Below, piece by piece: positions 1 to 64,000 of a DNA stretch of 64,000 nucleotides (positions within the stretch are counted from its first letter, which is position 1; each line of letters begins with the position of its first letter). The translations under genes were made by a program, and so were the position numbers. The notes beneath the pieces were generated by a model that saw nothing but the letters and a program-made list of their open reading frames with translations, searched no databases and had not been told where the DNA came from. The DNA lies in assembly GCA_026225215.1 (NCBI GenBank), contig JAMFSI010000039.1, positions 8,897-72,896 on the forward strand. Direction: 5' to 3'. The stretch is from Sphingomonas palustris (GTDB lineage: Bacteria > Pseudomonadota > Alphaproteobacteria > Sphingomonadales > Sphingomonadaceae).

Positions 1-863
1 GGGTGCGCTCGCCGGGCGCTCAGGAACGCCCCGGATAGCGAGCCGACCGCCATGATCGAGGACAATATGCCATAGCCGCGCGCATCGGTGTGAAACTCGC
101 GCACCGCCATGGTCGAGATGAAGATCGGGAAGTTGAGCCCGAAAGTGCCGATCAGAAACAGCATTCCCAGGATGCACTGAATATCGGCTCGTCCTTTGAC
201 ATAGCGCAGCGCGTCGCCAAAACCGCCCTCGCTCCGGGGTGCTCGCAGTTGCGGGCGCAATTCGTCGACGCGCAGCATTGCCAGCGCCACCAGCACCGCA
301 AGGAACGACACCCCATTGGCGATGAACGCCCAGCCGGTGCCGATCCCGGCGATGACCAGCCCCGCCACCGCCGGACCGACCATCCGCGCGGCGTTGAACG
401 AAGTGGAGTTGAGCGCCACGGCATTGGGCAAATCCTCGTCGCCGACCAGTTCGGCGACAAAGGTCTGGCGGACTGGTGCATCGAAGGCCGCAGCGCTGCC
501 GAACAGGAAGGCGAAGAGATAGACCTGCCATAGCCGGACTACGCCGAGCACGGTCAGCAGGCCCAAGGCCAGGGCGAGGAAGCCCATCGTCGCTTGCGTC
601 GCGAGCAGCAGCTTGCGTTGGTTGTAACGGTCGGCGGCGACCCCGGTCCACGGCAGCCACAGCAATTGCGGCCCGAACTGCAGCGCCATGACGATGCCCA
701 CTGCAGTCGCATTGTGGTGCGTAAGCTGTGTCAGCACCAGCCAGTCCTGCGCGGTGCGCTGCACCCAGGTGCCGATATTGGAGACGAACGCACCCGACAC
801 CCACAAGCGATAATTGGTGCTCCGCAGCGAGCGGAAGACATGGGGTGCGGTGGTCGCGGTCAT
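1..863 (-). CDS. MFS transporter, runs off the left edge (not in the ORF track)
   Basis: Manual translation from ATG at 863: MTATTAPHVFRSLRSTNYRLWVSGAFVSNIGTWVQRTAQDWLV...GVAADRYNQRKLL (MFS motif A-like); multiple hydrophobic helices; ATGA overlap with the upstream gene stop. Confidence 0.9.
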   Translation of the reverse strand, partial: MTATTAPHVFRSLRSTNYRLWVSGAFVSNIGTWVQRTAQDWLVLTQLTHHNATAVGIVMALQFGPQLLWLPWTGVAADRYNQRKLLLATQATMGFLALALGLLTVLGVVRLWQVYLFAFLFGSAAAFDAPVRQTFVAELVGDEDLPNAVALNSTSFNAARMVGPAVAGLVIAGIGTGWAFIANGVSFLAVLVALAMLRVDELRPQLRAPRSEGGFGDALRYVKGRADIQCILGMLFLIGTFGLNFPIFISTMAVREFHTDARGYGILSSIMAVGSLSGAFLSARRAH

Positions 864-1189
864 GATGGGTTAGAGCTGTTGCCGCCGTTGATTGCGCCGA
901 AATGGCGAGCGGTGAACAGGCCTATCGCCAACATCCCGAATGCCAGCGATCCGACATGATCGAGGCGCTCGATGCGGAAATCCCCGACATGGCACAGCAG
1001 CCCGTAGGCCAGAGCCAGATTGAAAAATCCCCACAGCACATTGACCGTCGCCGACGACAGGCCCTTGCCCGGTGGGCTTGCAAACGGGGACTGGAACGAG
1101 CGTCCCATCAGCCCGCTGACGGTATGGGGAATCGCATTGGTCAGAAAGACGCCGCCGAAGGCGTAAGCGAGAAGGTCGATTCCGGGCAT
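860..1189 (-). CDS. small membrane protein, unknown function
   Basis: 109 aa with 3-4 hydrophobic segments; coupled to both neighbours in the operon. Confidence 0.75.
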   Translation of the reverse strand: MPGIDLLAYAFGGVFLTNAIPHTVSGLMGRSFQSPFASPPGKGLSSATVNVLWGFFNLALAYGLLCHVGDFRIERLDHVGSLAFGMLAIGLFTARHFGAINGGNSSNPS

Positions 1190-1752
1190 CAGGCGCTCCG
1201 TTTGGCGAGCAGGGCAAGGATCTCGGCGCAGGTGCCGGTCTCGCCGAGGCGGGGGAAGATATGGGCGATGCTGTGATCATGCGCGGCGGGACGCAAATCC
1301 GTCATCGCATCGACGGCGAGGGTGACGTTGAACCCGGCCTCATAGGCCTGGCGCGCGGTGGCCTCGACGCCGGTGCCGGTGGCGACGCCGGCAATCACCA
1401 CTTGGGTGACCCCGAGCGCGCGCAGACGGGCCTCGAGATCGGTGGTGGCAAAGGCGCCCCAGCTGCGCTTGGTGATCAGAATGTCCTCGGGCTGGACATC
1501 GAGTTCGGGGATCAGTTCGGCCCAGCCTGCAGGATGCTCGGTCGCGCGCGGCGGCGTTTCGGTACGGCCGGGCGCGCCACCCGTGACGTTGACCAGCACG
1601 ACGGGCAGTCCGTGTTTGCGAAAACCGGCGGCCAAAGCGCGGCTATTGGCGATGATCGGTGCGATCGGGTGAGGCAGCGGCAGGCTGACGATGCCCTTTT
1701 GCAGATCGACGACGATAAGCGCGCTGGCGGGGTCCAGCAGGGTGAGCGCCAT
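1189..1752 (-). CDS. isochorismatase-family cysteine hydrolase
   Basis: ALIVVDLQKG, ITKRSWGAF, GVEATARQAYEAGFNVTLAVDAMTD motifs. The usual catalytic Cys position reads T/G (GVATGTGVEAT), so activity is uncertain. Confidence 0.9.
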   Translation of the reverse strand: MALTLLDPASALIVVDLQKGIVSLPLPHPIAPIIANSRALAAGFRKHGLPVVLVNVTGGAPGRTETPPRATEHPAGWAELIPELDVQPEDILITKRSWGAFATTDLEARLRALGVTQVVIAGVATGTGVEATARQAYEAGFNVTLAVDAMTDLRPAAHDHSIAHIFPRLGETGTCAEILALLAKRSA

Positions 1753-1777
1753 GACAATATTTCCTTAGGGGCGGGAA

Positions 1778-2236
1778 TCAGGCCTCGACGAGCCTGGAGA
1801 GTAAAGCGACGGCTCTGGATAGTTCATCCTGTTCGCCTGGCGACAAGCGCTCGGCGATCATGTCGGTCAGCCAGTCCTGGCGGGCGGCTCGGCCCTCGCG
1901 GATCTGATCGCGGCAGACATCGGTGAGCTGAAGCAGCGTCTGACGGCGATCCTCGGGATCGGCTTCGCCACGCAACATGCCGGCAGTTTCGAGCGCCGCG
2001 ATCACCGGCCCCATCGATTGCGGGCGCATGCCCTCGGCGCGGGCCAGCGCCGAAGCCGTGGCCGCGCCATCCCGGTACAATCGGATCAGCACCGCCTTTT
2101 GTGAAGACGTGAAATCGCCAAGATCGGCCTGTTCGCGCAGCCGCCGCTTGAGGGCGCGAAAAATCGCGCGCAACTGCTGAGCCAATTGGTCCGATGATGC
2201 GTATGGAGAAGCGGGCTCATCGTGAATTTGAGGCAT
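1778..2236 (-). CDS. MarR-family transcriptional regulator
   Basis: LARAEGMRPQSMGPVIAALE helix-turn-helix; DPEDRRQTLLQLT wing. Confidence 0.92.
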   Translation of the reverse strand: MPQIHDEPASPYASSDQLAQQLRAIFRALKRRLREQADLGDFTSSQKAVLIRLYRDGAATASALARAEGMRPQSMGPVIAALETAGMLRGEADPEDRRQTLLQLTDVCRDQIREGRAARQDWLTDMIAERLSPGEQDELSRAVALLSRLVEA

Positions 2237-2250
2237 GAACGTCTTTCTGT

Positions 2251-2398
2251 CTGATCCGAAACTTCGTTTCGGATAGTCTGTGCCGTCCCGCTCTCCCGGG
2301 TTGGTACCACCTACAGGGTACCTTAACTGGGTGGTACCAACCCGGGGGAGCGGGACGGCACAGACTTCGAAATCCGCTCATTCGCGGATTTCACATAG
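2251..2398. repeat. three-hairpin palindromic element, copy A (148 bp; flanks reversed relative to B-E)
   Basis: CTGA-TCCGAAAC ttc GTTTCGGA; ~40-bp stem GTCTGTGCCGTCCCGC...GCGGGACGGCACAGAC; GAAATCCGC tcattc GCGGATTTC; homologous to 31325, 48288, 48989, 51463. Confidence 0.95.
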
Positions 2399-2412
2399 GC
2401 CATTATAGATAT

Positions 2413-2438
2413 ACAGGTAAGCTGTAAAGGTTACCTGT
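2413..2438. promoter_or_regulatory. candidate MarR operator, ACAGGTAA-N10-TTACCTGT
   Basis: Perfect 8-bp inverted repeat in the AT-rich divergent intergenic region upstream of marR. Confidence 0.5.
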
Positions 2439-2459
2439 CGAATTGAACTAGAGGTAAAT

Positions 2460-2927
2460 ATGCGCTATTTTCTCGATACCGAGTTCAATGGCTTTGGCGG
2501 CGAGTTGATCTCGATTGCGCTGGTGCCGGAAGACGCCGAGCTGCCGCCGTTCTACCAAGCGATGATATGCCCTGCGCCGACCGATTGGGTCGCCGCGAAT
2601 GTCCTGCCCGTGCTGGCGACGATCCCGCTGACCCGCGAGGTGCTGGCCGACCGCTTTGCCGATTATCTGCTCGATGATGAAACGCCGCTGCTGGTCGCTG
2701 ATTGGCCGGAGGATATTGCCCACGCCGCGCAGCTGCTGGTGACGGGGCCCGGTCGCATGAAACCCGTTCGCAGCCTCCGCTTCGAACTGGTCGATCCCAA
2801 TATTATCGGTCCGGGTCTATCGGCGCTGGTGCCGCATAACGCCTGGCACGACGCGACCGCATTGCGCGCCACCGTGCTTGCGTATGAACGGAGAGTGGCC
2901 GTGAATCCCGATGTTTTTACGGGTTAG
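2460..2927 (+). CDS. DEDDh 3'-5' exonuclease (RNase AS/Rv2179c-like)
   Basis: FLDTEFNG (ExoI), WPEDIAH (ExoII), HNAWHDA (ExoIII); GAGGT RBS. Confidence 0.75.
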   Translation: MRYFLDTEFNGFGGELISIALVPEDAELPPFYQAMICPAPTDWVAANVLPVLATIPLTREVLADRFADYLLDDETPLLVADWPEDIAHAAQLLVTGPGRMKPVRSLRFELVDPNIIGPGLSALVPHNAWHDATALRATVLAYERRVAVNPDVFTG

Positions 2928-3858
2928 TGAAGACCACGCGATCGCCGGTCTGGCTCCAGGTCTGTTCGACCTGGGCCAGCGGCATACTGCTGGTCGCCAG
3001 CATCAGCTTGCCCGCTGCCGCCGCATCGAACACGCCGGCGATAGCGGCCAGCAATCGCGGCAGTGACACGCTACCGATACCGCTGCCCATCAGTTCCAGC
3101 GCCGAGGAGCGCAAGACCGCGCCGGGCAAGCGGATATCCGCACCGCTGGCGGCGCCGATCTGGACAAAGCGGATCGGCACCGCTTCGGCTGCCACCTTGG
3201 CGGCGGAAACCAGCAGATGCTCTGCGCTCATCCCCCACAAGTAATCGAGCACGACATCGACGCCGCGCGCGAACTCCGCCTTGAAGGCGGCGTCGAGCGC
3301 CTCGCCATTATCAGTCAGCGGGATGACCATGTCCGCGTCCAGGCTGTCCAGGACTGCGCGGTTGCGGCCCGTGGCGATAATGCGCGCGGCGCCCTTGGCC
3401 CGGGCGATTTGCACCGCCAACTGCCCCGAGGCGCCGGTCGCGCCGTTAATCAAGACCGTCTCACCGGGTTTGAACCGCGCGCGCTCGGTCAGCGCCGCCC
3501 AGGACGACATGCCGGGATTAGCGATGGCCGCGGCGGTGACGTCGTCGAGAGTGTCGGGCACCGGCAGGCAATTGCTGATCGATGCCAGTGATCGCTCGGC
3601 CATGGCGCCGAATGGCGCGCGCGGCAGGACGAAATAGACCCGGCGACCGTCGTCCAGCGTGCCGACCCCGTCCACCCCGGCGACGAAAGGAAAACCGCCT
3701 GAAGAACTGTAATGCGTGCCTGACGCACGAGCCCGCGTTAATTGGCTCAGCGCGCTCGCCCGAACCGCAATGCGTTGCTCGCCGGGGCCGGCTTGCGGTT
3801 CTGCGAAGTCTGCGAAAACGGGGGGATGTCCGGCGTCATGGACGATTGCTGCCTTCAT
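2917..3858 (-). CDS. MDR-family (quinone) oxidoreductase / Zn-binding dehydrogenase-like
   Basis: GVDGVG, LINGATGASG nucleotide-binding motif, DVVLDYLWG. Confidence 0.9.
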   Translation of the reverse strand: MKAAIVHDAGHPPVFADFAEPQAGPGEQRIAVRASALSQLTRARASGTHYSSSGGFPFVAGVDGVGTLDDGRRVYFVLPRAPFGAMAERSLASISNCLPVPDTLDDVTAAAIANPGMSSWAALTERARFKPGETVLINGATGASGQLAVQIARAKGAARIIATGRNRAVLDSLDADMVIPLTDNGEALDAAFKAEFARGVDVVLDYLWGMSAEHLLVSAAKVAAEAVPIRFVQIGAASGADIRLPGAVLRSSALELMGSGIGSVSLPRLLAAIAGVFDAAAAGKLMLATSSMPLAQVEQTWSQTGDRVVFTNP

Positions 3859-3900
3859 CTCAGGAATCTTTCATTTCGGGTTTGGCCTTTGACGCGCCGC

Positions 3901-4434
3901 TCATTCAGCGGCAGCGCTGCGAGTGCTGGCCTCGGCCCACCATGCTTCGATAGCAGGCAGTTCAGCTGGAAGTACGACGTAAAAGGGGGACGCAAAATTA
4001 TCCCACACCGCCATGAATTTCGGCGCTACCGAAGTCAGAATCGGCGCCCCGGCCTCGATTGCCTCGATGAACGCGGGCAGCAGTCCCGAGCCTTTTTCCG
4101 CCTCGAGCTTGCCGAATTTGCTGAGCACGACAAGATCGCAGCCCGAGGCAATGTCCCGCCGCACCTGTTCGCCGGCCTCGACCAGCGACGGACTATCAAG
4201 CGCGCAGCCCGCCGATCCGGGGCCAAGATCCTGAAAGATCGGAAAGCTGCCATCACCGCCAAGGTTGGACAGCCGACCCTGCACCCGGCTGCGGCTTTCG
4301 TTACGCGGGTCTTCGATCACCCCGACGATTCTGGCACGGGTTTGCCAATGCGCGACGAATTGCCCGATGAGCTGCTGGATCGCGGCGCTATCCGCGCCTT
4401 GCACCACGGCGATCGGCTTTATGGCTTTGTCCAT
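3901..4434 (-). CDS. DUF2478-family protein
   Basis: CALDSPSL...DLVVLSKFGKLEAE.GSGL...AIEAGAPILTSV; start moved to ATG 4434 (MDKAIKP). Confidence 0.8.
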   Translation of the reverse strand: MDKAIKPIAVVQGADSAAIQQLIGQFVAHWQTRARIVGVIEDPRNESRSRVQGRLSNLGGDGSFPIFQDLGPGSAGCALDSPSLVEAGEQVRRDIASGCDLVVLSKFGKLEAEKGSGLLPAFIEAIEAGAPILTSVAPKFMAVWDNFASPFYVVLPAELPAIEAWWAEASTRSAAAE

Positions 4435-4653
4435 GCCATGCTCCTTATGCCGGCCCTGCATCGGCCTGACAGGTGTTCGCGCCGAGCCATAGCATTTTAT
4501 CGTCGGCCGGAAAGCTTGCGCTGCTTCGGGAGCCATCCAGGAGCAGCCAAACCCGAACAAATTGCAGGCAAATTGTAAAATGCTTTGCTTCCAAAAACGG
4601 GATCGTAGATAGGCGGGTTGCCCGGGGGGGTGTCTAATTCCGGGGTTCGCGAT

Positions 4654-7600
4654 ATGTTTTCCTCCAGGCAAACCTCAGGCGCGCCGCGCGCAGGGGTGGA
4701 TTTACGGGCCGGAGCCGGCCTCGCCCTGATCATCCTGTTTTTCATTTTAAGCGGCGTCATTGCCTATTCCAACGTCAATGTGCTGCGCGACGATGCCACC
4801 AAAATTCAGCATTCGCATGATGTGATCGCCGCGCTCGACGAATTGCTGTCGACGATGCAGGATGCCGAAACCGGCCAACGCGGGTTTTTGCTGACCAGCA
4901 AGGAGCCCTATCTGGCTCCCTATGACGCTGCCGTCGCCCGCGCCGGACCGACCCTCGATCTGATCGCCAACCTTACTCGCGACAATCCATCGCAGCAGGC
5001 GCGGATGGTCCCGCTTCGCCGCCACGTCGATGCCAAGCTGGCCGAGCTGAAACAAACCATCGATCTGCGCCGGAGCGCCGGCAGCGACGCCGCCCTCGCC
5101 GTGGTCACCACCGATCGCGGCAAGGTCGAGATGGACGCCATCCGCACCCAGCTCGACCTGATGCAGCAGGAAGAAGCGCGGCTGCGCCAATTCCGGCAGG
5201 AGGAGATGTCCGGCGCTTATCAAACCGCCTGGGTCAGCGGCATCCTTTCCTGTCTGGTCGGCATCGTGCTGACCCTGGCCGTCGGTTTTCTGATCCGCCG
5301 GGCGACCGTGGCGCGCGAAAGGCTGCAGTGGCTGCAATCCGGCGAGGCGCGTTTGGCATCGGCGATGCTGGGGGACTTAGCTCCCGCCGAGTTGGGCGAA
5401 AACATCCTGAGCTTTCTGGCGCATTTTCTCGGGGGCCAGTGCGGCGCGATCTTCGCCGGCGACGGCGCGCATTACCAGCGGATCGCGGCCTATGGCGTGC
5501 CGGCGGATGCCAGGATCGTCGAGCGTTTTTCGCAGAAGGAAGGCTTGCTCGGACAAGTGGCGGCCGAACGCGCGCCGGCAATCTTGAGCGATATTCCCGA
5601 CGGCTATCTGGCGCTCGGCTCGGCGCTGGGACAAACCCAGCCGCGCCATGTGATCATTGCCCCGGCGATGGCCGATGATGTGGTTCGTGGCGTGGTCGAA
5701 CTCGGCTTTCTCCAGCCGGTGGGCGACCATGCGCAGGAGTTTCTCGCGATTGCAGCGGATGCGATCGGGATTGCGCTGCGATCGGCGGCCCTGCGCGCCG
5801 AATTGCAGAATTTGCTCGAGGAAACCCAGCGCCAGTCGGAGGAATTGCAGGTCCAGAGCGAAGAGCTGCGGGTCTCGAACGAGGAATTGGAGGAACAGGG
5901 ACGCGCGCTCAAGGAATCGCAGGTCCGCCTCGAACAGCAACAAGTCGAACTCGAGCAGACCAATTCCCAGCTGGAGGAACAGGCGGGGCAACTCGAAGCC
6001 CAGCGCGATGATCTCACCCGCTCGAATTCGGCGGTGGAATTGAAAGCGCGCGAGCTGGAGCGGGCGAGCCGCTACAAGTCGGATTTCCTTGCCAATATGT
6101 CGCACGAGCTGCGCACGCCGCTGAACTCGCTGCTGATCCTGTCCAAGCTGCTGTACGACAACCCCGCCGGCAATCTGACCGAAGACCAGGTCAAATATGC
6201 CCATACGATCCAGTCGTCCGGCAACGATCTGCTGCTGCTGATCAATGACATTCTTGATCTTTCCAAGATCGAGGCGGGGCAAGTCCAGGTGCGTCCGGAA
6301 ACGGTTTCGCTCGATCGGGTCGCTAATGACATGCGCCAGATGTTCCAGCCGCTCGCCAACGAGCGCGGGCTGCAATTCGATATCGACATCGCCGAGAACT
6401 GTCCCGCCACGATCGATACCGATCGTCAGCGCCTCGATCAGGTGTTGAAAAACCTACTCTCGAATGGCCTCAAGTTCACCGAAGCGGGCAGCGTTCGGCT
6501 TTCCCTGGCGCCAGCCGGTGCAGGTGAGATCGCCATTTCCGTCACCGACACGGGCATCGGCGTTGCCGAAGACCAACAGCGGGATATCTTCGAGGCTTTC
6601 CGCCAGGCTGACGGGACGATCAGTCGCAAATATGGCGGTACCGGGCTTGGTCTCTCGATTTCGCGCGAACTCGCGCGGTTGCTGGGGGGCAGCATTACCC
6701 TCACCAGCAAGCCTGGTGAAGGCAGTTGCTTCACGCTGACGCTCCCGCTGGCTTACGATCCCGCGCTGGTCGCGCCGCGCGCGGAACCTGCGCCGCTATC
6801 CCGCGAAAGCGCGGTGCTGGCGCTGCCAGTGAAACCGGCGCTGCTGCCGCGCAGAGTGGATGACGATCGCGAAAAATTAGAGACCAGTGGGCGGATTCTG
6901 CTGGTTGTCGAAGACGATGCCAGCTTTGCCGGCATCGTTCGGGATTTGTCGCGCGAGTTGGGATTCCAGTGCCTGGTCGCCGGGACCGCCGAGGAAGCCC
7001 TGCAACTGGCGCGCCAGTTCAACCCGAGCGCGGTGGTACTCGATGTCGGGCTGCCCGATCAGTCGGGGCTGGCGGTGCTCGATCGGCTCAAGCGCGATGT
7101 CGAGACGCGGCACATTCCGGTGCATGTCGTCTCCGCCAGCGATCATGGCCAAACCGCGTTGTCGCTCGGCGCGATCGGCTATTTGGTCAAGCCGGTGAAG
7201 CGCGAAGACCTCACCGAGGTGCTTGAAGCGCTCGCCGCGCAATTGGCGCGGACCGTGCGCCGGGTGCTGATCGTCGAGGATGACCCGGTCCAGCTCGATG
7301 CGGTCAAACGGTTGCTGGCATCGGGGGATGTCGAGACGGTGGGCGCGGGCACGGCTGCCGAGTGCTTGCAGCGTCTCACCGAAAACAGCTTCGATTGCAT
7401 CGTGCTGGATTTGACGCTGCCCGATGCCTCGGGCTTTGCCTTGCTGGAAACGCTGAGCGAGGATGGCAGCCACGGCTTCCCGCCGATCATCGTCTACACC
7501 GGGCACGATCTGTCTGCGGCGGACGAACAGCGGCTGCGGCGCTATTCCGATTCGATCATCATCAAAGGCGCGCGTTCGCCCGAGCGCTTGCTCGACGAAG

Positions 7601-8076
7601 TGTCGCTGTTCCTGCACCAGGTGGTAAAAGAACTACCCGCCGAGCAGCAGAAGATGATCCAGAAAGCGCGCAACCGCGATGCGATCCTGGAAGGGCGGCG
7701 CATCCTGATCGTCGAGGACGATGTCCGGAATATCTATTCGCTGACCAATATCCTCGAGCCGCGCGGTGCCGTGGTCGAGATTGCCCGGAACGGGCGGGAA
7801 GCGATCGAGGCGCTGGAGAAATCCGCGGGCAGCGATGCCAATGCGATCGACCTCGTGCTGATGGACGTGATGATGCCGGTCATGGATGGGCTGACGGCGA
7901 CGCGCGCCATTCGTCAGGATGCCCGCTGGAAAAAACTGCCGATCATCACCCTGACCGCCAAGGCCATGCCCGACGACCAGCAGCGCTGCATCGAGGCGGG
8001 GGCGAGCGATTACATGCCCAAGCCGCTCGACGTCGATCGGCTGCTATCGCTCGTCCGGGTCTGGATGCCGCGGTAG
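4654..8076 (+). CDS. hybrid histidine kinase: TM-CHASE3-TM-GAF-coiled coil-HisKA-HATPase-3xREC
   Basis: ETGQRGFLLT (CHASE3), FLANMSHELRTPLN, GGTGLGL, receiver motifs VLDVGLPD, VLDLTLPD, LMDVMMP; start uncertain (4618 or 4654). Confidence 0.95.
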   Translation: MFSSRQTSGAPRAGVDLRAGAGLALIILFFILSGVIAYSNVNVLRDDATKIQHSHDVIAALDELLSTMQDAETGQRGFLLTSKEPYLAPYDAAVARAGPTLDLIANLTRDNPSQQARMVPLRRHVDAKLAELKQTIDLRRSAGSDAALAVVTTDRGKVEMDAIRTQLDLMQQEEARLRQFRQEEMSGAYQTAWVSGILSCLVGIVLTLAVGFLIRRATVARERLQWLQSGEARLASAMLGDLAPAELGENILSFLAHFLGGQCGAIFAGDGAHYQRIAAYGVPADARIVERFSQKEGLLGQVAAERAPAILSDIPDGYLALGSALGQTQPRHVIIAPAMADDVVRGVVELGFLQPVGDHAQEFLAIAADAIGIALRSAALRAELQNLLEETQRQSEELQVQSEELRVSNEELEEQGRALKESQVRLEQQQVELEQTNSQLEEQAGQLEAQRDDLTRSNSAVELKARELERASRYKSDFLANMSHELRTPLNSLLILSKLLYDNPAGNLTEDQVKYAHTIQSSGNDLLLLINDILDLSKIEAGQVQVRPETVSLDRVANDMRQMFQPLANERGLQFDIDIAENCPATIDTDRQRLDQVLKNLLSNGLKFTEAGSVRLSLAPAGAGEIAISVTDTGIGVAEDQQRDIFEAFRQADGTISRKYGGTGLGLSISRELARLLGGSITLTSKPGEGSCFTLTLPLAYDPALVAPRAEPAPLSRESAVLALPVKPALLPRRVDDDREKLETSGRILLVVEDDASFAGIVRDLSRELGFQCLVAGTAEEALQLARQFNPSAVVLDVGLPDQSGLAVLDRLKRDVETRHIPVHVVSASDHGQTALSLGAIGYLVKPVKREDLTEVLEALAAQLARTVRRVLIVEDDPVQLDAVKRLLASGDVETVGAGTAAECLQRLTENSFDCIVLDLTLPDASGFALLETLSEDGSHGFPPIIVYTGHDLSAADEQRLRRYSDSIIIKGARSPERLLDEVSLFLHQVVKELPAEQQKMIQKARNRDAILEGRRILIVEDDVRNIYSLTNILEPRGAVVEIARNGREAIEALEKSAGSDANAIDLVLMDVMMPVMDGLTATRAIRQDARWKKLPIITLTAKAMPDDQQRCIEAGASDYMPKPLDVDRLLSLVRVWMPR

Positions 8077-8078
8077 CT

Positions 8079-8903
8079 ATGTCCGACCTTATCGAGGACA
8101 TCGAGATCCGGCTGCTGCTGGAGGCGCTGCATCAGCGCTACCACTATGATTTTCGCAATTACGCCCAGGCATCGATCCGGCGTCGGCTGCGGCAGGCGCG
8201 TGACCAGCTGGGGTTCGCGAATTTCTCGGCCTTGCAGGAAGCCTTGTTACACGATGAGGCGATGTTGCCGCGATTGCTTGCCTATCTGACGGTCCAGGTC
8301 AGCGAGATGTTCCGCGACCCGTCCTATTTCCGGGCGATCCGCGAAAAGGTCGTACCGCACCTGCGCACCTTTCCGTCGCTCAAGATCTGGATTGCGGGCT
8401 GCAGCACCGGCGAGGAACTCTATTCCTTCGTCATTCTCTTTCGCGAGGAGGGGCTGGAGCAACGGACATTGTTTTATGCCACCGACATCAGCCAGGATGC
8501 GCTCGATGCGGCGGCGAGAGGAATCTATTCGCTCGACCGGATGAGGACCTTCACTGAGAATCACCGCGCTGCCGGTGGAAAATCCTCGCTGTCCGAATAT
8601 TATCGCACCGCTTACGGTAATGCCGTGCTCGATCAGGGTTTGCGCGATAAGGTGGTGTTCTCCGATCACAGCCTCGTCACTGACGCGGTTTTCGGCGAGA
8701 TGCATCTCATTTCCTGCCGTAACGTGCTAATCTATTTCAATCGCGATTTGCAGGACCGTGCCATCGGTTTGTTTCGGGATTCGCTGGGCCGGAAGGGGTT
8801 TCTGGGGCTGGGTTCCAAGGAGAATATTCGCTTTTCGAGCCATGCCGATGGTTTCAGCGATTTCGCTCGCCAGGATAAGATCTATCAAAGGCGCGAAGCA
8901 TGA
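8079..8903 (+). CDS. cheR: CheR-type protein-glutamate methyltransferase
   Basis: VSEMFRDP, IWIAGCSTGEE.YS, ATDIS, ISCRNVLIYF; start ATG 8079. Confidence 0.95.
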   Translation: MSDLIEDIEIRLLLEALHQRYHYDFRNYAQASIRRRLRQARDQLGFANFSALQEALLHDEAMLPRLLAYLTVQVSEMFRDPSYFRAIREKVVPHLRTFPSLKIWIAGCSTGEELYSFVILFREEGLEQRTLFYATDISQDALDAAARGIYSLDRMRTFTENHRAAGGKSSLSEYYRTAYGNAVLDQGLRDKVVFSDHSLVTDAVFGEMHLISCRNVLIYFNRDLQDRAIGLFRDSLGRKGFLGLGSKENIRFSSHADGFSDFARQDKIYQRREA

Positions 8904-9487
8904 GCAGCAGCGAGGCACCCGAAGGCGCGCGCCTGGTCGTGATCGGTGCGTCGGCGGGCGCGCTCCAGGCCTTGACGCAGATCCTGCCGGCGCTGCCTGT
9001 CGATTATCCCTTGCCGATCCTGATCGTGGTTCACATTCCCCCGGATCGGCGGAACATGCTGGCGCCGCTGTTCCAGGCAAAATGCCGCATGGCGGTTCGC
9101 GAAGCGGAGGACAAGGAGCCGGGGCTGGCGGGCGTGGTCTATTTCGCTCCGCCCGACTATCATCTGCTGGTCGAGACGGATGGCACTCTTTCGCTGTCGA
9201 GTGACGAGGAAGTCTGGTTCTCCCGGCCATCGATCGACGTCTTGTTCGAAAGCGCGGCCGATGCCTATGGTGCCGGTGTGATCGGGATCATCCTGACCGG
9301 CGCCAATCCGGACGGTGCGAGTGGATCGAAGGCGATCGCCGATGCCGGGGGCACCGTGCTCGTGGAAGACCCGGCGACGGCTTATGCCAGTGCGATGCCG
9401 CTCGCGGCGTTGCAGGCTTGCGGGACAGCGCGGGCCATGCCGCTCGCCGCTATCGCGAACTGCTTATTGAAAGAGTGTGCCGCATGA
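8900..9487 (+). CDS. cheB: CheB-type methylesterase, catalytic domain only (no REC)
   Basis: IGASAG (Ser), VVHIP (His), GANPDG (Asp); RPSIDVLFESAA. Confidence 0.93.
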   Translation: MSSSEAPEGARLVVIGASAGALQALTQILPALPVDYPLPILIVVHIPPDRRNMLAPLFQAKCRMAVREAEDKEPGLAGVVYFAPPDYHLLVETDGTLSLSSDEEVWFSRPSIDVLFESAADAYGAGVIGIILTGANPDGASGSKAIADAGGTVLVEDPATAYASAMPLAALQACGTARAMPLAAIANCLLKECAA

Positions 9488-10623
9488 TCAGTGCTATGGA
9501 ACCGGTACACTTTCTTCTGGTCGATGATCTGGCGGAGAATCTCGTCTCGCTGGAAGCCCTGCTCAAGCGCGACGACTTGGTGCTGTTGAAGGCGCAGTCA
9601 GCGGATCAAGCGCTGGAATTGCTGCTGACTCATGACGTCGCGCTGGCGCTGCTCGACGTCCAGATGCCGGGAATGGACGGGTTCGAGCTGGCCGAATTCA
9701 TGCGCGGCAGCGAGCGGACGCGACATATTCCGATCATCTTCGTGACCGCGGGGAGCGCCGATAATCAGCGCCGCTTCCGCGGTTATGAAGCCGGTGCGGT
9801 CGATTTTATCCAGAAGCCGATCGAGGCGGATATCCTGCGCAGTAAGGCCAATGTGTTTTTCGACCTCTATCGCCAGCGCCAGCAGATTGCCGCCCAGCGC
9901 GACGAATTGGCGGTGGCGTCACAAGCGCTCCACGATGCGGATCGGCGCAAGGATGAATTTCTCGCGATCCTGGCGCATGAATTGCGCAATCCGGTCGCCG
10001 CGATCGGCGGCGGTTTGCGGCTGTTGAAGCGGCATGCGACCTCCGAGCCAGCCGAGGATCTGCGCGGCAAGATGGAGCGCCAGCTGTTCCATTTATCGCG
10101 TCTGGTCGAGGATCTGCTCGATATCTCGCGGATCAGCGAAGGCAAAATCCTGCTGCAAAAGGACCGCGTCGCCCTGGATACGATCGTGCGATCCGCGATC
10201 GAGGCGAGCCAGGCCAATCTCGATGCGGCTCGCCATAGCTTTACCGTCGATTTGCCGCAGGAGCCGATCTGGCTCCATGCCGATCACACCAGGATCGCAC
10301 AGGTCCTGGCGAATCTGCTCAACAATGCCGCCAAATATACGCCGCCTGGTGGCCATATCTCGCTTTCGGCGCGGCGCGCTGGTGGGCATGTCGAGATTTG
10401 CGTAGCGGACGATGGCATTGGCATCCCCGCCGAAATGCAATCGCAGATATTCCAGATTTTCGCGCAAGTCGAAGGCCATCGCATTCGCGCGGCGGGCGGT
10501 CTAGGCGTGGGCTTGGCCTTGGTCCGCCAACTGGTGGCGCTCCACGACGGATCAATCGCCGTGCACAGCGAAGGACAAGGGAAGGGCAGTCAATTTACGA
10601 TCAGACTGCCCATCGAAACTTAG
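9484..10623 (+). CDS. REC-HisKA-HATPase hybrid kinase
   Basis: LLDVQMP receiver; LAHELRNP H-box; NAAKYT, DDGIG, GLGVGL; ATGA overlap with cheB. Confidence 0.93.
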   Translation: MISAMEPVHFLLVDDLAENLVSLEALLKRDDLVLLKAQSADQALELLLTHDVALALLDVQMPGMDGFELAEFMRGSERTRHIPIIFVTAGSADNQRRFRGYEAGAVDFIQKPIEADILRSKANVFFDLYRQRQQIAAQRDELAVASQALHDADRRKDEFLAILAHELRNPVAAIGGGLRLLKRHATSEPAEDLRGKMERQLFHLSRLVEDLLDISRISEGKILLQKDRVALDTIVRSAIEASQANLDAARHSFTVDLPQEPIWLHADHTRIAQVLANLLNNAAKYTPPGGHISLSARRAGGHVEICVADDGIGIPAEMQSQIFQIFAQVEGHRIRAAGGLGVGLALVRQLVALHDGSIAVHSEGQGKGSQFTIRLPIET

Positions 10624-10650
10624 AGCGGGCAGCTGTGATCGAAATCCACT

Positions 10651-10744
10651 CCCGTCCATACTGAGCTTGTCGAAGCATTGCCTTGTTCTTCGGGTAAGAC
10701 CCAGAAAAGAAAGGCAGTGCTTCGACAAGCTCAGGACGGACGGG
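10651..10744. repeat. REP-like palindrome, type CCCGTCC..GAGCTTGTCGAAGC (copy 1 of 3)
   Basis: Inverted arms CTGAGCTTGTCGAAGCA / TGCTTCGACAAGCTCAG; also at 34793 and 37644. Confidence 0.92.
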
Positions 10745-10789
10745 AAAAGGGTCCGGGGTCGCGGTTAGCTGCTGCGCACTTTGGCATCC

Positions 10790-11010
10790 TTGCCATGCAG
10801 GGCTCGCAGCCGCCGAGTTGGGCACTGCGGATGCGGAGCGTTGCGAGCAGCTTGCCGCTGAGCAGATGGCGCGGGTAATTATAGTGCCGGTCGCCGTCAT
10901 CGGGGATTTATCATGCTCGGAACAGGCGGGGATGGGCGACGCCGTCTTGTCGGGCGGCGAGCCGCCTTCCTGAATGGTATGCTCCATGCGCAGCCGCTGG
11001 ATCGGTTGCG
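10790..11010 (-). pseudogene. frameshifted 5' fragment paralogous to the CMD/AhpD gene at 17994-18605
   Basis: One minus frame reads PDDGDRHYNYPRHLLSGKLLATLRIRSAQLGGCEPCMA (intact copy: PDDGDRHPNYPRHLLDGKLLELLRIRSAQLGGCEPCMA); 1-nt deletion near 10909; truncated beside the REP. Confidence 0.85.
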
Positions 11011-11078
11011 CGCAGCAGCGGAGCCTTGCCCCGCTCGTCCTAAGTCATTCCGCTACCCTCGCCGATGTCCATCCTGTT

Positions 11079-11094
11079 ATTCCAATAATGGAAT
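11079..11094. promoter_or_regulatory. candidate IclR operator ATTCCA-ATAA-TGGAAT
   Basis: Palindrome upstream of the acyl-CoA ligase operon; same motif at 16126 and 19468. Confidence 0.75.
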
Positions 11095-11252
11095 ATATAC
11101 TTTTCTATGTGGAATTGTGTGATTGACTCCAGGCTGAGTCAACGGCTTTGTGACTAGATCAGCGGCCCGGCGATGGGTGTTGTCGTTGACGACCGGGCGA
11201 TAGGCAGACAATTCAGAGCCACGCGGCGTGAACGCAATGGGATGAGGATGAA

Positions 11253-12836
11253 ATGAGCGGACAAGACGGTTCGTATCGGGATTTGCATCGGCCGCTGTAC
11301 ACTGCCGAGGTTCTGGCCAATGCGCTGAACAGCGGCGGCAGCCGGCCGCTGCTCCATATCCAGGGTGTCGCCACGCTGACGGTCGCCCAGGTCCGTGATG
11401 CCACCAGCCAATTCGTCCAAACGCTGGCGAGCCTGGGGGTCGGCAAGGGATCGCGGGTGGCGATGATCGCACCCAACCGTCCGGAATGTCTCCACGTCAC
11501 TCATGCGCTGCAATTGCTGTCGGCGATCTATGTCCCGCTGCATCCGTTGGCCGGGCTGTCCGATCACCTCCATGTGATCCGCGACGCCGAACTCGATATT
11601 CTCGTCTTCGACGCCGAACGCTTCGCGGCGCGCGCGACCGAGATTACTGCGGATATTGCGGGCATCCGGCTGTTGGCGCTCGGCGAAAGCCCGCTAGCGG
11701 ACGACATTTTCCGGCTTGCCGACAGCTTTACCCCGGGCCGACTGGCGCCCGCGCCTGAAGGCGAACATGATATCCTGCGCCTCGGCTATTCGGGCGGCAC
11801 CACCGGTAAGCCCAAGGCGATCCCCAGTTGCGCGCGCACTGGCGCTTACACCGGGCAGCTGATGCAATCGACCTGGGAATGGCCCAATCCGCCCATCATC
11901 CTCACTTGCGCGCCGCTCACGCATGCCGGCGGCGCGATGTTCATGCCGGCGCTGCTGCGCGGCGGCACGCTGCTGGTGATGAATGGCTTCGAGCCGGTGA
12001 AGGTGATGCAGGCGATCGCGGCGCATCGCATCAATTGCATGCTGATGGTGCCGACGATGATCTATGCGCTGCTCGATTGTCCGCGGCTCGGCGAGTTCGA
12101 TCTGTCGAGCCTGGAGACGGTGTTCTACGGTGCCTCGGCGATCTCGCCGGCGCGGCTGCGCGAAGCGATCCAGCGGATCGGGCCGGTGTTCGCGCAATTC
12201 TACGGCCAGGCCGAAGCGCCGATGGCGATCACCTATTTCAGCAAGGCCGATCACGACGTCAACGACCTGACCCGGCTGGCGAGCTGCGGCAAACCCAGCC
12301 CCTATATCCGCGTCGAACTGATGGACGCCGACTGCAAGCCGGTGGCCGAAGGCGAGCCCGGCGAGATCTGCGTGCAGGGGCCGCTGGTGATGGATGGCTA
12401 CCGCGATCCCGCACTGACCGTCGAAGCCTTTCGCGGCGGCTGGCTGCACACCGGCGATGTTGCGGTGCGCGATAGCGAGGGTTTCCTGCGGATCGTCGAT
12501 CGCACCAAGGACATGATCGTCTCCGGCGGCTTCAACATCTATCCGCGCGAGATCGAGGATATCATCGGTGAGCATGCGGCGGTGAGCCAGGTCGCGGTGA
12601 TCGGTGTTCAGCATCCGAAATGGGGCGAGGCGGTGACGGCGATCGTGGTGCTCAAACCAGACCAAAGCGTGGATCAGGTCGAACTGATCGCGCAAGTGGC
12701 CGAGCGCAAAGGCTCATTCCAGGCGCCCAAGTCGGTGATATTCGTCGATGCGATTCCGCAGACGCCGGTGGGCAAGCCCGACAAGAAGGCGCTGCGCGTG
12801 CAATTCGTGCGGCGCCGGTGGCATGAGCGAGCTTAG
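11253..12836 (+). CDS. AMP-forming acyl-CoA synthetase
   Basis: YSGGTTGKPK, FYGQAE, WLHTGD, RTKDMIVSGGFNIYPREIE, GKPDKKAL. Confidence 0.95.
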   Translation: MSGQDGSYRDLHRPLYTAEVLANALNSGGSRPLLHIQGVATLTVAQVRDATSQFVQTLASLGVGKGSRVAMIAPNRPECLHVTHALQLLSAIYVPLHPLAGLSDHLHVIRDAELDILVFDAERFAARATEITADIAGIRLLALGESPLADDIFRLADSFTPGRLAPAPEGEHDILRLGYSGGTTGKPKAIPSCARTGAYTGQLMQSTWEWPNPPIILTCAPLTHAGGAMFMPALLRGGTLLVMNGFEPVKVMQAIAAHRINCMLMVPTMIYALLDCPRLGEFDLSSLETVFYGASAISPARLREAIQRIGPVFAQFYGQAEAPMAITYFSKADHDVNDLTRLASCGKPSPYIRVELMDADCKPVAEGEPGEICVQGPLVMDGYRDPALTVEAFRGGWLHTGDVAVRDSEGFLRIVDRTKDMIVSGGFNIYPREIEDIIGEHAAVSQVAVIGVQHPKWGEAVTAIVVLKPDQSVDQVELIAQVAERKGSFQAPKSVIFVDAIPQTPVGKPDKKALRVQFVRRRWHERA

Positions 12837-13752
12837 CCACCCCCTCGCTGGCCGCGTCGTGCTGATCACCGGCGCGGGACGCGGGCTCGGACGCGCGCAT
12901 GCTCTGGCCTGCGCGGCGCTGGGTGCGCGCATCGTCGTCAATGACTTCGGCGGTTCGCGCGATGGCGTCGGCGCGTCATCCGGCCCGGCGGATGAAGTGG
13001 TCGCGGAAATCCGGGCGGCAGGCGGCGAGGCCGTGGCCCATGCCGGCAATGTGGCCGAGCCCGAAGATGCAGCTTCAATGGTCGCGCTGGCGCTTGATCG
13101 CTTCGGAGAGTTGCACGCTTTGGTCAACAATGCCGGCATTCTGCGCGACAGAAGCCTGCTTAATCTGACAATCGACGAATGGACGCAGGTGGTCGATGTC
13201 CATCTGCGCGGCACTTTCGTGATGACTCAGGCCGCCGGGCGCTACTGGCGCGACCAGGCCAAGGCCGGTACCCCGATCGCCGCGCGCATCGTCAACACCT
13301 CCTCGGGCAGCGGCTTGTTCGGCAATTTCGGCCAGGCCAACTACAGCGCGGCCAAGGGCGGCATCGCCTCGCTCACCGCGACCACCGCGATCGAGCTAGG
13401 CCGTTACGGCGTCACCGCCAATGCCATTGCCCCGGTTGGCAAGACTCGCCTGATTTCGGAAGATCCCGAATTCGTAAAACTCAAGGAAGGCTTCGATCCG
13501 CTCGATCCCGCCAATGTCTCGCCATTGGTGACCTGGCTGGTCAGCGAGGAGTCCGGCGAGATCACCGGGCGCACCTTCTCGGTTGCCGGGGGTTATATCG
13601 GCGTGGTCGAGGGCTATCTGCGCGGCCCCGGCATGCAGCACGACCGCAAACTGACCTTCGCCGATATCGACGCCGAGTTACCAGTGCTCGTCGCACAATC
13701 GCGGCCCCGCACCAGCGCGTATGAATCTCACCCCTATTCGGGGCGCGGCTGA
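12823..13752 (+). CDS. SDR, 3-hydroxyacyl-CoA dehydrogenase/MFE-2 N-terminal-like
   Basis: TGAGRGLG, NNAGILRD, YSAAK; start ATG 12823. Confidence 0.92.
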   Translation: MSELSHPLAGRVVLITGAGRGLGRAHALACAALGARIVVNDFGGSRDGVGASSGPADEVVAEIRAAGGEAVAHAGNVAEPEDAASMVALALDRFGELHALVNNAGILRDRSLLNLTIDEWTQVVDVHLRGTFVMTQAAGRYWRDQAKAGTPIAARIVNTSSGSGLFGNFGQANYSAAKGGIASLTATTAIELGRYGVTANAIAPVGKTRLISEDPEFVKLKEGFDPLDPANVSPLVTWLVSEESGEITGRTFSVAGGYIGVVEGYLRGPGMQHDRKLTFADIDAELPVLVAQSRPRTSAYESHPYSGRG

Positions 13753-14591
13753 TGCCACTGGACCTGTCCGCCGTCGGCCGTGAAAGCGGGCCTCATCCGG
13801 TCGAGTGGAATTCGCGCGATGCGATCATCTATGCGCTGGGCGTCGGCGCGGGGTCGCAGGACCCCTATCGGGAATTGGCCTTCACCACCGAGAATTCGAC
13901 CGGGATCGCCCAGCAGGTCCTGCCGACTTTCGCGCTGGTGGTGAGCCCGCGCCAGGCGGCGCCGATTGCGATCGGCGAGTTCGACCGCAGCAAGACCGTC
14001 CATGGCGAGCAGGCCTTGATCCTGCACAAGCCGCTGCCGCCCGATGGCAAGGGCTTTGCGACCAATCGCATCGACGCCATGTACGACAAGGGCAGCGGCG
14101 CGCTGGTGGTGCGCACCACGATGCTCACCGCCGAGGATGGGCGGCCGCTGGCGACGGCGCATATTGGCCAATTCATTCGGGGCGAGGGCGGCTTCGGCGG
14201 CGACCCCGGCCCCAAATTCGACTGGACCGCGCCCGATCGAGTGCCGGACCACACCATCTTGCAGCCCACGCGCTCCGACCAGGCACTGCTTTATCGGCTC
14301 TCGGGCGATCGCAATCCGCTGCACTCGGACCCAGCCTTTGCGAAGCGCGCCGGCTTCGAGAAGCCGATCCTGCATGGCATGTGCAGCTTCGGCTTCATCG
14401 GGCGAGCGATCCTGGCGCTGGCGGACCATGATCCGGCCCGCTTCAAAAGCATGAAGGCGCGTTTTTCCAAGCCGGTCATTCCCGGCGAAACGCTGCGCAG
14501 CGAATTCTGGATAGACGGCGGCGCGATCCGGTTCCGCAGCTTCGTTGGCGATCGGATGGTGCTGGATGGCGGCGAGGCGGAGATAGCATGA
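13752..14591 (+). CDS. MaoC-type (R)-enoyl-CoA hydratase, double hot-dog fold
   Basis: YALGVG, HGEQ, YRLSGDRNPLHSDP, PILHGMCSFG. Confidence 0.93.
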   Translation: MPLDLSAVGRESGPHPVEWNSRDAIIYALGVGAGSQDPYRELAFTTENSTGIAQQVLPTFALVVSPRQAAPIAIGEFDRSKTVHGEQALILHKPLPPDGKGFATNRIDAMYDKGSGALVVRTTMLTAEDGRPLATAHIGQFIRGEGGFGGDPGPKFDWTAPDRVPDHTILQPTRSDQALLYRLSGDRNPLHSDPAFAKRAGFEKPILHGMCSFGFIGRAILALADHDPARFKSMKARFSKPVIPGETLRSEFWIDGGAIRFRSFVGDRMVLDGGEAEIA

Positions 14592-14995
14592 GCATGAAAC
14601 CGGTCCCCATACCCACCCCAGAGACCCAGACCTTCTGGGATAAAGCGCGCGAGCATGAATTGTGGCTGCCGAAATGCGTTGATAGCGGGCAAGTGTTCTT
14701 TCCGCCGCGCGCCTTCTCGCCGTTCACCGGCGGAGCGGTGGCGTGGGAAAAGGCCAGCGGTAAGGCGAAGCTCGCCTCCTTCGTCATCGTCCACCGCCCC
14801 TCGCCGGGCTATGAGGCAGAGGCGCCCTATGTGATCGCCCTGGCCGAATTGGCCGAGGGTCCGCGGATGATGACCAATTTGCCCGGTGCGCCGGTCGATC
14901 CTGCCGCGCTGACCATCGGCGCGCCGCTCATCGTAAGTTTCGAGGCGCGCGGCGACATCGTCATTCCGCAATTTCGCCTGGAGGATGAGGCATGA
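14588..14995 (+). CDS. DUF35 Zn-ribbon/OB-fold protein (ChsH2-C/BbsA/PhlB-like)
   Basis: PTPETQTFW, C..SG..FFPPR, PYVIALAELAEGPRMMTNL; the zinc-ligand set looks reduced (only one Cys). Confidence 0.88.
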   Translation: MSMKPVPIPTPETQTFWDKAREHELWLPKCVDSGQVFFPPRAFSPFTGGAVAWEKASGKAKLASFVIVHRPSPGYEAEAPYVIALAELAEGPRMMTNLPGAPVDPAALTIGAPLIVSFEARGDIVIPQFRLEDEA

Positions 14996-16122
14996 GCGTG
15001 GTGATCGTCGGCGCTACCGAATCCGCACGGTTGGGGGTGGTGCCCGATCAATCGGCAATGTCGCTGGCTTGTGAATCTGCGATTGCCGCTTTGCGCCAGG
15101 CTGGTCTCACGATTACCGATGTCGATGGCGTCGCCGGCACGATGTCGCCGATCGAGATCGCCTTTGCGCTCGGCGCCAAGCCGCGCTGGCTCGACGGAAC
15201 CATGGTCGGCGGCTGTTCCTACATGCTCCATGTCCGTCATGCAGTGGCCGCGATCGAGGCGGGGCAGGCCGATGTCGTCGTTATCGCTCATGGCGAATCC
15301 GGGCGGTCGCGCGTCGGTGCGCCGAGTTACACCAAGAATCCCAGCGATCTGACCGGGCAGTTCGAAATGCCTTATGGCATCCTCGGCTCATACACGCGCT
15401 TCACCCTGCCGGTGATGGCCTATCTCCATAAATATGGCCTCGGAGAAGCCGATCTCGCCGAGGTACCCGTTGCCCAGTCGCGGTGGGCGAATCGCAATCC
15501 GCGTGCTCTAAGACCGGAGTTGCTGTCGGTCGACGACGTGCTGGCATCGCCGCTGATTGCGTGGCCGTTCCATCGGTTCGAATGCTGCCCGGTCACGGAT
15601 GGCGGCGGCGCGCTGGTGCTGACCTCGCAGGAACGCGCGGCGGATATGAACCTGCGCTATCGCCCGATAACGGTAATCGGCAGCGGCGAATCCTGCGAGG
15701 GTCCGGGTCCGGTGTTCATGGAGGATCTGACCAGTTTCCGCGCTTTCCGCGATGCTTCCGCCGCGGCGATGCGCACTTCGGGCGTCAGCCATGCTGAGGT
15801 CGATCATCTGATGATCTATGACGCCTTCGCGCATGTGCCGATATATGGCCTCGAAGATATGGGCTTCGTCGGGCGCGGCGAAGCGGTGGACTTCATTCGC
15901 AGCGGCGCGACCAGCCCCGGCGGTTCGCTGCCGATGAATACCACCGGCGGCGGTTTGCTTTATACGCATACCGGCATGTACGGGATGTTTGCGCTGCTCG
16001 AGGCGGTGCGCCAGCTTCAGGGCTGTGCCGCCGCTCAGCTTGACCAGGTGCGGACCAGCCTCGTGCTTGGCGCGGGCGGGATGTTCAGCGCCGCTGGCGC
16101 GGTAATGCTCCGTGCAGATTGA
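14992..16122 (+). CDS. SCP2/Ltp2-type thiolase-fold protein
   Basis: GGCS, ECCPVTDGGGA, IYDAF, NTTGGGLLYTH; coupled to the DUF35 gene. Confidence 0.9.
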   Translation: MSVVIVGATESARLGVVPDQSAMSLACESAIAALRQAGLTITDVDGVAGTMSPIEIAFALGAKPRWLDGTMVGGCSYMLHVRHAVAAIEAGQADVVVIAHGESGRSRVGAPSYTKNPSDLTGQFEMPYGILGSYTRFTLPVMAYLHKYGLGEADLAEVPVAQSRWANRNPRALRPELLSVDDVLASPLIAWPFHRFECCPVTDGGGALVLTSQERAADMNLRYRPITVIGSGESCEGPGPVFMEDLTSFRAFRDASAAAMRTSGVSHAEVDHLMIYDAFAHVPIYGLEDMGFVGRGEAVDFIRSGATSPGGSLPMNTTGGGLLYTHTGMYGMFALLEAVRQLQGCAAAQLDQVRTSLVLGAGGMFSAAGAVMLRAD

Positions 16123-16125
16123 AAT

Positions 16126-16139
16126 TTCCAATACTGGAA
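16126..16139. promoter_or_regulatory. candidate IclR autoregulatory operator TTCCA-ATAC-TGGAA
   Basis: Same palindrome as 11080 and 19468, directly upstream of the IclR gene. Confidence 0.75.
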
Positions 16140-16190
16140 TGAGTTTGCTATCGCTCATGAAATGTAAGGCTTGAAACGGGAATGCGTTGA

Positions 16191-17087
16191 GTGTCGGAAA
16201 TGTCAAACCCCACCAGCCGCGTGATCGACGTGCTGAATTTTCTCGCCGCTCACCCCACCGAAACCTTCTCGCTTGCCGAAATTGCTCGCCATGTCGGGCT
16301 GAGCAACGGCTCCGCACACCGTATCTTGACGACTCTGGCTGGCGCACAATTTCTGTCGCGTAACGACAAGCGGCGGACTTATTCTCTCGGCGTGGCGATG
16401 GTGGCGATCGGCCAGGCCACGGTCGAAAAGCATCGCGGCATCGAAGTCGCCAGACGCGAAATCGGCCGCCTTGCCGTCGAGCTGGATTTGCAATGCAGCG
16501 CCAACGCTGTGGTCGATGGCGAGCTGCTGGTGCTGGTCAAGGAAGGCAACCCGCGGTCGCATCGCGGTTTGACGCGGGTCGGCGAACGCCGCCCATTGCT
16601 GCCGCCGCTGGGGCTGTGTCACATCGCCTGGGGCGGCGATGCGGTGATCGAGGCCTATCTCGACAAGGCGGCCCCGCATTTGAGCGAGGCGGTGCGAGCG
16701 CATCTTCTTGCGGCTTTTCCGCTGATCAGACGACGCGGCTATGCCACGGCAGCCAATGGCGCCATCATCCTCCATGCCCGCGAAGCCACGATGATTGCCG
16801 CCAATCAAATTCGCGATCAGGCCTATTGGTCATCGGTATTCACCTCGATCGAGCATCTGACGCCGAACGAGGTGCAATTGTTCGACATCAAAGACGCGGG
16901 CGACGTCGGCGTGGGTTACATCGCCGCACCGGTGTTCTCGCCGGCCGGTACCGTTGCTTTTCAGCTGGTCATTACCGGGCTGCCGGCCGATCTCCGCACA
17001 AGGGAGATCGAGCGCTACGCGGAAAGATTATGCGCGACAGCAGCCTTGATCACGAACGAGACTCACGGGCGACCGCCAAAGGGCTGA
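16191..17087 (+). CDS. IclR-family transcriptional regulator
   Basis: RVIDVLNFL...SLAEIARHVGLSNGSAHRILTTL HTH; RRRGYA and IAAPVF effector-domain motifs. Confidence 0.92.
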   Translation: MSEMSNPTSRVIDVLNFLAAHPTETFSLAEIARHVGLSNGSAHRILTTLAGAQFLSRNDKRRTYSLGVAMVAIGQATVEKHRGIEVARREIGRLAVELDLQCSANAVVDGELLVLVKEGNPRSHRGLTRVGERRPLLPPLGLCHIAWGGDAVIEAYLDKAAPHLSEAVRAHLLAAFPLIRRRGYATAANGAIILHAREATMIAANQIRDQAYWSSVFTSIEHLTPNEVQLFDIKDAGDVGVGYIAAPVFSPAGTVAFQLVITGLPADLRTREIERYAERLCATAALITNETHGRPPKG

Positions 17088-17122
17088 CGCTGGGGATCGT
17101 TGTCGTGCCGGATCCAACCAAA

Positions 17123-17152
17123 CGGGCGGCGTGACCGCAATCACGCCGCCCG
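17123..17152. terminator. hairpin between convergent genes, probable terminator
   Basis: CGGGCGGCGTGA-ccgcaa-TCACGCCGCCCG, 12-bp perfect stem. Confidence 0.7.
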
Positions 17153-17161
17153 CTTATGGCA

Positions 17162-17977
17162 TCAACCCTCGGCCAATAGCTTGTGCTCGTGCGCCTGCCT
17201 GGCGGTATCCTCGCGCGGGGCGATGGCATGAGCGAGCACGGTCTCGGCGCGATTGTCGACGCCGTTGATCAGCCGGGCGCGCTCGATATTGCCGGGGGTG
17301 CTGACGATCCACACCGGGCCATCGGCGATATTGTCGAGCCCTTCGCGCGCTACAGTCTCGGGCGGTTCGGCCAGTTCGATCGGCATGCCGAGCCGGGCCA
17401 TCGCCGGGGTCGCGGTGAAGCCGATGTTGAGGTGCAGCACATCGACGCCCAGCGGCTTGAGTTCGGCCCAGAGCGCTTCGGAAAAGATCCGGCTGAAGGC
17501 TTTCGAGGCGGTATAAGCGGCCAGCGTCGGCGATCCGAGATAGCTGCTCAGCGAACCACCCAGGATGATCCCGCCGCGCCCGCGCTTGACCATCAGCGCG
17601 CCATAATGGCGGGAAAGATTGGCCTGGCCCAGCACGTTGATGGAAATCACCGACTGCGTGACGGCTTCGGGCAGTTCGGTGAACAGCCCGCGCGTATCGT
17701 TGGCGCCGGCATTGTACACGAGCAGCCCGACGTCGATGTCGTCGGTCACCGTGCGAATCTGGTCGAGCACATCAGGCTTGCTGAGATCGGCCGAGAGGAT
17801 ACGTACCTCGGCGCCCTTGCCGCGCAGTTCATCGGCCAGTTCTTCCAGTGGCGCGGTTTTGCGTGCGGTCAGGACCAGCTTGAAACCGTCCGCCGCCAGC
17901 AAACGGGCGAAAGCCGCGCCGACGCCTTCGGAGCCGCCGATCACCAGCGCCCAAGGGCCATATTTTTCGAGATTCAT
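17162..17977 (-). CDS. SDR oxidoreductase
   Basis: IGGSEGVG, YNAG, YTASK; start moved to ATG 17977. Confidence 0.92.
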   Translation of the reverse strand: MNLEKYGPWALVIGGSEGVGAAFARLLAADGFKLVLTARKTAPLEELADELRGKGAEVRILSADLSKPDVLDQIRTVTDDIDVGLLVYNAGANDTRGLFTELPEAVTQSVISINVLGQANLSRHYGALMVKRGRGGIILGGSLSSYLGSPTLAAYTASKAFSRIFSEALWAELKPLGVDVLHLNIGFTATPAMARLGMPIELAEPPETVAREGLDNIADGPVWIVSTPGNIERARLINGVDNRAETVLAHAIAPREDTARQAHEHKLLAEG

Positions 17978-17993
17978 CGGATTTCCTTCCCAA

Positions 17994-18605
17994 TTAAGAT
18001 GCTTTTTCCAGCCGCGTTTGGGCGCCTTGTGAATGGAGTTCTGCCCAGGTCGCGCCAACTTGTTCGGGGGCGTAGGGAATGATCGGATCGCTTTCCCCGA
18101 AGACGTCGATCGCATGCAGAAAGCGGTGCGTGCCGATCATGTGGCCGCAGGTCGATCCCAGTTCGACGATTTCGGCGGTAGTGAAATGCTGCGCCAGGCG
18201 GCGGAACAGATCGTCGCCGATACGGTGATGGTCGGTGGCGAGCAGATCGATGAATTCCAGCGCCAATCGTTCGCGGGTGCTGAGATCGCCGCGCAGGCTG
18301 GGGTCGGTCAGGCAAGCCACCACGTCTTCGGTTGCCCCTTTGACTTTGCGCGAAGCCATACACGGCTCGCAGCCCCCCAATTGCGCGCTGCGGATACGCA
18401 GCAGTTCGAGCAGCTTGCCATCGAGCAGATGGCGCGGATAATTGGGGTGGCGGTCGCCATCGTCGGGCACTGTATCGTGGTCCGAATAGGCCAGGATCTG
18501 CAACGGCAGGGCAATGCGAAACGCTCCGGACGCGATACCCGCCTCGAAGGTCGCGCGTTGCTCGGGTTTCAGCTCATCCCAGGGGATCGGTGCTATGCGG
18601 GGCAT
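17994..18605 (-). CDS. carboxymuconolactone decarboxylase / AhpD-like protein
   Basis: ELLRIRSAQLGGCEPC (CxxC), RERLAL, HFTTAEIVEL. Confidence 0.85.
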   Translation of the reverse strand: MPRIAPIPWDELKPEQRATFEAGIASGAFRIALPLQILAYSDHDTVPDDGDRHPNYPRHLLDGKLLELLRIRSAQLGGCEPCMASRKVKGATEDVVACLTDPSLRGDLSTRERLALEFIDLLATDHHRIGDDLFRRLAQHFTTAEIVELGSTCGHMIGTHRFLHAIDVFGESDPIIPYAPEQVGATWAELHSQGAQTRLEKAS

Positions 18606-19465
18606 GGCACGTTCTCCTCATCGAGTTCGATGCCCATCGCCGCCATTTCGCGCTCGGCCCAGAAAATCCGCCCGGTATATTCCCAGGGATTCTCGCAAGC
18701 GGAGAAATAGACCAGCATCCGCGCCGGGACGGTCATCGGCACGGCGACGCTGGGGTCGAGGCCCTTTTCCTTGACCCGGATCGCGACCAGTTCGGTCGCG
18801 ACCAGGCCCGGATGCAGGCCGATGATGGCGATATTCTTGGTGTGGAATTCGGGCGCCATGCAATTGCCGAAGCGGTCGAGCGCGCGCTTGCTGCTGTAAT
18901 AGCCTGGCACCGCGAGGCTGAAGCTGCCCTGCGCGGCCAGTTTCGGCGGCTCCTCCGCCTGGCGGAACACCTCGCCGCTGCCGGTCGAAAGATTGATGAT
19001 CCGCCCGCCGCCGCGCTGCTCCATGATCGGCACGCACAGCTGGGTCAGCGTGAACGGCGCGTGGACGTTGACATCGAACTGATAGAGCCATTCGGCGCGG
19101 GTCAATTCCGAAAACGGCTTACCCCAGATGTCGCCCGTTGTCGCGGCGGCATTGTTGATGAGGATATCGACGCCGCCAAAGCGGGTAACAGCGGCATCGA
19201 CCAGCCGCTTAAGATCGTCTTCCTGCGCCAGGTCGGTGGCGACGGCGATGGCCTGCCCGCCGAGATCTTCAATCTGCTTGAGCGTTTCGCCGATGGTGCC
19301 GGGCAGGGTGCTGTCCGCCTCGACGGTTCGCGCCGCCAGCACGACCTGCGCACCGCGCCGGGCAAAATCCAGCGCGGCCTGCTTGCCGACGCCGCGACTG
19401 GCGCCGGTGATAATTACGACCTTGCCTGAAAGGTCCAGCTCCTGCTGCCGCTCCATCCTCGTCAT
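18593..19465 (-). CDS. SDR oxidoreductase
   Basis: TGASRGVG, NNAA, YYSSK; start at 19465 or 19456. Confidence 0.92.
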   Translation of the reverse strand: MTRMERQQELDLSGKVVIITGASRGVGKQAALDFARRGAQVVLAARTVEADSTLPGTIGETLKQIEDLGGQAIAVATDLAQEDDLKRLVDAAVTRFGGVDILINNAAATTGDIWGKPFSELTRAEWLYQFDVNVHAPFTLTQLCVPIMEQRGGGRIINLSTGSGEVFRQAEEPPKLAAQGSFSLAVPGYYSSKRALDRFGNCMAPEFHTKNIAIIGLHPGLVATELVAIRVKEKGLDPSVAVPMTVPARMLVYFSACENPWEYTGRIFWAEREMAAMGIELDEENVPCPA

Positions 19466-19467
19466 CC

Positions 19468-19502
19468 TTCCAATAATGGAATATTGTTTCATATTATTGG
19501 AA
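19468..19502. promoter_or_regulatory. candidate IclR operator TTCCA-ATAA-TGGAA plus a degenerate second site
   Basis: Exact match to the 11080 site, overlapping the RBS of the SDR; second site TCATATTATTGGAA at 19489-19502. Confidence 0.75.
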
Positions 19503-19600
19503 TTGTGAAATTAAGCGGAAGCTGAGTCAACTGGTTTCGTATTGCTGGCAATGAAGGGCATCGAGGGCGCGCGCGGCATCGCCCTGTTAATCCAACGCAA

Positions 19601-19743
19601 AAATCCTCCCCCACTGGGGGAGGTGGCTCGCGTAGCGAGACGGCGGGGGTGTGCTGGAAAGCGTCAGGGAGAAGAAAGGATCTGCGAATCCGCCCCCACC
19701 GTCAGCCCTATGGGCTGCCACCTCCCCCAAAGGGGGAGGATTT
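19601..19743. repeat. REP-like palindrome pair, type CCTCCCCC..GGGGGAGG
   Basis: AAATCCTCCCCCACTGGGGGAGGTGGC ... GCCACCTCCCCCAAAGGGGGAGGATTT inverted doublet. Confidence 0.88.
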
Positions 19744-19751
19744 TAGATGAA

Positions 19752-20537
19752 TTAAGGCCGCATCACCCAGCCGCCATCGACATGGATCGTCTGGCCGGTG
19801 ATCCATTCACCCGCCGGCGAGCACAGCAGCAGCAGCGCGCCGACCAGTTCGTCGGGGGCGCCGCGCGGGTGAATGGCGCAGGTCATTTCGAGGAATTTGA
19901 TGAAGGGTGAATCATCGGGAACCAGCGCCTTGCCGGCATCGGAGGTGACGTTGCCGGGAGCAATGGCGTTGCAAGTGATCTTGTCCTTGCCGAATTGCTT
20001 GGCCAGCGTGGTGGTCAGGCCGACCAGCGCCAGCTTGCTGATGCCGTAAAGCCCGATCGCGGGAAAGGCGCCGCCAGAGGTCTGGTTGACGATGCGCCCG
20101 CCGCCGCGCGCGCGCATCGCCGGGATGACTGCCCGGCTGCACAACAGCGCGCCGTTGAGATTGACTGCAAAGGCGCGGTTCCAATTGTCGAGGCTGATCG
20201 TTTCGCAATTGTCGTAGCTGATATCGACCATCAGCGCGGCATTGTTGACGAGGATGTCGATGCCGCCAAAGGCGTGGGTGGCGGCTTCGGCCAAGGCCAG
20301 CGTCGAGGCTTCGTCGGCGACGTCGACCTTTACGCCGATCGCCTTGCCGCCGGCATTGGTGATTTCAGCAGCCACGGCCTGCGCGCCCGCCTCATTGAGA
20401 TCGGCGACCACTACCGCCGCTCCCGCTTGCGCCAGACCCAGGGCATAAGCGCGGCCGATCGAATTGCCGCGCCCGCCGGCGCCGGTGACGATGGCGACTT
20501 TGCCGTCGAGGCGGAATTGATCGTTGGTGAAGGTCAT
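19752..20537 (-). CDS. SDR oxidoreductase
   Basis: TGAGGRGNSIG, NNAA, YGISK; start moved to ATG 20537. Confidence 0.92.
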   Translation of the reverse strand: MTFTNDQFRLDGKVAIVTGAGGRGNSIGRAYALGLAQAGAAVVVADLNEAGAQAVAAEITNAGGKAIGVKVDVADEASTLALAEAATHAFGGIDILVNNAALMVDISYDNCETISLDNWNRAFAVNLNGALLCSRAVIPAMRARGGGRIVNQTSGGAFPAIGLYGISKLALVGLTTTLAKQFGKDKITCNAIAPGNVTSDAGKALVPDDSPFIKFLEMTCAIHPRGAPDELVGALLLLCSPAGEWITGQTIHVDGGWVMRP

Positions 20538-20541
20538 GTGA

Positions 20542-21363
20542 TTAGTCCTTGAGCGGTTCGCCGGTCGCGGCGGTGAGGAAGGGAGCGGCGGTATCGCGCA
20601 GCAAGCGCGCGCCGGGGTGAGCGGGCAGGATGGACGAGAGGAGCCCGACGTCCTTGACCAACAACGGCGCGCCCGTGACGAAGGCGGATGGTGTCGGCAA
20701 ACGCGCGGCGACCTCGAAGCCAAAGCTGCGGCCGCTGCTTTCGCGGATCAGCGCGGCGAGCGCAGCGCGCTCGATCCCGAGTGCCTCGCCCGCGCCCAGC
20801 GCGGCATCGGCCAGCCCCATATTGGCGGCGAGCAGGGCATTATTGATGATCTTGGCACGCTGGCCGGCGCCGACTTCGCCCAGCCGCACGATAGTCTTGC
20901 CGAAACTCGTAAAGACCGGCTGAGCCGCCTCGAATGCCACCGCGCTGGCGCCGCACATCACCGTCAGCGTGCCCGCCTCCGCGCCGGGGCCGCCGCCGCT
21001 CACCGGGGCATCGATCAAATCGAGCCCGGCGACCGCAGCGCGTTCGGCGAGCGCGATCACGCTTTCGGGCAGGACGGTGGAATGGATAGCGATGCGGCTG
21101 CCGGGGCGCATCGCCGGGATCAATCGATCGCAGACGGCGAAGACATCGGCATCATTGACGACGCAGACGCCGACATGATCGCAAGCCGCGCCCAATTCGG
21201 CCACGCTGGCTGCTGCGACCGCGCCAAGCGCCTCGAACGGTACCAGCGCCTCGGGCCGCCGCGCCCAGACGATCAGCGGCATACCTGCCTTGGCGATCCG
21301 GGCCGCCATCGGGCCGCCTTGACTGCCCAGGCCGATGAAGCCGATCATTTGTGCGTTGGTCAT
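20542..21363 (-). CDS. NAD(P)-dependent oxidoreductase, 3-hydroxyisobutyrate dehydrogenase family
   Basis: GFIGLGSQG, DAPVSGG, GAGQRAKIINN. Confidence 0.93.
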   Translation of the reverse strand: MTNAQMIGFIGLGSQGGPMAARIAKAGMPLIVWARRPEALVPFEALGAVAAASVAELGAACDHVGVCVVNDADVFAVCDRLIPAMRPGSRIAIHSTVLPESVIALAERAAVAGLDLIDAPVSGGGPGAEAGTLTVMCGASAVAFEAAQPVFTSFGKTIVRLGEVGAGQRAKIINNALLAANMGLADAALGAGEALGIERAALAALIRESSGRSFGFEVAARLPTPSAFVTGAPLLVKDVGLLSSILPAHPGARLLRDTAAPFLTAATGEPLKD

Positions 21364-22118
21364 CCTGCGGTGATTCCTGCATCGATAGTAAGGCAGGCGC
21401 CGTGATACCCGCGCCCCGCGTCCGAGGCGAGGTAGGCGACCAGATCGGCGACATCCTCGACCTCAACCGTGCCGCGCATCCCCGAAAAGCGCTTGATCAG
21501 TTCAAAATCACAGCCCTCGGGCGGTACGAAATTGGCGGCGATATTGGTGATCATCCCGCCCGGCGCCACGGCGTTGATCCGGATCGGCTGCTTCATATAT
21601 TCCATCGCCATCGCCTTGGTCATCTGCACCAGCCCGGCCTTGCTGGCGCAATAAGCGGCGGCATAGGCTTCGCCGATATGCGCGGCGGTGGAGGCGACAT
21701 TGACGATCGCGCCTTTCGCCGCGAGCAGATGCGGGATTGCCGCCTGGCTCAGCAGAAACGGCGCGGTCAGGTTCACCGCCAGCGTGCGATGCCACTGCTC
21801 GGCAGGCATCTGGTGGCTGTTGGCGAGATAGATCAGCCCGGCAACATTGCACAGCGCATCAAGCTGCCCAAAGCGGGCAATCGCGGCCTCGACCGCAGGG
21901 GCAGATTGCGCGGGATCGGATAGATCGGCGGTATGGGTAAGGACGGGTACGTCACCCAGCAAAGCCGCGGTTTCGGCCAGCGCCTCGGCGTTGATGTCGA
22001 CGATCACCAGGCTGGCGCCGGCGCCAGCGAGCTTGAGCGCCGTGGCCCGGCCCAACCCCGAGGCCGCGCCGGTAACCAGCGCGACTTTTCCGGTCATGTC
22101 CGCGATTTGCATGGGCAT
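21360..22118 (-). CDS. SDR oxidoreductase
   Basis: TGAASGLG, NVAG, YCASK. Confidence 0.93.
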   Translation of the reverse strand: MPMQIADMTGKVALVTGAASGLGRATALKLAGAGASLVIVDINAEALAETAALLGDVPVLTHTADLSDPAQSAPAVEAAIARFGQLDALCNVAGLIYLANSHQMPAEQWHRTLAVNLTAPFLLSQAAIPHLLAAKGAIVNVASTAAHIGEAYAAAYCASKAGLVQMTKAMAMEYMKQPIRINAVAPGGMITNIAANFVPPEGCDFELIKRFSGMRGTVEVEDVADLVAYLASDAGRGYHGACLTIDAGITAG

Positions 22119-22183
22119 CCTCGAAGTTTGCAGAAAGAAACCAAGGTCGTCATCGCGCGATCCGGCAAATGCGAGCGATCAAA

Positions 22184-22360
22184 CTCCCCGCCCGCTTGCG
22201 GGAGGGGTTGGGGGTGGGCATCTGCGCCCGCCGCAAGCTTTGGGCTGGAGGACCTAGCGCTAACATCGCCCGAAACCTGTCGCAATAATCCGGGCGTTTG
22301 CCACCAGGGTGAACATCGAAAAGTGCCCACCCCCGGCCCCTCCCGCAAGCGGGCGGGGAG
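22184..22360. repeat. REP-like palindrome pair, type CTCCCCGCCCGCTTGCGGGAGGGG (copy 1 of 2)
   Basis: ~37-bp inverted arms around a ~100-bp spacer; second copy at 30124. Confidence 0.92.
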
Positions 22361-22382
22361 AAGAAGTGCAGCGCTCCTTTCA

Positions 22383-23168
22383 TCACCCATTCCAGGGTTT
22401 ACCCTCGGCCACCTTCTTGATCATCTCGAATACCACGCTTTGGATCACCGAAGCCTTCGGCCAGCCGGCATGGATGCCATATGCCAGCACGAATTCCTGC
22501 ATTTCATCAGGCTGGCAATTGCCGCTGGCCATGGCGGCGTGGATGTGGCTGCGGATCGGGATATCGGACGAGCTTTCGGCGACGCCGACCAGCGTCATCC
22601 AGCGGCGCGAGCGTTCGTCGAGGCCGCGCCGGCACCACATTTCGCCGAACACGAAATTGCCGATGCCGGCGCCGAGATAGGGCGAACTGTTCGAGACGCC
22701 GGGAAAGGTCATGACTTTTTCGAACTCGGCAGCGCCTCTGGCCATGCGTTCTTCGGGGTCCCAGGCTTCGGCGCGGATCGGCGGGCAATCGGCGGGGGGC
22801 AGGCGCAGTTCCTCGGCGGCGCGGGTCACCGCACGATCGAGTTCGCCGCCGCGTGACCAGCCGGCATAGACCGACAGATGCAAGGCGGCCTCGCGCATTT
22901 CGGCCAGCGTCAGTTCCTTGCTTTTCAAAGCGCCGTGGACATAGCGGAACAGCTGGTCGCTGCCGTGCGGGCTCATCGCCGCGCCGGCCATGGCGATCAG
23001 ATAGCGCGCGCGACGATCGAGGCCAGGACGGCTCCACACCTCGGCAAAGATGAAATCGCGCCAGCTCTGCTCGTAAGGCGTGGCGGGGGAAGGGGCGGTG
23101 AAGCGGGTAATTTCCTCGGCGATGGCATGGCCGCGCGCGGAGCGTTCGGCAGGGTCGAGCAGGGTCAT
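22383..23168 (-). CDS. tandem-domain carboxymuconolactone decarboxylase-family protein
   Basis: Internal repeat: FAEVWSRPGLDRRAR and FGEMWCRRGLDERSR; YAGW and HAGWP. Confidence 0.88.
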   Translation of the reverse strand: MTLLDPAERSARGHAIAEEITRFTAPSPATPYEQSWRDFIFAEVWSRPGLDRRARYLIAMAGAAMSPHGSDQLFRYVHGALKSKELTLAEMREAALHLSVYAGWSRGGELDRAVTRAAEELRLPPADCPPIRAEAWDPEERMARGAAEFEKVMTFPGVSNSSPYLGAGIGNFVFGEMWCRRGLDERSRRWMTLVGVAESSSDIPIRSHIHAAMASGNCQPDEMQEFVLAYGIHAGWPKASVIQSVVFEMIKKVAEGKPWNG

Positions 23169-23218
23169 GCGGTATTTCTCCCGGGTAGCGCCGCGAAGTT
23201 GCCTCGCAGCGTTCTGTT

Positions 23219-24691
23219 CTAATCGGCCAGGTTAACCCAGACGTTCTTGACCTGCTGGAATTCCCGCAGCCCTTCGATGCCGCCGAGGCGGCCGTGGCCG
23301 GAATGTTTCATGCCGCCGAAGGGCACGCAAGGCGTCATCGCCTCGCCTGAACCATTGACCTGGATCTGCCCGGCCTCCATCGCCGCGGCGACACGGTGCG
23401 CGCGCGCGAGGTTGGTGGTGTGGATATAAGCGCCGAGGCCATAATCGCTGTCGTTGGCGAGTGCGATCGCTTCTTCCTCGCTATCGAAGGGGGTGACGAC
23501 CAGCACCGGGCCGAACACTTCGTTGCGCGAAATCTCCGAAGTGGGCGAAACGTCGGCGAGTACGGTGATCGGCAGGTAATAGCCCGAGGCGTGATCGCCT
23601 TGCAGCCTTTCGCCGCCACAGACCAGCCGCGCGCCATCCGCCACGCCGCGCGTGACCATCCCCGAGATGCGGTTCAGCGCCGTCTCGGAGATCACCGGAC
23701 CCATGAAGCAGTCCATGGCGAAGGGATCGCCGACCTTCACATGCCCGGCCATCGCGCTGAGCATTTGGAGATAGGGCTCATAAATCGAGCGTTCGACCAG
23801 CAGCCGCGTGCCGTTGACGCAGCCTTGGCCGTTAGCCGAGACCGCGCCCGACAAGCCACGCTTGGCCGCTGCCTGAAGATCGGCGTCGGCGAACACCAGC
23901 ACCGCCGATTTGCCGCCCAGCTCCAGCCCGACCGGCTTCAGGCTCTGCGCGGCACTGGCGAGGATCTTGCGTGCGGTGGCGCCGCTGCCGATGAATTCGA
24001 TCTTGCCGATGCCGGGGTGAGTGACCATCGCCGCACCGACATCCGCCGCACCGGTGACGAGATTGACGACGCCCGGCGGGAAACCTGCCTGCTGAATGAT
24101 CTCGACCAGCCGCATGACTGACCACGGCGCCAGTTCGGGCGCCTTGATGACGATACAATTGCCCGCCGCCAATGCCGGCGCCATGACCATGGTCGCGGCG
24201 AACAGGGGCCCATTCCATGGCACGATGATGCCGACCACGCCCCAGGGTTCGTAGCTGATGTAATCATGCGCCGGGCCACCCCAGGTGGCGACGGTGCGGC
24301 CCTCGACCTTGTCGGCCCAGCCGCCGAAATAGCGGAATTTCTGCGCGGCATCGAAGCTCATATGCGGGCCGGCGATGAAGATCGAGCCATTCTCGGCGGT
24401 CAGGATCGGTGCCATCTCCTGCGCCTGCGCTTCCATCAGGTCGGCAAGCTTGAGCATCAGGTTGCGGCGCTTGTCACCCGACAAGGCGCGCCACGCCGGA
24501 GCGGCGGCACGGGCGGCTTCGACCGCGCGATCGACATCGCCCAGGCTGGCCATGCGCAGTTCAGCGGTCACCCCGCCGGTGCCGGGATAGATATGGGCAT
24601 GGCTGTCGCCGGCGCCCGAGGTTTCCAGGCTGCCGCCGATAATCAGTGGATACTGTGGCAGAATGTCACGCGATGGATGCTGAAAACCCAT
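23219..24691 (-). CDS. aldehyde dehydrogenase
   Basis: IVPWNGP, FIGSG, LELGGKS, GQGCVNG (catalytic Cys), EVFGP; start ATG 24691. Confidence 0.95.
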   Translation of the reverse strand: MGFQHPSRDILPQYPLIIGGSLETSGAGDSHAHIYPGTGGVTAELRMASLGDVDRAVEAARAAAPAWRALSGDKRRNLMLKLADLMEAQAQEMAPILTAENGSIFIAGPHMSFDAAQKFRYFGGWADKVEGRTVATWGGPAHDYISYEPWGVVGIIVPWNGPLFAATMVMAPALAAGNCIVIKAPELAPWSVMRLVEIIQQAGFPPGVVNLVTGAADVGAAMVTHPGIGKIEFIGSGATARKILASAAQSLKPVGLELGGKSAVLVFADADLQAAAKRGLSGAVSANGQGCVNGTRLLVERSIYEPYLQMLSAMAGHVKVGDPFAMDCFMGPVISETALNRISGMVTRGVADGARLVCGGERLQGDHASGYYLPITVLADVSPTSEISRNEVFGPVLVVTPFDSEEEAIALANDSDYGLGAYIHTTNLARAHRVAAAMEAGQIQVNGSGEAMTPCVPFGGMKHSGHGRLGGIEGLREFQQVKNVWVNLAD

Positions 24692-24828
24692 GATTATCCT
24701 CTCCACGGGGTTAGCCCCGAATCCGATTTGCACCTTCATAATGGCTACATTAATCGCCGGTCAAGCGAAGATATAGGGGGTTCAAAGCTATTATGGACAA
24801 ATTATAGCGATATAATTAGGCTGCTGGG

Positions 24829-25557
24829 ATGACAGAGCTTTCTCATGTTGCCGCCCCCGGCCTAACGCGCCGCCGCCCCGTCCCCGATGCCGCCGAAGGC
24901 TTGCGCGAACTGGTCTTTGCAGCGGAACCCGACAGTCGCATCGGCTCGCTGCCCGATCTGGCGCGGCGGCTGGGGGTGGGCATCGGCACTGTCCAGCAGG
25001 CCGCGCGGGTGCTGGAGCATGAGGGACTGCTTGAAGTGCGGCGCGGACCCGGCGGTGGCTATTACGGCAAACGCCCCGATGCCGCCGCGCTGGAACGGGC
25101 CTTGTCGGCCTATATGCGGATGCACCCGACGTCTTACGATGAAGCGCTGGACATGACTTCGCTGCTGTTCACCGAACTGGCCTCGGCGGCGGCGGGATGC
25201 CGCGATGATGCGTTGCGCGCAGAGCTGACCGGGCTGCTATCGCGGATATTGCCCGGGGCCCCGGCCGAGGAGCGGATGGTCTTCGAAAGTCTGTTCCAGG
25301 ATTTGCTGTTCCGCATGGTCGATCGGCCTCTGTTCGAGATGCTGACCCGGGTGACGCTGCATTTCTCCGAAACCCGGGCCGGTCCGGGCGTGGTCATAAC
25401 CGGTGAACACGCTGAGCAATGGTGGCTGGGAAGGCAGACGATCATCGCTGCTATTCTTGCCGGCGATGGCGAACTCGCGCGTTTCGAGGCCGATCGGTGC
25501 AATCGCCGGATCGTGCTTAATCTGCGCCAGACAATTCGCGATTTGACGCAAGCTTGA
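24829..25557 (+). CDS. GntR/FadR-family regulator
   Basis: LPDLARRLGVGIGTVQQAARVLEHEGLLEVRRGPGGGYY. Confidence 0.88.
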   Translation: MTELSHVAAPGLTRRRPVPDAAEGLRELVFAAEPDSRIGSLPDLARRLGVGIGTVQQAARVLEHEGLLEVRRGPGGGYYGKRPDAAALERALSAYMRMHPTSYDEALDMTSLLFTELASAAAGCRDDALRAELTGLLSRILPGAPAEERMVFESLFQDLLFRMVDRPLFEMLTRVTLHFSETRAGPGVVITGEHAEQWWLGRQTIIAAILAGDGELARFEADRCNRRIVLNLRQTIRDLTQA

Positions 25558-25669
25558 GTTGACGAGATCGGCTCAACGCAGGGGCGATTGCCAGCGAGGG
25601 CCTATCTGGTACCTTGCCGCTAACCGGGGACGATGTCGCGCATCGCCTGACGAAAATTGGGAGAATAGA

Positions 25670-26083
25670 ATGCTCAAGCAGATATGCTTTTTCCGCAAGC
25701 GTCCCGACATGACCATGGACGCTTTCCTCGACTATTATGAAAACCAGCATTCGCAGCTGTCGAAGCGGGCCGGGCGGGCGCCGTCGATCCCCAATGCGGT
25801 GCGCTATGTGCGCCGCTATCTGGTGGCGGAGAAGAACCCGGTCACCGGCAAGGTGATCGATCCGGGCTTCGATTGCATCATGGAAATCTGGTGGAACAGC
25901 CGCGAGGATTTCGAGAACTCGCAACGCATCATCAGTTCACCCGATCGGCTGCCGTTCGTCAAAGAAGACGAACTCAACCTCTTCGCCTCGCACGATAATC
26001 CGGTCTGCACGGTGATCGAATATGATTCGCCGATGGGGCCGAATGGCGAGGCGACCACTATTGAGGTGAAGTACGGCGATTAG
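25670..26083 (+). CDS. EthD-domain (dimeric alpha/beta barrel) protein
   Basis: FFRKRPDMTMDAFLDYYENQH...FDCIMEIWW; start ATG 25670. Confidence 0.85.
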   Translation: MLKQICFFRKRPDMTMDAFLDYYENQHSQLSKRAGRAPSIPNAVRYVRRYLVAEKNPVTGKVIDPGFDCIMEIWWNSREDFENSQRIISSPDRLPFVKEDELNLFASHDNPVCTVIEYDSPMGPNGEATTIEVKYGD

Positions 26084-26146
26084 AATAGTCGCCGGCCCAC
26101 GATCCTCGCCGCGGGGTGCTATCGTTTTACACATTTGTTCTTTGTT

Positions 26147-26234
26147 CGTCATCCCGGCGAAGGCCGGGACCCAGAAACCCACCTATCGTCAATCGGTCAG
26201 GCTGGACTGGATTCCGGCCTTCGCCGGAATGACG
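26147..26234. repeat. REP-like palindrome pair, type CGTCATCCCGGCGAAGGCCGGGACCCAG
   Basis: Inverted doublet ending CTGGATTCCGGCCTTCGCCGGAATGACG, between convergent genes. Confidence 0.9.
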
Positions 26235-26251
26235 GAAATTCGCACGATGCT

Positions 26252-27658
26252 CTAACCGCGCGGCGTCAAAATCAGCGGCACGCCATGCCGGGGCCGCACC
26301 GTCAGCCGGCTGACCAGTTCCGGACGCCGGCCGGGCGGATGGGTCAGGCGAAAGGCGCGGATGATGCTGGCCAGGATGATCACCGCCTCCTGTTGGGCAA
26401 AGCCCGCGCCGATACATAGCCGCGCGCCCGCGCCGAACGGCAGCCAGGCGTTGCGCACCGCGTCGGCATTTTCGGGCCGGGCAAAACGCTCGGGATCGAA
26501 GCTGTGCGGGCAGCTCCAATTGGCGCTGTTGCGCTGGATCAACCAGGGCGCGATCACCAGCAGATCTTCGGGCTGGACGGGCTTGCCGCGCATGGTTTCG
26601 GGCGTGATTACCGAGCGCGGCAGGAAGGCCACTGGCGGATAGAGCCGCAGCGTCTCGCGAAACAGGTTGCGCACACTATCCAACCGCCGGACATGCTCGA
26701 ATTCCAGCGGACCGCCGCCGGTTTCCGCTTCGATGGCCGCGTATAGCTCCTCCTGAAGTTCCGGCTGTTCGGACAGCAGATACAGCGCCCAGGCGAGCGC
26801 GCTGGCCGAGGTTTCATGGCCGGCGAGGAAAATCAGCGAGATCTGGTGGACCAGCTCCTGGAAGGTGAAGGGCGCGCCCGTTTCGGGGTGGCGCGCGTCC
26901 ATCAGCGCTTCCATGATGTCGGCTTGCGCCGGGGCTTCGCCGCGCTGGCGGGCGTCATAGCGCGGGCGCATGATCGCGGTGAGCACGTCGTGGATCTTGT
27001 CGGCGGACTTCTGCGCGCGCCGCTTATAGCCGAATTGCGGCAGGCCATTGAGCCCGAGCATGGTGCTGCGCTGCGCTTGCGCCTGATAGCGGGTGAACTC
27101 GGTGTAGATCCGCATGGCTTCGTCGGCGCTGAGCTTGACCGAGAAGATCGTGCGGAAAATGATGTCGGCGGTGACATGCGTCATCAGCGGATCGATATCG
27201 ACCGGGCGGGTGCGATCGGCGTCGCGCATCATCGCCACGACATCTTCGGCGGCACCGAGCATTCGCGCATAGCCGCGCTGGAGATTGGTATGCGCGAAGG
27301 CGGGATTGACCATCTGGCGCTGGTCGGCCCACTCCTGGCCATTGGCCGAAAAGGTGCTGACCCCGATCAGCGGGCCGAGCATGTCCATCAGCACCGGATG
27401 CTTAGGATATTCGCGGCGCGGATCGTCGAGCACGCGGGTGACGATATCGAGATCGTTGACGACATAGAGCTTCAGCCGGGGCAGGCTGACCAATCCCATC
27501 TTCATCGTATAGCTGCGCTCGAACAGCGTATGAATCCAGCTGTTCCAGCCGATCGCGAAGCGCCGCAACAGTCCGGCCTTGGTCTTCAATGGTTCGGGGA
27601 AGGGCGGGATGAAGGGGCATTGCTGCGCGCCAGCATCGGACTTCTCTGGTTCAGGCAT
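26252..27658 (-). CDS. cytochrome P450, CYP172-like
   Basis: AGHETSA I-helix, ETLR, FDPERF, FGAGARLCIG heme-binding motif. Confidence 0.95.
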   Translation of the reverse strand: MPEPEKSDAGAQQCPFIPPFPEPLKTKAGLLRRFAIGWNSWIHTLFERSYTMKMGLVSLPRLKLYVVNDLDIVTRVLDDPRREYPKHPVLMDMLGPLIGVSTFSANGQEWADQRQMVNPAFAHTNLQRGYARMLGAAEDVVAMMRDADRTRPVDIDPLMTHVTADIIFRTIFSVKLSADEAMRIYTEFTRYQAQAQRSTMLGLNGLPQFGYKRRAQKSADKIHDVLTAIMRPRYDARQRGEAPAQADIMEALMDARHPETGAPFTFQELVHQISLIFLAGHETSASALAWALYLLSEQPELQEELYAAIEAETGGGPLEFEHVRRLDSVRNLFRETLRLYPPVAFLPRSVITPETMRGKPVQPEDLLVIAPWLIQRNSANWSCPHSFDPERFARPENADAVRNAWLPFGAGARLCIGAGFAQQEAVIILASIIRAFRLTHPPGRRPELVSRLTVRPRHGVPLILTPRG

Positions 27659-28805
27659 TTTCGGCCTCGAACGCAGCGATCGATTGGCTGAGCGGGCGTG
27701 GCGCGCAAGTCAGGCCGATATAGTCGAGCGCCGACGGTCGATCGAGCCGGCGCAGATAATCGAAATGGGTGAGATATTTGTCGGCGCGGCGCGCCCGATA
27801 CGTCGCCGGGTCGCAATAGCGATGCCAGCGCGGGCTCAGCTGGACCAGGCCCGGCGGTGGTCCGACCGGGCGTGACAAGCAGGGATTGACCAGTGGAATG
27901 CTGGCGCCATCGGTGATCGAGCCGATATCGAGCCAGCGGAACTGGGCCGTGGCCACAAGGTCGAGCACCGCGTGAAAAGCGCGGGCGTCGCGGCGGAAGC
28001 CGACCAGCGGAATACTTCCACCCAGCGTCACCAGCGTGAAATTGTCAGGCAGCACGCCGCCGCGCAGTTCCAGAAGACGCGCCATCACCGGCATCGCCAG
28101 GATCGAGCCGTTGGAATGAGTGACCAGCAGCACTTCGTCGTCATTGTCATCAAGGCTGGCCGAAATCGTTGCGGCGAACTCGTCTAGCCGCACCGCCAGC
28201 GCCGGATCGGTCCGCTCGCGTGCCAGCAGATCGTTGAACATCACGAAGCGCAGCAGCCACAGCCCATGCGCGCGCTCGACCACCGGGATCGCCAGCAGCA
28301 TCGCCAGCAGCGCAGCGGGAAGCAGCGCCAGCACCCAGGGCCAGCCGATCGCATGAAAACCCAGCCCCAACACCAGCCACAGCAGCAGCGTGCCGGGCAG
28401 CGCCACGCGCGCCAGCATCAGCGCCGGAAAGATCAGGGCGATCTTGCTGCCGCGTGGCACGCTTGCCGTTTCGCTCCAGCGGCCCTGGATGAAATAGCGC
28501 CAGTATGTCGCGATCATCTGGCCGAACAGCGGTAGCGCGCCCTTGGGCCAATGCAGCCGCACCAGATCGTCCCAGGCGAGAAAATGGAATTGAGTCAGCC
28601 CGGCGCCATCGCTGCGGGTCACGTCCCAGGCGGAATCGCGGCCCGCCTTGCGACGAGCGCCCAGCGTCAACCGCAGATCGTCCCCCTCCGCCTCGGCGAG
28701 CCGGTTGGCATGCTCGACCTGTTCGCCCAGCAACTGGTGATTAAACCGCGCCCCGCGCGGATCGAATCCGCCCAGGTGCAGAACTTTCCGCTTGAAAGGG
28801 CTCAT
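27651..28805 (-). CDS. membrane-anchored alpha/beta-hydrolase-like protein coupled to the P450
   Basis: KRKVLHLGGFDPRG N-terminus, central hydrophobic helices, VTHSNG nucleophile-elbow-like motif; 8-nt overlap with the P450 start. Confidence 0.75.
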   Translation of the reverse strand: MSPFKRKVLHLGGFDPRGARFNHQLLGEQVEHANRLAEAEGDDLRLTLGARRKAGRDSAWDVTRSDGAGLTQFHFLAWDDLVRLHWPKGALPLFGQMIATYWRYFIQGRWSETASVPRGSKIALIFPALMLARVALPGTLLLWLVLGLGFHAIGWPWVLALLPAALLAMLLAIPVVERAHGLWLLRFVMFNDLLARERTDPALAVRLDEFAATISASLDDNDDEVLLVTHSNGSILAMPVMARLLELRGGVLPDNFTLVTLGGSIPLVGFRRDARAFHAVLDLVATAQFRWLDIGSITDGASIPLVNPCLSRPVGPPPGLVQLSPRWHRYCDPATYRARRADKYLTHFDYLRRLDRPSALDYIGLTCAPRPLSQSIAAFEAENA

Positions 28806-28817
28806 CGTCGGATGCTT

Positions 28818-28922
28818 TAGAACGCGCTGGATGATTTCTCAATCATCCAGCGCGTTTTATCTCCTTGTGGTCGCATCGTTTTAACCGAAAAACCGGTGCC
28901 CACTTTTTCGGACGATGCTTGA
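28818..28922. repeat. ~105-bp double-hairpin element resembling alphaproteobacterial TAG-bounded repeats
   Basis: 16-bp perfect stem AACGCGCTGGATGATT/AATCATCCAGCGCGTT, then GCATCGT..CCGAAAAACCGGTGCCCACTTTTTCGG..ACGATGC. Confidence 0.7.
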
Positions 28923-28925
28923 GGC

Positions 28926-29210
28926 ATGCCTGAAACGGAACGACAATATTGCCTGTTCATGGATGGCAGCAAATACAACCGCAACATCGGCTGCAAGCGC
29001 CACGACAATGCCTATGGCATCAAGGGCGGCGGCACCGAGGTGGAGCGGCGGGCGGCGGACCTGCGGTTCTATCGCCATATGCGCGGGGAGGGCGATCCGC
29101 TGGCGCTGCTGGTGCTGGCAGCGGTCAGCTTGTTCGGCTGGTTCTTCTTCAATTACCACGGCCGACCCTGGCGTGGTCAGCTCGTGCGCAAGATTTTCCC
29201 CCGTTATTGA
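28926..29210 (+). CDS. small protein with a PLA2/DUF1353-like CxxHDxxY motif
   Basis: GCKRHDNAY...GG...RRAADLRF...AVSLFGWFFFNY; GAGG RBS. Confidence 0.6.
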   Translation: MPETERQYCLFMDGSKYNRNIGCKRHDNAYGIKGGGTEVERRAADLRFYRHMRGEGDPLALLVLAAVSLFGWFFFNYHGRPWRGQLVRKIFPRY

Positions 29211-29240
29211 GCGTTCACACTAAACGTCTATAGCGCGGCC

Positions 29241-30116
29241 ATGACTGAAGAAGAACAGGCGCAGATCGCGCATCGCCGATTCTACAAAGCCGAGCAGGAA
29301 GCCGATTTCGTCGATGCTCAAGCCAGCGATACGCCGCAGACGCGCAGCCCATCCTACCAATTGGCATTCCGCGATACCGATTTTCTGTTGCGCGACGAAT
29401 TACGTCCGGTGCGCTTTCAGCTCGAATTGCTCAAGACCGAGATGCTGCTCGATGAAGCCGGGATCGGCTCGACGCTGGTGGTCTATGGCTCGGCCCGCAT
29501 CCCCGCGCCGGAGGCGGCACAAGCGCTGATCGATGGCGCAAAAACGTCCGAGGATAAGACCGTGGCCGAGCGGCTCGCCGCCAATGCGAAATATTATGAC
29601 GAGGCGCGCAAGCTGGCCAGGATCGCCGGCGAGAAGGCCATCGTCGAGAAGGGCCAGCGACAATTCGTGGTTTGCTCGGGCGGCGGCCCGTCGATCATGG
29701 AAGCAGCCAATCGCGGTGCTGTGGAGGCTGGCGCCGAGACCATCGGGTTGAACATCGTCCTTCCCCACGAACAGGCGCCCAACCGCTACGTGACCCCGCG
29801 CCTCGCTTTCCAGTTCCACTATTTCGCGCTGCGCAAGATGCATTTCCTGCTGCGTGCTCGTGCGGTCGCGGTATTTCCCGGGGGCTTTGGCACGCTCGAC
29901 GAGATGATGGAACTGCTCACCCTGATCCAGACCGGCAAGATGCGCCCGATCCCGGTGCTGCTGTTCGGCGGCGAGTTCTGGAACAAGGTGATCAATTTCG
30001 AAGCGATGGCCGCCGAAGGTGTGGTCAGCCGCGCCGATCTCGCGCTGTTTACACAGGTCGAGACGGCGGAGCAGGCCTGGGCGGAGATCGCCCGGTTTTA
30101 TGAGATCGACGAATAG
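29241..30116 (+). CDS. LOG-family phosphoribohydrolase (TIGR00730-like)
   Basis: VYGSAR, SGGGPSIMEAANRGA, PGGFGTLDE. Confidence 0.93.
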   Translation: MTEEEQAQIAHRRFYKAEQEADFVDAQASDTPQTRSPSYQLAFRDTDFLLRDELRPVRFQLELLKTEMLLDEAGIGSTLVVYGSARIPAPEAAQALIDGAKTSEDKTVAERLAANAKYYDEARKLARIAGEKAIVEKGQRQFVVCSGGGPSIMEAANRGAVEAGAETIGLNIVLPHEQAPNRYVTPRLAFQFHYFALRKMHFLLRARAVAVFPGGFGTLDEMMELLTLIQTGKMRPIPVLLFGGEFWNKVINFEAMAAEGVVSRADLALFTQVETAEQAWAEIARFYEIDE

Positions 30117-30123
30117 GCTTTTT

Positions 30124-30237
30124 CTCCCCGCCCGCTTGCGGGAGGGGCTGGGGGTGGGCACTTTCTTCCTATTCTTCCTGGTTCTGCGCCTAAAAAGAAG
30201 GGCCCACCCCCGGCCCCTCCCGTAAACGGGCGGGGAG
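30124..30237. repeat. REP-like palindrome pair, type CTCCCCGCCCGCTTGCGGGAGGGG (copy 2 of 2)
   Basis: Arms nearly identical to 22184; shorter, unrelated spacer. Confidence 0.92.
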
Positions 30238-30250
30238 CAGGCAGGCTTCT

Positions 30251-31003
30251 CTACCGCATGACCTGCGCATGGCCTAACGGCCCAGCGCCTTCGCCAAAAC
30301 CCGGCGCTTTCCGCAGCGCTGTCCGGACGAACTCTCTCGCGCGTTCCACCGCTTCGGGCAGACTGGCCCCGCGCCCCAGTTCGGTGGCGACCGCGCTGGA
30401 TAGGGTGCAGCCGGTGCCGTGGGTATGGCGCGTTTCGATGCGTGGCGCGGCATAGGTATGCGGAGCTTCGCCCGGGATCGTCAGCACATCCTCGACCACC
30501 GCGCCGGGCCGGTCGCCGCCCTTGGCCAGCCATGCGCGGCCATGGGCCACCATCGCCCCGCTGCCGCCCAGCACCGCCAGTTCGCTGACATTGGGCGTGG
30601 TCAATGTGGCCAGTCGGATCAGTACGGCGAAGCTGGCGATCGTAGCGGCATCGGCGAGTTCATCGCCGCTGCTGGCGACGATCACCGGGTCGAAGACGAT
30701 CGGGACCTTGCCATCCAGCGCTGCCAGCCGCTCCGCCACGCGCGCGGCGATGGTCGCGTTGCCCAACATGCCGATCTTGATCGCATCCGCGCCGATGTCG
30801 CTCAAACAGGCGTCGATCTGCGCCAGGACCAGATCGGGCTCCAGCGCTTGTACCGCCGAAACGCCCCGCGTGTTCTGCACGGTGATCGCGGTGATCGCGG
30901 TCATCGCATAGCCGCCAAGCATGGTGACGGTCTTGATATCGGCCTGAATCCCCGCGCCGCCCGAACTATCCGAGCCGGCGATGGCCAAAATGCGCGGGAT
31001 CAT
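30251..31003 (-). CDS. thiD: hydroxymethylpyrimidine/phosphomethylpyrimidine kinase
   Basis: IAGSDSSGGAGIQADIKT, TPN..E, KGG, HTHGTGCTLSSA; start ATG 31003. Confidence 0.95.
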   Translation of the reverse strand: MIPRILAIAGSDSSGGAGIQADIKTVTMLGGYAMTAITAITVQNTRGVSAVQALEPDLVLAQIDACLSDIGADAIKIGMLGNATIAARVAERLAALDGKVPIVFDPVIVASSGDELADAATIASFAVLIRLATLTTPNVSELAVLGGSGAMVAHGRAWLAKGGDRPGAVVEDVLTIPGEAPHTYAAPRIETRHTHGTGCTLSSAVATELGRGASLPEAVERAREFVRTALRKAPGFGEGAGPLGHAQVMR

Positions 31004-31227
31004 CAGCCCTTGAAATGCCGTTCGAGCGAAGGCGGATGCTTGGCGTGGAGATGTCGCGCGCGGGTGGGTCGGTCGAGTAATTCGCCACCGCAATTGGGGC
31101 AGCGTTCGTCGAGATCCTCGGTGCAGTCGGCACAGAAGGTGCATTCCACACTGCAGATGAACGCGCCGGCATCCTGTGCCGGAAGGTCCATGCCGCAGCG
31201 TTCGCAATCGGGGCGCATCTCAAGCAT
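31003..31227 (-). CDS. DUF1272 zinc-binding small protein
   Basis: MLEMRPDCERC...ICSVECTFCADC...CPNCGGEL..RP. Confidence 0.88.
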   Translation of the reverse strand: MLEMRPDCERCGMDLPAQDAGAFICSVECTFCADCTEDLDERCPNCGGELLDRPTRARHLHAKHPPSLERHFKG

Positions 31228-31324
31228 GCCCGCATCTTGCCAGCAAATCACCCTCGGCAAAAGGGTGAAGCGTGGGGCGGTTACAAAATGGTGCAAGGTT
31301 TTCAGGGGCGAGGTGAGTCTGTGT

Positions 31325-31471
31325 CTGGTTCGAAACTCCCGTACCGGGAGTTTCCAAGTCTGTGCCGTCCCGCTCCCCCCGGGGTGGTACCACCCCGAGG
31401 GTACCTTTAACGGGTGGTTGGGCCGGGGGAGCGGGACGGCACAGACTATCCGAAACGAAGTTTCGGATCAG
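31325..31471. repeat. three-hairpin palindromic element, copy B (147 bp)
   Basis: GAAACTCCC gtacc GGGAGTTTC; central AGTCTGTGCCGTCCCGC stem; TCCGAAAC gaa GTTTCGGATCAG. Confidence 0.95.
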
Positions 31472-31974
31472 GCGCGTAAACGCATCGCATAAGAGGGATC
31501 GTTACGATTGCGCTCGCCTCCTCGGCTGCCGAAGCCCTGCTCTACCGGCGGGTTCGGATCGAGGCGGTTGAAATCGAGGAGCATGATGCGCCGGGCGATC
31601 CGCCACTCCCCATCGCGCCGCTCCATGCGGTCAATGTAGCGCCCCGAGGCGACAAAATCGCGCTCCGGTCCGGTATCGCTGGCAGCGATGCGGTGCGACG
31701 ATATGGTGTAATGCTCGGCCCAGGCGGCATCGCCATCGACTTCGACCAGTTGATTGCCGGTATTGTGCCAAGTGACGGTATAATTACTTAGCATCTGGCG
31801 GCCGAGGGCGATGAATTCATCGACATTGAGAGGCTTGTGCAGCTCGATCACCGCGTCGGGATGAAAACAGGAGCGCATCAATTCTTCGTCGCGGCGGTCA
31901 TTGGCCCGACAATAACGGATGTGGACATCCTTGATTTCGGATTCAGCGATCACATCGTCGATGGTCTTTGGCAT
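31468..31974 (-). CDS. SnoaL/NTF2-like protein
   Basis: RYCRANDRRD...HNTGNQLVEVDGD.AWAEHY...GRYIDRMERRDGEWRI..R; its stop codon lies in the terminus of element B. Confidence 0.9.
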   Translation of the reverse strand: MPKTIDDVIAESEIKDVHIRYCRANDRRDEELMRSCFHPDAVIELHKPLNVDEFIALGRQMLSNYTVTWHNTGNQLVEVDGDAAWAEHYTISSHRIAASDTGPERDFVASGRYIDRMERRDGEWRIARRIMLLDFNRLDPNPPVEQGFGSRGGERNRNDPSYAMRLRA

Positions 31975-32018
31975 AGATCGTTCCCATAGTATATTGTTTT
32001 ATATGTATTAGCTCAATA

Positions 32019-33359
32019 TCAAGCCGCTGCTGCAGCTACCGCCTCGCAGATCGCCTCGACCACGCTGGTCACTTCGCCTTCATCGTCGCTCTCGGCCATC
32101 ACCCGGATCACCGGTTCGGTGCCCGAGGGGCGGATCACCAGCCGACCGTGCCCGGCCAATTGCGCTTCGGCCTCCGCGATTACCGTCTGCACGCGCGCAT
32201 TGTCCAGCGGTTTGCCGCCGGAAAAACGCACGTTTTTCAGGAGCTGCGGCACAGCGTCGAACTGGTGCAGCAACTCGCTGGCGCGTTTGCCCGATTTGAC
32301 CAGTGCGGCGAGCACTTGCAGCGCAGCGATGGTGCCGTCGCCGGTGGTGGCGTGATCGAGCATGATCATATGCCCGGATTGCTCGCCGCCGACATTGTAG
32401 CCGCCGCGCCGCATTGCTTCGAGCACATTGCGGTCACCCACGGCGGTGCGCAGGAGGGACAGGCCGCGCGCATTCAGACAGCGCTCGAGCCCGAGGTTCG
32501 ACATCACCGTGGCGACCACGCCGCCGCCGCGCAATTCGCCGCGCGCCGCCAGTTGCGAGCCGATCAGCGCCATGATCTGATCGCCATCGACCTCGGCGCC
32601 ATTTTCATCAACGACGATTACCCGGTCGGCGTCGCCATCCAGAGCGATGCCGATGTCGGCGCCCGAGGCGACCACGGTTTCCTTGACCAGATCGAGATGA
32701 GTCGAGCCGCAGTGGTCATTGATGTTACGGCCATTGGGAGAAACGCCGATGGCGATCACTTCGCCGCCCAGTTCCCAGATCACCGTCGGGGCAACCTGAT
32801 AAGCGGCGCCATTAGCGCAATCGACGACGATCTTGAGCTTATCGAGCCGGATCTCGTCAGGCAGCGCGCTTTTGACCGCGTGGATATAGCGCCCGCGCGC
32901 GTCGTCGATCCGGCGCGCGCGCCCGATTTCGGCGGAAGCGGCGAGCGGCTGCTGGCTGGCGATCATCGCCTCGATCGCCAGTTCGTCATCGTCGGACAGT
33001 TTGAAACCGTCCGGGCCGAACAGCTTGATGCCGTTATCTTCATAGGGATTATGGCTGGCCGAGATCATCACCCCGACATCGGCGCGCATCTCGCGGGTCA
33101 GCAGAGCAACGGCGGGCGTGGGCATCGGCCCGGTCATCACCACGTCCATGCCGACGCTGGTGAAGCCCGCGACCATCGCGCTTTCCAGCATATAGCCCGA
33201 AAGCCGCGTATCCTTGCCGATGACGACACGATGGCGGTGGCCACCGCGCAGGAAGCGGATGCCCGCGGCCTGGCCGACCCGCATCGCGATATCCGCGGTC
33301 ATTACCCCCGCATTGGTGCGGCCGCGGATGCCGTCGGTGCCGAAATACTGCCGTCCCAT
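32019..33359 (-). CDS. glmM: phosphoglucosamine mutase
   Basis: [36 protein letters not shown]. Confidence 0.97.
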
Positions 33360-33463
33360 GTCTGTCCCCGTATGTCGTGGCGGGCCTCGTGGCCGGAATT
33401 TGCCAAGGCTGTTGCCCGATGTATTAGTATGTCGCTTGGTAATGTCACCCGGATCAACAGCGC

Positions 33464-34786
33464 ATGAACAGGGAAATTATGGCCGCTGCTGACGAGAATG
33501 CCCAGCCCGCTGCGATGGCGCTGCCCGAAATTCGCGTACCCGCCGGTATGACGTTGGTGGCGCTGGTGGCAGGGCTGGTGCTCGGCATTTTCGCGAATGG
33601 TGGCAGGCTTGGCTGGCTGGTGGCGGTCACAGGGCCGGTGGGGTCGCTGTGGATGCGCGGGCTGGAGATGACGATCCTGCCGCTGGTGGTATCGCTGCTG
33701 GTGGTGGGCGTGGTTCAAACTGTGGCGGCAGCTTCGGCGGGGGCGATGGCGCGGCGCACGCTCGGGCTGTTTGCCGGGGTGTTGGTCAGCGGCACGGTGA
33801 TGGCGGCTGTGGCGATGCCGTTGCTGCTCGACGCGCTGCCGATCCCGGCGCGCGCCACAGCTGGGCTCGCGCAAGCGGCGCTGAACCCTGCGGCGGGGCC
33901 GCTGGTGGTCCCAGGGCTCGCCGCTTTCGTCGAATCGCTGGTGCCGGCCAATGTGCTGGCCTCGGCCAGCGGCGGTGCGATCCTGCCGACGATTGTGTTC
34001 TTCGCGCTGTTCGCGCTGGCCACCACGCGCTTGCCCGCACCGCAGCGCGGCCACATCGTGCTGTTGTTCGAAGCGCTGGCGGGGGCGATGATGGTGATCA
34101 TCGGCTGGATGCTGGCCCTGGCGCCGATCGGCGTGTTCGCGCTCAGCCTGAGCGTGGCGGCGCAAAGCGGCGGTGCAGCGATCGGCATGCTGGCGCATTA
34201 CATCGCGCTGGTCAGCGGGGTGGGCGCGGCGGTGATGCTGAGTGGCTATGCGCTGGCGGTGATCGCTGGCGGGCTCTCGCTCGGCGCTTATGCCAAAGCG
34301 ATGCTGCCGGTCCAGGCGGTGGCGCTATCGACGCAAAGCTCGCTCGCCAGCCTGCCGGCGATGCTGGCGGCGTGCCGCAAGCTGGGCATCGGCGATGCCA
34401 GCGCCGAATTCGTGCTGCCGCTGGCAGTGGCGCTGTTTCGCGCGACCGGCCCGGCGATGAACCTGGCGGTGGTGATTTATGTGGCGCGACTGACCGGGGT
34501 GCCGTTGAACCCGGCGTTGCTGGCCGTCGGTGTGATCGTCGCTTGCCTGACTACGCTCGGGGCACCCTCGATTTCGGGCACGGTCAGCTATATCAGTTCG
34601 ATCGGCCCGATTGCTCTGGCCATGGGCGTGCCGGTGGCGCCGCTCGCGCTGCTGGTGGCGGTGGAAATGCTGCCCGACCTGATGCGCACATTGGGCAATG
34701 TCGTGATGGACGTGGCGGCAGCTGCGGTGGTGGCCCGCTGGGCGCGAACAGCGGAAACGGGGCGAGAAATCCCTACCGTTCACTAA
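33464..34786 (+). CDS. dicarboxylate/amino acid:cation symporter (DAACS)
   Basis: [10 protein letters not shown] (serine-rich HP1), [14 protein letters not shown]; many TM helices. Confidence 0.9.
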
Positions 34787-34792
34787 CTCAAA

Positions 34793-34881
34793 CCCGTCCG
34801 TGCTGAGCTTGTCGAAGCATTGCCTTGTTCTTCTACCGGAGAAAAGAAGGACAGTGCTTCGACAAGCTCAGCATGGACGGG
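34793..34881. repeat. REP-like palindrome, type CCCGTCC..GAGCTTGTCGAAGC (copy 2 of 3)
   Basis: Same arms as 10651; between convergent genes. Confidence 0.92.
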
Positions 34882-34896
34882 AAGGGGGGATTGGTA

Positions 34897-35481
34897 TCAG
34901 CTCTTGATTTCCGTGGCGCGTTGCAATTCTTCCATGATTGCCGAATTGGCCACTGGATCGCCCTTGCCACGGCGACTGATTGCGCCATCCTCGATCATGA
35001 TCGCCAGTTGCGCGCGGGCCCGCCCGACCCGGCTTTTGATCGTCCCCACCGCGCATCCGGCAATGGCGGCGGCTTCCTCATACGAAAAGCCGCCGGCGCC
35101 GATCAGCAGCAACGCTTCGCGCCGTTCGGGGGCCAGCGTCATCAGCGCGCGATGCAGGTCCGACAAATGCAGCGGCGCCTCCTGTTCGGCCGGGGCCGAA
35201 AGGATGCGCTCGGCAACGGTTTCGTCATAATCGCCCTGGAAGCGGCTGCGGCGCAGGCCGGAGAGATAGACGTTGCGCAGGATTACGAAGGTCCAGGCGC
35301 GGATGCTGGTGCCCGGCTCGAAGCGCTCGCGCGCGGTCCACGCTTTCAGCAGCGTCTCCTGTACGAGATCGTCGGCGACATCGCTTTTCCCGCAGAGCCC
35401 CCGCGCGAAGGCGCGCAGATGCGGAATGACGGCAGTTAAGTCGCGCTTGAACTCGGGCAGTGGGAATGGGGCATCCGACAT
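34897..35481 (-). CDS. ecfG: general-stress ECF sigma factor (EcfG/sigma-T type)
   Basis: PHLRAFARGL, ADDLVQETLLKAW, FSYEEAAAI.GCAVGTIKSRVGRAR; coupled to nepR. Confidence 0.9.
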   Translation of the reverse strand: MSDAPFPLPEFKRDLTAVIPHLRAFARGLCGKSDVADDLVQETLLKAWTARERFEPGTSIRAWTFVILRNVYLSGLRRSRFQGDYDETVAERILSAPAEQEAPLHLSDLHRALMTLAPERREALLLIGAGGFSYEEAAAIAGCAVGTIKSRVGRARAQLAIMIEDGAISRRGKGDPVANSAIMEELQRATEIKS

Positions 35482-35756
35482 CAGTCTTCCGCATCCAGCT
35501 GTGACAGCAGATCGATAAAGCTATCGGGCAGCGGTTCTTCGACGACAGCATCATAGAGTTGGCGCAAGTCCTTGGCCCAAGCCGGGCTGGCCGGCGTATC
35601 GCCCATGGGTGGCTCGCCGCCGGATGGCGATTCGGGCGCGGATTCGGCGGGTTGCGAAGTTTTGGCGGGGCCTCCTTCGGGAGGATCTTCGGGACCGGCT
35701 TTGGGGGATGAGGAACCGGTGACCGGCGCGCGCGGATTGCGAGGTTCATTCTGCAC
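35481..35756 (-). CDS. nepR: NepR anti-sigma factor
   Basis: LRQLYDAVVEEPLPDSFIDLLSQLD signature. Confidence 0.9.
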   Translation of the reverse strand: MQNEPRNPRAPVTGSSSPKAGPEDPPEGGPAKTSQPAESAPESPSGGEPPMGDTPASPAWAKDLRQLYDAVVEEPLPDSFIDLLSQLDAED

Positions 35757-35838
35757 GATATTTCTCTGTCCCCATGTCGTCCCGCAACGACGCGCCTATT
35801 CGCTTGCGGCTCGCCCAGCCAATCAACGGACTTTTGCA

Positions 35839-35865
35839 GGAACGAAAGCCACCCGTTTAAGTTCC
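35839..35865. promoter_or_regulatory. overlapping two-way EcfG promoter GGAAC-N17-GTTCC
   Basis: Plus: GGAAC 35839-43, 17 nt, GTT 35861-63. Minus: GGAAC 35865-61, 17 nt, GTT 35843-41. Confidence 0.8.
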
Positions 35866-35936
35866 CGTCATTCCGTGAATTGCGGTATCCGTCGAGTCGA
35901 ATTGACAGATGCCTGGGGATGGGATCAAGGAACACC

Positions 35937-37604
35937 GTGGATCGCATCGTTTCCGCCCGGGTACGCGCTCAGCGCTGGTACACGCGCTTTCCGCGAGCCG
36001 TGCCCATGGCGATCTTCCTGCTGGTGCTGACGATCGCCGGGTTCAGCGTCTATGGCATCGAGCGTGTGGAGGCCGATCGTCTGCGGCAGCAATTGCACGC
36101 GGTGGCGGTAGGCGTGGGTGCGGCCCTGGAGCGCCGGGCGGTCTCGCATGTCACTTATCTGCGGGCGGGGGCGATGTTGTTATCCGCTTCGCCGCGCTTG
36201 AACGCCCAGGAATATCACGAACTCTCTGCCAGCATGGCCGATGATGACGAAAACCACGGGATCGCCGGAATCACCTGGGCGCCCCAGATTGCGATTAGCG
36301 ACATTGCGGCATTCGTAGCCGCGCGCCGGGCCGAGGGCCTGACCGGATATAGCGTCTATCCGCTACCCGCTGAGCACGGCGATTTCGTCGTGCCAGTGAC
36401 GTATACCAGCAACACCGGCGTCGGGCCGAACGTGGCGCTGGGGTTCGACATGGCCTCGGAGCCGCAACGGCGGGCCGCCATGCTCCAATCCGTGCGCGAT
36501 CGCCGGCCCACTGCCAGCGGCCGGGTGACATTGATCCGGCACGGCCCCGGCACGAATGGGTCAGGTTTCGTGATTTATATGCCGGTCTATTCGCGCGCGA
36601 TAAATGGCGGCCGGCTGATCGGCTTTGTCTGTACGTCGTTCAATGCCCAGGCCTTTCTCGATGCCGCGCTGGCGACGGTGCCGACGCGCGGATTTGGCGT
36701 TCATCTCTATGACGCCAGTGCAGGGGCCAACCTCGGGCCCGATCGGCTGATGGCCGATGTTCCGGGGCCGCGCGATCCCGATATCACCTTCTCGCAATCG
36801 TTGAAGATCGCCAATCGGCCGCTGGTGCTGGTGATCGATGCGCGGGGGCGCGGGACGCTTTCCCCGCTGTCGGCGCTGACCTTGCTGTTCGCGCTGTTAG
36901 TCGCAGTGTTGCTGACGGTGCTGGCGCGCGTCGTCACCCGCCATGCCGAGGAGGATCGCGCTTCGCTCGATTGGCTGGAGGAGCAGGTGTCGATCCGCAA
37001 TACGCTGACCCGCGAACTCAACCATCGCGTCAAGAATACGCTGGCCAATGTGTTGTCGATCATTGCCCTGACCCGGCGTCGGGCGACCCGGCTGGACGAA
37101 TTCGCCGACAGCCTGACCGGACGGATCATGGCGCTGTCGGCCACCCATGATGTGCTCACCGGGCTGGGTTGGGGCCCTGCGCCACTGCGCGCGGCGATCG
37201 CGGCCGAGCTGGCGCCTTATACCGAGGGGCGCGATCATGTGATCAGCGTCAGCGGGCCCGAGGTTGCGCTGGCGCCCAATGATGCGCTGTCGCTCGGCCT
37301 CGCGGTGCACGAACTGGCCACCAATGCGAGCAAATATGGCGCCCTCAGCGTGCTATCGGGGCAAGTGGACGTCAGCTGGAACCTGATGACGCCGGAACTG
37401 GCGCAAGTGGTCTGGCAAGAGCGCGGCGGACCACCGGTGGCGAGCGAGCGCCGCCGGGGCTTCGGCACCGACCTCATCGAGAAGATCGTCGCCCATGAGC
37501 TGGGCAACGGCGTGGACTTGCGCTTCGATCCGGCCGGGGTGCGCTGTATGCTGATTGTGCCGGTGCGCTTGCCCGCCACGTTTCGGATCAGGGCGCCGAA
37601 GTAA
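35937..37604 (+). CDS. CHASE-domain HWE histidine kinase (GSR-linked)
   Basis: Two TM segments around CHASE (ALGFDMASEPQRRAAM); ELNHRVKN, HELATNASKYGAL, WQERGGP; GTG start 35937 after AAGGA. Confidence 0.9.
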   Translation: MDRIVSARVRAQRWYTRFPRAVPMAIFLLVLTIAGFSVYGIERVEADRLRQQLHAVAVGVGAALERRAVSHVTYLRAGAMLLSASPRLNAQEYHELSASMADDDENHGIAGITWAPQIAISDIAAFVAARRAEGLTGYSVYPLPAEHGDFVVPVTYTSNTGVGPNVALGFDMASEPQRRAAMLQSVRDRRPTASGRVTLIRHGPGTNGSGFVIYMPVYSRAINGGRLIGFVCTSFNAQAFLDAALATVPTRGFGVHLYDASAGANLGPDRLMADVPGPRDPDITFSQSLKIANRPLVLVIDARGRGTLSPLSALTLLFALLVAVLLTVLARVVTRHAEEDRASLDWLEEQVSIRNTLTRELNHRVKNTLANVLSIIALTRRRATRLDEFADSLTGRIMALSATHDVLTGLGWGPAPLRAAIAAELAPYTEGRDHVISVSGPEVALAPNDALSLGLAVHELATNASKYGALSVLSGQVDVSWNLMTPELAQVVWQERGGPPVASERRRGFGTDLIEKIVAHELGNGVDLRFDPAGVRCMLIVPVRLPATFRIRAPK

Positions 37605-37643
37605 AGAGGCCAGTCTGCGCCGAGGTGCAACGATGGAAACTAC

Positions 37644-37734
37644 CCCGTCCGTGCTGAGCCTGTCGAAGCACTGCCTTGTTCTTCTGGCAATCTCGAAAGG
37701 AAAGGCAGTCCTTCGACGGGCTCAGGAAGGACGG
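37644..37734. repeat. REP-like palindrome, type CCCGTCC..GAGCTTGTCGAAGC (copy 3 of 3, diverged)
   Basis: CTGAGCCTGTCGAAGCA / CCTTCGACGGGCTCAG; between convergent genes. Confidence 0.88.
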
Positions 37735-37759
37735 AAGAGGGTGCCTGGTTTATGGCTCG

Positions 37760-38746
37760 TCAATCAACCCTCGGCATCTGTTGACTGGCGCAGTGAAAGC
37801 CACCACCGCCTGCCAGCACCGCATCGGCAGGCAGGCCGATGCAATCGCGGCCGGGAAACAGCGCCGCCACCGCAGCCACGCCGTCGGCATCATGCGGTGA
37901 TCCGAACACGGGCACGACCACCAGGCGCGTTGTGATGGTGAAATTCATATAGCTGGCGGGTTCGACCCTGCCGTCGCGTTCGATCCGGCCAGGCGAGGGC
38001 ACTTCGCGCACAGTCACACCCATGGCTTCTGCGCGCGCCTTGGCATCGGCGTAGATCGCGGCATTGGGATCGTCGTTTCCAGTGGCGCGCGGCAATGCCA
38101 GTACCCCGGGGGTCACGAAGCGCGCAAGATTGTCGACATGGCCATCGGTATGGTCGTTGACTAGCCCATCGCCCAGCCACAGCACGCGGGTGAAGCCGAG
38201 ATCGCGCGCCAGTCGGGCCTCGATATCGGTGCGTGACAGCCCCCGATTGCGGTTAGGGTTGAGCAGGCATTGCTCGGTAGTGGCCACCAGGCCGCTGCCG
38301 TCGCCATCGATCGCGCCGCCTTCGAGAATCCAGTCGCAGGTCGCGACCGTCAGCCCGGCATCGCTCGCCAATTCGGCGCCGATGGTTTCATCGCCGGCCA
38401 TCTCGTATTTGCCGCCCCAGCCATTGAAGCCGAAGCGCTGCGCCATACGCTGGCCGGCACTGTCCAACAGCACCAGCGGGCCGGTGTCGCGCAGCCAGAT
38501 ATCGCCGTAAGCGCGCTGCTCCAGTTTGACCCGCGACGATACCAGTTGGCGCGCGCGCGCCGCGTTGGCCTCATCGCGCACGAGCAGCCGCACCTCCTGC
38601 CCGCTCTCCGCGACGGCGCTGGCAAAGCCGGCAATCTGCTTTTGCGCTTCGCCGAGAAACCCCGGCCATTCATCGAGATCGTGGGGAAAACCGATCCACA
38701 GCCATTCCTGCGGATGCCACTCGGGCGGGAAGTGAAGCGAGGTCAT
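37760..38746 (-). CDS. aguA: agmatine deiminase family protein
   Basis: DIWLRDTGP, FNGWGGKY, LEGGAIDGDG, DHTDGHVDNLARF, GGGFHCASQQ. Confidence 0.92.
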   Translation of the reverse strand: MTSLHFPPEWHPQEWLWIGFPHDLDEWPGFLGEAQKQIAGFASAVAESGQEVRLLVRDEANAARARQLVSSRVKLEQRAYGDIWLRDTGPLVLLDSAGQRMAQRFGFNGWGGKYEMAGDETIGAELASDAGLTVATCDWILEGGAIDGDGSGLVATTEQCLLNPNRNRGLSRTDIEARLARDLGFTRVLWLGDGLVNDHTDGHVDNLARFVTPGVLALPRATGNDDPNAAIYADAKARAEAMGVTVREVPSPGRIERDGRVEPASYMNFTITTRLVVVPVFGSPHDADGVAAVAALFPGRDCIGLPADAVLAGGGGFHCASQQMPRVD

Positions 38747-38839
38747 GGCGGCGCCATAGCTGCGCGCGGCTCTTGCGGGAAGCCACGGCGCGCGTCACAA
38801 AGTTGCGATGACCATGCTTTTTGCAAACGAGCCCAGGCG

Positions 38840-41605
38840 TTGACCGGCACGGCCACGAGCGCACCCGATTGGCGCGGTGCCCTGGCGCGCGCCGAAGCGC
38901 ACGCGCCGTTCCTGGAGCGAGCGATGCGGCGACAGCCGGAACTGGTCGATTTGCTGGCGGCGGGTGAGGGCGAGGCCGCGCTTGACTGGGCCAGGGCGCT
39001 GGGACCGAACCTGGCTGGCGACGCAACGCTTGGCGTCGGGGTGGCCTTGCGCCGCGAGCGCCTGGCTTATGCGCTGGCGCTGGCGGTGGGCGATCTGGCC
39101 GGGGCGTTTCCGCTGACGCGGGTGATGGCGGAATTATCCGCGCTGGCGGACCGCGCGCTGGATGCCGCGATCACCGATGCGATCCGTCGCCGCACGCCCG
39201 ATGCGGATGTCGATGCGCGGAGCAGCGGCTTCATCGCGCTGGCGCTGGGCAAGCATGGTGCGCAGGAGCTGAATTACAGCTCCGACATCGACCCTATCCT
39301 GTTGTACGATCCGCAGGTTCTGCCGCGCCGCAGCCGTGACGATCCGGGCGAAGCTGCGCAAGCGCTGGCGCGGCATGTCGTGCAGACGTTGTCGCATGTC
39401 GATGCGGAGGGCTACGTCTTTCGCGTCGATCTGCGCTTGCGCCCGGCTTCCGAAGTGAGTCCGCTGGCGATCCCGGTTGAGGCGGCGCTCAGCCATTATG
39501 AATCCTCGGCGCTGGCGTGGGAGCGTGCGGCGTTCATTCGCGCCCGCGCTGCTGCTGGCGACGTGGCAGCGGGAAGCGGTTTCCTGGCCGCGATCCGACC
39601 GTTCGTGTGGCGCAAAAGTCTCGATTTCGGGGCGATTGCCGAAATCGGCCGGCTGACCCGCCGCATCCGCGCCACCCATGGCAAGGTCGAGCGGCCCGGC
39701 CCCGGCTTCGATCTCAAGCGCGGGCGCGGCGGCATTCGCGAGATCGAATTCTTCGCCCAGACTCACCAGTTGATCCACGGCGGTCGCCACCCCGAACTGC
39801 GCTTGCGCGGCACTCGCGCCAGCCTCGATGCGCTGGCGGCGGGCGGCTTTATCGCGAGCGAAGACGCGCAGCTGCTGGGGCGTGCCTATGACCGGCTGCG
39901 CGTCGTCGAGCACCGTCTGCAGATGGTGGAAGATTTCCAGACGCATATCTTGCCGCAGCGCCCTGAAGCGCTGGACGAGGTGGCGCGGCTCGATGGGCTG
40001 CCCGATGGCGCGGCGCTGGTCGCCGAACTGAGCGAGATCACCGGCGCGGTCGGCGATCGCTATGACCTGCTGATCGCCGCCGACGCGCAGCGATCCGTAT
40101 CCGTGCTGGGCCTCGATGCGAAGCCGGCCCCCCACGGCGGCGAACTGGCGGAGCAATTGCGCGAGCTGGGCTTTGCCGACCCGCCGGCGCTGGCCACGCG
40201 CATCGACGGCTGGCGCGGCGGCGCGGTGCGGGCGCTGCGCAGCGATGCCGCGATTGCGGCGCTCGACGCGATTCAGCCGAGCCTGCTGGCGGCGCTGGGC
40301 CGCGCTGCGGATCCCGATCGCGCCTTGACCCGCTGGGAGCAGATGATCGAACAACTGCCCAGCGCGGTGAACCTGTTCCGCTTGCTGCAGGCGAGGCCGG
40401 CGTTGCTGGCGCTGCTGGTGCGGATATTATCGCTGGCGCCGCCGCTCGCCGATGCGCTGGCCCGGCGCGGCGATCTGCTTGATGCGCTGATCGACGCCAG
40501 TGCCTTCGATCTCCCCGGTGATGTGCCGAGGCTGGCCGCAGAACTGGCGCGGGGCGAGGTTGATGACGATTACCAGCATCTGCTCGACCGGGTGCGACGG
40601 CGGGTTACCGAGAAGCGTTTCGCGCTTGGGGTGCAACTGATCGAGGCGGCGCATGATCCGCTGGCGATTTCCGCTGGCCTGTCGCGGATAGCAGAAGCCG
40701 CGATCGAAGTGCTGGCGGCCGGGGCGGTGGCGGAATTTGCCGAGGCGCATGGGCGGGTGCCCGGCTCCGAACTGGTGTTGCTCGGGCTGGGCCGGCTCGG
40801 CGGCGGCGCTCTGACTCCCGCCTCCGATCTCGATATCGTCTTTCTGTTCACCGGCGATCATGCCGGCGAATCGGACGGGCGCCGCCCGCTCGGGGCGACC
40901 CAATATTTTAACCGCTTGGCTCAGCGGATCACCGGTGCGCTCAGCGTGCCCACTGCCGAGGGCGCGCTCTACGAGGTCGATACGCGGCTGCGTCCACAAG
41001 GCGCGCAGGGATTGCTGGCGGTGAATTACGCCAGCTTCGCGCAATATCAGCGCGAGCAGGCCTGGACCTGGGAGCATATGGCGCTGATGCGCGCCCGGCC
41101 GCTATTCGGTTCGGGCGAATCCCGGGCCGGGATCGAGGACATCATCGGCGAGGTGTCGAACACCGCGCGCGATCCGGAAAAATTGCGCCGCGATGTGCTC
41201 GATATGCGCGCCCGCATGGCGGAGCATAAGCATGCCAAGGGCCCGCTCGACGCCAAGCTACTGCGTGGTGGCCTGGTCGATATCGAGTTCATCGTCCATT
41301 ACCTGCAATTGCGCGAAAATGTCGGTCTGACCCCCGATCTCGGCGCGGCGCTGGCGCAATTGGTCGAGGCGGGCTGGTTGGCGCCGGCGATGATCGCGGC
41401 TAATTTTTTCCTCACCCGGTTGCTGATTGCCGCGCGGCTGCTGGCCCCCGATAGCGTCGAACCGCCCGCACCCGCGCGCGCGGCGCTTGCCAAGACTTGC
41501 GGATGCAGCGATTGGAGCGATCTGTTGGAGAACCTCGCCGCCGCGCGCCAGACGGTCAGCGCCGGCTGGGCTTTGGTTTTCGGCGAAATGTTGAAGGTTG
41601 AGTGA
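38840..41605 (+). CDS. glnE: bifunctional glutamine synthetase adenylyltransferase/deadenylase
   Basis: LGKHGAQELNYSSDIDPI, RVDLRLRP, LKRGRGGIREIEF, GRLGGGALTPASDLD, EVDTRLRP; start uncertain (TTG ~38840). Confidence 0.95.
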   Translation: MTGTATSAPDWRGALARAEAHAPFLERAMRRQPELVDLLAAGEGEAALDWARALGPNLAGDATLGVGVALRRERLAYALALAVGDLAGAFPLTRVMAELSALADRALDAAITDAIRRRTPDADVDARSSGFIALALGKHGAQELNYSSDIDPILLYDPQVLPRRSRDDPGEAAQALARHVVQTLSHVDAEGYVFRVDLRLRPASEVSPLAIPVEAALSHYESSALAWERAAFIRARAAAGDVAAGSGFLAAIRPFVWRKSLDFGAIAEIGRLTRRIRATHGKVERPGPGFDLKRGRGGIREIEFFAQTHQLIHGGRHPELRLRGTRASLDALAAGGFIASEDAQLLGRAYDRLRVVEHRLQMVEDFQTHILPQRPEALDEVARLDGLPDGAALVAELSEITGAVGDRYDLLIAADAQRSVSVLGLDAKPAPHGGELAEQLRELGFADPPALATRIDGWRGGAVRALRSDAAIAALDAIQPSLLAALGRAADPDRALTRWEQMIEQLPSAVNLFRLLQARPALLALLVRILSLAPPLADALARRGDLLDALIDASAFDLPGDVPRLAAELARGEVDDDYQHLLDRVRRRVTEKRFALGVQLIEAAHDPLAISAGLSRIAEAAIEVLAAGAVAEFAEAHGRVPGSELVLLGLGRLGGGALTPASDLDIVFLFTGDHAGESDGRRPLGATQYFNRLAQRITGALSVPTAEGALYEVDTRLRPQGAQGLLAVNYASFAQYQREQAWTWEHMALMRARPLFGSGESRAGIEDIIGEVSNTARDPEKLRRDVLDMRARMAEHKHAKGPLDAKLLRGGLVDIEFIVHYLQLRENVGLTPDLGAALAQLVEAGWLAPAMIAANFFLTRLLIAARLLAPDSVEPPAPARAALAKTCGCSDWSDLLENLAAARQTVSAGWALVFGEMLKVE

Positions 41606-41620
41606 TGGGGAGCTTGAATA

Positions 41621-42097
41621 ATGGCAAATAGCCTACCGGACATCGGAGATCCTATCCCGGATATCGCCTTGACGGCTACCGACGGCAGCCCGATCCGTCC
41701 GGCGGATTTCGGCGGAGGCAAGCTGGTGATCTTCTTCTACCCCAAGGACGATACGCCGGGTTGCACCGTCGAGAATCAGGATTTTTCCGCGCTCGCGCCG
41801 GAGTTCGCCAGCGCCGGCGTGGCGGTATTGGGAGTGAGCAAGGATCCGCCGGCGCGGCATCGGAAGTTCATCGCCAAATATGGGCTGGCGGTGCAACTGG
41901 CCAGCGACGCAGCGGAAGGCGGGCTCTCCGACGCGCTGGGGTTCTGGGCGGAAAAGCTCAATTACGGGCGCGCTTACATGGGGATGGTGCGCAGCACAGT
42001 GCTGGTCGATGCCGAGGGCCGGATTGCGCGGGTATGGCGCAAGGTGAAGGTCAAGGGCCATGCCGCCGAGGTGCTCGCGGCAGCCCAGGGAGCTTGA
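41621..42097 (+). CDS. bcp: peroxiredoxin BCP
   Basis: FFYPKDDTPGCT, RSTVLVD.EG, VKVKGHA. Confidence 0.93.
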   Translation: MANSLPDIGDPIPDIALTATDGSPIRPADFGGGKLVIFFYPKDDTPGCTVENQDFSALAPEFASAGVAVLGVSKDPPARHRKFIAKYGLAVQLASDAAEGGLSDALGFWAEKLNYGRAYMGMVRSTVLVDAEGRIARVWRKVKVKGHAAEVLAAAQGA

Positions 42098-42888
42098 ACC
42101 GGATCAGCGTTTCCTTCGCAATCCGCGCCGCATTGTTGACGCGCGATCCGCGCGAGCGGGTGATGGCAACGCGCCGGGTCGCACGCGATTGGCGTGGGCA
42201 GCGGCTGGCCTTTGCGTTTGACGCGGCGATGCCCGATAGCCCGGCACGCCCGGCGGTGCCCGAACTACTCTCCCCCAATCGCATGCCCCGGCGCGGGCGC
42301 GGCTTTTCCGAGCGCAGCCGGATCGCGCTGTGGCATTCGCTGGCGCATATCGAATTCGTGGCGATCGATCTGGCGCTGGACATGGCCGGACGCTTTGGCG
42401 CGGAGATGGGCGAGGGCTTTGTCCGCGATTTTCTCGACATCGCCGCAGAGGAGGCGCTGCATTTCGCGCTGATCGACCGGCATTTACGAACTATGGGCAG
42501 CTTTTATGGCGCGCTGCCGGCGCATGACGGGCTGTGGGAAGCCGCCGAGGAAACGCGTCATGACGTCGCCGCGCGGCTGGCGGTGGTGCCGATGGTGTTG
42601 GAAGCGCGCGGGCTGGATGTGACGCCGCCGATGCTGGTGCGGGTCGAAGCCTCGGGCGACACGCGCGGCGCGCGAATCCTGAAACGCATCCTTGACGACG
42701 AAATTCGCCACGTCCGCATCGGTGCAAAGCACTTTTCTACGTGCTGCGAAAGAATCGGTAAAACCGCCGAGACGCATTGGAAAACTTTACTGTCGCTGCA
42801 TTTTCGTGGCGCGTTGAAGCCGCCATTCAACGACTCAGCGCGTGAGGCAGCCGGTTTGCCGCGCCATTGGTATGCGACACTTGCCTAG
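42094..42888 (+). CDS. DUF455 ferritin-like protein
   Basis: HSLAHIEFVAIDL, EEALHF, VLEARGLD, DEIRHV; TTG start overlapping the bcp stop. Confidence 0.88.
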   Translation: MNRISVSFAIRAALLTRDPRERVMATRRVARDWRGQRLAFAFDAAMPDSPARPAVPELLSPNRMPRRGRGFSERSRIALWHSLAHIEFVAIDLALDMAGRFGAEMGEGFVRDFLDIAAEEALHFALIDRHLRTMGSFYGALPAHDGLWEAAEETRHDVAARLAVVPMVLEARGLDVTPPMLVRVEASGDTRGARILKRILDDEIRHVRIGAKHFSTCCERIGKTAETHWKTLLSLHFRGALKPPFNDSAREAAGLPRHWYATLA

Positions 42889-42984
42889 CAGAATGTAAAC
42901 TGCCTAACACAAACCCAGAGACGGGCGGGGGGTTCCGACCATCTCAGAATTTTAACGCTGGGCGGTGTATAGCTGCACTAAGCG

Positions 42985-43797
42985 ATGGTCGTTTACGGCT
43001 CCGGACTTCGCCTCAGGGTGGAAGCGGATGTCAGGATTAAGGTGGTTTGCGTGTTCGTATCGAAGTTTGAGCTAAATACTCGCTTGCCGATCGGCGCTTT
43101 CGCGGCAGGTTTGGCGATTATAACTTCCAGCCTGGCAACGCCCGCTTTCGCTAATAGTTCCAGCGCCGACATTGCTGCCCCGCTCCGCGCCGCGCAGAGC
43201 GCCAAACAATCCGCGCTCGGCAGTGGCGATGCTGAATTCCGCCAACTATTCACCTCGTGGCGCTCGCTCGACCAGGGCGGCGCTTTCGTCGCCCATACCA
43301 ACAACGCCATAAGCAATGGTTCCATTCCCTCGCTGATTCCGGTCCAAAATCCACGTTTCACCAGCGGTTTCGGGATGCGCTGGCACCCGGTTCTCGGTGG
43401 TCGCCATCAGCACAAGGGTATCGATCTCGCCGACCCCATCGGCACGCCGGTTCACGCCTCGGGTGACGGCGTCGTCGGTCGCGCCGACTGGTTCAGCAGC
43501 TACGGTCTCTATGTCCAGATCGAACATGGCGGCCAGATCGAAACCCGCTACGGCCACATGTCGCGGCTTAACGTCGCCGCGGGCCAGTTCGTCCATCGCG
43601 GCGACGTGATCGGCTACATCGGCACCACCGGCCGCTCGACCGGCCCCCATCTCCATTACGAAGTGCGCGTGAACGGCGAGGCCGTGAACCCGATCCCCTA
43701 TATGCAAGGTGCCGGCAGTGCAGAACTCGCTCGCGCTGCCGCCTCGGCGAATAGCGGTTCGGGCGACACTGCCGTTGCCGAAGCTGGCGACGAATAG
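42985..43797 (+). CDS. M23-family metallopeptidase
   Basis: HKGID (HxxxD), YGHMS, STGPHLHYEV; N-terminal signal-like segment; start uncertain. Confidence 0.92.
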   Translation: MVVYGSGLRLRVEADVRIKVVCVFVSKFELNTRLPIGAFAAGLAIITSSLATPAFANSSSADIAAPLRAAQSAKQSALGSGDAEFRQLFTSWRSLDQGGAFVAHTNNAISNGSIPSLIPVQNPRFTSGFGMRWHPVLGGRHQHKGIDLADPIGTPVHASGDGVVGRADWFSSYGLYVQIEHGGQIETRYGHMSRLNVAAGQFVHRGDVIGYIGTTGRSTGPHLHYEVRVNGEAVNPIPYMQGAGSAELARAAASANSGSGDTAVAEAGDE

Positions 43798-43877
43798 ACG
43801 TCACATTACAAGATTAAATGGGCCTGAATAACGAACACTAACGTTCGAGGGCCAGCCATCCAGGAGAGGATGCGGGA

Positions 43878-43905
43878 AAGGCGGCAGGCTACTGCCGCCT
43901 TTTTC
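43878..43905 (+). terminator. Rho-independent terminator
   Basis: AAGGCGGCAG-gcta-CTGCCGCCTT followed by a T run. Confidence 0.85.
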
Positions 43906-44016
43906 CGTTATTCGGTTGGCAATTATGCCGGACTTGACTGGCAGCATAAAGATAGTGCATGCGATTGGCCGACAGGCCGGCGCGAACGGTGGTGAGTGAT
44001 GCTTGCCACCCGGGCG

Positions 44017-44865
44017 TCATTTCTCGCCGCAGTTTTCATAATCATCGCCGCCGGTATCTACCCGCACGAACCGGCCTTCGCTGGGGAGGTACCGCCGAGC
44101 AAAGTAGCAACCGTGCGGGTCTCCGAGAGGAGACTCATAAGTAACGTGCCCAACAACATAGAGTGTTTCCCTGTTCGCGTTGGCAGGGACGTCTATCGAA
44201 AAACTCCATCGCGCGTCCCGCCCCCGGCTTATGCTCTTAGCAATCCCGCCAAGAGTATACGGCGGATAGGGGCTGTAATATCGAAGTTCGTTGCGCTCCG
44301 GATCACCCCATGCGGGGTTAATCATCGTGAGAGGCGACCAGACTACTTGGATATTGCTCCCAGTTATTTTAGCAATCGACTGCCCACCGTTGGCGATATT
44401 AGCCGATCCTTCAAAATGCGCCCCGGGCACGAGCTTAGGAATCCGGTCGTGGGGGTTCAGGGGGGAGCCACCGCGCTCCCAGAAGTGCAGGCCATTGAGC
44501 GCGAGTTTTGGAGGGAACGCTATATCGTGATCCTCGTCAGCTTGCCTTTTGGCGACCCTAAGCTGTTCCTGCATGGATTTCAGTTGGCAGAAGAATATGA
44601 CCCCTACAAAAATCGCGACGAAGAGAGCAAATACGTCGAGCCAAAAACGCATTCTCTCCCAAAAATCCTTGTCATTTGCCTTGCTCTGTTCGCGTTCTGC
44701 CTTGGCTTGGGCGCGGCGATCTATGGCATTAAGCGCGGAGACTATCTCTCGCCTTTGCTCATCCTTGTATGTTTCCCCATTTGCTGGCTCGGCCTGTCCC
44801 TCATTGTTAGCGATGCTTGCCCACCATTTCTTGACCGTCTCTATTCGGCCTTGCCCGTATGTCAC
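44017..44865 (-). CDS. IS passenger protein, single TM helix plus soluble domain, unknown function
   Basis: Open frame downstream of the transposase; TM FWLDVFALFVAIFVGVIFF; C-terminal YVVGHVTYESPLGDPHGCYF; start uncertain (GTG 44865). Confidence 0.65.
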   Translation of the reverse strand: MTYGQGRIETVKKWWASIANNEGQAEPANGETYKDEQRREIVSALNAIDRRAQAKAEREQSKANDKDFWERMRFWLDVFALFVAIFVGVIFFCQLKSMQEQLRVAKRQADEDHDIAFPPKLALNGLHFWERGGSPLNPHDRIPKLVPGAHFEGSANIANGGQSIAKITGSNIQVVWSPLTMINPAWGDPERNELRYYSPYPPYTLGGIAKSISRGRDARWSFSIDVPANANRETLYVVGHVTYESPLGDPHGCYFARRYLPSEGRFVRVDTGGDDYENCGEK

Positions 44866-44890
44866 TACGAGGCGGAAAATGGCTGGTGAA

Positions 44891-45799
44891 CTAGCAGGCA
44901 CTAATCGCCGCCCCAAAGATGTTGTCGTTGTTCTGGTTGTTATACCGAAATTGAAACTCGGCAACGTAGAGGGGCAGGTATTTGGCGCTGACCTTGTGAA
45001 AGGTCCCGACGACGCCGCGCTTCACGAGGCTCCAGAAGCCCTCAATCGTCTGGGTATGGATCGCGCCGACGACGTACTGGCCCTTGGAGTGGTCAACGGA
45101 GCGATGGATATAGCGGCCAGCCAAGGCGTTGTAGCCGGGGTACTGGTCGGTGCAGATCAGCGAGACGTGATCGCTCACGGCCTCACGCACGAAGGCCCCC
45201 AGCGCTTCCGTGGTGGCCTTGTCCAGCACCAGCGCCACGACGCTTCCGCCGCGCTCCACGGCCGCAACGATCATGGTTTTGCCGGGAGTGCCGCGACCGC
45301 CCTTGTGGGCTTGGCGGCGCACCGAGACGTGTTTGTTCTTCCACGAGCCGCCCACGTAAGTCTCATCGATTTCCACGATGCCCATGAGCTTGCGGAAGTT
45401 CTCGTCGGCCAGCCCGGCGCGGACCCGGTGGCACATGTACCAAGCCGTGCGGTAAGAGCCGAAACCCATGACGCGCTGCACTTGGAGCGCGGAGACGCCC
45501 TTTTTGCTCGTCAGCATCATGTGAATGACGTGGAACCATTCGCGCAGACCTTTATTCGTGTTTTCGAAGATGGTTCCAGCGATGACAGAGAACCGATAGC
45601 CGCTGTCGGGCGCGCAGGAATAGCATTGCCACTTGTAGGCCATGGTCTTTACCGAGAAGACCTTCTCCGTTTCACCGCAACGCGGGCAGACGATTACGCC
45701 ATGCGGCCAGCGGTGAGCGATCAGATAGTCAGCGCAATCTTCGTCGGTGACGAAGGCCAGCTCAAACTCGGGGATGGTCATTTGATGGATGCGAGCCAT
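44891..45799 (-). CDS. IS1595-family DDE transposase
   Basis: Zn ribbon CPRC...CYSC; EIDETYVGG, TDQYPGY, IEGFWSLVKR, EFQFRYN. Confidence 0.96.
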   Translation of the reverse strand: MARIHQMTIPEFELAFVTDEDCADYLIAHRWPHGVIVCPRCGETEKVFSVKTMAYKWQCYSCAPDSGYRFSVIAGTIFENTNKGLREWFHVIHMMLTSKKGVSALQVQRVMGFGSYRTAWYMCHRVRAGLADENFRKLMGIVEIDETYVGGSWKNKHVSVRRQAHKGGRGTPGKTMIVAAVERGGSVVALVLDKATTEALGAFVREAVSDHVSLICTDQYPGYNALAGRYIHRSVDHSKGQYVVGAIHTQTIEGFWSLVKRGVVGTFHKVSAKYLPLYVAEFQFRYNNQNNDNIFGAAISAC

Positions 45800-45876
45800 G
45801 AGGGCCTCCTATGACCAAAAATCTAGGTCATAAAGAACTGCCAGTCAAGTCCGGCATAATCGCCATTCGGTTTAAT

Positions 45877-45907
45877 GTCTGGAAATTAGCATAGCTAATT
45901 TCCAGAC
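45877..45907 (-). terminator. hairpin right after the galU stop, probable terminator
   Basis: GTCTGGAAATTAGC-ata-GCTAATTTCCAGAC, 14-bp perfect stem. Confidence 0.65.
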
Positions 45908-46806
45908 TAACCAGCCTCCAGCAATCGCTTCAGCAGCGCGCGGACGTCATCGGCCATATCCGGTCGGGCCAGCGCTAGAGCGACCGTCGCTTCGACGAAG
46001 CCGACCTTCGAGCCGCAATCGTAGCGTTTTCCGGCAAAGGTGACGGCGTGAAACGGTTGGTTGCCGATCATTTGCGCCATGGCGTCGGTCAGCTGGATTT
46101 CGCCACCCGCGCCAGTCTCCTGGGTTTTCAGCACGTTCATGACTTCGGGTTGCAGAATGTAGCGCCCGGAAACGATCAGGTTCGACGGCGCTTTGTCTAC
46201 TTTCGGCTTCTCGACCAGTCCGGTCACTTCGGTAAGCGTAGCGCCCGGCACCTCGCGCCGCGCGCCCGGCGCGATCACGCCGTAGCTCGAAACCTCGTCG
46301 TAGGGCACTTCGAGCACGGAAATGAGATTGCCGCCGACGTGGCTATAGGCATCGACCATCTGGCGCATGCAGCCAGGCTCGCCGATCATCAACTCGTCGG
46401 GCAGGAAGATCGCGAAGGGCTCATTGCCAACGATCGCCCGCGCGCACCAGATCGCGTGGCCGAGCCCCAGCGGCACTTGCTGGCGCACGGTGACCAGATT
46501 GCCCGGCTCGATTCGGGTCGGTTCGAGAATTTCTAGCGTTTTCGACCGGTTGCGCATCGTCGCTTCGAGTTCGAAGGCATGATCGAAGTGTTCGACGATG
46601 GCGGTCTTGCCGCGCCCGGTCACGAATACCAACTGCTCGATGCCGGCCTCGCGGGCCTCATCGACGGCATATTGGATCAGCGGTCGATCGATGATCGGCA
46701 GCATTTCCTTGGGGATGGCCTTGGTTGCCGGGAGAAAGCGCGTGCCCATGCCCGCGACGGGAAAAACGGCGGTACGGATCGGCTTAATCGGTGCATGTTC
46801 AGGCAT
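45907..46806 (-). CDS. galU: UTP--glucose-1-phosphate uridylyltransferase
   Basis: PVAGMGTRFLPATKAIPKEMLP, LGLGHAIWCA, VEKP, GEIQLTDA; start ATG 46806. Confidence 0.97.
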   Translation of the reverse strand: MPEHAPIKPIRTAVFPVAGMGTRFLPATKAIPKEMLPIIDRPLIQYAVDEAREAGIEQLVFVTGRGKTAIVEHFDHAFELEATMRNRSKTLEILEPTRIEPGNLVTVRQQVPLGLGHAIWCARAIVGNEPFAIFLPDELMIGEPGCMRQMVDAYSHVGGNLISVLEVPYDEVSSYGVIAPGARREVPGATLTEVTGLVEKPKVDKAPSNLIVSGRYILQPEVMNVLKTQETGAGGEIQLTDAMAQMIGNQPFHAVTFAGKRYDCGSKVGFVEATVALALARPDMADDVRALLKRLLEAG

Positions 46807-46999
46807 GAGCGGCCGGTTCCATAGCTGCGCCGCGTTGGGGGGATCGGGCGAGAAACGGAGCGCCAATTTCCCGCTGCGAACGGTAAGACCGAAGTGTCTC
46901 TTAAGCCGGATTTGGGTTGCAGGGCAAGCGTCACGATTGTGCAGTTGCACACTTCGTTGCGCCCCTTGCACCGGCGCGCGGACCAGCTAAACGATCGGA

Positions 47000-48283
47000 A
47001 TGGACAAGATTATCATACATGGTGGCGTGCGGTTGGCGGGTACCGTGCCGGTTTCGGGCGCCAAGAACGCGGCGCTCACACTGCTGCCTTGTGCGCTGCT
47101 CACCGACGAGCCGCTGACGTTGCGCAACTTGCCCCGCCTGGCCGATATCGACAGCTTCCAGCATCTGCTCAACCAGTTCGGCGTATCGACGATGATCGCC
47201 GGATCGCGGCCGGAGGATTTCGGTCGGGTCATGACGCTGGCGGCGACGCGGATCACCAGCACCGTTGCGCCCTACGAACTGGTACGCAAGATGCGCGCGT
47301 CGATCCTGGTGCTGGGGCCGATGCTGGCGCGCATGGGCGAAGCCAAGGTGTCCCTGCCCGGTGGCTGTGCGATCGGCAACCGCCCGATCGACCTCCATCT
47401 CAAGGTGCTGGAGGCGTTCGGCGCGACGATCGAATTGGCGGCGGGATACGTTCGCGCGATCGCTCCCGATGGCGGCCTGCCCGGCGGTGATTACAGTTTC
47501 CCGGTGGTATCGGTGGGGGCAACCGAAAATGCGCTGATGGCAGCGGTTCTCGCCAGCGGCACGAGCACCTTGCACAATGCCGCGCGCGAGCCCGAAATCG
47601 TCGATCTGTGCAATTTGCTGGTGGCGATGGGCGCGCAGATCGAGGGCATCGGCGGTTCCGATCTGACGATCCACGGCGTTCACCGGCTCCACGGCGCGAC
47701 TTATATGGTGATGCCCGATCGAATCGAGGCGGGCAGCTATGCTTGCGCAGCGGCGATCACCGGCGGCGAGGCGCTGCTGATGGGAGCGCGGATCGAGGAT
47801 ATGGCGGCCACCGTCCAGGCGTTGCGCGATGCCGGCGTGCTCTGCGAAGCGCGGCCCGGCGGCCTTTATGTGGCGGCGGATGGACCGATCCAGCCGGTGA
47901 CCTTGTCGACCGCACCATATCCCGGCTTCGCCACTGACATGCAGGCCCAGCTGATGGCGCTCTTGTGCCGCGCCGAAGGCGCCAGCGTGCTGACCGAGAC
48001 GATCTTCGAAAACCGCTACATGCATGTGCCCGAACTCAACCGGATGAGCGCGCATATCGAGACCAAGGGGCGCACCGCGATCGTCCACGGCGTCAAGCAG
48101 TTGATCGGCGCGGATGTCATGGCCACCGATCTGCGTGCCTCGATGAGCCTGGTGATCGCCGGGCTGGCGTCTTCGGGCGAAACCCAGGTCCACCGGCTGT
48201 ATCATCTCGATCGCGGTTACGAGCGGCTGGAGGAAAAGCTGGCGCTATTGGGCGCCGATATCGAGCGGGTAGGTGGAGATTAA
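47000..48283 (+). CDS. murA: UDP-N-acetylglucosamine 1-carboxyvinyltransferase
   Basis: [45 protein letters not shown]. Confidence 0.98.
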
Positions 48284-48287
48284 AGGC

Positions 48288-48474
48288 CTGATCCGAAACG
48301 AAGTTCAGCGAAGCGAAATCCGCGAAAGAGCGGATTTGGCTGCGCCGAACTCCGTTTCGAAGTCTGTGCCGTCCCGCTCCCCCGGCCCACCCACCCATAA
48401 GATAGTACCCTATCGGGTGGTTGGGCGGGGGGAGCGGGACGGCACAGACTATCCGAAACAAAGTTTCGGATCAG
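48288..48474. repeat. palindromic element, copy C (187 bp, longest; CTGATCCGAAAC...GTTTCGGATCAG terminal inverted repeat)
   Basis: Shares the central stem and right hairpin with A, B, D, E; extended branched left arm containing AAATCCGC..GCGGATTT. Confidence 0.95.
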
Positions 48475-48490
48475 ACACCAAAGCCCAACC

Positions 48491-48916
48491 TTATTTCGGT
48501 TGGTGGAACCCCATACAGACATCGACCGCGATGATGCGGTCGGCATCGTCGAACTCGTAGATCGAGATCGAACGGAGCGAGCTTTCGCTGCCGTCGGGCA
48601 TGACGCTGTGCTCATCGAGATCGAGATAGACGACGTTCCCCGCCTCGGTCGCGCGATACAAATACTTATTATAGACGCGGCTGGCGCCGTGCCATTCGTC
48701 CAGCATCGCGCGATAGGCCGACCAGTCTTTTTCCTCGTCGCGTTCGTTGCCGCGCCGCACGAAACGCTCGGTATCGACCAGCGGCAGCAGTGCGTCCCAG
48801 CCCTCATCGGAGGTGCGGTTGATGATCTTCGCCAGCGTGTCGCCATAAGCGATAGCGCGCTTGGTGCGGAGGCTGGTGATCTCGTCCTGCTTTGTCCAGT
48901 GACCCGCCATATTCAA
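48491..48916 (-). CDS. NTF2/SnoaL-like protein, bracketed by element copies C and D
   Basis: 141 aa; EAGNVVYLDLDE...SLRSISIYEFDDADRIIAVDV beta-sheet pattern. Confidence 0.75.
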   Translation of the reverse strand: MNMAGHWTKQDEITSLRTKRAIAYGDTLAKIINRTSDEGWDALLPLVDTERFVRRGNERDEEKDWSAYRAMLDEWHGASRVYNKYLYRATEAGNVVYLDLDEHSVMPDGSESSLRSISIYEFDDADRIIAVDVCMGFHQPK

Positions 48917-48988
48917 CTCTCCGTCTTGCTGTTTGCAAGATAGTCGTCACTGCAGCCACCGGGGGCAAGCTCTTTATACGGGTTTAGT

Positions 48989-49132
48989 CTGATCCAAATT
49001 TCGCAAAGGGCAAATTTTGGAGTCTGTGCCGTCCCGCCTCCCGGCCCAACCACCCACAGGGTACCTTTAACGGGTGATTGGACCGGGGGGGGCGGGACGG
49101 CACAGACTACCCGAAACGGAGTTTCGGATCAG
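48989..49132. repeat. three-hairpin palindromic element, copy D (144 bp)
   Basis: CTGATCCAAATTT..AAATTTTGG left hairpin, central stem, CCGAAAC gga GTTTCGGATCAG. Confidence 0.95.
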
Positions 49133-49139
49133 ACAATTC

Positions 49140-49886
49140 TCAGGGCGGGTCACTGTCAAAGCGGCCCCCGACATGCCACTCCTGCTCATAAATGATTTTC
49201 GCCGCCACCGCTTGCCCTCCGGCATCGCGCGCGGGATGAAAGCGAAAGCGTTTCTGGATGAGACGGCAAGTCAGATCGTCGAGAGTGGCATTGCCGCTGC
49301 TTTTCTGAGTCCGGCAGTCGCTCACCTTGCCCGCAGCATCGACCGAAACAAGCGCCTGGACTGTGGCCGTCAAAGGCGCCTGGCGCAGGGCTTCGGGCGT
49401 GTCCGAGGATTTGATCTCGCCGCCGACAAGCTCGGGATCGCTGCCGCCACCATCGCCATCGCCCGTTCCTCCCGCGCCCGATCCTGCGCCGCTGCCACCC
49501 GCGCCAATGCCGTTGCCCGTCGAGGCCGCCCCGGCCTCGGCGGCCATGCCCTGGCCCGGCGCGGGAGCCACCGGAAGCGGAGGGGGCGGTTTTAGCGGCG
49601 GTGTACGCGGCGCAACGAAAGGTGCCGCCAGGGCATGGCGAGCCGGCGGTGCTGCGGGTGCGGCACGCCGCGACGCTGCAGGATGTTTGGGTGGTGGAGG
49701 CGGCGGCGGGGTCCGCAAATCGAGCGAAGTCAAAGCAATTTGTGCGGCTGTGCGTAGAGCGGGCGCCGCTAATCCGTACACCAGGACCAGCGCTAGCCCG
49801 ACTTGCAACCCAGCTGCCAGAACACCACTGACGAGGCGTTTGCGACCGGCGTCGGCAGTGCTGTCGTACATCGCTGCGGCCCCCAT
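49140..49886 (-). CDS. TonB-family energy transducer-like protein
   Basis: N-terminal TM, Pro/Ala-rich linker, Gly-rich spacer, C-terminal VDAAGKVSDC...SSGNATLD..TC.LI..RFRF.PARD; start uncertain. Confidence 0.85.
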   Translation of the reverse strand: MGAAAMYDSTADAGRKRLVSGVLAAGLQVGLALVLVYGLAAPALRTAAQIALTSLDLRTPPPPPPPKHPAASRRAAPAAPPARHALAAPFVAPRTPPLKPPPPLPVAPAPGQGMAAEAGAASTGNGIGAGGSGAGSGAGGTGDGDGGGSDPELVGGEIKSSDTPEALRQAPLTATVQALVSVDAAGKVSDCRTQKSSGNATLDDLTCRLIQKRFRFHPARDAGGQAVAAKIIYEQEWHVGGRFDSDPP

Positions 49887-49921
49887 AAAACGCGGCGCGA
49901 CCGGCGCCGCGTCAGGCAGCA

Positions 49922-50212
49922 TCAGCGGTAATAGCCGCAGCGCTTGTTCTTCGAGATCGAGCGATCGATGGCGCGGCCGCCGAGCGCACCGGCAACGCCG
50001 CCAATGATCGGGCCGGCGAGCCCGCCGCCGATGATGCTGCCACCTACTACCGCACCGGCAACGCCGCCGCCGACCAAGCCAGCGGTCCCCGAGGAATGGC
50101 GGCAATGCCAATAATAGGTGCGACCGTGATACACGCGTGGCGGGTGATCGTCGGCGTGAGCGGCGATCGGCATGGCCAGCACCAGCGAGGCAAGGAGAAG
50201 GGCGCGCTTCAT
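49922..50212 (-). CDS. small exported glycine-zipper protein
   Basis: Signal peptide; GLVGGGVAGAVVGG...GGVAGALGGRAIDR. Confidence 0.8.
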   Translation of the reverse strand: MKRALLLASLVLAMPIAAHADDHPPRVYHGRTYYWHCRHSSGTAGLVGGGVAGAVVGGSIIGGGLAGPIIGGVAGALGGRAIDRSISKNKRCGYYR

Positions 50213-50288
50213 TGTAGTGATCTCCGGAAGGCGAACGAAATCAACAGAGCCTTAAATACTTGAAGACCTCATTTGTTGCACAGGCTTT

Positions 50289-50555
50289 TTAGGAAATTTC
50301 AGCAGTCTGTGCTGCGAGACGAGCAGCCAGCCCTTCAACAAGCCAAAGCCGGATGGCCCCTGCCAGCCCCGGCGGGGACTGCGCTGTGATCCTTTCGGTA
50401 TCGATCCGGGCTACCAGGGCGTTGACCGGCACGCCCTCGGTTTCGGCCGCGCCACGCAGCAAGTCCCAGAACAGCGGCTCCAGGCTGATCGAGGTCTTGT
50501 GCCCGGCGATCTCGATCGATCGCTTCACCGGGGGGTGGTAAGGTGTATCCATCAC
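50289..50555 (-). CDS. ribbon-helix-helix (RHH_4) protein
   Basis: VKRSIEIAGHKTSISLEPLFW..L...A.....LAGAIRLW. Confidence 0.88.
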   Translation of the reverse strand: MMDTPYHPPVKRSIEIAGHKTSISLEPLFWDLLRGAAETEGVPVNALVARIDTERITAQSPPGLAGAIRLWLVEGLAARLAAQTAEIS

Positions 50556-50617
50556 GCGCTACCGCCCAGGCCCAGGGTCATTGGGCGGGTCATTTTTGGC
50601 TGAGCCCCGACCGGGCT

Positions 50618-51340
50618 TCAGTACATATGTTGGCCGCCGTTGATCGACAGCGTCGAACCGGTGACGAAGCCGGCCTGTTCCGAACACAGAAATGCCACGC
50701 CGCGCGCGATCTCTTCGGCCTGGCCCAGGCGCCCGATCGGGATTTTGGCAATGATCTTGTCCAGCACCGGCTGCGGCACGGCGGAGACCATGTCGGTATC
50801 GATGTAGCCCGGCGCCACGGCATTGACGGTCACCCCGAATTTGGCGCCCTCCTGCGCCAGCGCTTTGGTGAAGCCGTGGATGCCCGACTTCGCCGCGGCA
50901 TAATTGACCTGGCCATATTGCCCGGACTGACCATTGACCGAGCCGACGTTGACCACCCGGCCCCAGCCCCTTTCGCGCATGCCCGCAAAAGTGGCCTTGA
51001 CCATGTTGAAACAGCCGCCGAGATTGATCCGCATCACCTCGTTCCAGTCATCGTAAGTCATCCGATGCAGTACGGCGTCGCGGGTGATGCCGGCATTGTT
51101 GACCACCACGTCGATCGGCCCGACTTCCGCCTCGACCTGCGCGCAACCATCGATGCAGGCCTGATGGTCGCCAACATCCCAGCAATAGGAAGGAATGCCC
51201 GTCACTTCGGTGAAGGCCTTGGCCTTTTCCGCATTGCCGCCGTAGTTTGCGGCCACGGTAAAGCCCTGGCTTCGCAAGGCAACGCTGATTGCCTCGCCGA
51301 TGCCCCGAGTGCCGCCAGTCACGATTGCGATGCGCGCCAT
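50618..51340 (-). CDS. phbB: acetoacetyl-CoA reductase
   Basis: TGGTRGIG, NNAGITRD, GQYGQVNYAAAKSG, INGGQHMY. Confidence 0.92.
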   Translation of the reverse strand: MARIAIVTGGTRGIGEAISVALRSQGFTVAANYGGNAEKAKAFTEVTGIPSYCWDVGDHQACIDGCAQVEAEVGPIDVVVNNAGITRDAVLHRMTYDDWNEVMRINLGGCFNMVKATFAGMRERGWGRVVNVGSVNGQSGQYGQVNYAAAKSGIHGFTKALAQEGAKFGVTVNAVAPGYIDTDMVSAVPQPVLDKIIAKIPIGRLGQAEEIARGVAFLCSEQAGFVTGSTLSINGGQHMY

Positions 51341-51462
51341 GTGCTCTTCCTTTCCCAACAGATTCGCTTGGTCATGCTAGGCGTGGGCAGGCCCCGCCGC
51401 AAGCTGGCCTTTCCCGATAGTCGAATGAATTGCCTCGAAAAATCGGATCAGATTCTTTGAGT

Positions 51463-51608
51463 CTAGTACGAAATCCGCGAAGAGCGGATTTCGAAGTCTG
51501 TGCCGTCCCGTTCCCCCCGGCCCAACCACCCCCAGGGTACCAGAACTGGGGGGTTGGGCCGGGGGGAACGGGACGGCACAGACTATCCGAAACAAAGTTT
51601 CGGATCAG
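51463..51608. repeat. three-hairpin palindromic element, copy E (146 bp)
   Basis: GAAATCCGC gaaga GCGGATTTC; central stem; TCCGAAAC aaa GTTTCGGATCAG. Confidence 0.95.
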
Positions 51609-51620
51609 GCGCTCAGCCAC

Positions 51621-52451
51621 TCAGAACTTGAACTGGGTTCCCACGAACACGGCTTGGGTATCGGTCTTGCCGTCTATGTCACCGTCGAGCCGGTCACGAT
51701 CGCGTTGATAGCGCAGGCCTGCGGTGACATCGAGATTGCGCGACAGGCGGTAGCTGCCGCCCAGATCCACAGTCTGCACGCCGACGCTTTCGAGGGTGCG
51801 GGGCGCGCGCCCGGCGCGGGATTGCTCATCCAGCGCGATATGCGGGGCGAGGCGCGAGGGCGTGCCACTGCCTTGGTCAGCGGCGGGTTTGAAGGTCGAC
51901 AAGTCGGGCATGTCGAGCTTGCGAATTTCCTGCGCCAGAGCAAAGGTCTGCACATTCTGGGCAAAGCCCTGATAGCCCCGCGCCATCCCCAGATTATAGG
52001 CGGCAGGCGCGATGCCGAGCGCTGTCGTACTGGTCGCCAGGGCGGTAGCAGCATGACTGCCGTGGTCGATCAAGGCGCCGCGCACGATGATCGAGCGCGC
52101 GGTCACCGGATCGACGCGGACCGCGACGGTGACTGACCGATCGGGCCTGGTCGCCAGGCCAGCCGGTGTGAAGCGAAACATCGGGCCTTTGCCGCCGGTC
52201 GGGCTGGCGGCCAGCACGCGGGCGAGCCGCGGATCGACGCTGCCGGGGCCAAAGCTGCTCACCCCCTGATTTTCGGAAAGCCCGGCCGCCGGCAAGTCGA
52301 TGCGAGTCGAAAAGGCCAGCACCGCACTGGGTAGCGCCAGGACGATCACTGCGCCCGCCATCAGCAGCGCGGGCGCGCCGGCTCCGCGCGCAGGGCTCAG
52401 GCTGCCGCGGGCAGGGGTGCCGCGAATCTCGCCTGTTCGATTGCCCGCCAT
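51621..52451 (-). CDS. exported/outer-membrane protein, unknown function
   Basis: Signal-like segment, C-terminal beta-strand pattern ending QAVFVGTQFKF (terminal Phe). Confidence 0.7.
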   Translation of the reverse strand: MAGNRTGEIRGTPARGSLSPARGAGAPALLMAGAVIVLALPSAVLAFSTRIDLPAAGLSENQGVSSFGPGSVDPRLARVLAASPTGGKGPMFRFTPAGLATRPDRSVTVAVRVDPVTARSIIVRGALIDHGSHAATALATSTTALGIAPAAYNLGMARGYQGFAQNVQTFALAQEIRKLDMPDLSTFKPAADQGSGTPSRLAPHIALDEQSRAGRAPRTLESVGVQTVDLGGSYRLSRNLDVTAGLRYQRDRDRLDGDIDGKTDTQAVFVGTQFKF

Positions 52452-52849
52452 GTGCAGTCCGTTTCCCTTGCGCGCCGTTTCGCTTGTGCAACCCCCTAGC
52501 TTGCTCAACATCGGGAGCCGCCGGAGGTTGCGATATGGGGGACCATACATCTTTTTCGGATGGTCCGGAACCCGCTAAAGTCGATTGGGCAGGCTATAAG
52601 GCGGCGGCGATATTCAGCCCCGGTTCACGCCTGGCCGGGGCAAATCCTGCGCCATGCCGTGTCTGGATTTTTCCGTCATCCTTCCCTGCATCACCCGTGC
52701 TTGGCGAACACCGGTACCGGCGGTCAGCCCACTTGCCGCGCCAGCGCGGCGGGCTATAGAGCAACGATCGCGCTTGCGCCCGGTATCCAACGCCGCCATG
52801 GCGTCGGTGCCCTCAGGGCAAACGCATAGAACAGGATCCGAACGCGACC

Positions 52850-53344
52850 ATGACAGCTAGCCCCGCCACCGGCCACTCGTTTTCGGCTCATACGACGCCC
52901 GCCCGCAGCCTGCTGTCGCGCGGTGCGCTTATCTGCGTGGCCGTGCTCGCGCTGTCGGGCTGTGTCCACCACCGCAAGATGCATCCCGTAGCGACGATCG
53001 CGCCCTCCAATATCACCACGATCGGCGTTAATTCCTATCTATGGCGCGCCAGCCTCGATGCGCTGTCGTTCATGCCGCTGGTTCAGACGGACAGTGCGGG
53101 CGGGGTGATCGTAACCGACTGGTATAGCAATCCCGCCAATCCCGCCGAGCGTATGAAGATCACGGTAACGATCCTCGACCGCGATCTGCGCAGCGATGCC
53201 TTGCGCGTGGCCGCCAGCCGCCAGATTTCGCAAGGCGGGGTGTGGGTCGATGCGCCGGTGCAAGCGGCCACGGTCCAGCGCCTCGAAGACGTGATCCTGA
53301 CCAAGGCGCGCGATCTGCGTCGCGGCACCATTCCTACCAACTAG
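52850..53344 (+). CDS. DUF3576 lipoprotein
   Basis: Lipobox LSGC; [18 protein letters not shown]...[10 protein letters not shown]. Confidence 0.88.
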
Positions 53345-53348
53345 CAGC

Positions 53349-55871
53349 ATGAGCGAGAGATTCGATCCGTCGCTCGCGGACGGTCGCTGGCAGCGCGTCT
53401 GGGACGAGCGTCAGTGTTTCCGCGCCGACGATGCCTCGGCCAAACCGCGCAGCTATGTCCTGGAGATGTTCCCCTATCCTTCGGGGCGCATCCATATCGG
53501 CCATGTCCGCAATTACACCATGGGCGATGTGCTGGCCCGCTTTCGGCGGATGCAGGGCTATGAGGTGCTGCATCCGATGGGCTGGGATGCCTTCGGCATG
53601 CCCGCCGAAAACGCGGCGATGGAAAAGAACGTCCATCCCGGCGGCTGGACCCGCGCCAATATCGCGACGATGAAGGCGCAGCTCAAACGGCTGGGCTTCG
53701 CGCTCGACTGGAGCCGCGAGTTCGCGACCTGCGATCCCGAATATTACGGCCAGGAACAAGCGCTGTTCCTCGATCTTTACGCGGCCGGGCTGGTCTATCG
53801 CAAGGAAAGCGCGGTCAATTGGGATCCGGTCGACCAGACCGTGCTCGCCAATGAGCAAGTGATCGACGGGCGCGGCTGGCGCAGTGGCGCGCTGGTCGAA
53901 AAGCGCAAGCTGTCGCAGTGGTTCCTCAAGATCACCGATTTCGCCGAGGAACTGCTGGAAGGGTTGCAGAGCCTAGATACCTGGCCGGAAAAAGTGCGGC
54001 TGATGCAGGAAAACTGGATCGGCAAGAGCCAGGGCATGCAGTTTCGGTTTGCCGGCAGCAATTTCGACGGTGGGATCGAGGTCTACACGACGCGGCCCGA
54101 TACGATCTTCGGCGCCAGCTTTGTGGCGGTCGCAGCGGAACATCCGCTCGCGCAAGGTTTGGCCAGTAACGCAGCGCACGCCTTCATCGAGGAATGCCGG
54201 CGTGGCGGCACCACTGCCGCCGAGCTGGAAACGGCGGAAAAGCTCGGCTTCGATACCGGGCTGAAAGTCGCGCATCCGCTGCTGCCGGGCACCGAACTGC
54301 CGGTCTATATCGCCAATTTCGTGCTGATGGATTACGGCACCGGTGCGATCATGGCGGTGCCGGGGCACGACCAGCGCGACTTCGACTTCGCCCGCAAATA
54401 TCATCTCCCGATCATCCGCGTGGTTGCCGCCAGCACCGAGGATGCCGATCGCCCGTTCGGTGACGAGGCGGAAGCCGGTGACGGCGTGCTGGTGCATTCG
54501 GACTTCATCACGGGCATGCGCGTGGCCGAGGCCAAGGCTGCGGTCATCGCCCGAGCCGAGGCTGAGGACTGGGGCCAGGGCCAGACGGTGTGGCGGTTGC
54601 GCGACTGGGGCGTCTCGCGGCAACGCTATTGGGGTACGCCGATCCCGTTCATTCACTGCGCGGCTTGCGGCGTGGTGCCGGTGCCCAAGGCGCAATTGCC
54701 GGTCACGCTGCCCGAGGATGTCGATTTCAGCTCGCCGGGCAATCCGTTGCTGCGCCATCCGACCTGGAAGCATGTCTCCTGTCCCGATTGCGGCGGCCCG
54801 GCGACGCGCGAAACCGATACGCTCGACACTTTTGTCGATAGCTCGTGGTATTTCCTCCGCTTTGCCAGCCAGCCGGCGGACAAGCCCTTCGACCCAGCCG
54901 AGATCGCGCGCTGGCTGCCGGTTGCGCAATATATCGGTGGCATCGAGCATGCCATCCTGCATTTGCTGTATGCGCGGTTCTGGACGCGGGCGCTGAAGCG
55001 GATCGGCAAGATCGATATCGCCGAGCCATTTGCGAGCCTGTTCACGCAGGGCATGGTGACGCATGAGACTTATGCGCGTACCGATCCCAGCAATGGTCAG
55101 CCGATCTATTTCAGCCCCGCCGAGGTTGCGCGCAGCGGTGACGGTGCGACACTGATCGCGGATGGCGAGGCCGTAGAGATCGGCCGCGTCATCAAGATGT
55201 CCAAGTCGAAGAAGAACGTGGTCGATCCGGACGAGATCGTCGCCAAATATGGCGCCGATGCGGTGCGCTGGTTCATGTTGTCGGACAGCCCGCCGGAGCG
55301 CGACTTGCCCTGGTCGGAAGCCGGGATTGAGGGTTGCGCGCGCTTCGTCCAGCGGCTGTGGCGGCTTTGCGGCCAATATGACGCGGCGGCGCAGGGCGAG
55401 AACCCGGCGCTGGATCGCAAGCGCGACCAGACCGTCGCCGCGATCGCCGCCGATATCGAGGCACTGAGCTTCAATAAGGCGGTGGCGCGGATCTATGAAT
55501 TGACCGCAGCCGTGGAAAAGGCGCCGGCTTCGGCCAGCCGTTCGGCGGCGATCCGCGCGCTGCTGCTGGTGACCGCGCCGATGATGCCGCATCTCGCCGA
55601 GGAACTCTGGGCGCAGATCGGCAATTCCGGGCTGATCGCGGAGGCGGCGTGGCCGGCGGTGGACCCGGCGCTGTTGGTCGAGGATGAAGTCACCGTCGCG
55701 GTCCAGGTCAAGGGCAAGCTGCGCGATACGCTGACCGTCGCCAAGGGCACGCCCAGCGCGACGCTCGAAGCGCTTGCTCTGGCCAGCGACAAGGTGCAGC
55801 GTGCGCTCGATGGCGCAGCGGTGAAGAAGGTGATTGTAGTGCCCGACCGGCTGGTCAATCTCGTGGCATGA
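53349..55871 (+). CDS. leuS: leucine--tRNA ligase
   Basis: [13 protein letters not shown] (HIGH), KMSKSK, editing domain. Confidence 0.98.
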
Positions 55872-56416
55872 GCGCGAACCGCATCTTGTCGAAGGCTGCG
55901 TCGCTGCTGGTGGTGGCGCTGCCGCTTGGCGGCTGCGGTTTGCAGCCGATGTACGGGGAGGGGCCGCATGGCTCGGTGGCCCAGGGAATGGCCGCGATCG
56001 AGGTGCCCGCGATCCCCGGCAAATCGGGTTGGCTGATGCGCAATGCGCTCATCGATCAGCTGCATGCGGCGGGATCGCCGGGCATCACACCGCGCTACCG
56101 GCTCGATGTGCGCCTCGACGACAAGCTTGAGGGCCTCGGCCTGCTGGCCAATAACACCGTCGGGCGTGAACGGCGCACGGTGCGCGCACGCTACCAGCTC
56201 GTCGAGATCGCCACCAATCGTGTCCTGCTCGACGCGACCGCCGGATCGGATGCCGGCATCGATGTGGTGTCCTCGGAATATGCCACGGTAGCGGGTGAGG
56301 AAACCGCGATGGAGAATCTGGTCCGCGTGGTCGCGCAGCGCATCATCATCAAGGTGTCGCTGCAATTGCGCAATTCGAACGATGGCTCTGCGGGAGCTGG
56401 CGACAAAACCAAGTGA
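55868..56416 (+). CDS. lptE: LPS assembly lipoprotein LptE
   Basis: Lipobox [11 protein letters not shown]; position between leuS and holA. Confidence 0.85.
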
Positions 56417-56423
56417 CCGGGCG

Positions 56424-57455
56424 GTGAAGGCGACTCAAAAAGACTTCGCCACTGTCGCCGCCAAGGCCGCTAACCAGGCCCGCATTTTCTTCTTCTGTGG
56501 CCCCGATGAAGCCGGCGCGCACGACGCGGTAGAGCAAGTGGCGGCGTTGCTGACCGATGCCGGCGAGCGGATCGAATTGTCAGGCGCGGAGATCAAGCGC
56601 GATCCGGTCCGGCTCGGCGACGAGGCGCGCTCGATCTCGCTGTTCGGCGATGCCCGCCACATCGTCGTGCGAGCGCAGGGCGACGAGATCTGCGATGCGC
56701 TCGAAAACCTGCTGGCTGGAGATGTGGCGCCGTGCCCGGTGCTGATCGTTGCCGCCAATGCCACCGATAAATCGCGCACCGCCAAATTGCTCGCCCCGCG
56801 CGGGGATGCACTGGTGGCGATGTTCTATCCCCCTGACTTGCGCTCCGCCAGCGAAGCGGTGCGCCGGATGGCGAGCGGGGCCGGCCTGCGCATAGGCGGC
56901 GATCTCGCCGAACGGATCGCGCGGGCGACCGGCCTCGATTCGCGGCTGGCGCAATCCGAGGTGACCAAGCTCGCGCTGTTTCTCGATGCCAGCCCGGAGC
57001 GGCCGCGGGGCGCCGATGCCGAAGCGCTCGATGCGATCGGTGCCCGCACCGAGGAGGATGGCTTCGCGCCGCTGGTCAATGCCGTGCTCGGGGGAGAGAC
57101 TGGGCGGCTCTCCGGGGAATTACGGCGGATGCGCGAATTGGGCCTGAGCCCGGTCGGCTTGCTGCTGGCTTTTGAACGCCGCGCCGCACAATTGGCAGCA
57201 TTGGCCGCAAAGCTGGGGCCGCGCGGCGATATTCGTGGTCTTCTGGAAGCGGAAAAGGCTGCCCGCCGGGTCTTCTGGAAGGATGAACGTGATCTGGCGG
57301 CGCAGTTGAAAGTCTGGCGTGGCCGCCGGCTGGAGCGGTTGATCGAGCGGCTGATGAGTCTGCATCGGGCTTTGCTCGCGAACAGCCAAAGTGCCGAGCT
57401 GCTGATGGCGCAAGGCCTGGCTGAGATTACCAGGGCCGGCGCCCGCCGAAGCTAG
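56424..57455 (+). CDS. holA: DNA polymerase III delta subunit
   Basis: FFFCGPDE, SISLFG, ELTKL-like SEVTKLALF; leuS-lptE-holA synteny; GTG start 56424. Confidence 0.92.
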   Translation: MKATQKDFATVAAKAANQARIFFFCGPDEAGAHDAVEQVAALLTDAGERIELSGAEIKRDPVRLGDEARSISLFGDARHIVVRAQGDEICDALENLLAGDVAPCPVLIVAANATDKSRTAKLLAPRGDALVAMFYPPDLRSASEAVRRMASGAGLRIGGDLAERIARATGLDSRLAQSEVTKLALFLDASPERPRGADAEALDAIGARTEEDGFAPLVNAVLGGETGRLSGELRRMRELGLSPVGLLLAFERRAAQLAALAAKLGPRGDIRGLLEAEKAARRVFWKDERDLAAQLKVWRGRRLERLIERLMSLHRALLANSQSAELLMAQGLAEITRAGARRS

Positions 57456-57597
57456 GGCGAGCTGGTCGAAGATTGATTGTACGCTGATGTTTTACAAGAT
57501 TGCCACGATCTCCGAAGCAGTACACAAGTCATTGATAAATAATGAATGATACGGGTCAAAATAAGTCATTCCCAACGCGGATGGTCACATCGGACCG

Positions 57598-59100
57598 TTG
57601 GCGACGGTGGCTATGAATTATATCGATTCACTGCTGGGCCGCGATTTGCGCGACTTTTCCGAAGGCGACTTCGAGGGCAATCCCGGAACTACGGAAACAG
57701 GCTGGACCGCAGGTCGGGCCCAGGATGTTCGCAAGGCGCCAGCGGACGCCGATTCGATGCCGCTCATGCCGTCGTTGATGCGGCGGCGCCTGCAATGTTA
57801 CGGGGCGTTGATGGCCAGTGATATTGCCGCGCTGTTCGCCAGTTTCGCCGTCACCGGATATGTCTATCTCGATCGCTACGGGCTGCAAACTTCGCTGGTG
57901 CTCGCGCAGTTGTTGCTCCCGGTGTTCCTGACGGTCGCGCTATACAACGGCGCCTATTCGATGCGTTCGCTGGTCCGGTTCAGCCACAGTGTCGGGCGCG
58001 TGTCGCTGGCCTTGCTGATTTCATGGGTGGCGGTGGTGTTCATCGCCTTTTACACCAAGTCCTCGCACGAATTCTCGCGGATCAGCTTTGCCTTCGGGGC
58101 GTTCCTCGGCCTGCTCATCATGATCTGGAGCCGCCTGCAGCTGCGCGCCTTCGTGCGCTGGCGGTGTGGCGCTACGGTAATAAACGAACTCGTCATCGAT
58201 GATGGTGGGCCGCCGGTGACGATCGGCAGCGGGTTTCATGTCTCGGCCAGAGATTTTGGGCTCGAGCCGCGGCTGAACGATCCGCATGCGCTGGATCGCA
58301 TCGGGCTGGTCATGCGCAACGCCGATCGGGTCATCGTCAGCACGCCGGAGGACCGCCGCGCCGCCTGGGCGATCATCCTCAAGAGCGCCAATGTCGCCGG
58401 TGAGGTGATCGACGAAACCGTAGCGCGGTTGTCGGCGACCGGGGCGCGGCAAGTGGATGGGCAAGGGGTGCTGCAAGTGTCGGTGGGGCCGCTGGGCGTG
58501 CGCGACCAGATCACTAAGCGCCTGCTCGATATCGGGGTTGCCACGGCTGGGTTGCTGCTGTTTTTGCCGCTGCTGCTGGTGGTGGCCCTGGCGATCAAGC
58601 TGGAAGATCGCGGGCCGATATTCTTTGTCCAACGCCGCGTCGGCCGCGGCACCCGGTTTTTTACGATCTATAAATTTCGCAGCATGACCGAAAACAAGGC
58701 GGGGAGCGACGGTACCCTGTCCACCGCACGCCACGACAAGCGGGTCACCCGCGTCGGTCGGATTATCCGCCGCACCAGCATCGACGAATTGCCTCAGCTG
58801 TTCAATGTCCTGCGCGGCGATATGGGGCTGGTCGGCCCCCGGCCGCATGCGATCAGTTCACAAGCGGGTGACAAGCTGTTCTGGGAGGTCGACGCCCGCT
58901 ATTGGGAGCGGCATGCGCTCCGCCCCGGGCTGACCGGTTTGGCCCAGATCCGGGGCTTGCGTGGTGCGACCGAACGAGAGTCGGATCTGGTCAGACGGCT
59001 CAACGCCGATCTGGAATATCTCGATGGCTGGTCGCTGTGGCGTGATTTGTGGATTATTCTGATGACCTTCCGGGTTGTCGTCCACGATCAGGCCTTTTGA
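57598..59100 (+). CDS. priming sugar-phosphate transferase (WcaJ/SpsB-like)
   Basis: N-terminal TM bundle; KRLLDI, FTIYKFRSM, SIDELPQLFNVLRGDMGLVGPRP, RPGLTGLAQI. Confidence 0.93.
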   Translation: MATVAMNYIDSLLGRDLRDFSEGDFEGNPGTTETGWTAGRAQDVRKAPADADSMPLMPSLMRRRLQCYGALMASDIAALFASFAVTGYVYLDRYGLQTSLVLAQLLLPVFLTVALYNGAYSMRSLVRFSHSVGRVSLALLISWVAVVFIAFYTKSSHEFSRISFAFGAFLGLLIMIWSRLQLRAFVRWRCGATVINELVIDDGGPPVTIGSGFHVSARDFGLEPRLNDPHALDRIGLVMRNADRVIVSTPEDRRAAWAIILKSANVAGEVIDETVARLSATGARQVDGQGVLQVSVGPLGVRDQITKRLLDIGVATAGLLLFLPLLLVVALAIKLEDRGPIFFVQRRVGRGTRFFTIYKFRSMTENKAGSDGTLSTARHDKRVTRVGRIIRRTSIDELPQLFNVLRGDMGLVGPRPHAISSQAGDKLFWEVDARYWERHALRPGLTGLAQIRGLRGATERESDLVRRLNADLEYLDGWSLWRDLWIILMTFRVVVHDQAF

Positions 59101-59191
59101 GCGACGGCTCCCGGTCGGCAAAAGCGCGCACTGGACTTTGCGTTGCCGTTTGTGATAGCCCGGCTCCGGCATTGATGGGGGCGTAGCCAGG

Positions 59192-59569
59192 ATGACTTTA
59201 CAGCTACTCAGCGTACTTGCTGCTGCGGGTCTTGTTGCTACCGGGATCGGTGGGGCCAGCGATACGCGCTCCGCGCAGTCCTTGCCTGCCCAGAATCTCG
59301 CGGTCATGCAGACGGCAGCGCCTTCCGGAAAATTGCCCGCGGTTCATCGCACCGCAAATCGTCTGGCCGACGCACCGGGCGCGGAAGGGGCATCCGCAGG
59401 CCCTTGCGTCAAGGATGACAGGCTGGTCGATGCAAACCATCTGCTTTGCCATAAGGGCGGCGTCAGTACCCCGCTGGCATTCGGTCTGGGCGCTGCGGTG
59501 ATAGCCGGCATCGCTGTCGGGGTTTCGGGTCATCACTCGGATTCGAGCAATAATTCGGTGTCCAACTAG
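59192..59569 (+). CDS. small exported protein with a C-terminal hydrophobic segment
   Basis: Signal-like N-terminus; LAFGLGAAVIAGIAVGV; Ser/Asn tail. Confidence 0.65.
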   Translation: MTLQLLSVLAAAGLVATGIGGASDTRSAQSLPAQNLAVMQTAAPSGKLPAVHRTANRLADAPGAEGASAGPCVKDDRLVDANHLLCHKGGVSTPLAFGLGAAVIAGIAVGVSGHHSDSSNNSVSN

Positions 59570-59744
59570 GCACCCCATTACTCGCGGCCGGGAAGGCTAT
59601 TCGCGGACAACTTCGAATAGCAGCCAAGGCAGGAGCGGTCGTCGGACGGTGTGCTTGGCCTAGGCGCATACCTGGGCGGTCGGGCTTGCGGGCGCTTTCG
59701 CGCGTGATATGCAGCACCGCAAAGCATCGAAATGAACGCGGGAG

Positions 59745-60554
59745 ATGGACGTGGAGCAACAGGATCTGCTGGATCTGAAGGGTCAGGTCGCGATGGTGAC
59801 GGGCGCCGGCCAGGGGGCAGGGCGAGGGATCGCGCTGATGTTCGCCGCGCATGGCGCAGGCGGCGTGGTGGTGAATGATTTCGTGGCCGAGCGCGCCGAT
59901 GCCGTGGCGGAAGAAATTCGCGCGGCGGGCGGGCGGGCGATTGGCGTTCAGGCCGATGTCGGCGATCTGGAATCGGTGCGCGCGGCGGTGGCGAGGGCAA
60001 CGGCGGAACTTGGTCCGGTGACGATCCTCGTCAACAATGCCGGCATGGCCGGCCCCAATGCGCAGATGCAGATGGCACCGCCGTTCTGGGAAACCGATCC
60101 CGCCGATTGGGACCGCTATTTTCGCACCAATTCGCAAGGCGTGATGAATTGCTGTCATGCGACGCTGCCGGCCATGGTCGCGGCAAAGCGCGGACGGATC
60201 GTCACGATCGTTTCGGATTCGGGCCGTGTCGGCGAAGCCCGCCTGTCGGTCTATGCAGCGGCGAAAGCGGCAGCGGCGGGCTTCGTGCGCTCGCTTGCGA
60301 AGGAAACCGGGCGTCACGGCATCACCTGCAACGCGATCTCGCTATCGACGCTGGAACCGTTGATGCCGCCCGAACAGCTGGCCGAGTTCCTCGCTACCGA
60401 CCGGACGAAGAATCAGCTCTCGCAATATGTCATCCGTCGCTTCGGCAAGGCCGACGACGTCGCGGCCATGGCGCTGTTCCTGTGCAGCGATGCCGCCAGC
60501 TGGATCACCGGCCAGACCTATCCGGTCAACGGCGGCTATTCCTTCGCCATTTGA
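59745..60554 (+). CDS. SDR oxidoreductase
   Basis: TGAGQGAG, NNAG, YAAAK, WITGQTYPVNGG. Confidence 0.93.
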   Translation: MDVEQQDLLDLKGQVAMVTGAGQGAGRGIALMFAAHGAGGVVVNDFVAERADAVAEEIRAAGGRAIGVQADVGDLESVRAAVARATAELGPVTILVNNAGMAGPNAQMQMAPPFWETDPADWDRYFRTNSQGVMNCCHATLPAMVAAKRGRIVTIVSDSGRVGEARLSVYAAAKAAAAGFVRSLAKETGRHGITCNAISLSTLEPLMPPEQLAEFLATDRTKNQLSQYVIRRFGKADDVAAMALFLCSDAASWITGQTYPVNGGYSFAI

Positions 60555-60630
60555 GGCATCGTTGGATTGTCTGCGATGCGATTCGATGACCGCATCACAT
60601 TGCTCTTTAAATACAATATGTTGGTACGAC

Positions 60631-60656
60631 TGGAGCGGTAGCGGGAATCGAAACCC
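60631..60656 (-). other. degenerate tRNA-Gly 3'-end fragment, candidate att site / island boundary
   Basis: Minus strand GGGTTTCGATTCCCGCTACCGCTCCA vs the tRNA-Gly(TCC) 3' end as I recall it, GGGTTCGATTCCCGCTACCCGCTCCA; no 5' half nearby; composition shifts to AT-richer sequence here. Confidence 0.75.
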
Positions 60657-60849
60657 CCTTTTAACCACCTGTAATAAAAACGAATGCTGCATTGCAACAA
60701 AAATAAAGGCCCCACAGCATGGCCCCACTCCCTGTCCGCAAATCGGGTTTGAAGCATGAGCATGTACGGCTGGCAGGCCCGACTTCCGCAATAATAACCA
60801 AGGTCGTTGGGCCCCTCCGAGCAATTCCAGGCTCAGACCCAACCAAGCA

Positions 60850-61236
60850 TTGGCGGAGGGCCGCCCGCGCAAGCAGAAGCGCACGATCAAGCAGCTTCAC
60901 GCTGATCTCGTGAGCCTGGGCTACGACGGCTCTTATGGCCGGGTGGCGGTCTTTGCGAGAGGCTGGCGCGATGATTATCTTCGCCAGCAGCACATGAGCG
61001 GCAAAGGCATCTTCGTGCCTCTATCGTTTGCGCCGGGCGAAGCTTTCCAGTTCGACTGGAGCGAAGACTGGGCGATTATCGATGGAGTGCGCACCAAGCT
61101 GCAGGTGGCGCACTTCAAGCTCAGCTACAGCCGGGCTTTCTTTGTGCGGGCCTATCTTCTCCAGACCCATGAGATGTTGTTCGATGCCCATAACCATGCG
61201 TTCCGCGTGTTGGGAGGCGTGCCGCGCGGTGGCATT
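60850..61236 (+). pseudogene. IS21-family IstA transposase internal fragment
   Basis: RTIKQLHADLVSLGYDGSY, FAPGEAFQFDWSED, LSYSRAFFVRAY, FDAHNHAF..LGGVPR; lacks the N-terminal HTH and stops just before the YDN motif. Confidence 0.9.
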
Positions 61237-61238
61237 TG

Positions 61239-61340
61239 GCCCGGATTGCTGGCAATGGCCTTGGGACCGCCGTTCGCAAGTGCCAATCCATAAGGTAACG
61301 TGGCATTGTTCAAAGCGTGACAGGACGTCCGGGGAACGCG
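61239..61340 (-). pseudogene. ald: alanine dehydrogenase C-terminal fragment
   Basis: VPRTSCHALNNATLPYGLALANGG resembles the AlaDH motif VPRTST.ALNNATLP...LAN.G. Confidence 0.7.
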
Positions 61341-61416
61341 GTCCACCATATCGCGCGTGATCATGTTGATTGCTGCGAACTGCTGCCGGGTACGACCTGC
61401 CATCAGAGTATCTCGT

Positions 61417-62175
61417 CTACACGAGGTCGCCGGCACGCTGACCGATTGAGGTGCGATCATGTGCGCGATCCAAATGCAGGTAGGTACCGCTGAATTGTGC
61501 AGCGTCCTTGAGGAGGTCGGGCTCGATGACGGTGACTACTCCCCCTCTCAGCTCGATTAATCCGTCTGCCCTGAGCTTCTGGAGCATGCGATTGGCATGC
61601 GCTGGAGTGAGGCCGGTAGCGTCGGCAAGATCGGTTTGGGTGATTGGGAAGGCAAAGCTGTTGCCGTCTGTCAATTCGACCATTCGGTAACGCACCAGCA
61701 TTTCGTAAAGTAGGTGGGCGATCCGAACATAAGCGCTGCGCCGGCCCTCATCGACAATCCGTTCACGGAGTACACCGAGGTCCGTCATTGTCCCCCACCA
61801 TAGGGCTTCACCGAGACTGCTTGTTTCTCGCAAGAGCGTCTTCATAGCCTCGGCTGGAATCAGTGCCGTTGTTGTAGGCGTGATCGCGGCGACGCCATGA
61901 TCCATAATCTTCAGAATGAAAATTTCCGCGTCGCAGAGATCGCCAGGAATCAGGAAGGCCATGATCTGACGTCCGCCATCCGGCAGTAGTTTGTAGCGGC
62001 AGGCGAGCCCGGAAAGGACCACATGGCAGTGGCCCGAATGTGCTCCCTCAGCGATAATGTCTTCTTTAGGGGCGTGAATCTCGCGGTCCGCGCAGATCAG
62101 TTGATCCAAGCGTCGCTTTTCCATGTCAGAAAAAGCCGTGAATTGCTCCATCTTCATCGTCCATGGATTGAACAT
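61417..62175 (-). CDS. Crp/Fnr-family regulator (FixK-like, no Fe-S Cys cluster seen)
   Basis: RYKLLPDGGRQIMAFLIPGD, RIAHLLYE, ITQTDLADATGLTPAHANRMLQKL. Confidence 0.93.
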   Translation of the reverse strand: MFNPWTMKMEQFTAFSDMEKRRLDQLICADREIHAPKEDIIAEGAHSGHCHVVLSGLACRYKLLPDGGRQIMAFLIPGDLCDAEIFILKIMDHGVAAITPTTTALIPAEAMKTLLRETSSLGEALWWGTMTDLGVLRERIVDEGRRSAYVRIAHLLYEMLVRYRMVELTDGNSFAFPITQTDLADATGLTPAHANRMLQKLRADGLIELRGGVVTVIEPDLLKDAAQFSGTYLHLDRAHDRTSIGQRAGDLV

Positions 62176-62481
62176 CTCATCCCCAATCTATGTGCGGTTC
62201 GCGCCTGAACCGCTCCGTCGGATGGGCGATAGGCGGAAGTTTATCTCAACCCTCGATTCAGATCGCCATTTCCTGGGCGCCGCTGCAAAAAAATCGTTCG
62301 GCAAAGGCCCGCTACTTGGACGATATATCTCTCAACGCCTAAGGGATAGCGATCTATATCAGTCTATCTTGTTGACCGCTTTAAAAAAGCTAAATATTTC
62401 AATAAATAATTCCGATTATAAATCGCATTTATACTGATCTGTATGAGCATCGAATAATCCCAATGCTGTCAGATTCAGGCG

Positions 62482-62673
62482 ATGATGTCTCAACAAGACT
62501 GTGCCGAAAAGGCCCAAATGTGTGAACGGTTGGCCGCCGAGGTTCGCGATGCGGCGCATAGCGCCGATTGGCTGGAGATGGCGGCCCATTGGCGCGAATT
62601 GGCGGGGGATGTCAACGGTCAAGCAACGCTCGCCCGCTTGATGAATATAGATCGAATGCGCGCTAATTGTTGA
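62482..62673 (+). CDS. small helical hypothetical protein
   Basis: 63 aa, KAQMCERLA...WLEMAAHWRELA; CAGG upstream of ATG. Confidence 0.6.
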   Translation: MMSQQDCAEKAQMCERLAAEVRDAAHSADWLEMAAHWRELAGDVNGQATLARLMNIDRMRANC

Positions 62674-63421
62674 TCTCCAGCGCGCTCGTATCCAGCAACG
62701 CCGTAGAGACCCTTCTGGAGTCTCCGGCGTCTGATGGATGGCTGCCGTCATCTGAGGGACCATCGAGTGCGGGGGCACTAGGTGGCGGCAGTCCTTTCAA
62801 CAGCCGCAAATGGCCAATCAAAGGCTCGGGGCCAAGAGACCGCTTCTCTGAAACAGTCCGGAAATTCGTTCAATTCGTGAAGGGTATCAAAAGCGGCCGT
62901 GCTGGTCTTGGTGAGACGAAAGATCTGATATCGCTTCTCCAGGGCCGCCGCGCGATCGACAAGCTGGTTTCCAAAAGAGATCGCTTCCCGCCGCCTCGAT
63001 CGACTGGACCTGGGCAAACGCCCCAACCACAAGTGTAAGCAAATGAGACCTACGCAAACCTGGAATTGCGGACATTCGAAGTCGCCGGAGAACACCAGCG
63101 GCTCTGGCAAGAGCGCCAGCTGCCTGGGGTGTCGTGACGAACGCGAGAAAGGCAATCGTCGCCGAATGAACAAAGCCGGTCTTGGCTACAGTGATTCCAG
63201 CGAGTTCAGCCGGCTACGGTTGGTCCCACTCGATATGTCGAAGTCAGATGGCCATTATCTCGCTTGCTTGCGGGCGAGTAATCACGCTTTCCTTCGTGCC
63301 CTATGGAATTCGCACGAACGCGTGATGCTGGCCCACAAGACCCAGGGCCGCCAGGTTGTACGGCCATGATCGGCTCTACGTTTCTAGAGCTTTCAACCAC
63401 AACGAGGCGTAATTTAGCCCG

Positions 63422-64000
63422 CTAAACCGCCGCCAAACTATGCTCGCCTTCAGCACGAACTCCTAGCTGGTGAGTAATCGAAACTATGGTCCCAGGGTTG
63501 GCGTCTTCAACTGCTATCTCGGCATCGAGTTGCATTGCGAGCGCATGGACGAGGCTGGAGCCGAGGCCGGCAATGGCGCATTCCGGAGTGGACGGCATCC
63601 CGACCCCATCGTCCCCTACCGAGAGCGTCCAAGCTGGTCCGTGCGCTTCGTAGCGGACGATAATTTTCCCGCTTCGGCGATCTGGAAAGGCGTGTTTGAT
63701 CGCATTAATCACGAGCTCCGTAACGATTAGCCCCATACTCATCGAGGGCCCGGCCGCGGCGACCGACTGCTTTGCCTGGACCTCCAACGAAAGGTGGTCT
63801 TCGTTTTGGATCATCGATGCCGCAATGCTCTTGCACAAATCGCCGAGGTAAGCACGCATCTCGACATCGCCCAGCCTGGTGATGGCTAGATGATGCTGGA
63901 GAGAGGCCACCGACATGAGCCGCTGGTGTGCGTTGTAAAGATGACCGCGGGTCTCGTCCGATGCCACTCTTCGCGCGCTTTGCATGAGGACGCTGGCGAT
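63422..64000 (-). CDS. HisKA_2/HWE-type histidine kinase C-terminal part, runs off the right edge
   Basis: IASVLMQSAR, SLQHHL, ELVINAIKHAF, DDGVG, GLGSSLV. Confidence 0.9.
   Translation of the reverse strand: MASVLMQSARRVASDETRGHLYNAHQRLMSVASLQHHLAITRLGDVEMRAYLGDLCKSIAASMIQNEDHLSLEVQAKQSVAAAGPSMSMGLIVTELVINAIKHAFPDRRSGKIIVRYEAHGPAWTLSVGDDGVGMPSTPECAIAGLGSSLVHALAMQLDAEIAVEDANPGTIVSITHQLGVRAEGEHSLAAV

Follow-up and report, generated by a model that had tools for sequence, protein, structure and literature searches.

Five copies of a short repeat, designated c1 to c5, are present in the 64-kb window (the whole stretch of DNA analyzed here). The positions proposed for them in a first-pass annotation were confirmed, and the copies measure 148, 147, 187, 144, and 146 bp, respectively. 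All five are intergenic, mostly lie a few bases from stop codons, and contain no real ORF. Each consists of a left hairpin, a core hairpin of ~90 nt, and a right hairpin, and c1 is oriented opposite to the other four copies.

Copy c1 (2251..2398, minus strand) lies between two divergent genes, MarR (start 2236) and an ORF at 2460-2927. In plus-strand order, it comprises the right hairpin (2255-2273), the core hairpin (2275-2366), and the left hairpin (2369-2392), and its conserved terminus begins at 2248 (TGTCTGATCC). The c1 core has 37-bp arms, a distal stem containing GGTACC, and a loop in the flipped orientation. Copy c2 (31325..31471, plus strand) is located upstream of DUF1272/thiD and consists of a left hairpin at 31332-31354 (GAAACTCCCG/CGGGAGTTTC), a core at 31357-31447 whose distal stem is chimeric and unpaired, and a right hairpin at 31449-31467. 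Its terminal TCA (31468-31470) is the stop codon of a SnoaL-like gene (31468-31974, minus strand). The longest copy, c3 (48288..48474, plus strand), fills the convergent gap between the stop of murA (48283) and that of a 141-aa ORF (48491). The core (48361-48450) has a flipped loop and is followed by the right hairpin (48452-48470), while the left hairpin (48291-48359) is compound, with an outer stem that resembles the right hairpin and is interrupted by an inner GAAATCCGC hairpin. This second, nested hairpin accounts for the surplus 40 nt of c3. On the other side of the 141-aa ORF, c4 (48989..49132, plus strand) lies between the start region of that ORF and the stop of a TonB-like gene (49140), and is built of an imperfect left hairpin (about 48994-49019, 9/11 pairs), a core (49021-49108), and a right hairpin (49110-49128). 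Copy c5 (51463..51608, plus strand) is positioned between the start of an SDR gene (51358) and the stop of an OMP-like gene (51621), with its left hairpin, core, and right hairpin at 51470-51492, 51495-51584, and 51586-51604. An intrinsic (Rho-independent) terminator was considered and rejected: no terminator-like site was found at c3, c4, or c5, and no copy has a hairpin followed by a T tract.

The repeat is strongly over-represented in the window. The 16-mer AGTCTGTGCCGTCCCG occurs 10 times, twice per copy, as compared to an expectation of 0.64, and 10 occurrences were reached in 0/100 shuffles. Likewise, TCCGAAAC-NNN-GTTTCGGA occurs five times where 0.30 are expected. The GY|CTR signature reported for the copy ends was read at all 10 of them. 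Contigs from the source metagenome reveal that the conserved termini reach 3 nt further than the ends first given (TGTCTGATCCGAAA...TTTCGGATCAGACA) and that the unit is bounded by 14-nt terminal inverted repeats (TIRs) of canonical form TGTCTGATCCGAAA with TGT/ACA tips. In c3 and c4, CTGATCCGAAA is found at both ends. The copy flanks have a weak GY/RC preference and nothing more. The mutual identity of c1 to c5 is 68-85%, a level that gives no direct sign of recent activity. No described match was found in Rfam, in a text search with the core sequence, or in the repeat literature, and the annotation had likewise not recognized it as a named family. The repeat is an undescribed, non-coding family of ~145 bp, new in itself and of a known kind.

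Folding and maintenance of pairing

The proposed three-hairpin fold, with a 36-37-bp core stem between the left and right hairpins, is predicted for every copy on either strand. Minimum free energies for the five copies range from -86 to -144 kcal/mol as RNA and from -48 to -76 kcal/mol as DNA (z of -9 to -20, with 0/200 shuffles as good), and both strands fold equally well. The parts of the unit differ in what they conserve. A GAAA...TTTC clamp encloses the variable left hairpin, and in the core hairpin the basal 20-23 bp keep their sequence across Sphingomonadales. The claim that the family conserves structure rather than sequence therefore applies to no more than the left hairpin and distal core, since the core stem at its base and the right hairpin also conserve their sequence. 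In each of two separate families, the core loop was found facing either way with respect to the asymmetric flanks. In other lineages the core is dressed with different flanking modules and is the older module of the unit. Its arm, AGTCTGTGCCGTCCCGCTCCCCCGGCCCAACCACCC, is not self-complementary and is without a terminal GTAG or CGTC tag.

Compensatory changes in the stems, suggested earlier by eye, are statistically supported in two alignments, each compared with shuffled and slid controls. Across nine full copies and 55 pairs, 95.4% of cells are paired and both sides have changed in 12 pairs, as compared to 4.4±1.5 in shuffles (0/500) and 1-4 in slid alignments. Across 25 cores from about 12 genomes, both-side changes were found in 10 pairs (45 cells), with 5.2 pairs (12.3 cells) in shuffles (0/500) and 2-6 pairs in slid controls. 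An individual example is the private compensatory pair T51511/A51568 of c5, in place of which other copies in the source metagenome have C...G in 619/629 and 1,076/1,086 depth units. G·U and A·C cells occur in similar numbers, 7 against 8, and reveal no strand asymmetry. In addition to selection, palindrome-templated DNA repair or copy choice may be a partial source of the kept pairing.

Empty sites, copy number, and spread

The comparison of filled and empty sites that the annotation had called for was informative at several positions. In the relative L054, whose murA is 96% identical, the c3 and c4 sites are both empty, with a gap of 4 nt in place of c3 and a junction of 8 nt in place of c4. 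The c2 site is empty in L062, where the SnoaL-like protein is 91% identical, and both the c3 and c5 sites are empty in L059. In L055, the c5 site is occupied by a core element with different flanks, and a 7-bp direct repeat, GCTCAGA, lies on either side of this related element. No such repeat flanks the five window copies, and none appeared in the three filled-versus-empty comparisons, in agreement with the absence of target duplication noted earlier. It should be noted that the empty-site relatives are about 76-85% identical at the DNA level over the aligned flanks, with a few unaligned bases at each junction, so that short duplications or exact ends may be blurred. Taken together, the empty c2, c3, and c4 sites in close relatives and ~10^2 diversely flanked copies in the source metagenome support the mobility proposed for the family.

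In the source metagenome (X1), word depth is 10.5-13.6 for the flanks and 620-3,800 for parts of the element, which places the element at about 50-340x its flanks. It is found there on 115-174 contig pieces, with many different sequences beyond its ends. Part of this depth possibly comes from other strains. These values correspond to an expansion to roughly 10^2-3x10^2 copies in one Novosphingobium-like lineage. Elsewhere the family is scarce. In a one-genome-per-species collection of 185,579 species, 18 of the 46 matches to the core pattern were core-bearing loci (about 12 genomes), a metagenome scan with a family-specific pattern returned four true copies, and no element match was found in collections of plasmid and viral contigs. 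This scarcity fits a lineage-specific burst. Copy number per genome ranges from 1-5 to hundreds.

Nature of the family and its mode of movement

We favor, with a probability of roughly 0.6, the view that the family is made up of palindromic repeats that are mobile, non-autonomous, and non-coding, belong to the MITE/REPIN/BIME kind, and probably move in trans as folded single-stranded DNA. The enzyme that moves the copies would be encoded at another place in the genome and would recognize the conserved stem base and the right end on folded single-stranded DNA in an HUH/Y1- or RAYT-like manner. Propagation would then be limited to foldable copies, and this limit, together with palindrome-templated correction, would preserve pairing in the stems despite drift in their sequence. 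A copy landing inside an operon would be co-transcribed, and its role in the mRNA would be limited to that of a generic strong stem-loop.

The RAYT/HUH or DDE transposase that the annotation proposed to look for did not emerge from the window or from the ORFs neighboring element-bearing loci. There is no Y1/HUH gene within the 64-kb window, and the 85 neighboring ORFs of 21 element-bearing loci include no recurrent transposase and, among the families listed, no Y1_Tnp. The only IS in the window is of the IS1595 family (43918-45864) and has an 8-bp duplication and 28-bp TIRs unrelated to the element ends. In none of the loci examined was there a long element bounded by the element ends or by single core arms. 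RAYTs are reportedly rare in Alphaproteobacteria (PMC5581495). Should an enzyme acting on the present family be found, it could represent a new transposase system, HUH-like or otherwise specific for single strands, within this RAYT-poor group.

Tips of the TGT...ACA type, like a 14-nt TIR, are more usual among DDE transposons than among IS200/IS605-type elements, and these features count against HUH/Y1-like mobilization. The family could be an ordinary type II MITE, i.e., a deletion derivative of a DDE-transposase IS that moves by cut-and-paste through its 14-nt TIRs and in which the hairpins are incidental. Besides the TIRs (TGTCTGATCCGAAA...TTTCGGATCAGACA, tipped TGT/ACA), the small non-coding unit, the sites that are polymorphic between relatives, the GCTCAGA repeat around the L055 variant, and the duplication-forming IS1595-family element in the host genome are all consistent with this origin. 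We nevertheless consider it unlikely, since target duplication is absent at 5/5 window copies and 3/3 filled-versus-empty comparisons, the ends of the sole IS are unrelated, and no long element shares these ends or single core arms in the loci examined. Moreover, a cut-and-paste origin leaves unexplained both the pairing of the internal stems through double changes and the order-wide persistence of the core with different termini.

A role in the service of the host has been proposed for REP/BIME sequences, and the present copies could similarly be structural elements of DNA or mRNA (a protein-binding site, intergenic punctuation, or an mRNA stabilizer or processing site) that selection on the host keeps at their positions; mobility would then be secondary, or already extinct. 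Sequence conservation of the basal core stem extends across genera, and cores recur in corresponding intergenic regions of different lineages: L036 and L047 both have one upstream of rplJ, L014 and L033 have one upstream of a gene for enoyl-CoA hydratase, and in the window, as in L055, L021, and L030, one lies beside the same SDR gene. In addition, copies lie just past stop codons, and c4 is probably co-transcribed because it occupies what is an 8-nt gene junction in L054. Set against this are the absence of the element from the closest relatives at three of four testable sites with the genes retained, the spread in copy number from 1-5 to hundreds between genomes, the different exact positions and flanks within shared intergenic regions, the variable orientation, and the lack of a terminator tail, which together make host service improbable. 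Less probable still is selection at the RNA level, with the copies being genes for structured non-coding RNAs or cis-regulatory RNAs. The annotation had suggested selection as folded ssDNA or RNA, and of this the mobile, pairing-maintained element stands while the RNA alternative is disfavored. The predicted folds are very stable and covariation exceeds the controls; however, both strands fold equally, G·U cells (7) are about as frequent as A·C cells (8), and the core loop flips. Orientation to flanking transcription also varies (c2, c4, and c5 versus the opposite in L046 and L050), no promoter or terminator signal was found, and presence differs between close relatives. A search of the whole window against Rfam gave zero matches that reached a gathering threshold; relaxing the cutoff to E<=10 brought up generic miRNA-precursor models alone, at or below about half of their gathering scores.

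As a probable non-autonomous mobile repeat, the family most resembles several described systems in part. Like REPINs of the REP-RAYT system (Bertels & Rainey 2011, PMC3116915; Di Nocera et al. 2013, PMC3733652), it is high-copy, chromosomal, intergenic, non-coding, and over-represented, has a ~90-nt long hairpin formed from two inverted arms (36-37 bp here), maintains pairing without target duplication, is not in the plasmid or viral collections searched, and has a core that persists order-wide. REP palindromes are defined as 20-40 nt with a GTAG or CGTC head (PMC3733652), whereas the arms of the present core are not such palindromes and have neither head. The family also differs in its two extra side hairpins and 14-nt TIR, and neither the window nor the neighboring-ORF families listed include a RAYT gene. 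In the BIMEs of E. coli, a conserved palindromic module and further short motifs are assembled in ways that vary by lineage and by copy. The present family is similarly modular, with units that can be nested as in c3, but its module sequences differ, and within one genome it is the complete set of three hairpins that is repeated as a unit. The ends of IS200/IS605 elements are not mutual inverted repeats, and these elements insert 3' of a fixed tetra- or pentanucleotide. Miniature elements derived from them (PATEs) share subterminal hairpins at both ends, the absence of target duplication, and plausible single-strand recognition, whereas the present family has a TIR, a weak GY/RC flank preference, and no TnpA seen.

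Correia/NEMIS, ERIC, and RUP MITEs (PMC10969869) are also 100-190 bp, carry TIRs, are intergenic and often just downstream of genes, and form long stem-loops that can be co-transcribed. They differ in having target duplications (TA for Correia) and often a known parent IS, neither of which is seen here; neither the window nor the element-bearing loci examined yielded a parent IS sharing the ends of the element. Thus the family is <300 bp, non-coding, TIR-bounded, and polymorphic in insertion, as MITEs are, but without their target-site duplication. The CIRs of Caulobacter (Chen & Shapiro 2003, cited in PMC10969869) are, as described in the citing article, alphaproteobacterial, strictly intergenic, longer than 100 bp, and have inverted repeats inside, and in these respects they are alike. 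That account defines them by clustered GANTC methylation sites (CcrM), several per CIR, as compared to one in all five copies here.

A more speculative extension, which we hold to be rather doubtful, is that the ~90-nt core is an ancient intragenomic replicator that has persisted vertically in Sphingomonadales, analogous to REPINs and served by a dedicated single-copy enzyme other than a classical RAYT, with exchangeable side-hairpin modules and a recent composite burst in the lineage of the window. If true, the model in which a domesticated transposase is coupled to a population of hairpins would also apply to Alphaproteobacteria, where the enzyme and its substrate would form a new pair. Regardless, the repeat is very abundant, makes up roughly 1% of one genome, and enlarges the small catalogue of alphaproteobacterial palindromic elements. 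It unites an unusual set of features: a TIR without target duplication, three hairpins kept paired via double substitutions, an order-wide core with varied flanks, and a flipping loop. In practical terms, the family inserts strong stem-loops into operons, could be a strain-typing marker, and breaks short-read assemblies of the genomes that carry it; contigs of one relative (L056 and L058) terminate inside the element.

Fold, termini and abundance of the element

The window belongs to a Novosphingobium-like genome with a G+C content of 63%, and its murA product shares 88-89% identity with named Novosphingobium proteins. Reading of all five stretches showed that the three-hairpin element, which consists of a left hairpin, a core hairpin of ~90 nt (two arms and a loop) and a right hairpin, is present exactly as the first-pass annotation described it, at 2251-2398 (c1), 31325-31471 (c2), 48288-48474 (c3), 48989-49132 (c4) and 51463-51608 (c5), with c1 on the minus strand and thus opposite in orientation to c2-c5. 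The 16-mer AGTCTGTGCCGTCCCG occurs ten times, once per arm of the five hairpins, compared with 0.64 expected from dinucleotide shuffles, and the right-hairpin pattern was found five times against an expectation of 0.30. The proposed fold of left, long core and right hairpin was predicted for every copy. With RNA parameters, the minimum free energies were -86 to -144 kcal/mol on either strand; with DNA parameters, they were -48 to -76 kcal/mol (z -9 to -20), and none of 200 shuffles was as good. The extra length of c3 is explained by a compound left hairpin, in which an outer, right-hairpin-like stem (CGAAACGAAGTTC...GAACTCCGTTTCG) encloses a GAAATCCGC...GCGGATTT hairpin of the type known from c1 and c5.

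All ten ends read GY|CTR, as had been claimed. A single root-nodule metagenome run, X1, covers 93% of the window sequence, which was found in no RNA run, and the points at which its contigs diverge place the ends further out: the shared sequence starts with TGTCTGATCC on one side and runs on to ...GCGGATTTCGGATCAGACA at the other. This gives the canonical unit a terminal inverted repeat of 14 nt, TGTCTGATCCGAAA, which exceeds the ends first assigned by three bases, although the exact tips are uncertain because weak further similarity (NNAAAG) reaches ~9 nt beyond it. X1 contigs were aligned onto c5 and c1 (115 and 174 contig pieces, respectively). Word depth was 10.5-13.6 in the unique flanks, 620-1,150 in the core arms, and 1,400-3,800 across the right arm, right hairpin and terminus, and past the element ends the contigs run on into many different sequences. 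At the X1 coverage of this genome, the element amounts to ~50-340 copy-equivalents, a figure that could include depth from related strains and that is consistent with the density of five copies per 64 kb in the window.

All five copies are intergenic, and in four of them a stop codon lies 0-16 nt away. Specifically, c1 lies between a divergent MarR gene (start 2236) and an ORF at 2460, c2 between the stop of a SnoaL-like gene and DUF1272/thiD, c3 between the convergent stops of murA and a 141-aa ORF, c4 between the stop of a TonB-like gene and the start of the 141-aa ORF, and c5 between the stop of an OMP-like gene and the start of an SDR gene. The SnoaL-like gene uses the terminal TCA of c2 as its stop codon and still encodes 168 aa, the same as nearly all homologs. 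The 141-aa ORF of unknown function (48491-48916) is bracketed by c3 and c4, both in the same orientation. It is present in the syntenic relative L054 without flanking elements, and is absent from the L055 lineage; a 2-nt indel in the start region distinguishes it from the L054 version, which is 159 aa long.

Maintained pairing and a modular core

Nine full copies (55 pairs) were compared with 500 column shuffles and with controls in which the 3' partner was slid by 1-3 columns. Standard pairs account for 95.4% of the cells. Changes on both sides were found in 12 pairs, distributed over all three hairpins, compared with 4.4±1.5 in the shuffles (0/500 as high) and 1-4 in the slid controls. A set of 25 cores from about a dozen genomes (37 pairs) behaved similarly, with 10 pairs (45 cells) changed on both sides against 5.2 pairs (12.3 cells) in the shuffles, 0/500 as high, and 2-6 pairs in the slid controls. 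The left hairpin does differ between copies while remaining paired, as initially noted: GAAA...TTTC is kept and the inner 5 bp read TCCGC, CTCCCG, TTCGC or CGCGC. The right hairpin is CCGGAAC/GTTCCGG in L046, a Novosphingobium MAG locus, and CCGAAAC/GTTTCGG in the others. The clearest single case is the c5 pair T51511...A51568, a two-sided change private to one copy; other X1 copies have C (619/629) and G (1,076/1,086 depth units) at these positions. The central proposal of the first-pass annotation thus holds, in that pairing is kept, with the qualification that the stem base and right hairpin are also conserved in sequence, which suggests that they may be recognized by a protein.

Hairpin-templated repair or template switching can make two-sided changes in DNA in a single step, so selection on an RNA is not required. 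The ncRNA-like reading of the first-pass annotation fared poorly, and we consider it highly improbable that the element is an RNA gene. G·U cells (7) and A·C cells, which are G·U on the opposite strand (8), are balanced, folding is equal on both strands, and the orientation to flanking transcription varies, with the right hairpin first in c2, c4 and c5 and the left first in L046 and L050. No Rfam family came near threshold; searches at the gathering threshold over the whole window and at E<=10 over 47900-51900 returned generic hairpin models only. A terminator reading was dropped because there is no T tail: no T run follows the hairpins, and a terminator scan gave no site on c3, c4 or c5. Readings as integron attC, CRISPR, retron or tRNA-derived sequence were also dropped, as there was no array or adjacent integrase, Cas or RT gene. 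Since c4 occupies what is an 8-nt gene junction in L054 and c2 lies between tandem genes, both are likely passively transcribed. Each would then add a stem of ~-100 kcal/mol to an mRNA, and could plausibly influence how that mRNA is processed or how stable it is.

When one genome per species (185,579 species) was scanned for the exact pattern, the core hairpin turned up in few genomes, with 1-5 hits in each: Sphingomonadales MAGs, Novosphingobium sediminicola, a Pacificimonas MAG, MAGs labelled uncultured Alphaproteobacteria, and a MAG labelled Rhodospirillales. The complete three-hairpin unit was present at one scanned-genome locus only, L046, and a metagenome scan with the junction of core arm and right hairpin added four true copies, one of them truncated. 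The other three of the seven hits in that scan are the coding motif ERWDGTGYP of HD-GYP proteins. No match was obtained with c5 by plasmid BLAST or with the core pattern among viral contigs. In other lineages, the core stem is nearly unchanged over its basal 20-23 bp (CTGTGCCGTCCCGCTCCCCC), of which 11 bases were fixed by the search pattern; each lineage has its own distal stem and loop and, most distinctly, its own flanks. Five copies of the core in one MAG lie within CTAGAGTCGATTGCAG...CTGCAATCGACTCTAG, and in another MAG a GGACATCCGTCC hairpin lies beside it. Because the basal stem is kept and the flanks are not, the three-hairpin element is one composite upon an older, order-wide core module.

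The core loop (16-18 nt, ACAGGGTACCTTTAAC-like) is found in both orientations relative to the asymmetric flanks, one way in c2, c4, c5, L046 and L050 and the other in c1, c3, L049 and L052. Within the five-copy family of D8_MAG_00049, the loops of L007 and L010 are likewise opposite to that of L018. This points to inversion between the core arms, which could arise by replication template switching or by recombination within the palindrome.

The core element also lies just upstream of the conserved rplJ promoter/leader region in two lineages, complete in L036 (2240-2800) and as one arm plus right hairpin in L047 (860-1340). Palindromes from Streptomyces and elsewhere in the genome scan share a common 11-mer only and are unrelated to the element. 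Among them, a conserved ~59-nt palindrome, GTGCCGTCCCGG...CCGGGACGGCAC, recurs in many Streptomyces genomes (L001, L003-L005, L009, L011, L013, L016, and also L017, L019, L023, L029, L031, L041 and L042), often with a second palindrome, GCCGTCCCGG...CCGGGACGGC, alongside; beyond the 11-mer, it too bears no relation to the element.

Empty sites and mobilization

Syntenic contigs of relatives were obtained via murA and SnoaL homologs, and the suspected mobility was borne out, as the c2, c3 and c4 sites are empty in close relatives. In L054 (murA 96% identical), 4 nt separate the murA stop from that of the convergent gene, and the window has 202 additional bases. At the c4 site of L054, 8 nt lie between the TonB-like stop and the start region of the next gene (TTTATGC|CTCAGCG), compared with c4 and a few unaligned bases in the window. 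In L062 (SnoaL 91% identical), 12 nt lie between the stop and the resumption of window-homologous sequence, whereas in the window c2 follows the stop directly. The c5 site is empty in L059 (murA 89%). L055-L058 (murA 93%) carry a core element at the exact c5 site with other flanks, GTCTGTTTGGAAAA-core-CGAAAAGCGCGCTTGCGCGCTTTTCCAAACAGAC, bounded by a 7-bp direct repeat, GCTCAGA; two contigs of this lineage end within the element, as expected of a multi-copy repeat. As first reported, the three-hairpin copies have no target duplication, either in the window or against empty sites, although the relatives used share only ~76-85% DNA identity over aligned flanking stretches and a very short duplication could therefore be missed. 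CTGA/TCAG as a fixed target, suggested by c2, was rejected because it is not compatible with the empty sites of c3 and c4. No protein in the collection searched exceeds 75% identity to the product of the isochorismatase gene near c1 (1189-1752), and for this reason the c1-bearing segment (window 1-2236 region) appears to be accessory DNA not common to the closest relatives.

Left of c5 is an additional partial end copy, AAATCGGATCAGA (51441-51456), and on its right (51609-51627) TCAG is duplicated with CCAC between (GCGCTCAG-CCAC-TCAGAAC). Together with the different L055 element, these may be what an earlier insertion or excision left behind. A solitary L055-type terminus, TTTTCCAAACAGAC, directly follows the SDR gene stop in L055 (12899-12916), and in L021 and L030 the core element directly follows the stop of the orthologous SDR gene, so that several lineages have such elements flanking this gene.

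The suggested matching transposase (RAYT/HUH or DDE) did not emerge from the window or from 21 core loci. Pfam scans of essentially all window genes gave a single transposase, of the IS1595 family (44891-45799, minus strand; DDE_Tnp_IS1595 and Zn_ribbon_IS1595 domains). Its element (43918-45864) has 28-bp TIRs (GGCAATTATGCCGGACTTGACTGGCAG...) and an 8-bp target duplication (ATTCGGTT), is missing between the Peptidase_M23 and NTP_transferase genes in L054 and L055, and was ruled out as mobilizer because its TIRs are unrelated to the three-hairpin ends. It also carries an unannotated 315-aa passenger ORF (44017-44964). No Y1/HUH gene was found in the window and no recurrent transposase family among the 85 ORFs adjoining the core in the 21 loci. 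Except in a few copies that are truncated or match weakly, each core arm found has a partner within ~100 nt; long elements bounded by the arms were therefore not seen.

Our current hypothesis, to which we assign a probability of about 0.6, is that the element is a palindromic repeat mobilized in trans, with folded single-stranded DNA as the form in which it is probably handled. The points in favor of a single-strand (HUH-type, RAYT-like) mechanism are that there is no target duplication, that both ends have hairpins, that the stem base is conserved in sequence, that the two strands fold equally well and that pairing has been maintained. An ordinary MITE moved by a DDE transposase would be in keeping with the terminal inverted repeat with its TGT/ACA tips and with the 7-bp repeat of the L055 variant; we regard it as unlikely. 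Still less probable is a structural element that mainly serves the host. RAYTs are reported to be rare in Alphaproteobacteria (PMC5581495), and the CGTC-type REPs of this class have no known transposase (PMC3733652).

Relation to known repeats and other palindromes in the window

The element behaves like a REPIN or MITE, yet falls short on defining features of each named family. Unlike REPs, it lacks a GTAG or CGTC head and has arms that are not palindromic in themselves; unlike MITEs, it lacks a target duplication, and no parent IS was found; and it differs from IS200/IS605 derivatives in having a TIR and no fixed target. It differs from CIRs in holding one GANTC site across five copies. BIMEs have a mosaic organization, and that of the element, with lineage-specific flanks on an older core, is similar. 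It has no hit among Rfam families. A text search with the core sequence gave unrelated papers only, and the literature search returned no description of such a repeat as MITE or REPIN in Novosphingobium or Sphingomonadaceae, in agreement with the initial view that it matches no named family. It is thus a real, abundant and mobile palindromic repeat family, so far undescribed, that belongs to a familiar class; it is of interest because its core is modular, its loop flips, one copy carries a private compensatory change and the enzyme is missing.

Several other palindromes occur in the window. A second family, CCCGTCCGTGCTGAGCTTGTCGAAGCATTGCCTTGTTCTTC and its complement, comprises two full hairpins of ~90 nt and one half copy (10650-10745, 34793-34881 and 37643-37685), all intergenic and unrelated to the three-hairpin element. 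A third, CTCCCCGCCCGCTTGCGGGAGGGGCTGGGGGTGGGCA, has arms of 37-40 bp at 22184-22360 (spacer 103 nt) and at 30124-30237 (34 nt), the latter just downstream of the thiD stop. The head-to-head pair CGTCATCCCGGCGAAGGCCGGGACCCAG / CTGGATTCCGGCCTTCGCCGGAATGACG at 26147-26234 looks like a dimer of CGTC-tagged REPs, which have been described for alphaproteobacteria including Sphingomonas wittichii and Sphingobium chlorophenolicum (PMC3733652). A 145-nt composite palindrome with inner hairpins, AAAATCCTCCCCCACTGGGGGAGGTGGC...GCCACCTCCCCCAAAGGGGGAGGATTTT, occurs once (19600-19744). The near-perfect 19-bp hairpin TAGAACGCGCTGGATGATT-TCTC-AATCATCCAGCGCGTTTTA (28818-28859), with A-/T-rich flanks between divergent genes, may act as an operator or as a terminator in both directions. 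A perfect 14-bp hairpin, GTCTGGAAATTAGC-ATA-GCTAATTTCCAGAC (45877-45907), which directly follows the NTP_transferase stop, has the GTCTG...GAAA...TTTC...CAGAC layout of the element's side hairpins without the core.

Follow-up and report, generated by a model that had tools for sequence, protein, structure and literature searches.

Methylation of a sensor kinase by a CheR-type enzyme is described for Bacillus cereus, where RsbK and RsbM belong to a sigma-B sensing module; there RsbM modifies the signalling helix of RsbK, a kinase with the architecture CHASE3-HAMP-GAF-S-helix-HK-CA-REC (PMC4574943). The methylation alters the kinase output, as static repression only; no esterase is paired with RsbM in this organism, and the authors consider demethylation unused (PMC4574943). 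In addition, a class of 'methyl-accepting coiled-coil' (MAC) proteins was named in 2010, and the MAC1 and MAC2 profile HMMs are specific to MiST (PMC6943060). As far as we found in the literature, this class is a genomic prediction without published biochemistry. In Pseudomonas, a CHASE3/GAF kinase cluster consists of gene 3082, CheR (3081), CheB (3080) and a hybrid kinase (3079), and this system, to which BmsA of P. alkylphenolica belongs, is tied to biofilm and motility (PMC8175716). We found no literature report on methylation of the Pseudomonas cluster kinase, and a full-text literature search returned no published report of CheR methylation of a proteobacterial kinase.

The locus studied here belongs to a sphingomonad and has, as compared by description, the identical four-gene order and kinase domains of the Pseudomonas cluster. 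The gammaproteobacterial loci in our comparison (Halopseudomonas, Dyella) encode CheR proteins 73-76% identical to that of the cassette. Likewise by description, RsbK and the kinase here are both hybrid kinases that combine CHASE3 and GAF with a signalling helix leading into HisKA, a catalytic domain and a receiver at the C-terminus, and in both cases a CheR-type gene lies in the kinase operon. Unlike RsbK, the cassette kinase is without a detected HAMP domain and carries three receivers instead of one; the cassette also has a dedicated CheB esterase, whereas B. cereus has no paired one, and its fourth gene is a REC-kinase, with no RsbY/PP2C-sigma-B output nearby. With the MAC class it shares a non-MCP signalling protein, a conserved coil predicted to be methyl-accepting and a genomic tie to CheB/CheR. 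Compared with Tar and Tsr of E. coli and Salmonella, the CheR/CheB families are the same, and acidic pairs recur every seven residues along an extended helix by the signalling output; in contrast to Tar/Tsr adaptation, the cassette is without an MCP signalling domain, CheA, CheW or a CheB receiver, and the kinase coil is presumably a parallel two-helix one, not an antiparallel four-helix bundle. Overall, the principle is already published (RsbK/RsbM, the MAC class, the Pseudomonas gene order), and the locus adds one more example of a cassette that is widespread. The original prediction underrated the extent of published work on this principle.

Gene content of the cassette and of the genome

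The window, that is, the whole 64,000-nucleotide stretch of DNA analysed, contains four consecutive genes, all on the plus strand, which by ORFs and Pfam are a CHASE3-GAF hybrid kinase, cheR, a receiver-less cheB and a REC-kinase. Their features are as follows.

4654..8076, plus strand: hybrid sensor histidine kinase, 1140 aa (ORF, translation, Pfam; in 80 loci an orthologue of 58-75% identity precedes cheR)
4795..5202, plus strand: CHASE3 periplasmic sensor domain, aa 48-183 (PF05227, E 9.8e-43)
5383..5778, plus strand: GAF domain, aa 244-375 (PF13185 / PF01590)
5815..5985, plus strand: candidate methyl-accepting coiled coil, core part, aa 388-444 (heptad layout, lowest-entropy 57-aa segment, motif linkage)
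6076..6279, plus strand: HisKA dimerisation/phospho-acceptor domain, His484 codon 6103-6105 (PF00512, H-box located)
6421..6753, plus strand: HATPase_c catalytic domain (PF02518)
6892..8055, plus strand: three tandem receivers, starting at aa 747, 870 and 1016 (PF00072, three stretches)
8079..8903, plus strand: cheR, protein-glutamate O-methyltransferase, 274 aa (Pfam CheR_N and SAM-binding CheR; alignment to PDB 5FTW and 1BC5)
8900..9487, plus strand: cheB, receiver-less protein-glutamate methylesterase, 195 aa (PF01339, E 1e-54)
9484..10623, plus strand: REC-HisKA-HATPase kinase, 379 aa (Pfam; conserved fourth gene in related loci)

The kinase stop (8074-8076) is separated by a 2-nt gap from the cheR ATG, which lies at 8079 and not at 8080, and ATGA overlaps are found at both the cheR/cheB and the cheB/REC-kinase junctions. 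ORFs, Pfam and junctions together bear out the predicted operon of a hybrid kinase with three REC domains, cheR, REC-less cheB and a REC-kinase. From the N- to the C-terminus, the hybrid kinase is composed of TM1, CHASE3, TM2, GAF, the Glu-rich coiled coil, HisKA, HATPase_c and three receivers, the hydrophobic stretches that flank CHASE3 (aa 21-38 and 192-214) being placed by eye. Each receiver has an acidic pocket and the Asp of a phospho-acceptor motif (VLDVGLPD, VLDLTLPD and LMDVMMP). No HAMP domain is detected in the kinase at Pfam E <= 0.01, and Pfam gives no match there to PF00015, the MCP signalling domain.

In alignment with 5FTW and 1BC5, CheR keeps the FR(E/D), STGEE, (S/T)DI and IYF motifs. 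The basic helix RRRLRQAR of its N-domain, which would suit an acidic substrate, aligns to a Salmonella segment that we take to be α2. CheB consists in Pfam of the CheB_methylest domain alone, without a receiver, and its Ser18, His45 and Asp138 match the serine, histidine and aspartate in the GASTGG, QHMPP and GMGNDG motifs of Salmonella CheB (1CHD; 3SFT was also aligned), in accordance with the REC-less cheB with intact Ser/His/Asp that had been proposed. Judging from these alignments, the catalytic residues of both enzymes are intact.

Pfam reports no MCPsignal or CheW match in the cluster, and MCP, CheA and CheW are absent from the operon and its flanks. The term 'receptor-less' is thus right for the operon but not for the genome, since the only MCP ORF of the genome, together with its only CheW and CheA genes, sits in a single che cluster on contig C58, alongside CheB and CheR. 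The cheR of this cluster is read in two overlapping frames and may be broken. The upstream neighbours of the cassette (DUF2478, Zn-dehydrogenase, MarR, isochorismatase and MFS) and the downstream one (acyl-CoA ligase) are unrelated to it, and no PP2C or anti-sigma genes are found among its immediate neighbours. A phosphorelay via a stand-alone Hpt was rejected, because no stand-alone Hpt is found and the only Hpt match in the 93%-complete assembly sits inside CheA.

The Glu-rich coiled coil and its distribution

The Glu-rich coiled coil that had been placed before HisKA, at about 5810-6010, is located as claimed, with its core at 5815-5985. In full it covers aa 381-471, as 13 unbroken heptads reaching the H-box (His484). 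The Glu-Glu pairs 389/390, 396/397, 403/404 and 410/411 (codons 5818-5823, 5839-5844, 5860-5865 and 5881-5886) fall on the same two positions of the heptad, four heptads in a row; extra acidic pairs lie at 413/414 (5890-5895) and 441/442 (5974-5979), and the 'a' positions are Ser, Asn, Gly or Gln. The subtype in the kinase studied is SEELRVSNEELEEQ, whereas five genomes of one family (L125-L128, L130) have NEELQ(V/T)QQEEL(K/R)xANEEL; our full-text literature search found the NEELQ-type motif printed in no paper.

The MCP methylation consensus has small residues at -4/-3 and +4/+5, and MCP sites often alternate Glu/Gln. The supposed likeness to MCP methylation helices holds for the heptad-spaced acidic pairs but not for the flanks, as the small residues of the consensus are mostly absent. 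The main pairs of the kinase, unlike many MCP sites, also do not alternate between Glu and Gln. Consensus fit was dropped as an argument for the kinase, the fit being poor and better in the fusion type described below. Among 76 orthologues there is no Glu/Gln alternation at 403/404 or 410/411, and minor Glu/Gln mixes occur only at positions 442, 462 and 383; with these main pairs fixed as Glu, alternation was likewise dropped as a hallmark of methylation sites. In the wider family, the most frequent substitute at the first position is Gln, a result that the heptad-extension rule partly builds in.

Orthologues were picked through CheR, without reference to the coil, giving 80 loci and 76 kinases for entropy, although locus counts overstate independence since kin share genes. 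The loci span three proteobacterial classes, plasmids included, irrespective of che genes nearby. The order kinase-cheR-cheB-REC-kinase is kept in all of the 80 loci with enough flank; the operon type is indeed widespread, as had been stated. CheR is 71-82% identical across the 80 loci in Alpha-, Beta- and Gammaproteobacteria and, with a mean of 0.70 bits, is conserved better than any other cassette protein. In the 1140-aa kinase, the coil at aa 388-444 is the 57-aa segment of lowest entropy among the 76 orthologues, with 0.28 bits and 93.5% identity; HisKA has 0.34 bits, REC 0.6-0.9, HATPase 0.94, GAF 1.49 and CHASE3 1.52. Its near-invariant stretch is EELRVSNEELEEQ, in which positions 403-407 and 409-412, comprising both Glu-Glu-Leu units, are invariant (76/76), and elsewhere in 403-415 conservation does not fall below 95%. 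Exposed and core heptad positions are about equally fixed (0.30 vs 0.24 bits). By comparison, the linker coil before HisKA in the REC-kinase varies four times as much, at 1.18 bits for 61 sequences drawn from these loci.

In 201 Pseudomonadota genomes we looked, by a blind pattern search of the DNA, for three Glu-Glu-Leu units at heptad spacing. On the whole, about 165 matches are found, against about 12 for the reversed control. The search gives 67 motif proteins, namely 43 CheB-CheR fusions, 20 with an adjacent cheR, three with neither gene nearby and one cut by a contig end, so that 63 of the 66 decidable cases are linked to CheR/CheB by fusion or adjacency. In the 20 adjacent cases, cheR overlaps the kinase gene or lies within a few hundred nt, mostly together with cheB; for the three exceptions no cheR or cheB lies within the fetched flank. 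The adjacent-type kinases are 976-1604 aa long and have the motif at aa 318-923, which suggests that they differ in their N-terminal parts. The motif is the sole element common to them and the fusions. It is borne by a quarter of the 201 sampled genomes, and the coil is common to >5000 protein clusters. Among the 23,300 six-frame ORFs of the present genome, only two carry the motif; both are CheR-linked, and they are likewise the only ones with it among 17 HisKA kinases. The second protein, on contig C119, is a CheB-CheR-PAS-kinase fusion, a fused form of the MAC-like arrangement. MCPs are present in 47 of the 48 motif-bearing genomes, and the absence of MCPs was therefore discarded as a non-discriminating test of the kinase as substrate. 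One genome (G025) has no MCPsignal match and a fusion as its single CheR, yet CheW-like genes are present.

Candidate substrates of CheR and CheB

We consider, with a probability of roughly 0.7, that the four genes form a self-contained, methylation-tuned two-component cassette, in which CheR and CheB would modify the kinase's own Glu-rich coil. The coil is favoured as their target because no other part of the kinase is as conserved among orthologues picked through CheR, exposed positions included, because the motif is almost exclusive to CheR/CheB-linked proteins (63/66), and because a CheR-type enzyme of B. cereus methylates the helix of a kinase with near-identical architecture (PMC4574943). 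Together with the intact enzymes, these points support the original prediction that the kinase itself is the probable substrate. Counting against it are the missing Glu/Gln alternation at 403/404 and 410/411, the poor match of the flanks to the MCP consensus, and the three motif-bearing kinases with neither cheR nor cheB in the flank retrieved. In the proposed mechanism, the membrane kinase would sense through periplasmic CHASE3 and cytoplasmic GAF, and the signal would pass to HisKA through the long parallel coiled coil, acting as a signalling helix. CheR with SAM would methylate Glu residues in the heptad-spaced pairs at aa 389-411, and the receiver-less CheB would strip the methyl groups again. 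Charge neutralisation may then change how the coil, which is only marginally stable, packs or which register it takes, and this shift would reset the balance of autokinase and phosphatase, so that the kinase could control its gain or adapt with no need of a chemoreceptor, CheA or CheW. The phosphoryl groups would go to the kinase's own three receivers, to the receiver of the REC-kinase, or to both, and the REC-kinase, likely the phospho-acceptor and next kinase of the cassette, would relay onward to a further regulator. We infer the methylation of the coil, the Glu residues hit, the direction of the effect and adaptation as its outcome. It is a tentative and rather doubtful extension that writer (CheR) and eraser (CheB) give the kinase true chemoreceptor-style adaptation, with methylation memory and integral feedback, the latter arising from coil conformation since CheB has no receiver. 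Cross-talk with the MCP pathway elsewhere in the genome may occur.

Conservation and gene linkage tie the coil to the two enzymes functionally, not chemically, and the coil might only be a docking or regulatory site for CheR and CheB, with methylation taking place at other residues, be it of the kinase, of the REC-kinase or of an unlinked protein. The invariance of the Glu-Glu pairs, without Glu/Gln alternation, would agree with docking, as would the further acidic pairs at 413/414 and 441/442. We nevertheless hold this unlikely, for RsbK is methylated on the S-helix itself (PMC4574943), the motif is all that fusions and adjacent-type kinases have in common, and the REC-kinase has no Glu-Glu heptads and no comparable conserved acidic tract. 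Another explanation starts from the signalling helix, since such helices are functionally constrained: the coil would be conserved solely as a finely tuned one, with CheR and CheB acting on some other substrate or being regulatory relics. The extreme conservation could indeed partly reflect signal transmission. As the whole explanation this is the least probable of those weighed here, given that the REC-kinase linker is four-fold more variable in a subset of the same loci, that exposed coil positions are as fixed as core ones, and that the motif goes together with CheR/CheB in kinases of varied length and layout. Moreover, CheR is the best-conserved cassette protein (0.70 bits, 71-82% identity) with catalytic motifs intact, showing that it is not a relic.

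The cheR/cheB pair may also be regarded as a spare adaptation module for the single chemoreceptor pathway of contig C58, its adjacency to the kinase meaning co-regulation only. The genome does have one MCP/CheW/CheA cluster, whose cheR, lying in two overlapping frames, may be broken, and MCPs accompany the motif in 47 of 48 genomes. Against this, the C58 cluster already has a cheB and a cheR, 80 loci of three proteobacterial classes, plasmids included, preserve the cassette order whether or not che genes lie nearby, and the 63/66 linkage of motif and CheR is left unexplained. CheA normally controls CheB through the CheB receiver, a route missing here. In addition, CheR3 of P. putida, from a homologous cluster, reportedly does not methylate the MCPs tested, which we also count against a spare module. 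Such a role is accordingly quite improbable in our view.

Meaning for two-component signalling

The cassette is compact and relies on soluble enzymes, and the near-invariant stretch of its kinase coil pinpoints the residues to mutate. The heptad Glu-Glu-Leu motif is a practical annotation marker, separating kinase-dedicated CheR/CheB from those of chemotaxis. If the coil is reversibly methylated, sensory adaptation of the chemotaxis type would extend beyond chemoreceptor arrays and, in view of the >5000 clusters and the quarter of 201 genomes, would be a frequent accessory of two-component kinases.

The cassette and its enzymes

On the whole, the gene order kinase-cheR-cheB-REC-kinase of the original prediction is borne out by ORFs and Pfam matches, all on the + strand, and so are the three receivers of the first kinase and the missing receiver of CheB.

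The operon and its borders (window coordinates)
4654-8076, +: hybrid kinase, 1140 aa (Pfam: CHASE3, GAF, HisKA, HATPase_c, three receivers)
8079-8903, +: cheR (ATG at 8079)
8900-9487, +: cheB, 195 aa, methylesterase domain alone
9484-10623, +: REC-HisKA-HATPase kinase
3901-4413, -: DUF2478 gene, divergent, upstream of the hybrid kinase
10640-10745: long inverted repeat (…GAGCTTGTCGAAGCA… / …TGCTTCGACAAGCTC…), immediately 3' of the REC-kinase stop

Since 2 nt lie between the hybrid kinase stop and the cheR start, and ATGA overlaps occur at both remaining junctions (cheR/cheB and cheB/REC-kinase), translational coupling of the four genes is plausible. The operon promoter should lie within the intergenic region of ~240 bp between the DUF2478 gene and the kinase, and the inverted repeat may be the operon terminator. 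Alignment with the B. subtilis and Salmonella CheR structures shows that CheR keeps the motifs FR(E/D), STGEE, (S/T)DI and IYF, which we take to hold Salmonella Arg98, the SAM-binding loop, Asp154 and Tyr235; a strongly basic N-domain helix aligns with a segment that is presumably Salmonella α2. In CheB, structure alignment finds the Ser, His and Asp of the known CheB motifs intact, as had been claimed, in GAS(T/A)G, (Q/V)H(M/I)PP and (N/P)DG. CheR is the best-conserved cassette protein, with 71-82% identity across the best 80 related loci; mean entropies in related loci are 0.70 bits (CheR), 1.07 (kinase) and 1.22 (CheB). Judged by this conservation, cheR/cheB is no decaying gene pair.

A conserved coiled coil in the kinase

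Pfam gives no match in the 90 residues separating GAF from HisKA in the hybrid kinase. This stretch forms a coiled coil, its 13 heptads running unbroken over aa 381-471, with Leu at one core position and Ser, Asn, Gly or Gln at the other, and in four consecutive heptads Glu-Glu occupies the two positions preceding the Leu, so that the Glu-rich coil predicted before HisKA is indeed found, at the coordinates originally given. The family-wide heptad consensus is Asn-Glu-Glu-Leu-(Gln/Arg/Glu)-x-x, and the polar Asn/Ser in its core suggests that the coil is marginally stable.

Conservation was measured in loci chosen via CheR alone, blind to the coil, in one-genome-per-species contigs; of the more than 586 matching stretches there, the best 80 were used. 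These belong to Sphingomonadales, Rhizobiales, Caulobacterales, Acetobacterales, Pollutimonas, Halopseudomonas and Dyella, two of them being on plasmids. The same four genes stand in the same order in each of the 80 having enough flank, which agrees with the earlier description of a widespread operon type, kept across several proteobacterial orders.

Mean column entropy in 76 full-length kinases
Coil core (aa 388-444): 0.28 bits
HisKA: 0.34 bits
Receivers: 0.6-0.9 bits
HATPase: 0.94 bits
GAF: 1.49 bits
CHASE3: 1.52 bits

Of all 57-residue windows in the kinase, the one with the lowest entropy starts exactly at aa 388. Within aa 403-415 (EELRVSNEELEEQ), 10 of 13 residues, including both Glu-Glu-Leu units, are invariant in 76/76, and residues 408, 413 and 415 are at least 95% conserved. 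Exposed heptad positions are as fixed as core ones (0.30 vs 0.24 bits); the internal control, the pre-HisKA linker helix of the REC-kinase, has 1.18 bits over 61 sequences taken from these loci. Another sample, selected by coil similarity, gives the same picture, but is biased and hence not relied on.

The motif as a predictor of CheR and CheB

In the sphingomonad assembly that holds the window (3.8 Mb, 93% complete, 205 contigs), a regular expression for heptad Glu-Glu-Leu was run on all 23,300 six-frame ORFs. It matches two, the cassette kinase and a fusion on contig C119 with the motif C-terminal to its CheR domain; both are CheR-linked, and the same two carry the motif among the 17 HisKA kinases found by phmmer.

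Other che-type genes of the genome
C119:12691-17343 (L004:4691-9343): CheB-CheR-(NEEF/NEEL heptads)-PAS_10-HisKA-HATPase-REC-REC-GerE fusion, 1550 aa
C58:10196-17230 (L003): sole che cluster, with the only MCP ORF, CheW, CheA, CheB and CheR
C46:18100-18675 (L001:5101-5679): second receiver-less CheB, 192 aa

One more CheB is a 379-aa ORF on contig C182. CheR profiles have no match on contig C46 (23,969 bases), where the neighbours of CheB mostly lack a Pfam match and a 626-aa HisKA protein lies ~2.7 kb off on the opposite strand.

The search was widened to 201 evenly drawn Pseudomonadota genomes with a DNA pattern of three Glu-Glu-Leu/Phe units spaced seven codons, which matches 49 genomes with ~165 matches, versus ~12 for a reversed control pattern. 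Around all 64 sites listed, ±7 kb was taken, and CheR and CheB were detected by our own iterated profiles. Among these sites there are 67 motif-bearing ORFs: 43 encode CheB and CheR as parts of one polypeptide, the motif mostly lying ~110-250 residues past the CheR domain; 20 adjoin a cheR, which overlaps them or lies at most a few hundred nt away and is mostly accompanied by cheB; and four have neither nearby, one of them being cut off at a contig end and the others true exceptions. Leaving out the cut ORF, the motif is thus tied to CheR/CheB in 63 of 66 decidable ORFs at the sites listed, where chance would place an adjoining cheR in a few per cent at most; no p-value is attached because related genomes are non-independent. 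The kinases with a separate neighbouring cheR vary in length (976-1604 aa) and in motif position (residue 318-923), which makes it probable that they have different N-terminal parts.

Exceptions with a triple motif and no cheR/cheB in the fetched flanks
L136:2142-6494: kinase
L159:2-3751: kinase
L164:4235-7099: kinase

These three are worth a look for enzymes encoded at other loci. In addition, one genome has a tandem pair of CheB-CheR fusion genes (L145:4880-8275 and 8464-11814), and in another genome a CheB-CheR ORF is followed 1.9 kb downstream by a separate 561-aa motif ORF (L167:2885-4738 and 6632-8314), which may be a split form of the fusion.

The kinase as candidate substrate

By these comparisons the coil helix and the CheR/CheB pair are functionally tied, and an enzyme-substrate relation would be the simplest tie, because glutamate-directed enzymes meet a helix defined by evenly spaced Glu pairs. 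Two points speak against it: the 76 orthologues have no Glu/Gln alternation at the main pairs, and the small-residue flanks of the MCP methylation-site consensus are missing around them, this consensus fitting the CheB-CheR fusions better. Docking of CheR/CheB on the coil without methylation of the pairs, or purely structural conservation, is unlikely. Surface residues need not be invariant in a coiled coil with a merely structural role, and recognition by other proteins would explain their conservation.

It is possible, if unlikely, that the cassette enzymes act on MCPs. The original prediction called the module receptor-less, which holds for the operon, whose flanking genes are unrelated to it, but not for the genome with its C58 cluster; and since MCPs occur in 47 of 48 motif genomes, as in this one, their absence offers no test. 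However, the C58 cluster owns a CheB and a CheR, the latter matched piecewise in two frames that overlap (14416-14679; 14636-14992), through either a frameshift in the gene or an assembly error, and the cassette moves as a unit. Its duplication in Novosphingobium sp. PhB165 (L005, L006), plasmid copies in Rhizobium and Neorhizobium (L029, L043) and CheR identities up to 76-80% in Beta- and Gammaproteobacteria (Pollutimonas, L007; Halopseudomonas, L045) suggest that all four genes have spread horizontally as one unit.

The kinase as probable CheR/CheB substrate is supported by comparative evidence and precedent. Methylation would neutralise charges next to the polar core positions and shift coil packing, which may in turn alter kinase output. 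All four cassette receivers have canonical acidic pockets, as read from their sequences, and CheA contains the single Hpt domain of the assembly, so the likeliest phosphoryl flow would lead from His484 to the receivers of the kinase itself and/or to that of the REC-kinase, which would then signal onward.

For one Gram-positive bacterium, B. cereus, the principle of kinase-helix methylation is already established: its hybrid kinase RsbK (CHASE3-HAMP-GAF-S-helix-HK-CA-REC) is methylated on the signalling helix by RsbM, a CheR-type enzyme, as shown again by 14C-SAM assay, and 127 RsbK-like kinases are reported across 10 phyla (Chen et al. 2015, PMC4574943). Unlike the cassette with its CheB, RsbM lacks a paired esterase (PMC4574943). 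The class of methyl-accepting coiled-coil proteins has been predicted since 2010 (PMC6943060). A Pseudomonas cluster resembles the cassette, with the CHASE3/GAF kinase BmsA, CheR, CheB and a further hybrid kinase, and is linked to biofilm and motility (PMC8175716); Agrobacterium, whose loci occur among our matches, has an orphan second CheR, atu4805 (PMC7725337). A literature search outside subscription journals found no report of methylation in a proteobacterial cassette or of a role for the paired CheB. The cassette adds one more member to a known kind, widespread but little studied, and CheR and CheB together may give a two-component kinase a reversible, adaptation-like behaviour.

Follow-up and report, generated by a model that had tools for sequence, protein, structure and literature searches.

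Why does a short dyad, TTCCA-N4-TGGAA, recur three times around the gene of an IclR-family regulator, and which genes would it control? An exact-pattern scan (TTCCANNNNTGGAA) of the window, i.e. the whole 64-kb stretch of DNA analysed, returned exactly three matches versus 0.06 expected. They lie at 11080-11093, 16126-16139 and 19468-19481 (sites 1, 2 and 3), confirming the coordinates of the original prediction, and three or more matches were seen in 0 of 100 shuffles of the window. One-mismatch copies were absent from the 64 kb, and two-mismatch matches (13) were at chance level. A weight matrix built from orthologous sites, the core of which is invariant by construction because its sites were picked by regular expression, recovered only sites 1-3 in the window, with nothing else above 8 bits; an intragenic copy is therefore absent, as had been claimed. 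The three sites are homologous by descent, and because they do not represent separate events, their independence is overstated by the shuffle statistic. The motif does occupy three promoter regions, as first proposed, yet these were not independently placed and are paralogous copies of one region. The real support for a putative function of the dyad is its conservation in other genomes, rather than its copy number in the window.

The full control element extends over ~64 bp, with the dyad at offsets 0-13 and a third half-site, TGGAA, at offset 30, 21 bp or exactly two helical turns past the second half-site. A predicted sigma-70-type promoter reads back over these boxes (-35 TTGAC at offsets 58-62, -10 nAnnAT at offsets 34-39), its -10 overlapping the third box by one base. 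Complete copies are present at site 1 (P1, 11080-11143) and site 3 (P3, 19468-19531). Both carry the dyad TTCCAATAATGGAA, followed by TGGAA at 11110-11114 and 19498-19502 (boxes are given without strand), and an independent promoter scan called TTGACT-N17-CACAAT on the minus strand at each: at 11114-11142 in P1 (-35 11142-11137, -10 11119-11114) and at 19502-19530 in P3 (-35 19530-19525, -10 19507-19502). Two extra elements reported earlier at these sites, TGGAATTGTG and GCTGAGTCAAC, are both real. They had been taken for a weaker half-site and an accompanying sequence; actually, TGGAATTGTG (11110-11119 and 19498-19507) is the third box of the putative operator fused to the -10 box, and GCTGAGTCAAC (11133-11143 and 19521-19531) holds the -35 box (TTGAC) of the minus-strand promoter. 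Orthologous regions keep this architecture and polarity: the third box, for which no selection had been made, is found unchanged at offset 30 in 25/25, GTCAA is found at offsets 51-60 in 25/29, and TTGAC and the A2 and T6 of the -10, set by a 17-nt spacer in P1 and P3, are retained.

Conservation upstream of orthologues was one of the points on which the original prediction had staked itself, and the dyad is conserved there. In 29 of 33 genome loci, which span several phyla, it is found ~100 nt upstream of the IclR orthologue, and its place there does not depend on the identity of the divergent neighbour (SDR1, SDR2, a sulfotransferase or an amidohydrolase). When metagenome contigs were scanned for the composite pattern with no protein information, 17 of the 30 matches adjoined an IclR orthologue, which starts 26-61 nt beyond GTCAA. 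The motif had also been expected to find the rest of the pathway, and this finds no support: the 64 kb contain no more sites, and at most orthologous loci only one site occurs within ±10 kb. With further sites absent from the window, the regulon looks small and local. None of the RNA runs searched contain the window sequence; the orthologous locus of Novosphingobium AP12 was matched by two runs, both of them assembled contigs without usable ends.

At site 3 the dyad sits in the 5' leader of SDR1, where its promoter-distal half overlaps the Shine-Dalgarno GGAAGGA. The proposed overlap with the ribosome-binding site thus stands, while the proposed 3 nt to the ATG becomes 2 nt to an in-frame ATG (19465) or 11 nt to the orthologue-supported start at 19456 (MERQQELDLSGK). 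The P3 promoter, conserved in orthologues, would drive three minus-strand genes: SDR1 (18593-19456; HSDL2/PRK08278-like, 82-90% identical to orthologues in other genera), a CMD/AhpD-like protein of 203 aa with a CxxC motif (17994-18605) and SDR2 (17162-17977). Site 2 (TTCCAATACTGGAA, 16126-16139), the proposed autoregulatory site, starts 3 nt past the thiolase stop and ends 60 nt before the ATG of the IclR gene (16200). Its third box has degenerated to TGAAA and TTGAC is absent, a dyad-only form that is also found at the orthologous loci L010 and L050/L051. In L010, SDR1 and SDR2 each have a full gene-ward composite, and it is IclR, behind another gene, that has the dyad only.

The proposed binder is the 295-aa IclR-family protein encoded at 16200-17087 (plus strand). 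It has an N-terminal winged-helix HTH_IclR domain (PF09339, E=2.8e-11, residues 9-58) and a marginal C-terminal effector-binding domain (PF01614, 25.9 bits versus a cut-off of 24), which is also weak or faint in the precomputed matches of its orthologues. It is not equivalent to BhcR, PcaR, PcaU, PobR or KdgR: the NCBIfam scores are 58 bits versus a cut-off of 350 for BhcR, the best match, and otherwise 36 versus 285 and 30 versus 275, and the best PDB sequence match is KdgR (E=6e-7). The protein belongs to an uncharacterised orthologous group and is no more than a distant relative of the characterised members. Searching the literature for an orthologue that has been characterised turned up only general work on IclR motifs and the unrelated PheR.

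Judging from these sequence comparisons, the neighbouring IclR-type repressor very probably binds the dyad, and we consider it likely that TTCCA-N4-TGGAA is the core operator of this IclR, in one ancestral control region of which the window has three paralogous copies. The ancestral unit would have been a divergon, with SDR1(-CMD-like)-SDR2 and the IclR gene read in opposite directions from a shared promoter/operator. We infer that an IclR tetramer, a dimer of dimers contacting both the dyad and the third box, would lie over the -10, start site and early leader of the target promoter, thereby repressing the SDR1(-CMD-like)-SDR2 operon until a small-molecule effector lifts the block; the same dyad upstream of the IclR gene would give negative autoregulation. 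Control of the SDR-CMD-SDR operon and autoregulation, both part of the original prediction, fit the conserved architecture. A CoA thioester as effector, as suggested, lacks support, since a ligase is missing from most orthologous modules, which have SDR genes only.

The three sites would then represent different fates of one divergent region. P3 would be a working SDR-operon promoter whose partner IclR gene is gone, and site 2 an IclR-side remnant that retains the dyad after loss of both the third box and the -35. P1 would be a complete copy whose SDR-side genes decayed to a 50-codon relic. This relic of a second CMD-like gene (10758-10907, minus strand) covers residues ~46-94 only, is preceded by two stop codons and shows 5 unique substitutions among 39 otherwise conserved codons. 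Relics of SDR1 to the left of P1 and of IclR to the right of P3 were looked for and none were found. A 128-aa ORF at 10601-10987 (minus strand) was considered as a P1 target and rejected: it has neither a Pfam match nor similarity to the CMD-like protein, and the frame of the relic is a different one, which makes the ORF spurious.

On the other side of P1 lies a five-gene cassette (11253-16122, plus strand), the candidate cargo of the regulon: an acyl-CoA ligase (11253-12836), an SDR (~12850-13752), a MaoC hydratase (13752-14591), a DUF35/ChsH2 OB-fold protein (14588-14995) and an SCPx-type thiolase (14992-16122, stop codon 16120-16122). The cassette occupies precisely the interval from P1 to site 2, and the colinearity with its closest orthologous operon, which has the same five genes (L039, 82% DNA identity), runs only from 11279 to 16115. 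No terminator was predicted between the thiolase and IclR genes. This layout suggests that the cassette was placed between P1 and IclR, on the IclR-side of P1, and that cassette and IclR gene are probably transcribed from an IclR-side promoter of P1 under the same repressor. A stretch of 159 nt separates the end of site 1 from the ligase ATG (11253), and no consensus-grade plus-strand promoter passed the scan in 11094-11252. Weak plus-strand candidates in this leader are TTCCAA-N17-TTCTAT and a TTGACG at 11187. A riboswitch or other RNA element in the leader was also considered and rejected, with only sub-threshold Rfam matches, all on the MITE-like/REP-like hairpins that lie beside P1 (10650-10745) and P3 (19600-19744).

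Control of the ligase operon by IclR, as originally proposed, is plausible but unproven. In its favour, ligase-type genes are found under the operator on two other contigs: in one (L081) the composite precedes SDR1-SDR2 and then, after a 44-nt gap, a ligase with 77% identity to that of the cassette, and in the other (L024) a ligase-SDR-DUF35-thiolase operon follows a second dyad. Against it, the P1 promoter faces the relic, and the closest orthologous ligase operon has no site at ≤1 mismatch in 13.9 kb, so control of the ligase is lineage-specific at best. Other ligase orthologues stand alone without the motif, and L040-L044 have no site upstream of the ligase; the motif is not conserved upstream of orthologous ligase-thiolase operons.

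Taken together, a tentative reading, to which we give somewhat less than an even chance as a whole, is that the window records the growth of a regulon by copying of an entire bidirectional promoter-operator cassette. Two copies of a widespread "IclR + SDR" sensor module, two to four genes long, would have been present; one copy would have lost its SDR genes and gained a five-gene CoA-dependent beta-oxidation-type cassette, spliced between control region and regulator gene, turning an SDR-only regulon into a pathway regulon. The orphan outward promoter of P1 would still fire into the pseudogene, possibly yielding a regulated non-coding transcript convergent with the histidine-kinase gene.

The alternative that survives best, rather less probable though far from negligible, is that site 1 is the fossil of a decayed second SDR module, with an IclR-independent ligase promoter and a regulon restricted to IclR and SDR1-CMD-like-SDR2. 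The conserved promoter lies on the minus strand, and therefore at site 1 it is aimed at the pseudogene relic and away from the ligase operon, as a fossil would have it; the motif-free L039 operon, the lack of a ligase in most orthologous modules and the 159-nt gap to the ligase ATG point the same way. Yet P1 and P3 agree at each of the 38 positions in the three functional blocks despite divergence of their spacers, the cassette was inserted precisely in the IclR-side transcription path, a better plus-strand promoter for the ligase was not seen, and L081 and L024 do have ligase genes under the operator. The intact P1 boxes were rejected as proof of present selection: only ~1-2 neutral changes are expected since pseudogenisation (an estimate), so observing zero is not significant.

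It is improbable that IclR acts at these sites as an activator, like PobR and PcaU. Some IclR-family members with three-box sites do activate (PMC8222616), and a divergent regulator/target layout is also typical of activators; here, however, relative to the conserved promoter, the third box adjoins the -10 and the dyad falls at ~+14 to +27 over the ribosome-binding site, both classical repressor positions. Binding of the dyad by another transcription factor, with IclR nearby by coincidence, is very improbable. Other regulators are encoded close by, e.g. a GntR/FCD protein at 24829-25557, but the dyad travels with IclR orthologues across phyla and differing neighbour genes, and TGGAA/TTCCA half-sites are typical of the family. 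In addition, at one locus (L014) the dyad of a paralogous IclR, in the same frame, is a symmetric variant, TTTCA-N4-TGAAA. Finally, that the copies are pieces of a non-regulatory mobile or repetitive element (MITE/REP) or a recombination scar can practically be dismissed despite the hairpins of this type beside P1 and P3, given that only short functional blocks and no whole element are shared, that these blocks coincide with promoter and operator features and that a single copy, set at a constant distance from IclR, is present in orthologous genomes.

The preferred reading, an operator of the neighbouring IclR, is sound but ordinary as a finding. It provides an operator, a promoter map and a target set, ready to test, for an orthologous group that is widespread but uncharacterised and whose partner is an HSDL2-like SDR of unusual conservation (82-90% identity across genera), and the conserved 64-bp cassette could be turned into a biosensor part when its effector has been found. 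The window is a clear natural example of duplicated control regions being reused or left as fossils, and hence a caution that motif copies within a genome are not independent evidence.

Among the closest known systems are the group-1 IclR operators described by Suvorova & Gelfand 2021 (PMC8222616), whose main text yielded no mention of the present orthologous group or of its SDR targets. The half-site words and their orientation agree with GKTYCRY-W3-4-RYGRAMC (KTYCR...YGRAM corresponding to TTCCA...TGGAA) and the centre is A/T-rich, as it is in the orthologous sites; the site likewise lies upstream of the regulator gene and of a divergent target, and a second site follows about two helical turns off, here 21 bp. 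Tandem sites 19-21 nt apart are read in that text as tetramer binding, and a second site at such a distance on the same DNA face is present in 25/25 of our regions. Two differences are that the core spacer is 5-6 nt in the consensus as written versus 4 nt in all sites here, and that our second site is one good half-site, not a full palindrome. The E. coli IclR and AllR boxes (TGGAAATNATTTCCA; TTGGAAWAWTWTTCCAA) share the TGGAA/TTCCA half-site words but have them in the opposite order, TGGAA...TTCCA, the "group 2" type. The boxes of PcaU stand in direct-repeat orientation. Three-box operators are known for PcaU, PobR and HmgR (PMC8222616), and those of PcaU and PobR of Acinetobacter (Popp et al. 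2002, as cited in PMC8222616) resemble our element in having a palindrome and, on the same DNA face, a third box, with the regulator gene divergent from its target. PcaU and PobR differ in being activators of aromatic-acid catabolism with 10-bp GTNCG-type boxes, whereas here 5-nt TGGAA cores lie over -10 to +27 of the target promoter, an arrangement that predicts repression.

Across the 64-kb window, the pattern TTCCANNNNTGGAA, a TTCCA-N4-TGGAA dyad, has exactly three matches, located at 11080, 16126 and 19468 (sites 1, 2 and 3); 0.06 matches are expected by chance and none of 100 dinucleotide shuffles gave at least three. The three sites are homologous by descent, so this low expectation does not stand for three independent events. 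One-mismatch copies were absent from the window, and a two-mismatch search returned additional matches at chance level only. Three blocks, TTCCAATAATGGAATAT (17/17), TGGAATTGTG (10/10) and GCTGAGTCAAC (11/11), agree at every position between sites 1 and 3, and the spacers that separate them have diverged. The original prediction had described the motif and these additional elements accurately. In a consensus scan, sites 1 and 3 each scored as a minus-strand, sigma-70-type promoter of the form TTGACT-N17-CACAAT (11142..11114 and 19530..19502, respectively); GCTGAGTCAAC therefore contains the -35 box, and TGGAATTGTG is a third TGGAA half-site (box 3) fused with the -10 box. We refer to dyad, box 3 and the TTGAC/GTCAA -35 block together as the composite, and to the full control regions at sites 1 and 3 as P1 and P3. 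The P3 promoter runs across box 3 and the dyad into SDR1, with the dyad lying within the short SDR1 leader and its distal half overlapping the Shine-Dalgarno sequence GGAAGGA. The SDR1 start backed by orthologues is the ATG at 19456 (MERQQELDLSGK; orthologous starts MMKRQKEHDLSGK and MMERQNELDLHGK), and another ATG in the same frame, at 19465, comes within 2 nt of the dyad. At P1, an inverted repeat TTGACTC-N6-GAGTCAA (11123-11144) surrounds the -35 box and puts the TTGACT hexamer on both strands; the plus-strand copy has no matching -10.

Conservation upstream of orthologues, on which the prediction of an IclR operator had been staked, was found in two data sets. By sequence, the IclR protein (16200-17087, plus strand) is a bona fide but divergent member of the family, and its orthologues number in the hundreds, most of them from Novosphingobium and other Sphingomonadales. 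Of 33 orthologous genome loci, 29 have an exact dyad some 100 nt ahead of the IclR gene; in two others the dyad has one mismatch, another locus is truncated and the last has no dyad. In the orthologous regions the dyad occupies offsets 0-13 from its start and has an A/T-rich centre, a third TGGAA at offset 30 is invariant (25/25) although this box was not preselected, GTCAA falls at offsets 51-60 in 25 of 29, and positions A2 and T6 of the minus-strand -10 are conserved. We also scanned 241 million metagenome records with the composite pattern, which holds no protein information; the window is itself of root-nodule metagenome origin. Thirty stretches were retrieved, 17 of which encode an IclR orthologue (52-77% identity) starting 26-61 nt past GTCAA, with SDR1 on the opposite side in 8 of these 17. 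SDR1 is 82-90% identical across genera (window; L001-L017, L053-L081) and is more conserved than its own regulator (52-79%).

The orthologous loci are organized as a divergon, SDR1(-CMD-like)-SDR2 <- [composite] -> IclR, cut down in some to SDR1 and IclR. More distant IclR orthologues keep the composite beside a sulfotransferase or amidohydrolase gene, showing that the motif tracks the regulator and no particular target. At locus L010, SDR1 and SDR2 form two distinct units, and in front of each stands a complete composite that runs -35, -10/box 3, dyad, gene; IclR, located after the SDR1 stop codon, has the dyad only. This dyad-only form recurs at site 2 of the window and at L050/L051, which hold the closest IclR homologues (79% identity) without an SDR neighbour. 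Together, these patterns indicate that box 3 and TTGAC belong to the promoter on the target side, the regulator side being served by the dyad alone. At L014 (13870-14030), a second, paralogous IclR gene is divergent from SDR1. Its dyad is a variant that stays symmetric, TTTCA-N4-TGAAA, and keeps the frame, accompanied by the normal third box at offset 30 and by GTCAA at offset 61. A symmetric variant is what would be expected of a dyad read by a dimer, and it suggests diverged specificity within one genome. Separately, Sulfotransfer_3 genes are divergently paired with distant IclR orthologues in L019, L021 and L023, and recur near ligase orthologues in L030, L041 and L042.

In the window, the IclR gene follows a plus-strand, five-gene cassette encoding a FadD8-like acyl-CoA ligase (11253-12836), an SDR (~12850-13752), a MaoC hydratase (13752-14591), a DUF35/ChsH2 OB-fold protein (14588-14995) and an SCPx-type thiolase (14992-16122). 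Convergent to it on the minus strand lie SDR2 (17162-17977), a 203-aa CMD/AhpD-like CxxC protein (17994-18605) and the HSDL2/PRK08278-like SDR1 (18593-19456). An SDR/HIBADH-like/SDR/CMD/ALDH (aldehyde dehydrogenase) cluster (19752-24739, minus strand) and a GntR/FCD regulator gene divergent from it (24829-25557) lack the motif in the window scan. On the other side, a plus-strand cluster (4618-10623: CHASE3/GAF hybrid histidine kinase, CheR, CheB and response-regulator/histidine-kinase), with no relation to the motif, is followed by a 630-nt gap.

Judged from this layout, the window on its minus strand is two modules in tandem. The first would be [P3 -> SDR1 -> CMD-like -> SDR2], its own IclR having been lost, and the second [IclR <- site 2 <- five-gene cassette <- P1 -> relic]. 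The relic, left of site 1 (10758-10907, minus strand), is what survives of another CMD-like gene and is preceded by two stop codons. Its DNA is 80% identical to 18355-18491 of the intact CMD-like gene, and its protein 74% identical to residues 46-94 of the intact product; no SDR1 remnant is detectable near it. Its best 39 codons carry five unique substitutions, at positions where identity between the intact gene and orthologues of other genera is 92-97%; this marks it as a decaying copy. Compared side by side, it is 79% identical in DNA to the intact gene of the window vs 80% to that of L003, another locus; being no closer to the former, it points to two modules that are either old paralogues or separate acquisitions. 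A 128-aa ORF listed in this region is spurious. Between the response-regulator/kinase stop and the relic lies a MITE-like inverted repeat (10650-10745; 45-nt arms, 84% complementary), with sub-threshold Rfam matches only. Near P3, a pair of REP-like hairpins (19600-19627 and 19717-19744; CCTCCCCCnnnGGGGGAGG) makes up an inverted repeat of 28 nt. Each hairpin resembles a terminator, and the pair occupies the expected location of the IclR partner of P3. The cassette is colinear with contig L039 (82% DNA identity) from 11279 to 16115 only, exactly from ligase start to thiolase stop, and thus takes up the interval from P1 to the dyad ahead of IclR.

The original prediction also placed the ligase operon in the regulon. 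Comparative evidence upholds operator assignment, autoregulation and SDR-operon control, all of which appear well supported; control of the ligase cassette is plausible, and more likely than not, but lineage-specific. In its favour, the cassette lies where transcription from the IclR side of P1 would pass, terminator prediction gave none separating the thiolase gene from IclR, and all P1 operator blocks are intact. This intactness is statistically uninformative on current function, since only about 1-2 neutral changes are expected. Elsewhere, a ligase 77% identical to that of the window lies 44 nt after SDR1-SDR2 in an operon under the composite (L081, 2754-7164: SDR1, SDR2, ligase, metallo-beta-lactamase (MBL)-fold hydrolase), and in a Verrucomicrobia MAG (L024) a ligase-SDR-DUF35-thiolase operon has a second dyad ahead of it, which in turn follows TTGACA-N18-GATCAT. 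Against it, the whole L039 contig lacks any site at up to one mismatch, other ligase orthologues are solitary and without the motif, and the strong P1 promoter points away from the cassette. The IclR-side promoter, too, is only weakly definable; two candidates emerged on inspection, one being TTCCAA-N16-18 with a T-A-T-rich -10 behind it (offsets 22-29), the other a conserved TTGYTAT element.

At P3, IclR is predicted to repress the SDR operon, because box 3 lies directly against the -10 and the dyad, placed at roughly +14 to +27, covers the ribosome-binding site. Negative autoregulation is likewise predicted, from the dyad ahead of iclR. Since most modules are SDR-only, the effector is no less likely to be an SDR substrate than a CoA ester. 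The expectation that the motif would find the rest of the pathway is unsupported within the available sequence: the 64 kb hold no further sites and orthologous loci usually have one per +/-10 kb, so that the regulon looks small and local.

We found no characterised equivalog of this IclR, and a literature search returned no paper on its orthologous group. The operator belongs to a well-known kind, of which it is a new member. Suvorova and Gelfand (PMC8222616) link a tandem spacing of 19-21 nt to tetramer binding, and three-box operators are on record for PcaU, PobR and HmgR. The 21-bp phasing of our sites matches that spacing, and the half-site words and orientation fit 'group 1' of the same paper, with a spacer one base shorter than the consensus as written there.

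Follow-up and report, generated by a model that had tools for sequence, protein, structure and literature searches.

An intergenic three-hairpin repeat of sphingomonads with a palindrome centre in both orientations and mosaic arms

Bacterial MITEs and mosaic palindromic repeats, among them Correia/NEMIS, ERIC/IRU and the BIMEs of E. coli, are non-coding elements of about 150 bp. The terminal palindromes of parvoviruses flip and flop through nicking and copying of the terminal hairpin during rolling-hairpin replication. REP sequences and REPINs are mobilized by RAYT transposases (Bertels & Rainey; PMC3116915, PMC3337134). Hairpins are also associated with small inversions and template-switch mutations (PMC6824564; PMC8794818; PMC5453318): in plastomes, "flip-flop" inversions of hairpin loops occur commonly and recurrently (PMC6824564), and template switching in hairpins produces both loop inversions and one-step compensatory changes, hairpin priming being mentioned in the same work (PMC8794818). 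Here we describe an intergenic repeat that shares features with each of these systems.

The window, by which we mean the whole 64,000-nucleotide stretch of DNA analyzed, has a G+C content of 63% and carries five copies, A to E, of an undescribed non-coding three-hairpin intergenic repeat of about 150 bp. In each copy the three hairpins are H2, which is small and variable, a core hairpin, and H1, which is conserved. The core spans about 86 to 90 nt, with arms of 36 to 37 bp enclosing a centre of 15 to 18 nt that contains AGGGTAC. The arm motif GTCTGTGCCGTCCCGCTC occurs 10 times in the window, as five inverted pairs, where 0.09 occurrences are expected by chance, and AGGGTACC occurs five times against an expectation of 0.27, four of these lying inside element centres. 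H1, which has the form ATCCGAAAC-NNN-GTTTCGGAT, is likewise found five times in the window (0.02 expected), each time directly adjoining a core, on the left in copy A and on the right in copies B to E; it was never seen without a core, either in the window (5/5) or overall (8/8). Folded as single-stranded DNA, all five copies form three hairpins, with z scores of -9 to -17 relative to shuffled sequences, and in an alignment of eight copies similarity stops at a short outer inverted repeat, GTCTGATC…GATCAGAC.

Copy A (2250-2392) has H1 at its left (2254-2274), followed by the core (2275-2366; arms 2275-2311 and 2330-2366, centre 2312-2329, TACAGGGTACCTTAACTG) and H2 (2369-2392); its DNA fold has an energy of -68.7 kcal/mol (z -17.2), and it lies between two divergent genes, a MarR-family gene (1778-2236, minus strand) and an ORF at 2460-2927 (plus strand). 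Copy B (31317-31471) runs from H2 (31332-31354) through the core (31357-31447) to H1 (31448-31468), its centre (31397-31411, GAGGGTACCTTTAAC) being set between a left inner arm at 31381-31396 and a right arm at 31412-31428, and the copy is situated upstream of thiD and downstream of a SnoaL-like gene. Copy C (48288-48476), the locus on which the sequence-only reading had focused, lies between the convergent murA (47000-48283, plus strand) and a gene for a 141-aa protein (48491-48916, minus strand); its core (48361-48450; arms 48361-48396 and 48415-48450) has the centre ATAAGATAGTACCCTATC (48397-48414) in reverse orientation and is followed by H1 (48451-48471) and then CAGAC, while its left flank (48288-48360) is compound, an H2-type hairpin sitting within a longer CGAAACGAAGTTC/GAACTCCGTTTCG hairpin. 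Copy D (48987-49134), between the 141-aa gene and a TonB-C gene (49140-50111, minus strand), begins with the outer repeat GTCTGATCC (48987-48995) and comprises an H2-like hairpin, the core (49021-49108) with the forward centre ACAGGGTACCTTTAAC (49056-49071), H1 (49109-49129) and CAGAC (49130-49134). Copy E (51461-51608) begins with GTCTAGTAC (51461-51469) and comprises H2 (51469-51493), the core (51495-51584) and H1 (51585-51605); its arms (51495-51531 and 51548-51584) carry a mirrored TT/AA variant on both sides, its centre (51532-51547, CCAGGGTACCAGAACT) is forward, its fold has an energy of -76.1 kcal/mol (z -16.8), and it lies between a phbB-like SDR gene (50618-51358, minus strand) and an ORF at 51621-52550 (minus strand). 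All copies are intergenic, and the genes that adjoin the five (MarR, ThiD, SnoaL, MurA, TonB-C and SDR) are housekeeping or metabolic genes.

As judged from its genes, the host of the window is a Novosphingobium-like sphingomonad, the window's MurA having 88-89% identity to the MurA of named Novosphingobium species. The sole public run that contains the region is X1, a root-nodule metagenome, in which the k-mer depth of the arms is about 50 to 100 times that of the flanking contigs; X1 unitigs end inside the arms, and where the arms are perfect, flipping the centre yields nothing but the same unitig read from the other strand. With Rfam 15, no match in the window reached the gathering score, and a permissive search returned sub-threshold hairpins of the miRNA-precursor type alone. 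A blastn search of a plasmid collection gave no match to the element, and in the literature we found no paper describing a sphingomonad repeat of this kind. Among MITE/REP/BIME-like palindromic repeats, a known kind, it forms a new and unannotated family from sphingomonads, and it gives the Sphingomonadales a structurally distinctive repeat family. It also has practical consequences, as short-read assemblies are broken at every copy, and a flipped centre could pass for a cluster of substitutions.

Like REPINs, the element is short, non-coding, intergenic and hairpin forming, is present in tens of copies per genome, and has inverted conserved ends around a less conserved but hairpin-preserving middle, with variants in one genome that differ in spacing and orientation. 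It differs from them in having the flanking hairpins H1 and H2, an outer inverted repeat and, in one copy, an 8- to 10-bp repeat resembling a target site duplication (TSD), and in having no GTAG-type head; furthermore, no RAYT (Y1 transposase) gene was found among the 40 ORFs scanned in the 64-kb window. Unlike REP units, in addition, the conserved arm CTGTGCCGTCCCGCTCCCCC is not self-complementary, and pairing is from arm to arm only. The likeness to MITEs and mosaic repeats extends to terminal inverted repeats, strong secondary structure, intergenic location, presence/absence differences between close relatives and mosaic combinations of sub-motifs, with arm types recombining between copies; unlike for MITEs, however, no parent insertion sequence with matching ends was identified in the 64-kb window, and a TSD was seen in one copy only. 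It is unusual among such elements that a near-perfect central palindrome of 36 bp is kept across genomes while the flanks change, and that some loci have concentric nested arms. With flip-flop hairpins the element shares the replacement of a loop by its exact reverse complement, in homoplasious fashion, one-step compensatory stem changes and stem extension, but those hairpins are single-copy sequences compared across species, whereas the substrate here is a multicopy mobile repeat, so that inversions are propagated by copying and may also have their origin in antiparallel gene conversion between copies. The parvovirus palindromes likewise have an asymmetric centre within a long palindrome and two reverse-complement orientations of roughly equal frequency; the palindromes described here, in contrast, are internal to the chromosome, with no nickase or replication intermediate in evidence.

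That the element moves is indicated by comparison with a close relative, L030, whose MurA is 96% identical to that of the window. In L030 the flanking genes are conserved and the sites of copies C and D are empty, with 4 nt between murA and the 141-aa gene and 8 nt between the 141-aa gene and the TonB-C gene. C and D are therefore recent insertions, and the element is in this respect MITE/REP-like. Loci L023 to L029 (MurA 93%) similarly lack C and D downstream of murA but have a core at the position of E. The 141-aa protein itself has no Pfam match, is 72% identical in L030 and is absent from that position in L023. The copy in L023 (8841-8997, the same in L024 and L026), with the ends GTCTGTTTGG…CCAAACAGAC, is abutted at both ends by a TSD-like direct repeat of 8 to 10 bp, (GA)CGCTCAGA; a repeat of 8 bp would fit several DDE transposase families. 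For copies A to E no convincing TSD was found, the empty L030 sites having been compared for C and D. Terminal inverted repeats (GTCTGATCC…GGATCAGAC in D) are more degenerate in B and E, and the outer repeat is missing on the H2 side of copy A. An IS1595-family (ISXO2-like) transposase gene with PF12762 and zinc-ribbon PF12760 domains lies at 44891-45799 (minus strand), within the 4-kb bin of second-lowest G+C content in the window (0.604); it was considered as a parent and rejected, no ends matching those of the element having been found for it.

The core is not confined to this host. A scan with a two-arm pattern returned two loci from a genome collection, L001 and L002, both in one Sphingomonadales MAG, and 20 from a metagenome collection; L013 proved to be a chance match to the pattern with no element present. 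A core with the centre consensus xxCAGG(G/A)TA(C)… is widespread in other Sphingomonadales genomes and metagenomes, where it sits in at least five unrelated flank contexts: H1/H2 as in the window (L010, L018 and L020), small hairpins on both sides (L005, L006/L021, L014 and L019), extra concentric arm copies (L004, L007, L012/L022 and L016), palindrome-extending flanks (L003) and an outer inverted repeat of 13 to 15 bp (L001 and L002). The nested loci (L004, 2757-3003; L007, 10603-10768; L012, 3925-4080; L016, 6394-6515) have two to three direct copies of a 26-nt outer arm on the left, mirrored on the right, around one complete core, the arm copies recurring with a period of about 40 nt and being separated by non-complementary spacers. 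More distant relatives reached through ThiD (L031 and L032) had no copy in 28 kb.

The sequence-only reading had proposed that the centre occurs in two orientations, and all of its coordinates check. On the plus strand AGGGTAC is read in A (2315-2321), B, D and E, and GTACCCT in C (48405-48411); with H1 as the reference, B, D and E therefore have a forward centre, A and C a reverse one. Among the nine copies of the H1/H2 subfamily, five are forward (B, D, E, L010 and L020) and four reverse (A, C, L018 and L023), and L018 and D provide a further inverted pair of centres. The same is seen around other flanks. L001 and L002 have identical arms, and an additional 8-nt segment on a common side marks their equal flank polarity; reverse-complementing one centre brings it to 16/17 identity with the other, compared with 8/17 in direct comparison. 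L005 and L019 have opposite centres and the same flank polarity, and are the sole pair used from the TTGC-type and nested-arm subfamilies, in which flank polarity is too symmetric or ambiguous to score. Taken on these comparisons, the centre is truly inverted with respect to asymmetric flanks, recurrently, in at least three flank subfamilies (A/C versus B/D/E, L001/L002 and L005/L019). When the central 28 nt are normalized for orientation, A, L018 and L023, which come from three genomes and are all reverse, are mutual nearest neighbours (identity 0.86 to 0.93); CCTTTAAC is common to the centres of B and D, L010 and L020 have one centre variant, and the centre of C is nearest to those of L010 and L020, weakly. 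Because A, L018 and L023 have one centre variant, orientation is partly inherited by subfamily, and one or two inversion events could suffice for all nine copies. Orientation showed no association with GC skew (14/24) or with the direction of neighbouring genes (three the same, five opposite). A link to restriction-modification through GGTACC was considered and dropped: 11 such sites lie outside the elements, where about 4 are expected, and nothing points to such a link.

The arms are mosaic, again as that reading had described for copy B. The left inner arm of B, GGGGTGGTACCACCCC, is a perfect 16-bp palindrome; it scores 13 to 17 out of 23 against the arms of A and 5 against its own right arm, and the right arm scores 11 to 19 against the arms of C, D and E. 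This A-type left arm is unpaired with the D-type right arm, and in the fold the inner stem of B is mismatched and the left arm forms a local hairpin. The inner arms thus group as {A, B-left} versus {B-right, C, D, E}. The centres group as {A, L018, L023}, {B, D} and {L010, L020}, with E and C separate, and the H2 stem variant GAAATCCGC is common to A, C and E, while B and D differ from it and keep the hairpin. Groupings by arm, centre and H2 are mutually discordant. Just outside the core, AGTC…GACT is found in all five window copies and AGCC…GGCT in other genomes of the H1/H2 type, and the sharing of one form by all copies of the window suggests homogenization within the genome.

Some changes within the palindrome are mirrored. 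L006 and L021 represent one locus sampled twice (97.1% identity across 1982 nt); in the core they differ by C>A on one arm, matched by G>T at the mirrored position, and both arms are altered alike in E (TT/AA) and in L008 (CG/CG). Double-sided changes affect 9 of 33 pairs in an alignment of 23 cores, in which the search pattern itself accounts in part, through ascertainment, for the invariance of the outer arms. At the top of the stem, the C/D/E-type sequence GGCCCA|ACCACCC is replaced in B by GGGGTGGT|ACCACCCC, the first being the reverse complement of the second, so that a new local palindrome adjoins the stem top ACCACCC; graded forms, GGCCCA+TGGT+ACCACCC and GG+TGGGTTGGT+ACCACCC, are found in contigs of the source sample. 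The local-palindrome variant is present on both arms in A and on one arm in B.

A reverse-complemented centre with arm length kept, mirrored changes and stem-extending inverted duplications are signatures of template switching, and the most economical, and most likely, cause of the flipped centres and the exchanged arms is template switching, or else recombination, acting through the long inverted arms. Template switching within the palindrome during replication would replace the centre by its own reverse complement, and would also copy a change from one arm onto the other and create new local palindromes. Gene conversion between copies could act in addition, since arms with identical readings on the two strands would let copies align in both senses. 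Copies would spread by insertion, a step partly shown by the two filled versus empty sites and the one TSD-like repeat, and the variants would be inherited as copies multiply, giving both orientations in one genome, partly tracking the centre subfamilies. Template switching and gene conversion are seen here through their end products, and the same products would be expected from either. On balance we favour, as the probable explanation, that past events, now fixed, left the two orientations and the mosaic arms as by-products of a long, multicopy, near-perfect palindrome, belonging to a MITE/REP-like repeat, and not as the output of an active phase switch. The sequence-only reading had invoked strand switching or recombination across the inverted arms, and this part of its proposal agrees with the centre inversion, the arm exchange and the mirrored changes; its miniature invertible segment, taken as an active switch, is not supported. 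As a natural multicopy system, the family lends itself to measurements, in bacteria, of template switching driven by palindromes and of antiparallel gene conversion.

An active, programmed inversion, whether by a miniature switch or by a cruciform cut and rejoined at GTAC, would have the centre flip within a population. The nearly equal numbers of forward and reverse copies in the H1/H2 subfamily, the position of GTAC 0.5 to 2 nt from the symmetry centre of the palindrome in all five window copies and the conservation of the centre motif across subfamilies are what such a process would lead one to expect. However, a decayed perfect palindrome would leave a self-complementary centre, so that a near-central GTAC is in itself no evidence of a processing site. 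No flip was seen at any of the three repeatedly sampled loci (L006/L021; L012/L022, 99.4% identical; L023/L024/L026) or between E and the L023 copy, which are possibly orthologous, and the single centre variant of the flipped A, L018 and L023, in three genomes, argues for inheritance. A Pfam scan of the window ORFs revealed no invertase, resolvase or other recombinase domain, the IS1595-family transposase with its unmatched ends being the sole mobile-element gene among the ORFs scanned, and the lack of any relation between orientation and neighbouring gene direction leaves no obvious regulatory output. The invertible segments known to us, moreover, are all far longer than 15 to 18 bp between 36-bp arms. 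Taken together these observations make active inversion very improbable and point instead to flips as rare, fixed events spread by copy multiplication. Of the two findings that the sequence-only reading had named as telling against an invertible segment, the absence of a polymorphic locus was borne out in these comparisons, whereas arm phylogeny does not predict orientation. Selection on a host function is improbable. The hairpins might be kept as parts of a structured RNA or as transcript-end stabilizers, terminators or protein-binding sites, with the orientation of the centre neutral or strand-specific, and this would accord with the nine covarying core pairs, with H2 stems that covary so that GAAATCCGC, GAAACTCCCG, GAAACGCGC and GAAAAGCGCGC all keep the hairpin, with very stable folds and with the frequent position of copies just past gene 3' ends and between convergent genes. 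Yet mirrored changes also arise from template switching without selection (PMC8794818), and the orthologous sites without copies in close relatives imply that each copy by itself is dispensable. The genes on either side of copy A are divergent, the centre is oriented with transcription in three cases and against it in five, and no Rfam family reached threshold, generic miRNA-precursor hairpins falling below it. A role as intrinsic terminator received no support, there being no T-tail and no terminator-like site called within the elements.

The combination of one core with many flanks raises another possibility, namely, that the core is a mobile unit that lands in the loops or tips of hairpins, those of its own copies among them, either way round, or that the core stays in place and the flank hairpins beside it come and go; "orientation" would then record how modules were joined, with no inversion in place. 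The same core, arms plus CAGG(G/A)TA centre, does occur in at least five unrelated flank contexts; inverted repeats also make up the flanks in L003, L001/L002 and L023, which gives the impression of a core placed within an older hairpin's loop; L004, L007, L012 and L016 have concentric arm copies, two or three in number; and in copy C the H2 hairpin lies within a longer hairpin. E and the L023 copy, in addition, are alike in position, centre variant and chromosomal orientation and differ in their flank modules, a comparison that module reshuffling explains no less well than inversion of the centre. Against this, H1 adjoins a core in all eight instances, and thus no unoccupied scaffold was seen; the 2 to 4 nt outside CTGTGCC (AGTC, AGCC, TTGC or AGAC) covary with flank type and genome, implying that core and flanks travel or are homogenized together; an outer inverted repeat and the TSD-like repeat enclose the whole composite in L023; and in the nested loci neither inner arm nor centre accompanies the outer arm copies, which are therefore no simple insertions of whole elements. 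Overall we consider modular assembly unlikely, although it is the main rival to the explanation that we favour. A stronger form of the idea, in which the core palindrome is independently mobile and enters the tips of hairpins or cruciforms, those of its own copies included, in either direction, with the near-central CAGG(G/A)TAC as the recognition or cleavage site, strikes us as improbable; if true, it would explain the flip/flop centres, the cores in unrelated hairpins and the nested arms of L004, L007, L012 and L016 alike. The conservation of CAGG(G/A)TA across divergent flank subfamilies hints at a sequence-specific function that the template-switch explanation does not need, and CAGGGTAC is a candidate binding or cleavage sequence of a putative mobilizing enzyme. 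Were the centre motif the recognition site of a hairpin-targeting enzyme, the family would be considerably more interesting.

Several other features of the window may be recorded. A perfect hairpin with a 14-bp stem, GTCTGGAAATTAGC-ATA-GCTAATTTCCAGAC, overlaps the stop codon of an NTP-transferase gene (45877-45907) and has no core; its GTCTG…CAGAC ends and GAAA… stem resemble the outer repeat and H2 of the element, and possibly it represents a solo or "empty" module. ThiD is recorded in the database as a protein of 250 aa, compared with 318 aa for the maximal ORF, so that copy B and thiD are separated by about 100 to 200 nt that do not code (31003-31320 region), and there no TPP riboswitch reached the Rfam gathering threshold. 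In k-mer depth tables covering 48268-48535 and 51082-51215 in runs X1 to X4, a segment of the phbB-like SDR gene (approximately 51082-51215) was, besides the element arms, very deep in all four metagenomes, presumably as a conserved SDR motif of many community members, unrelated to the repeat. The window also contains two further repeat families. One is palindromic and has three copies of a single polarity (10650-10745, 34793-34881 and 37644-37742), with arms of about 45 nt (CCCGTCCGTGCTGAGCTTGTCGAAGCA…), a short centre and a fixed asymmetric segment in the arms, CCTTGTTCTTC versus GAAAAGAAAGG. The other, at 22184-22360 and 30124-30237, is REPIN-like, consisting of inverted pairs of a 37- to 40-nt unit, CTCCCCGCCCGCTTGCGGGAGGGGCTGGGGGTGGGCAC, set 34 or 103 nt apart, and as a candidate for a RAYT-type REP it is to be preferred over the three-hairpin element.
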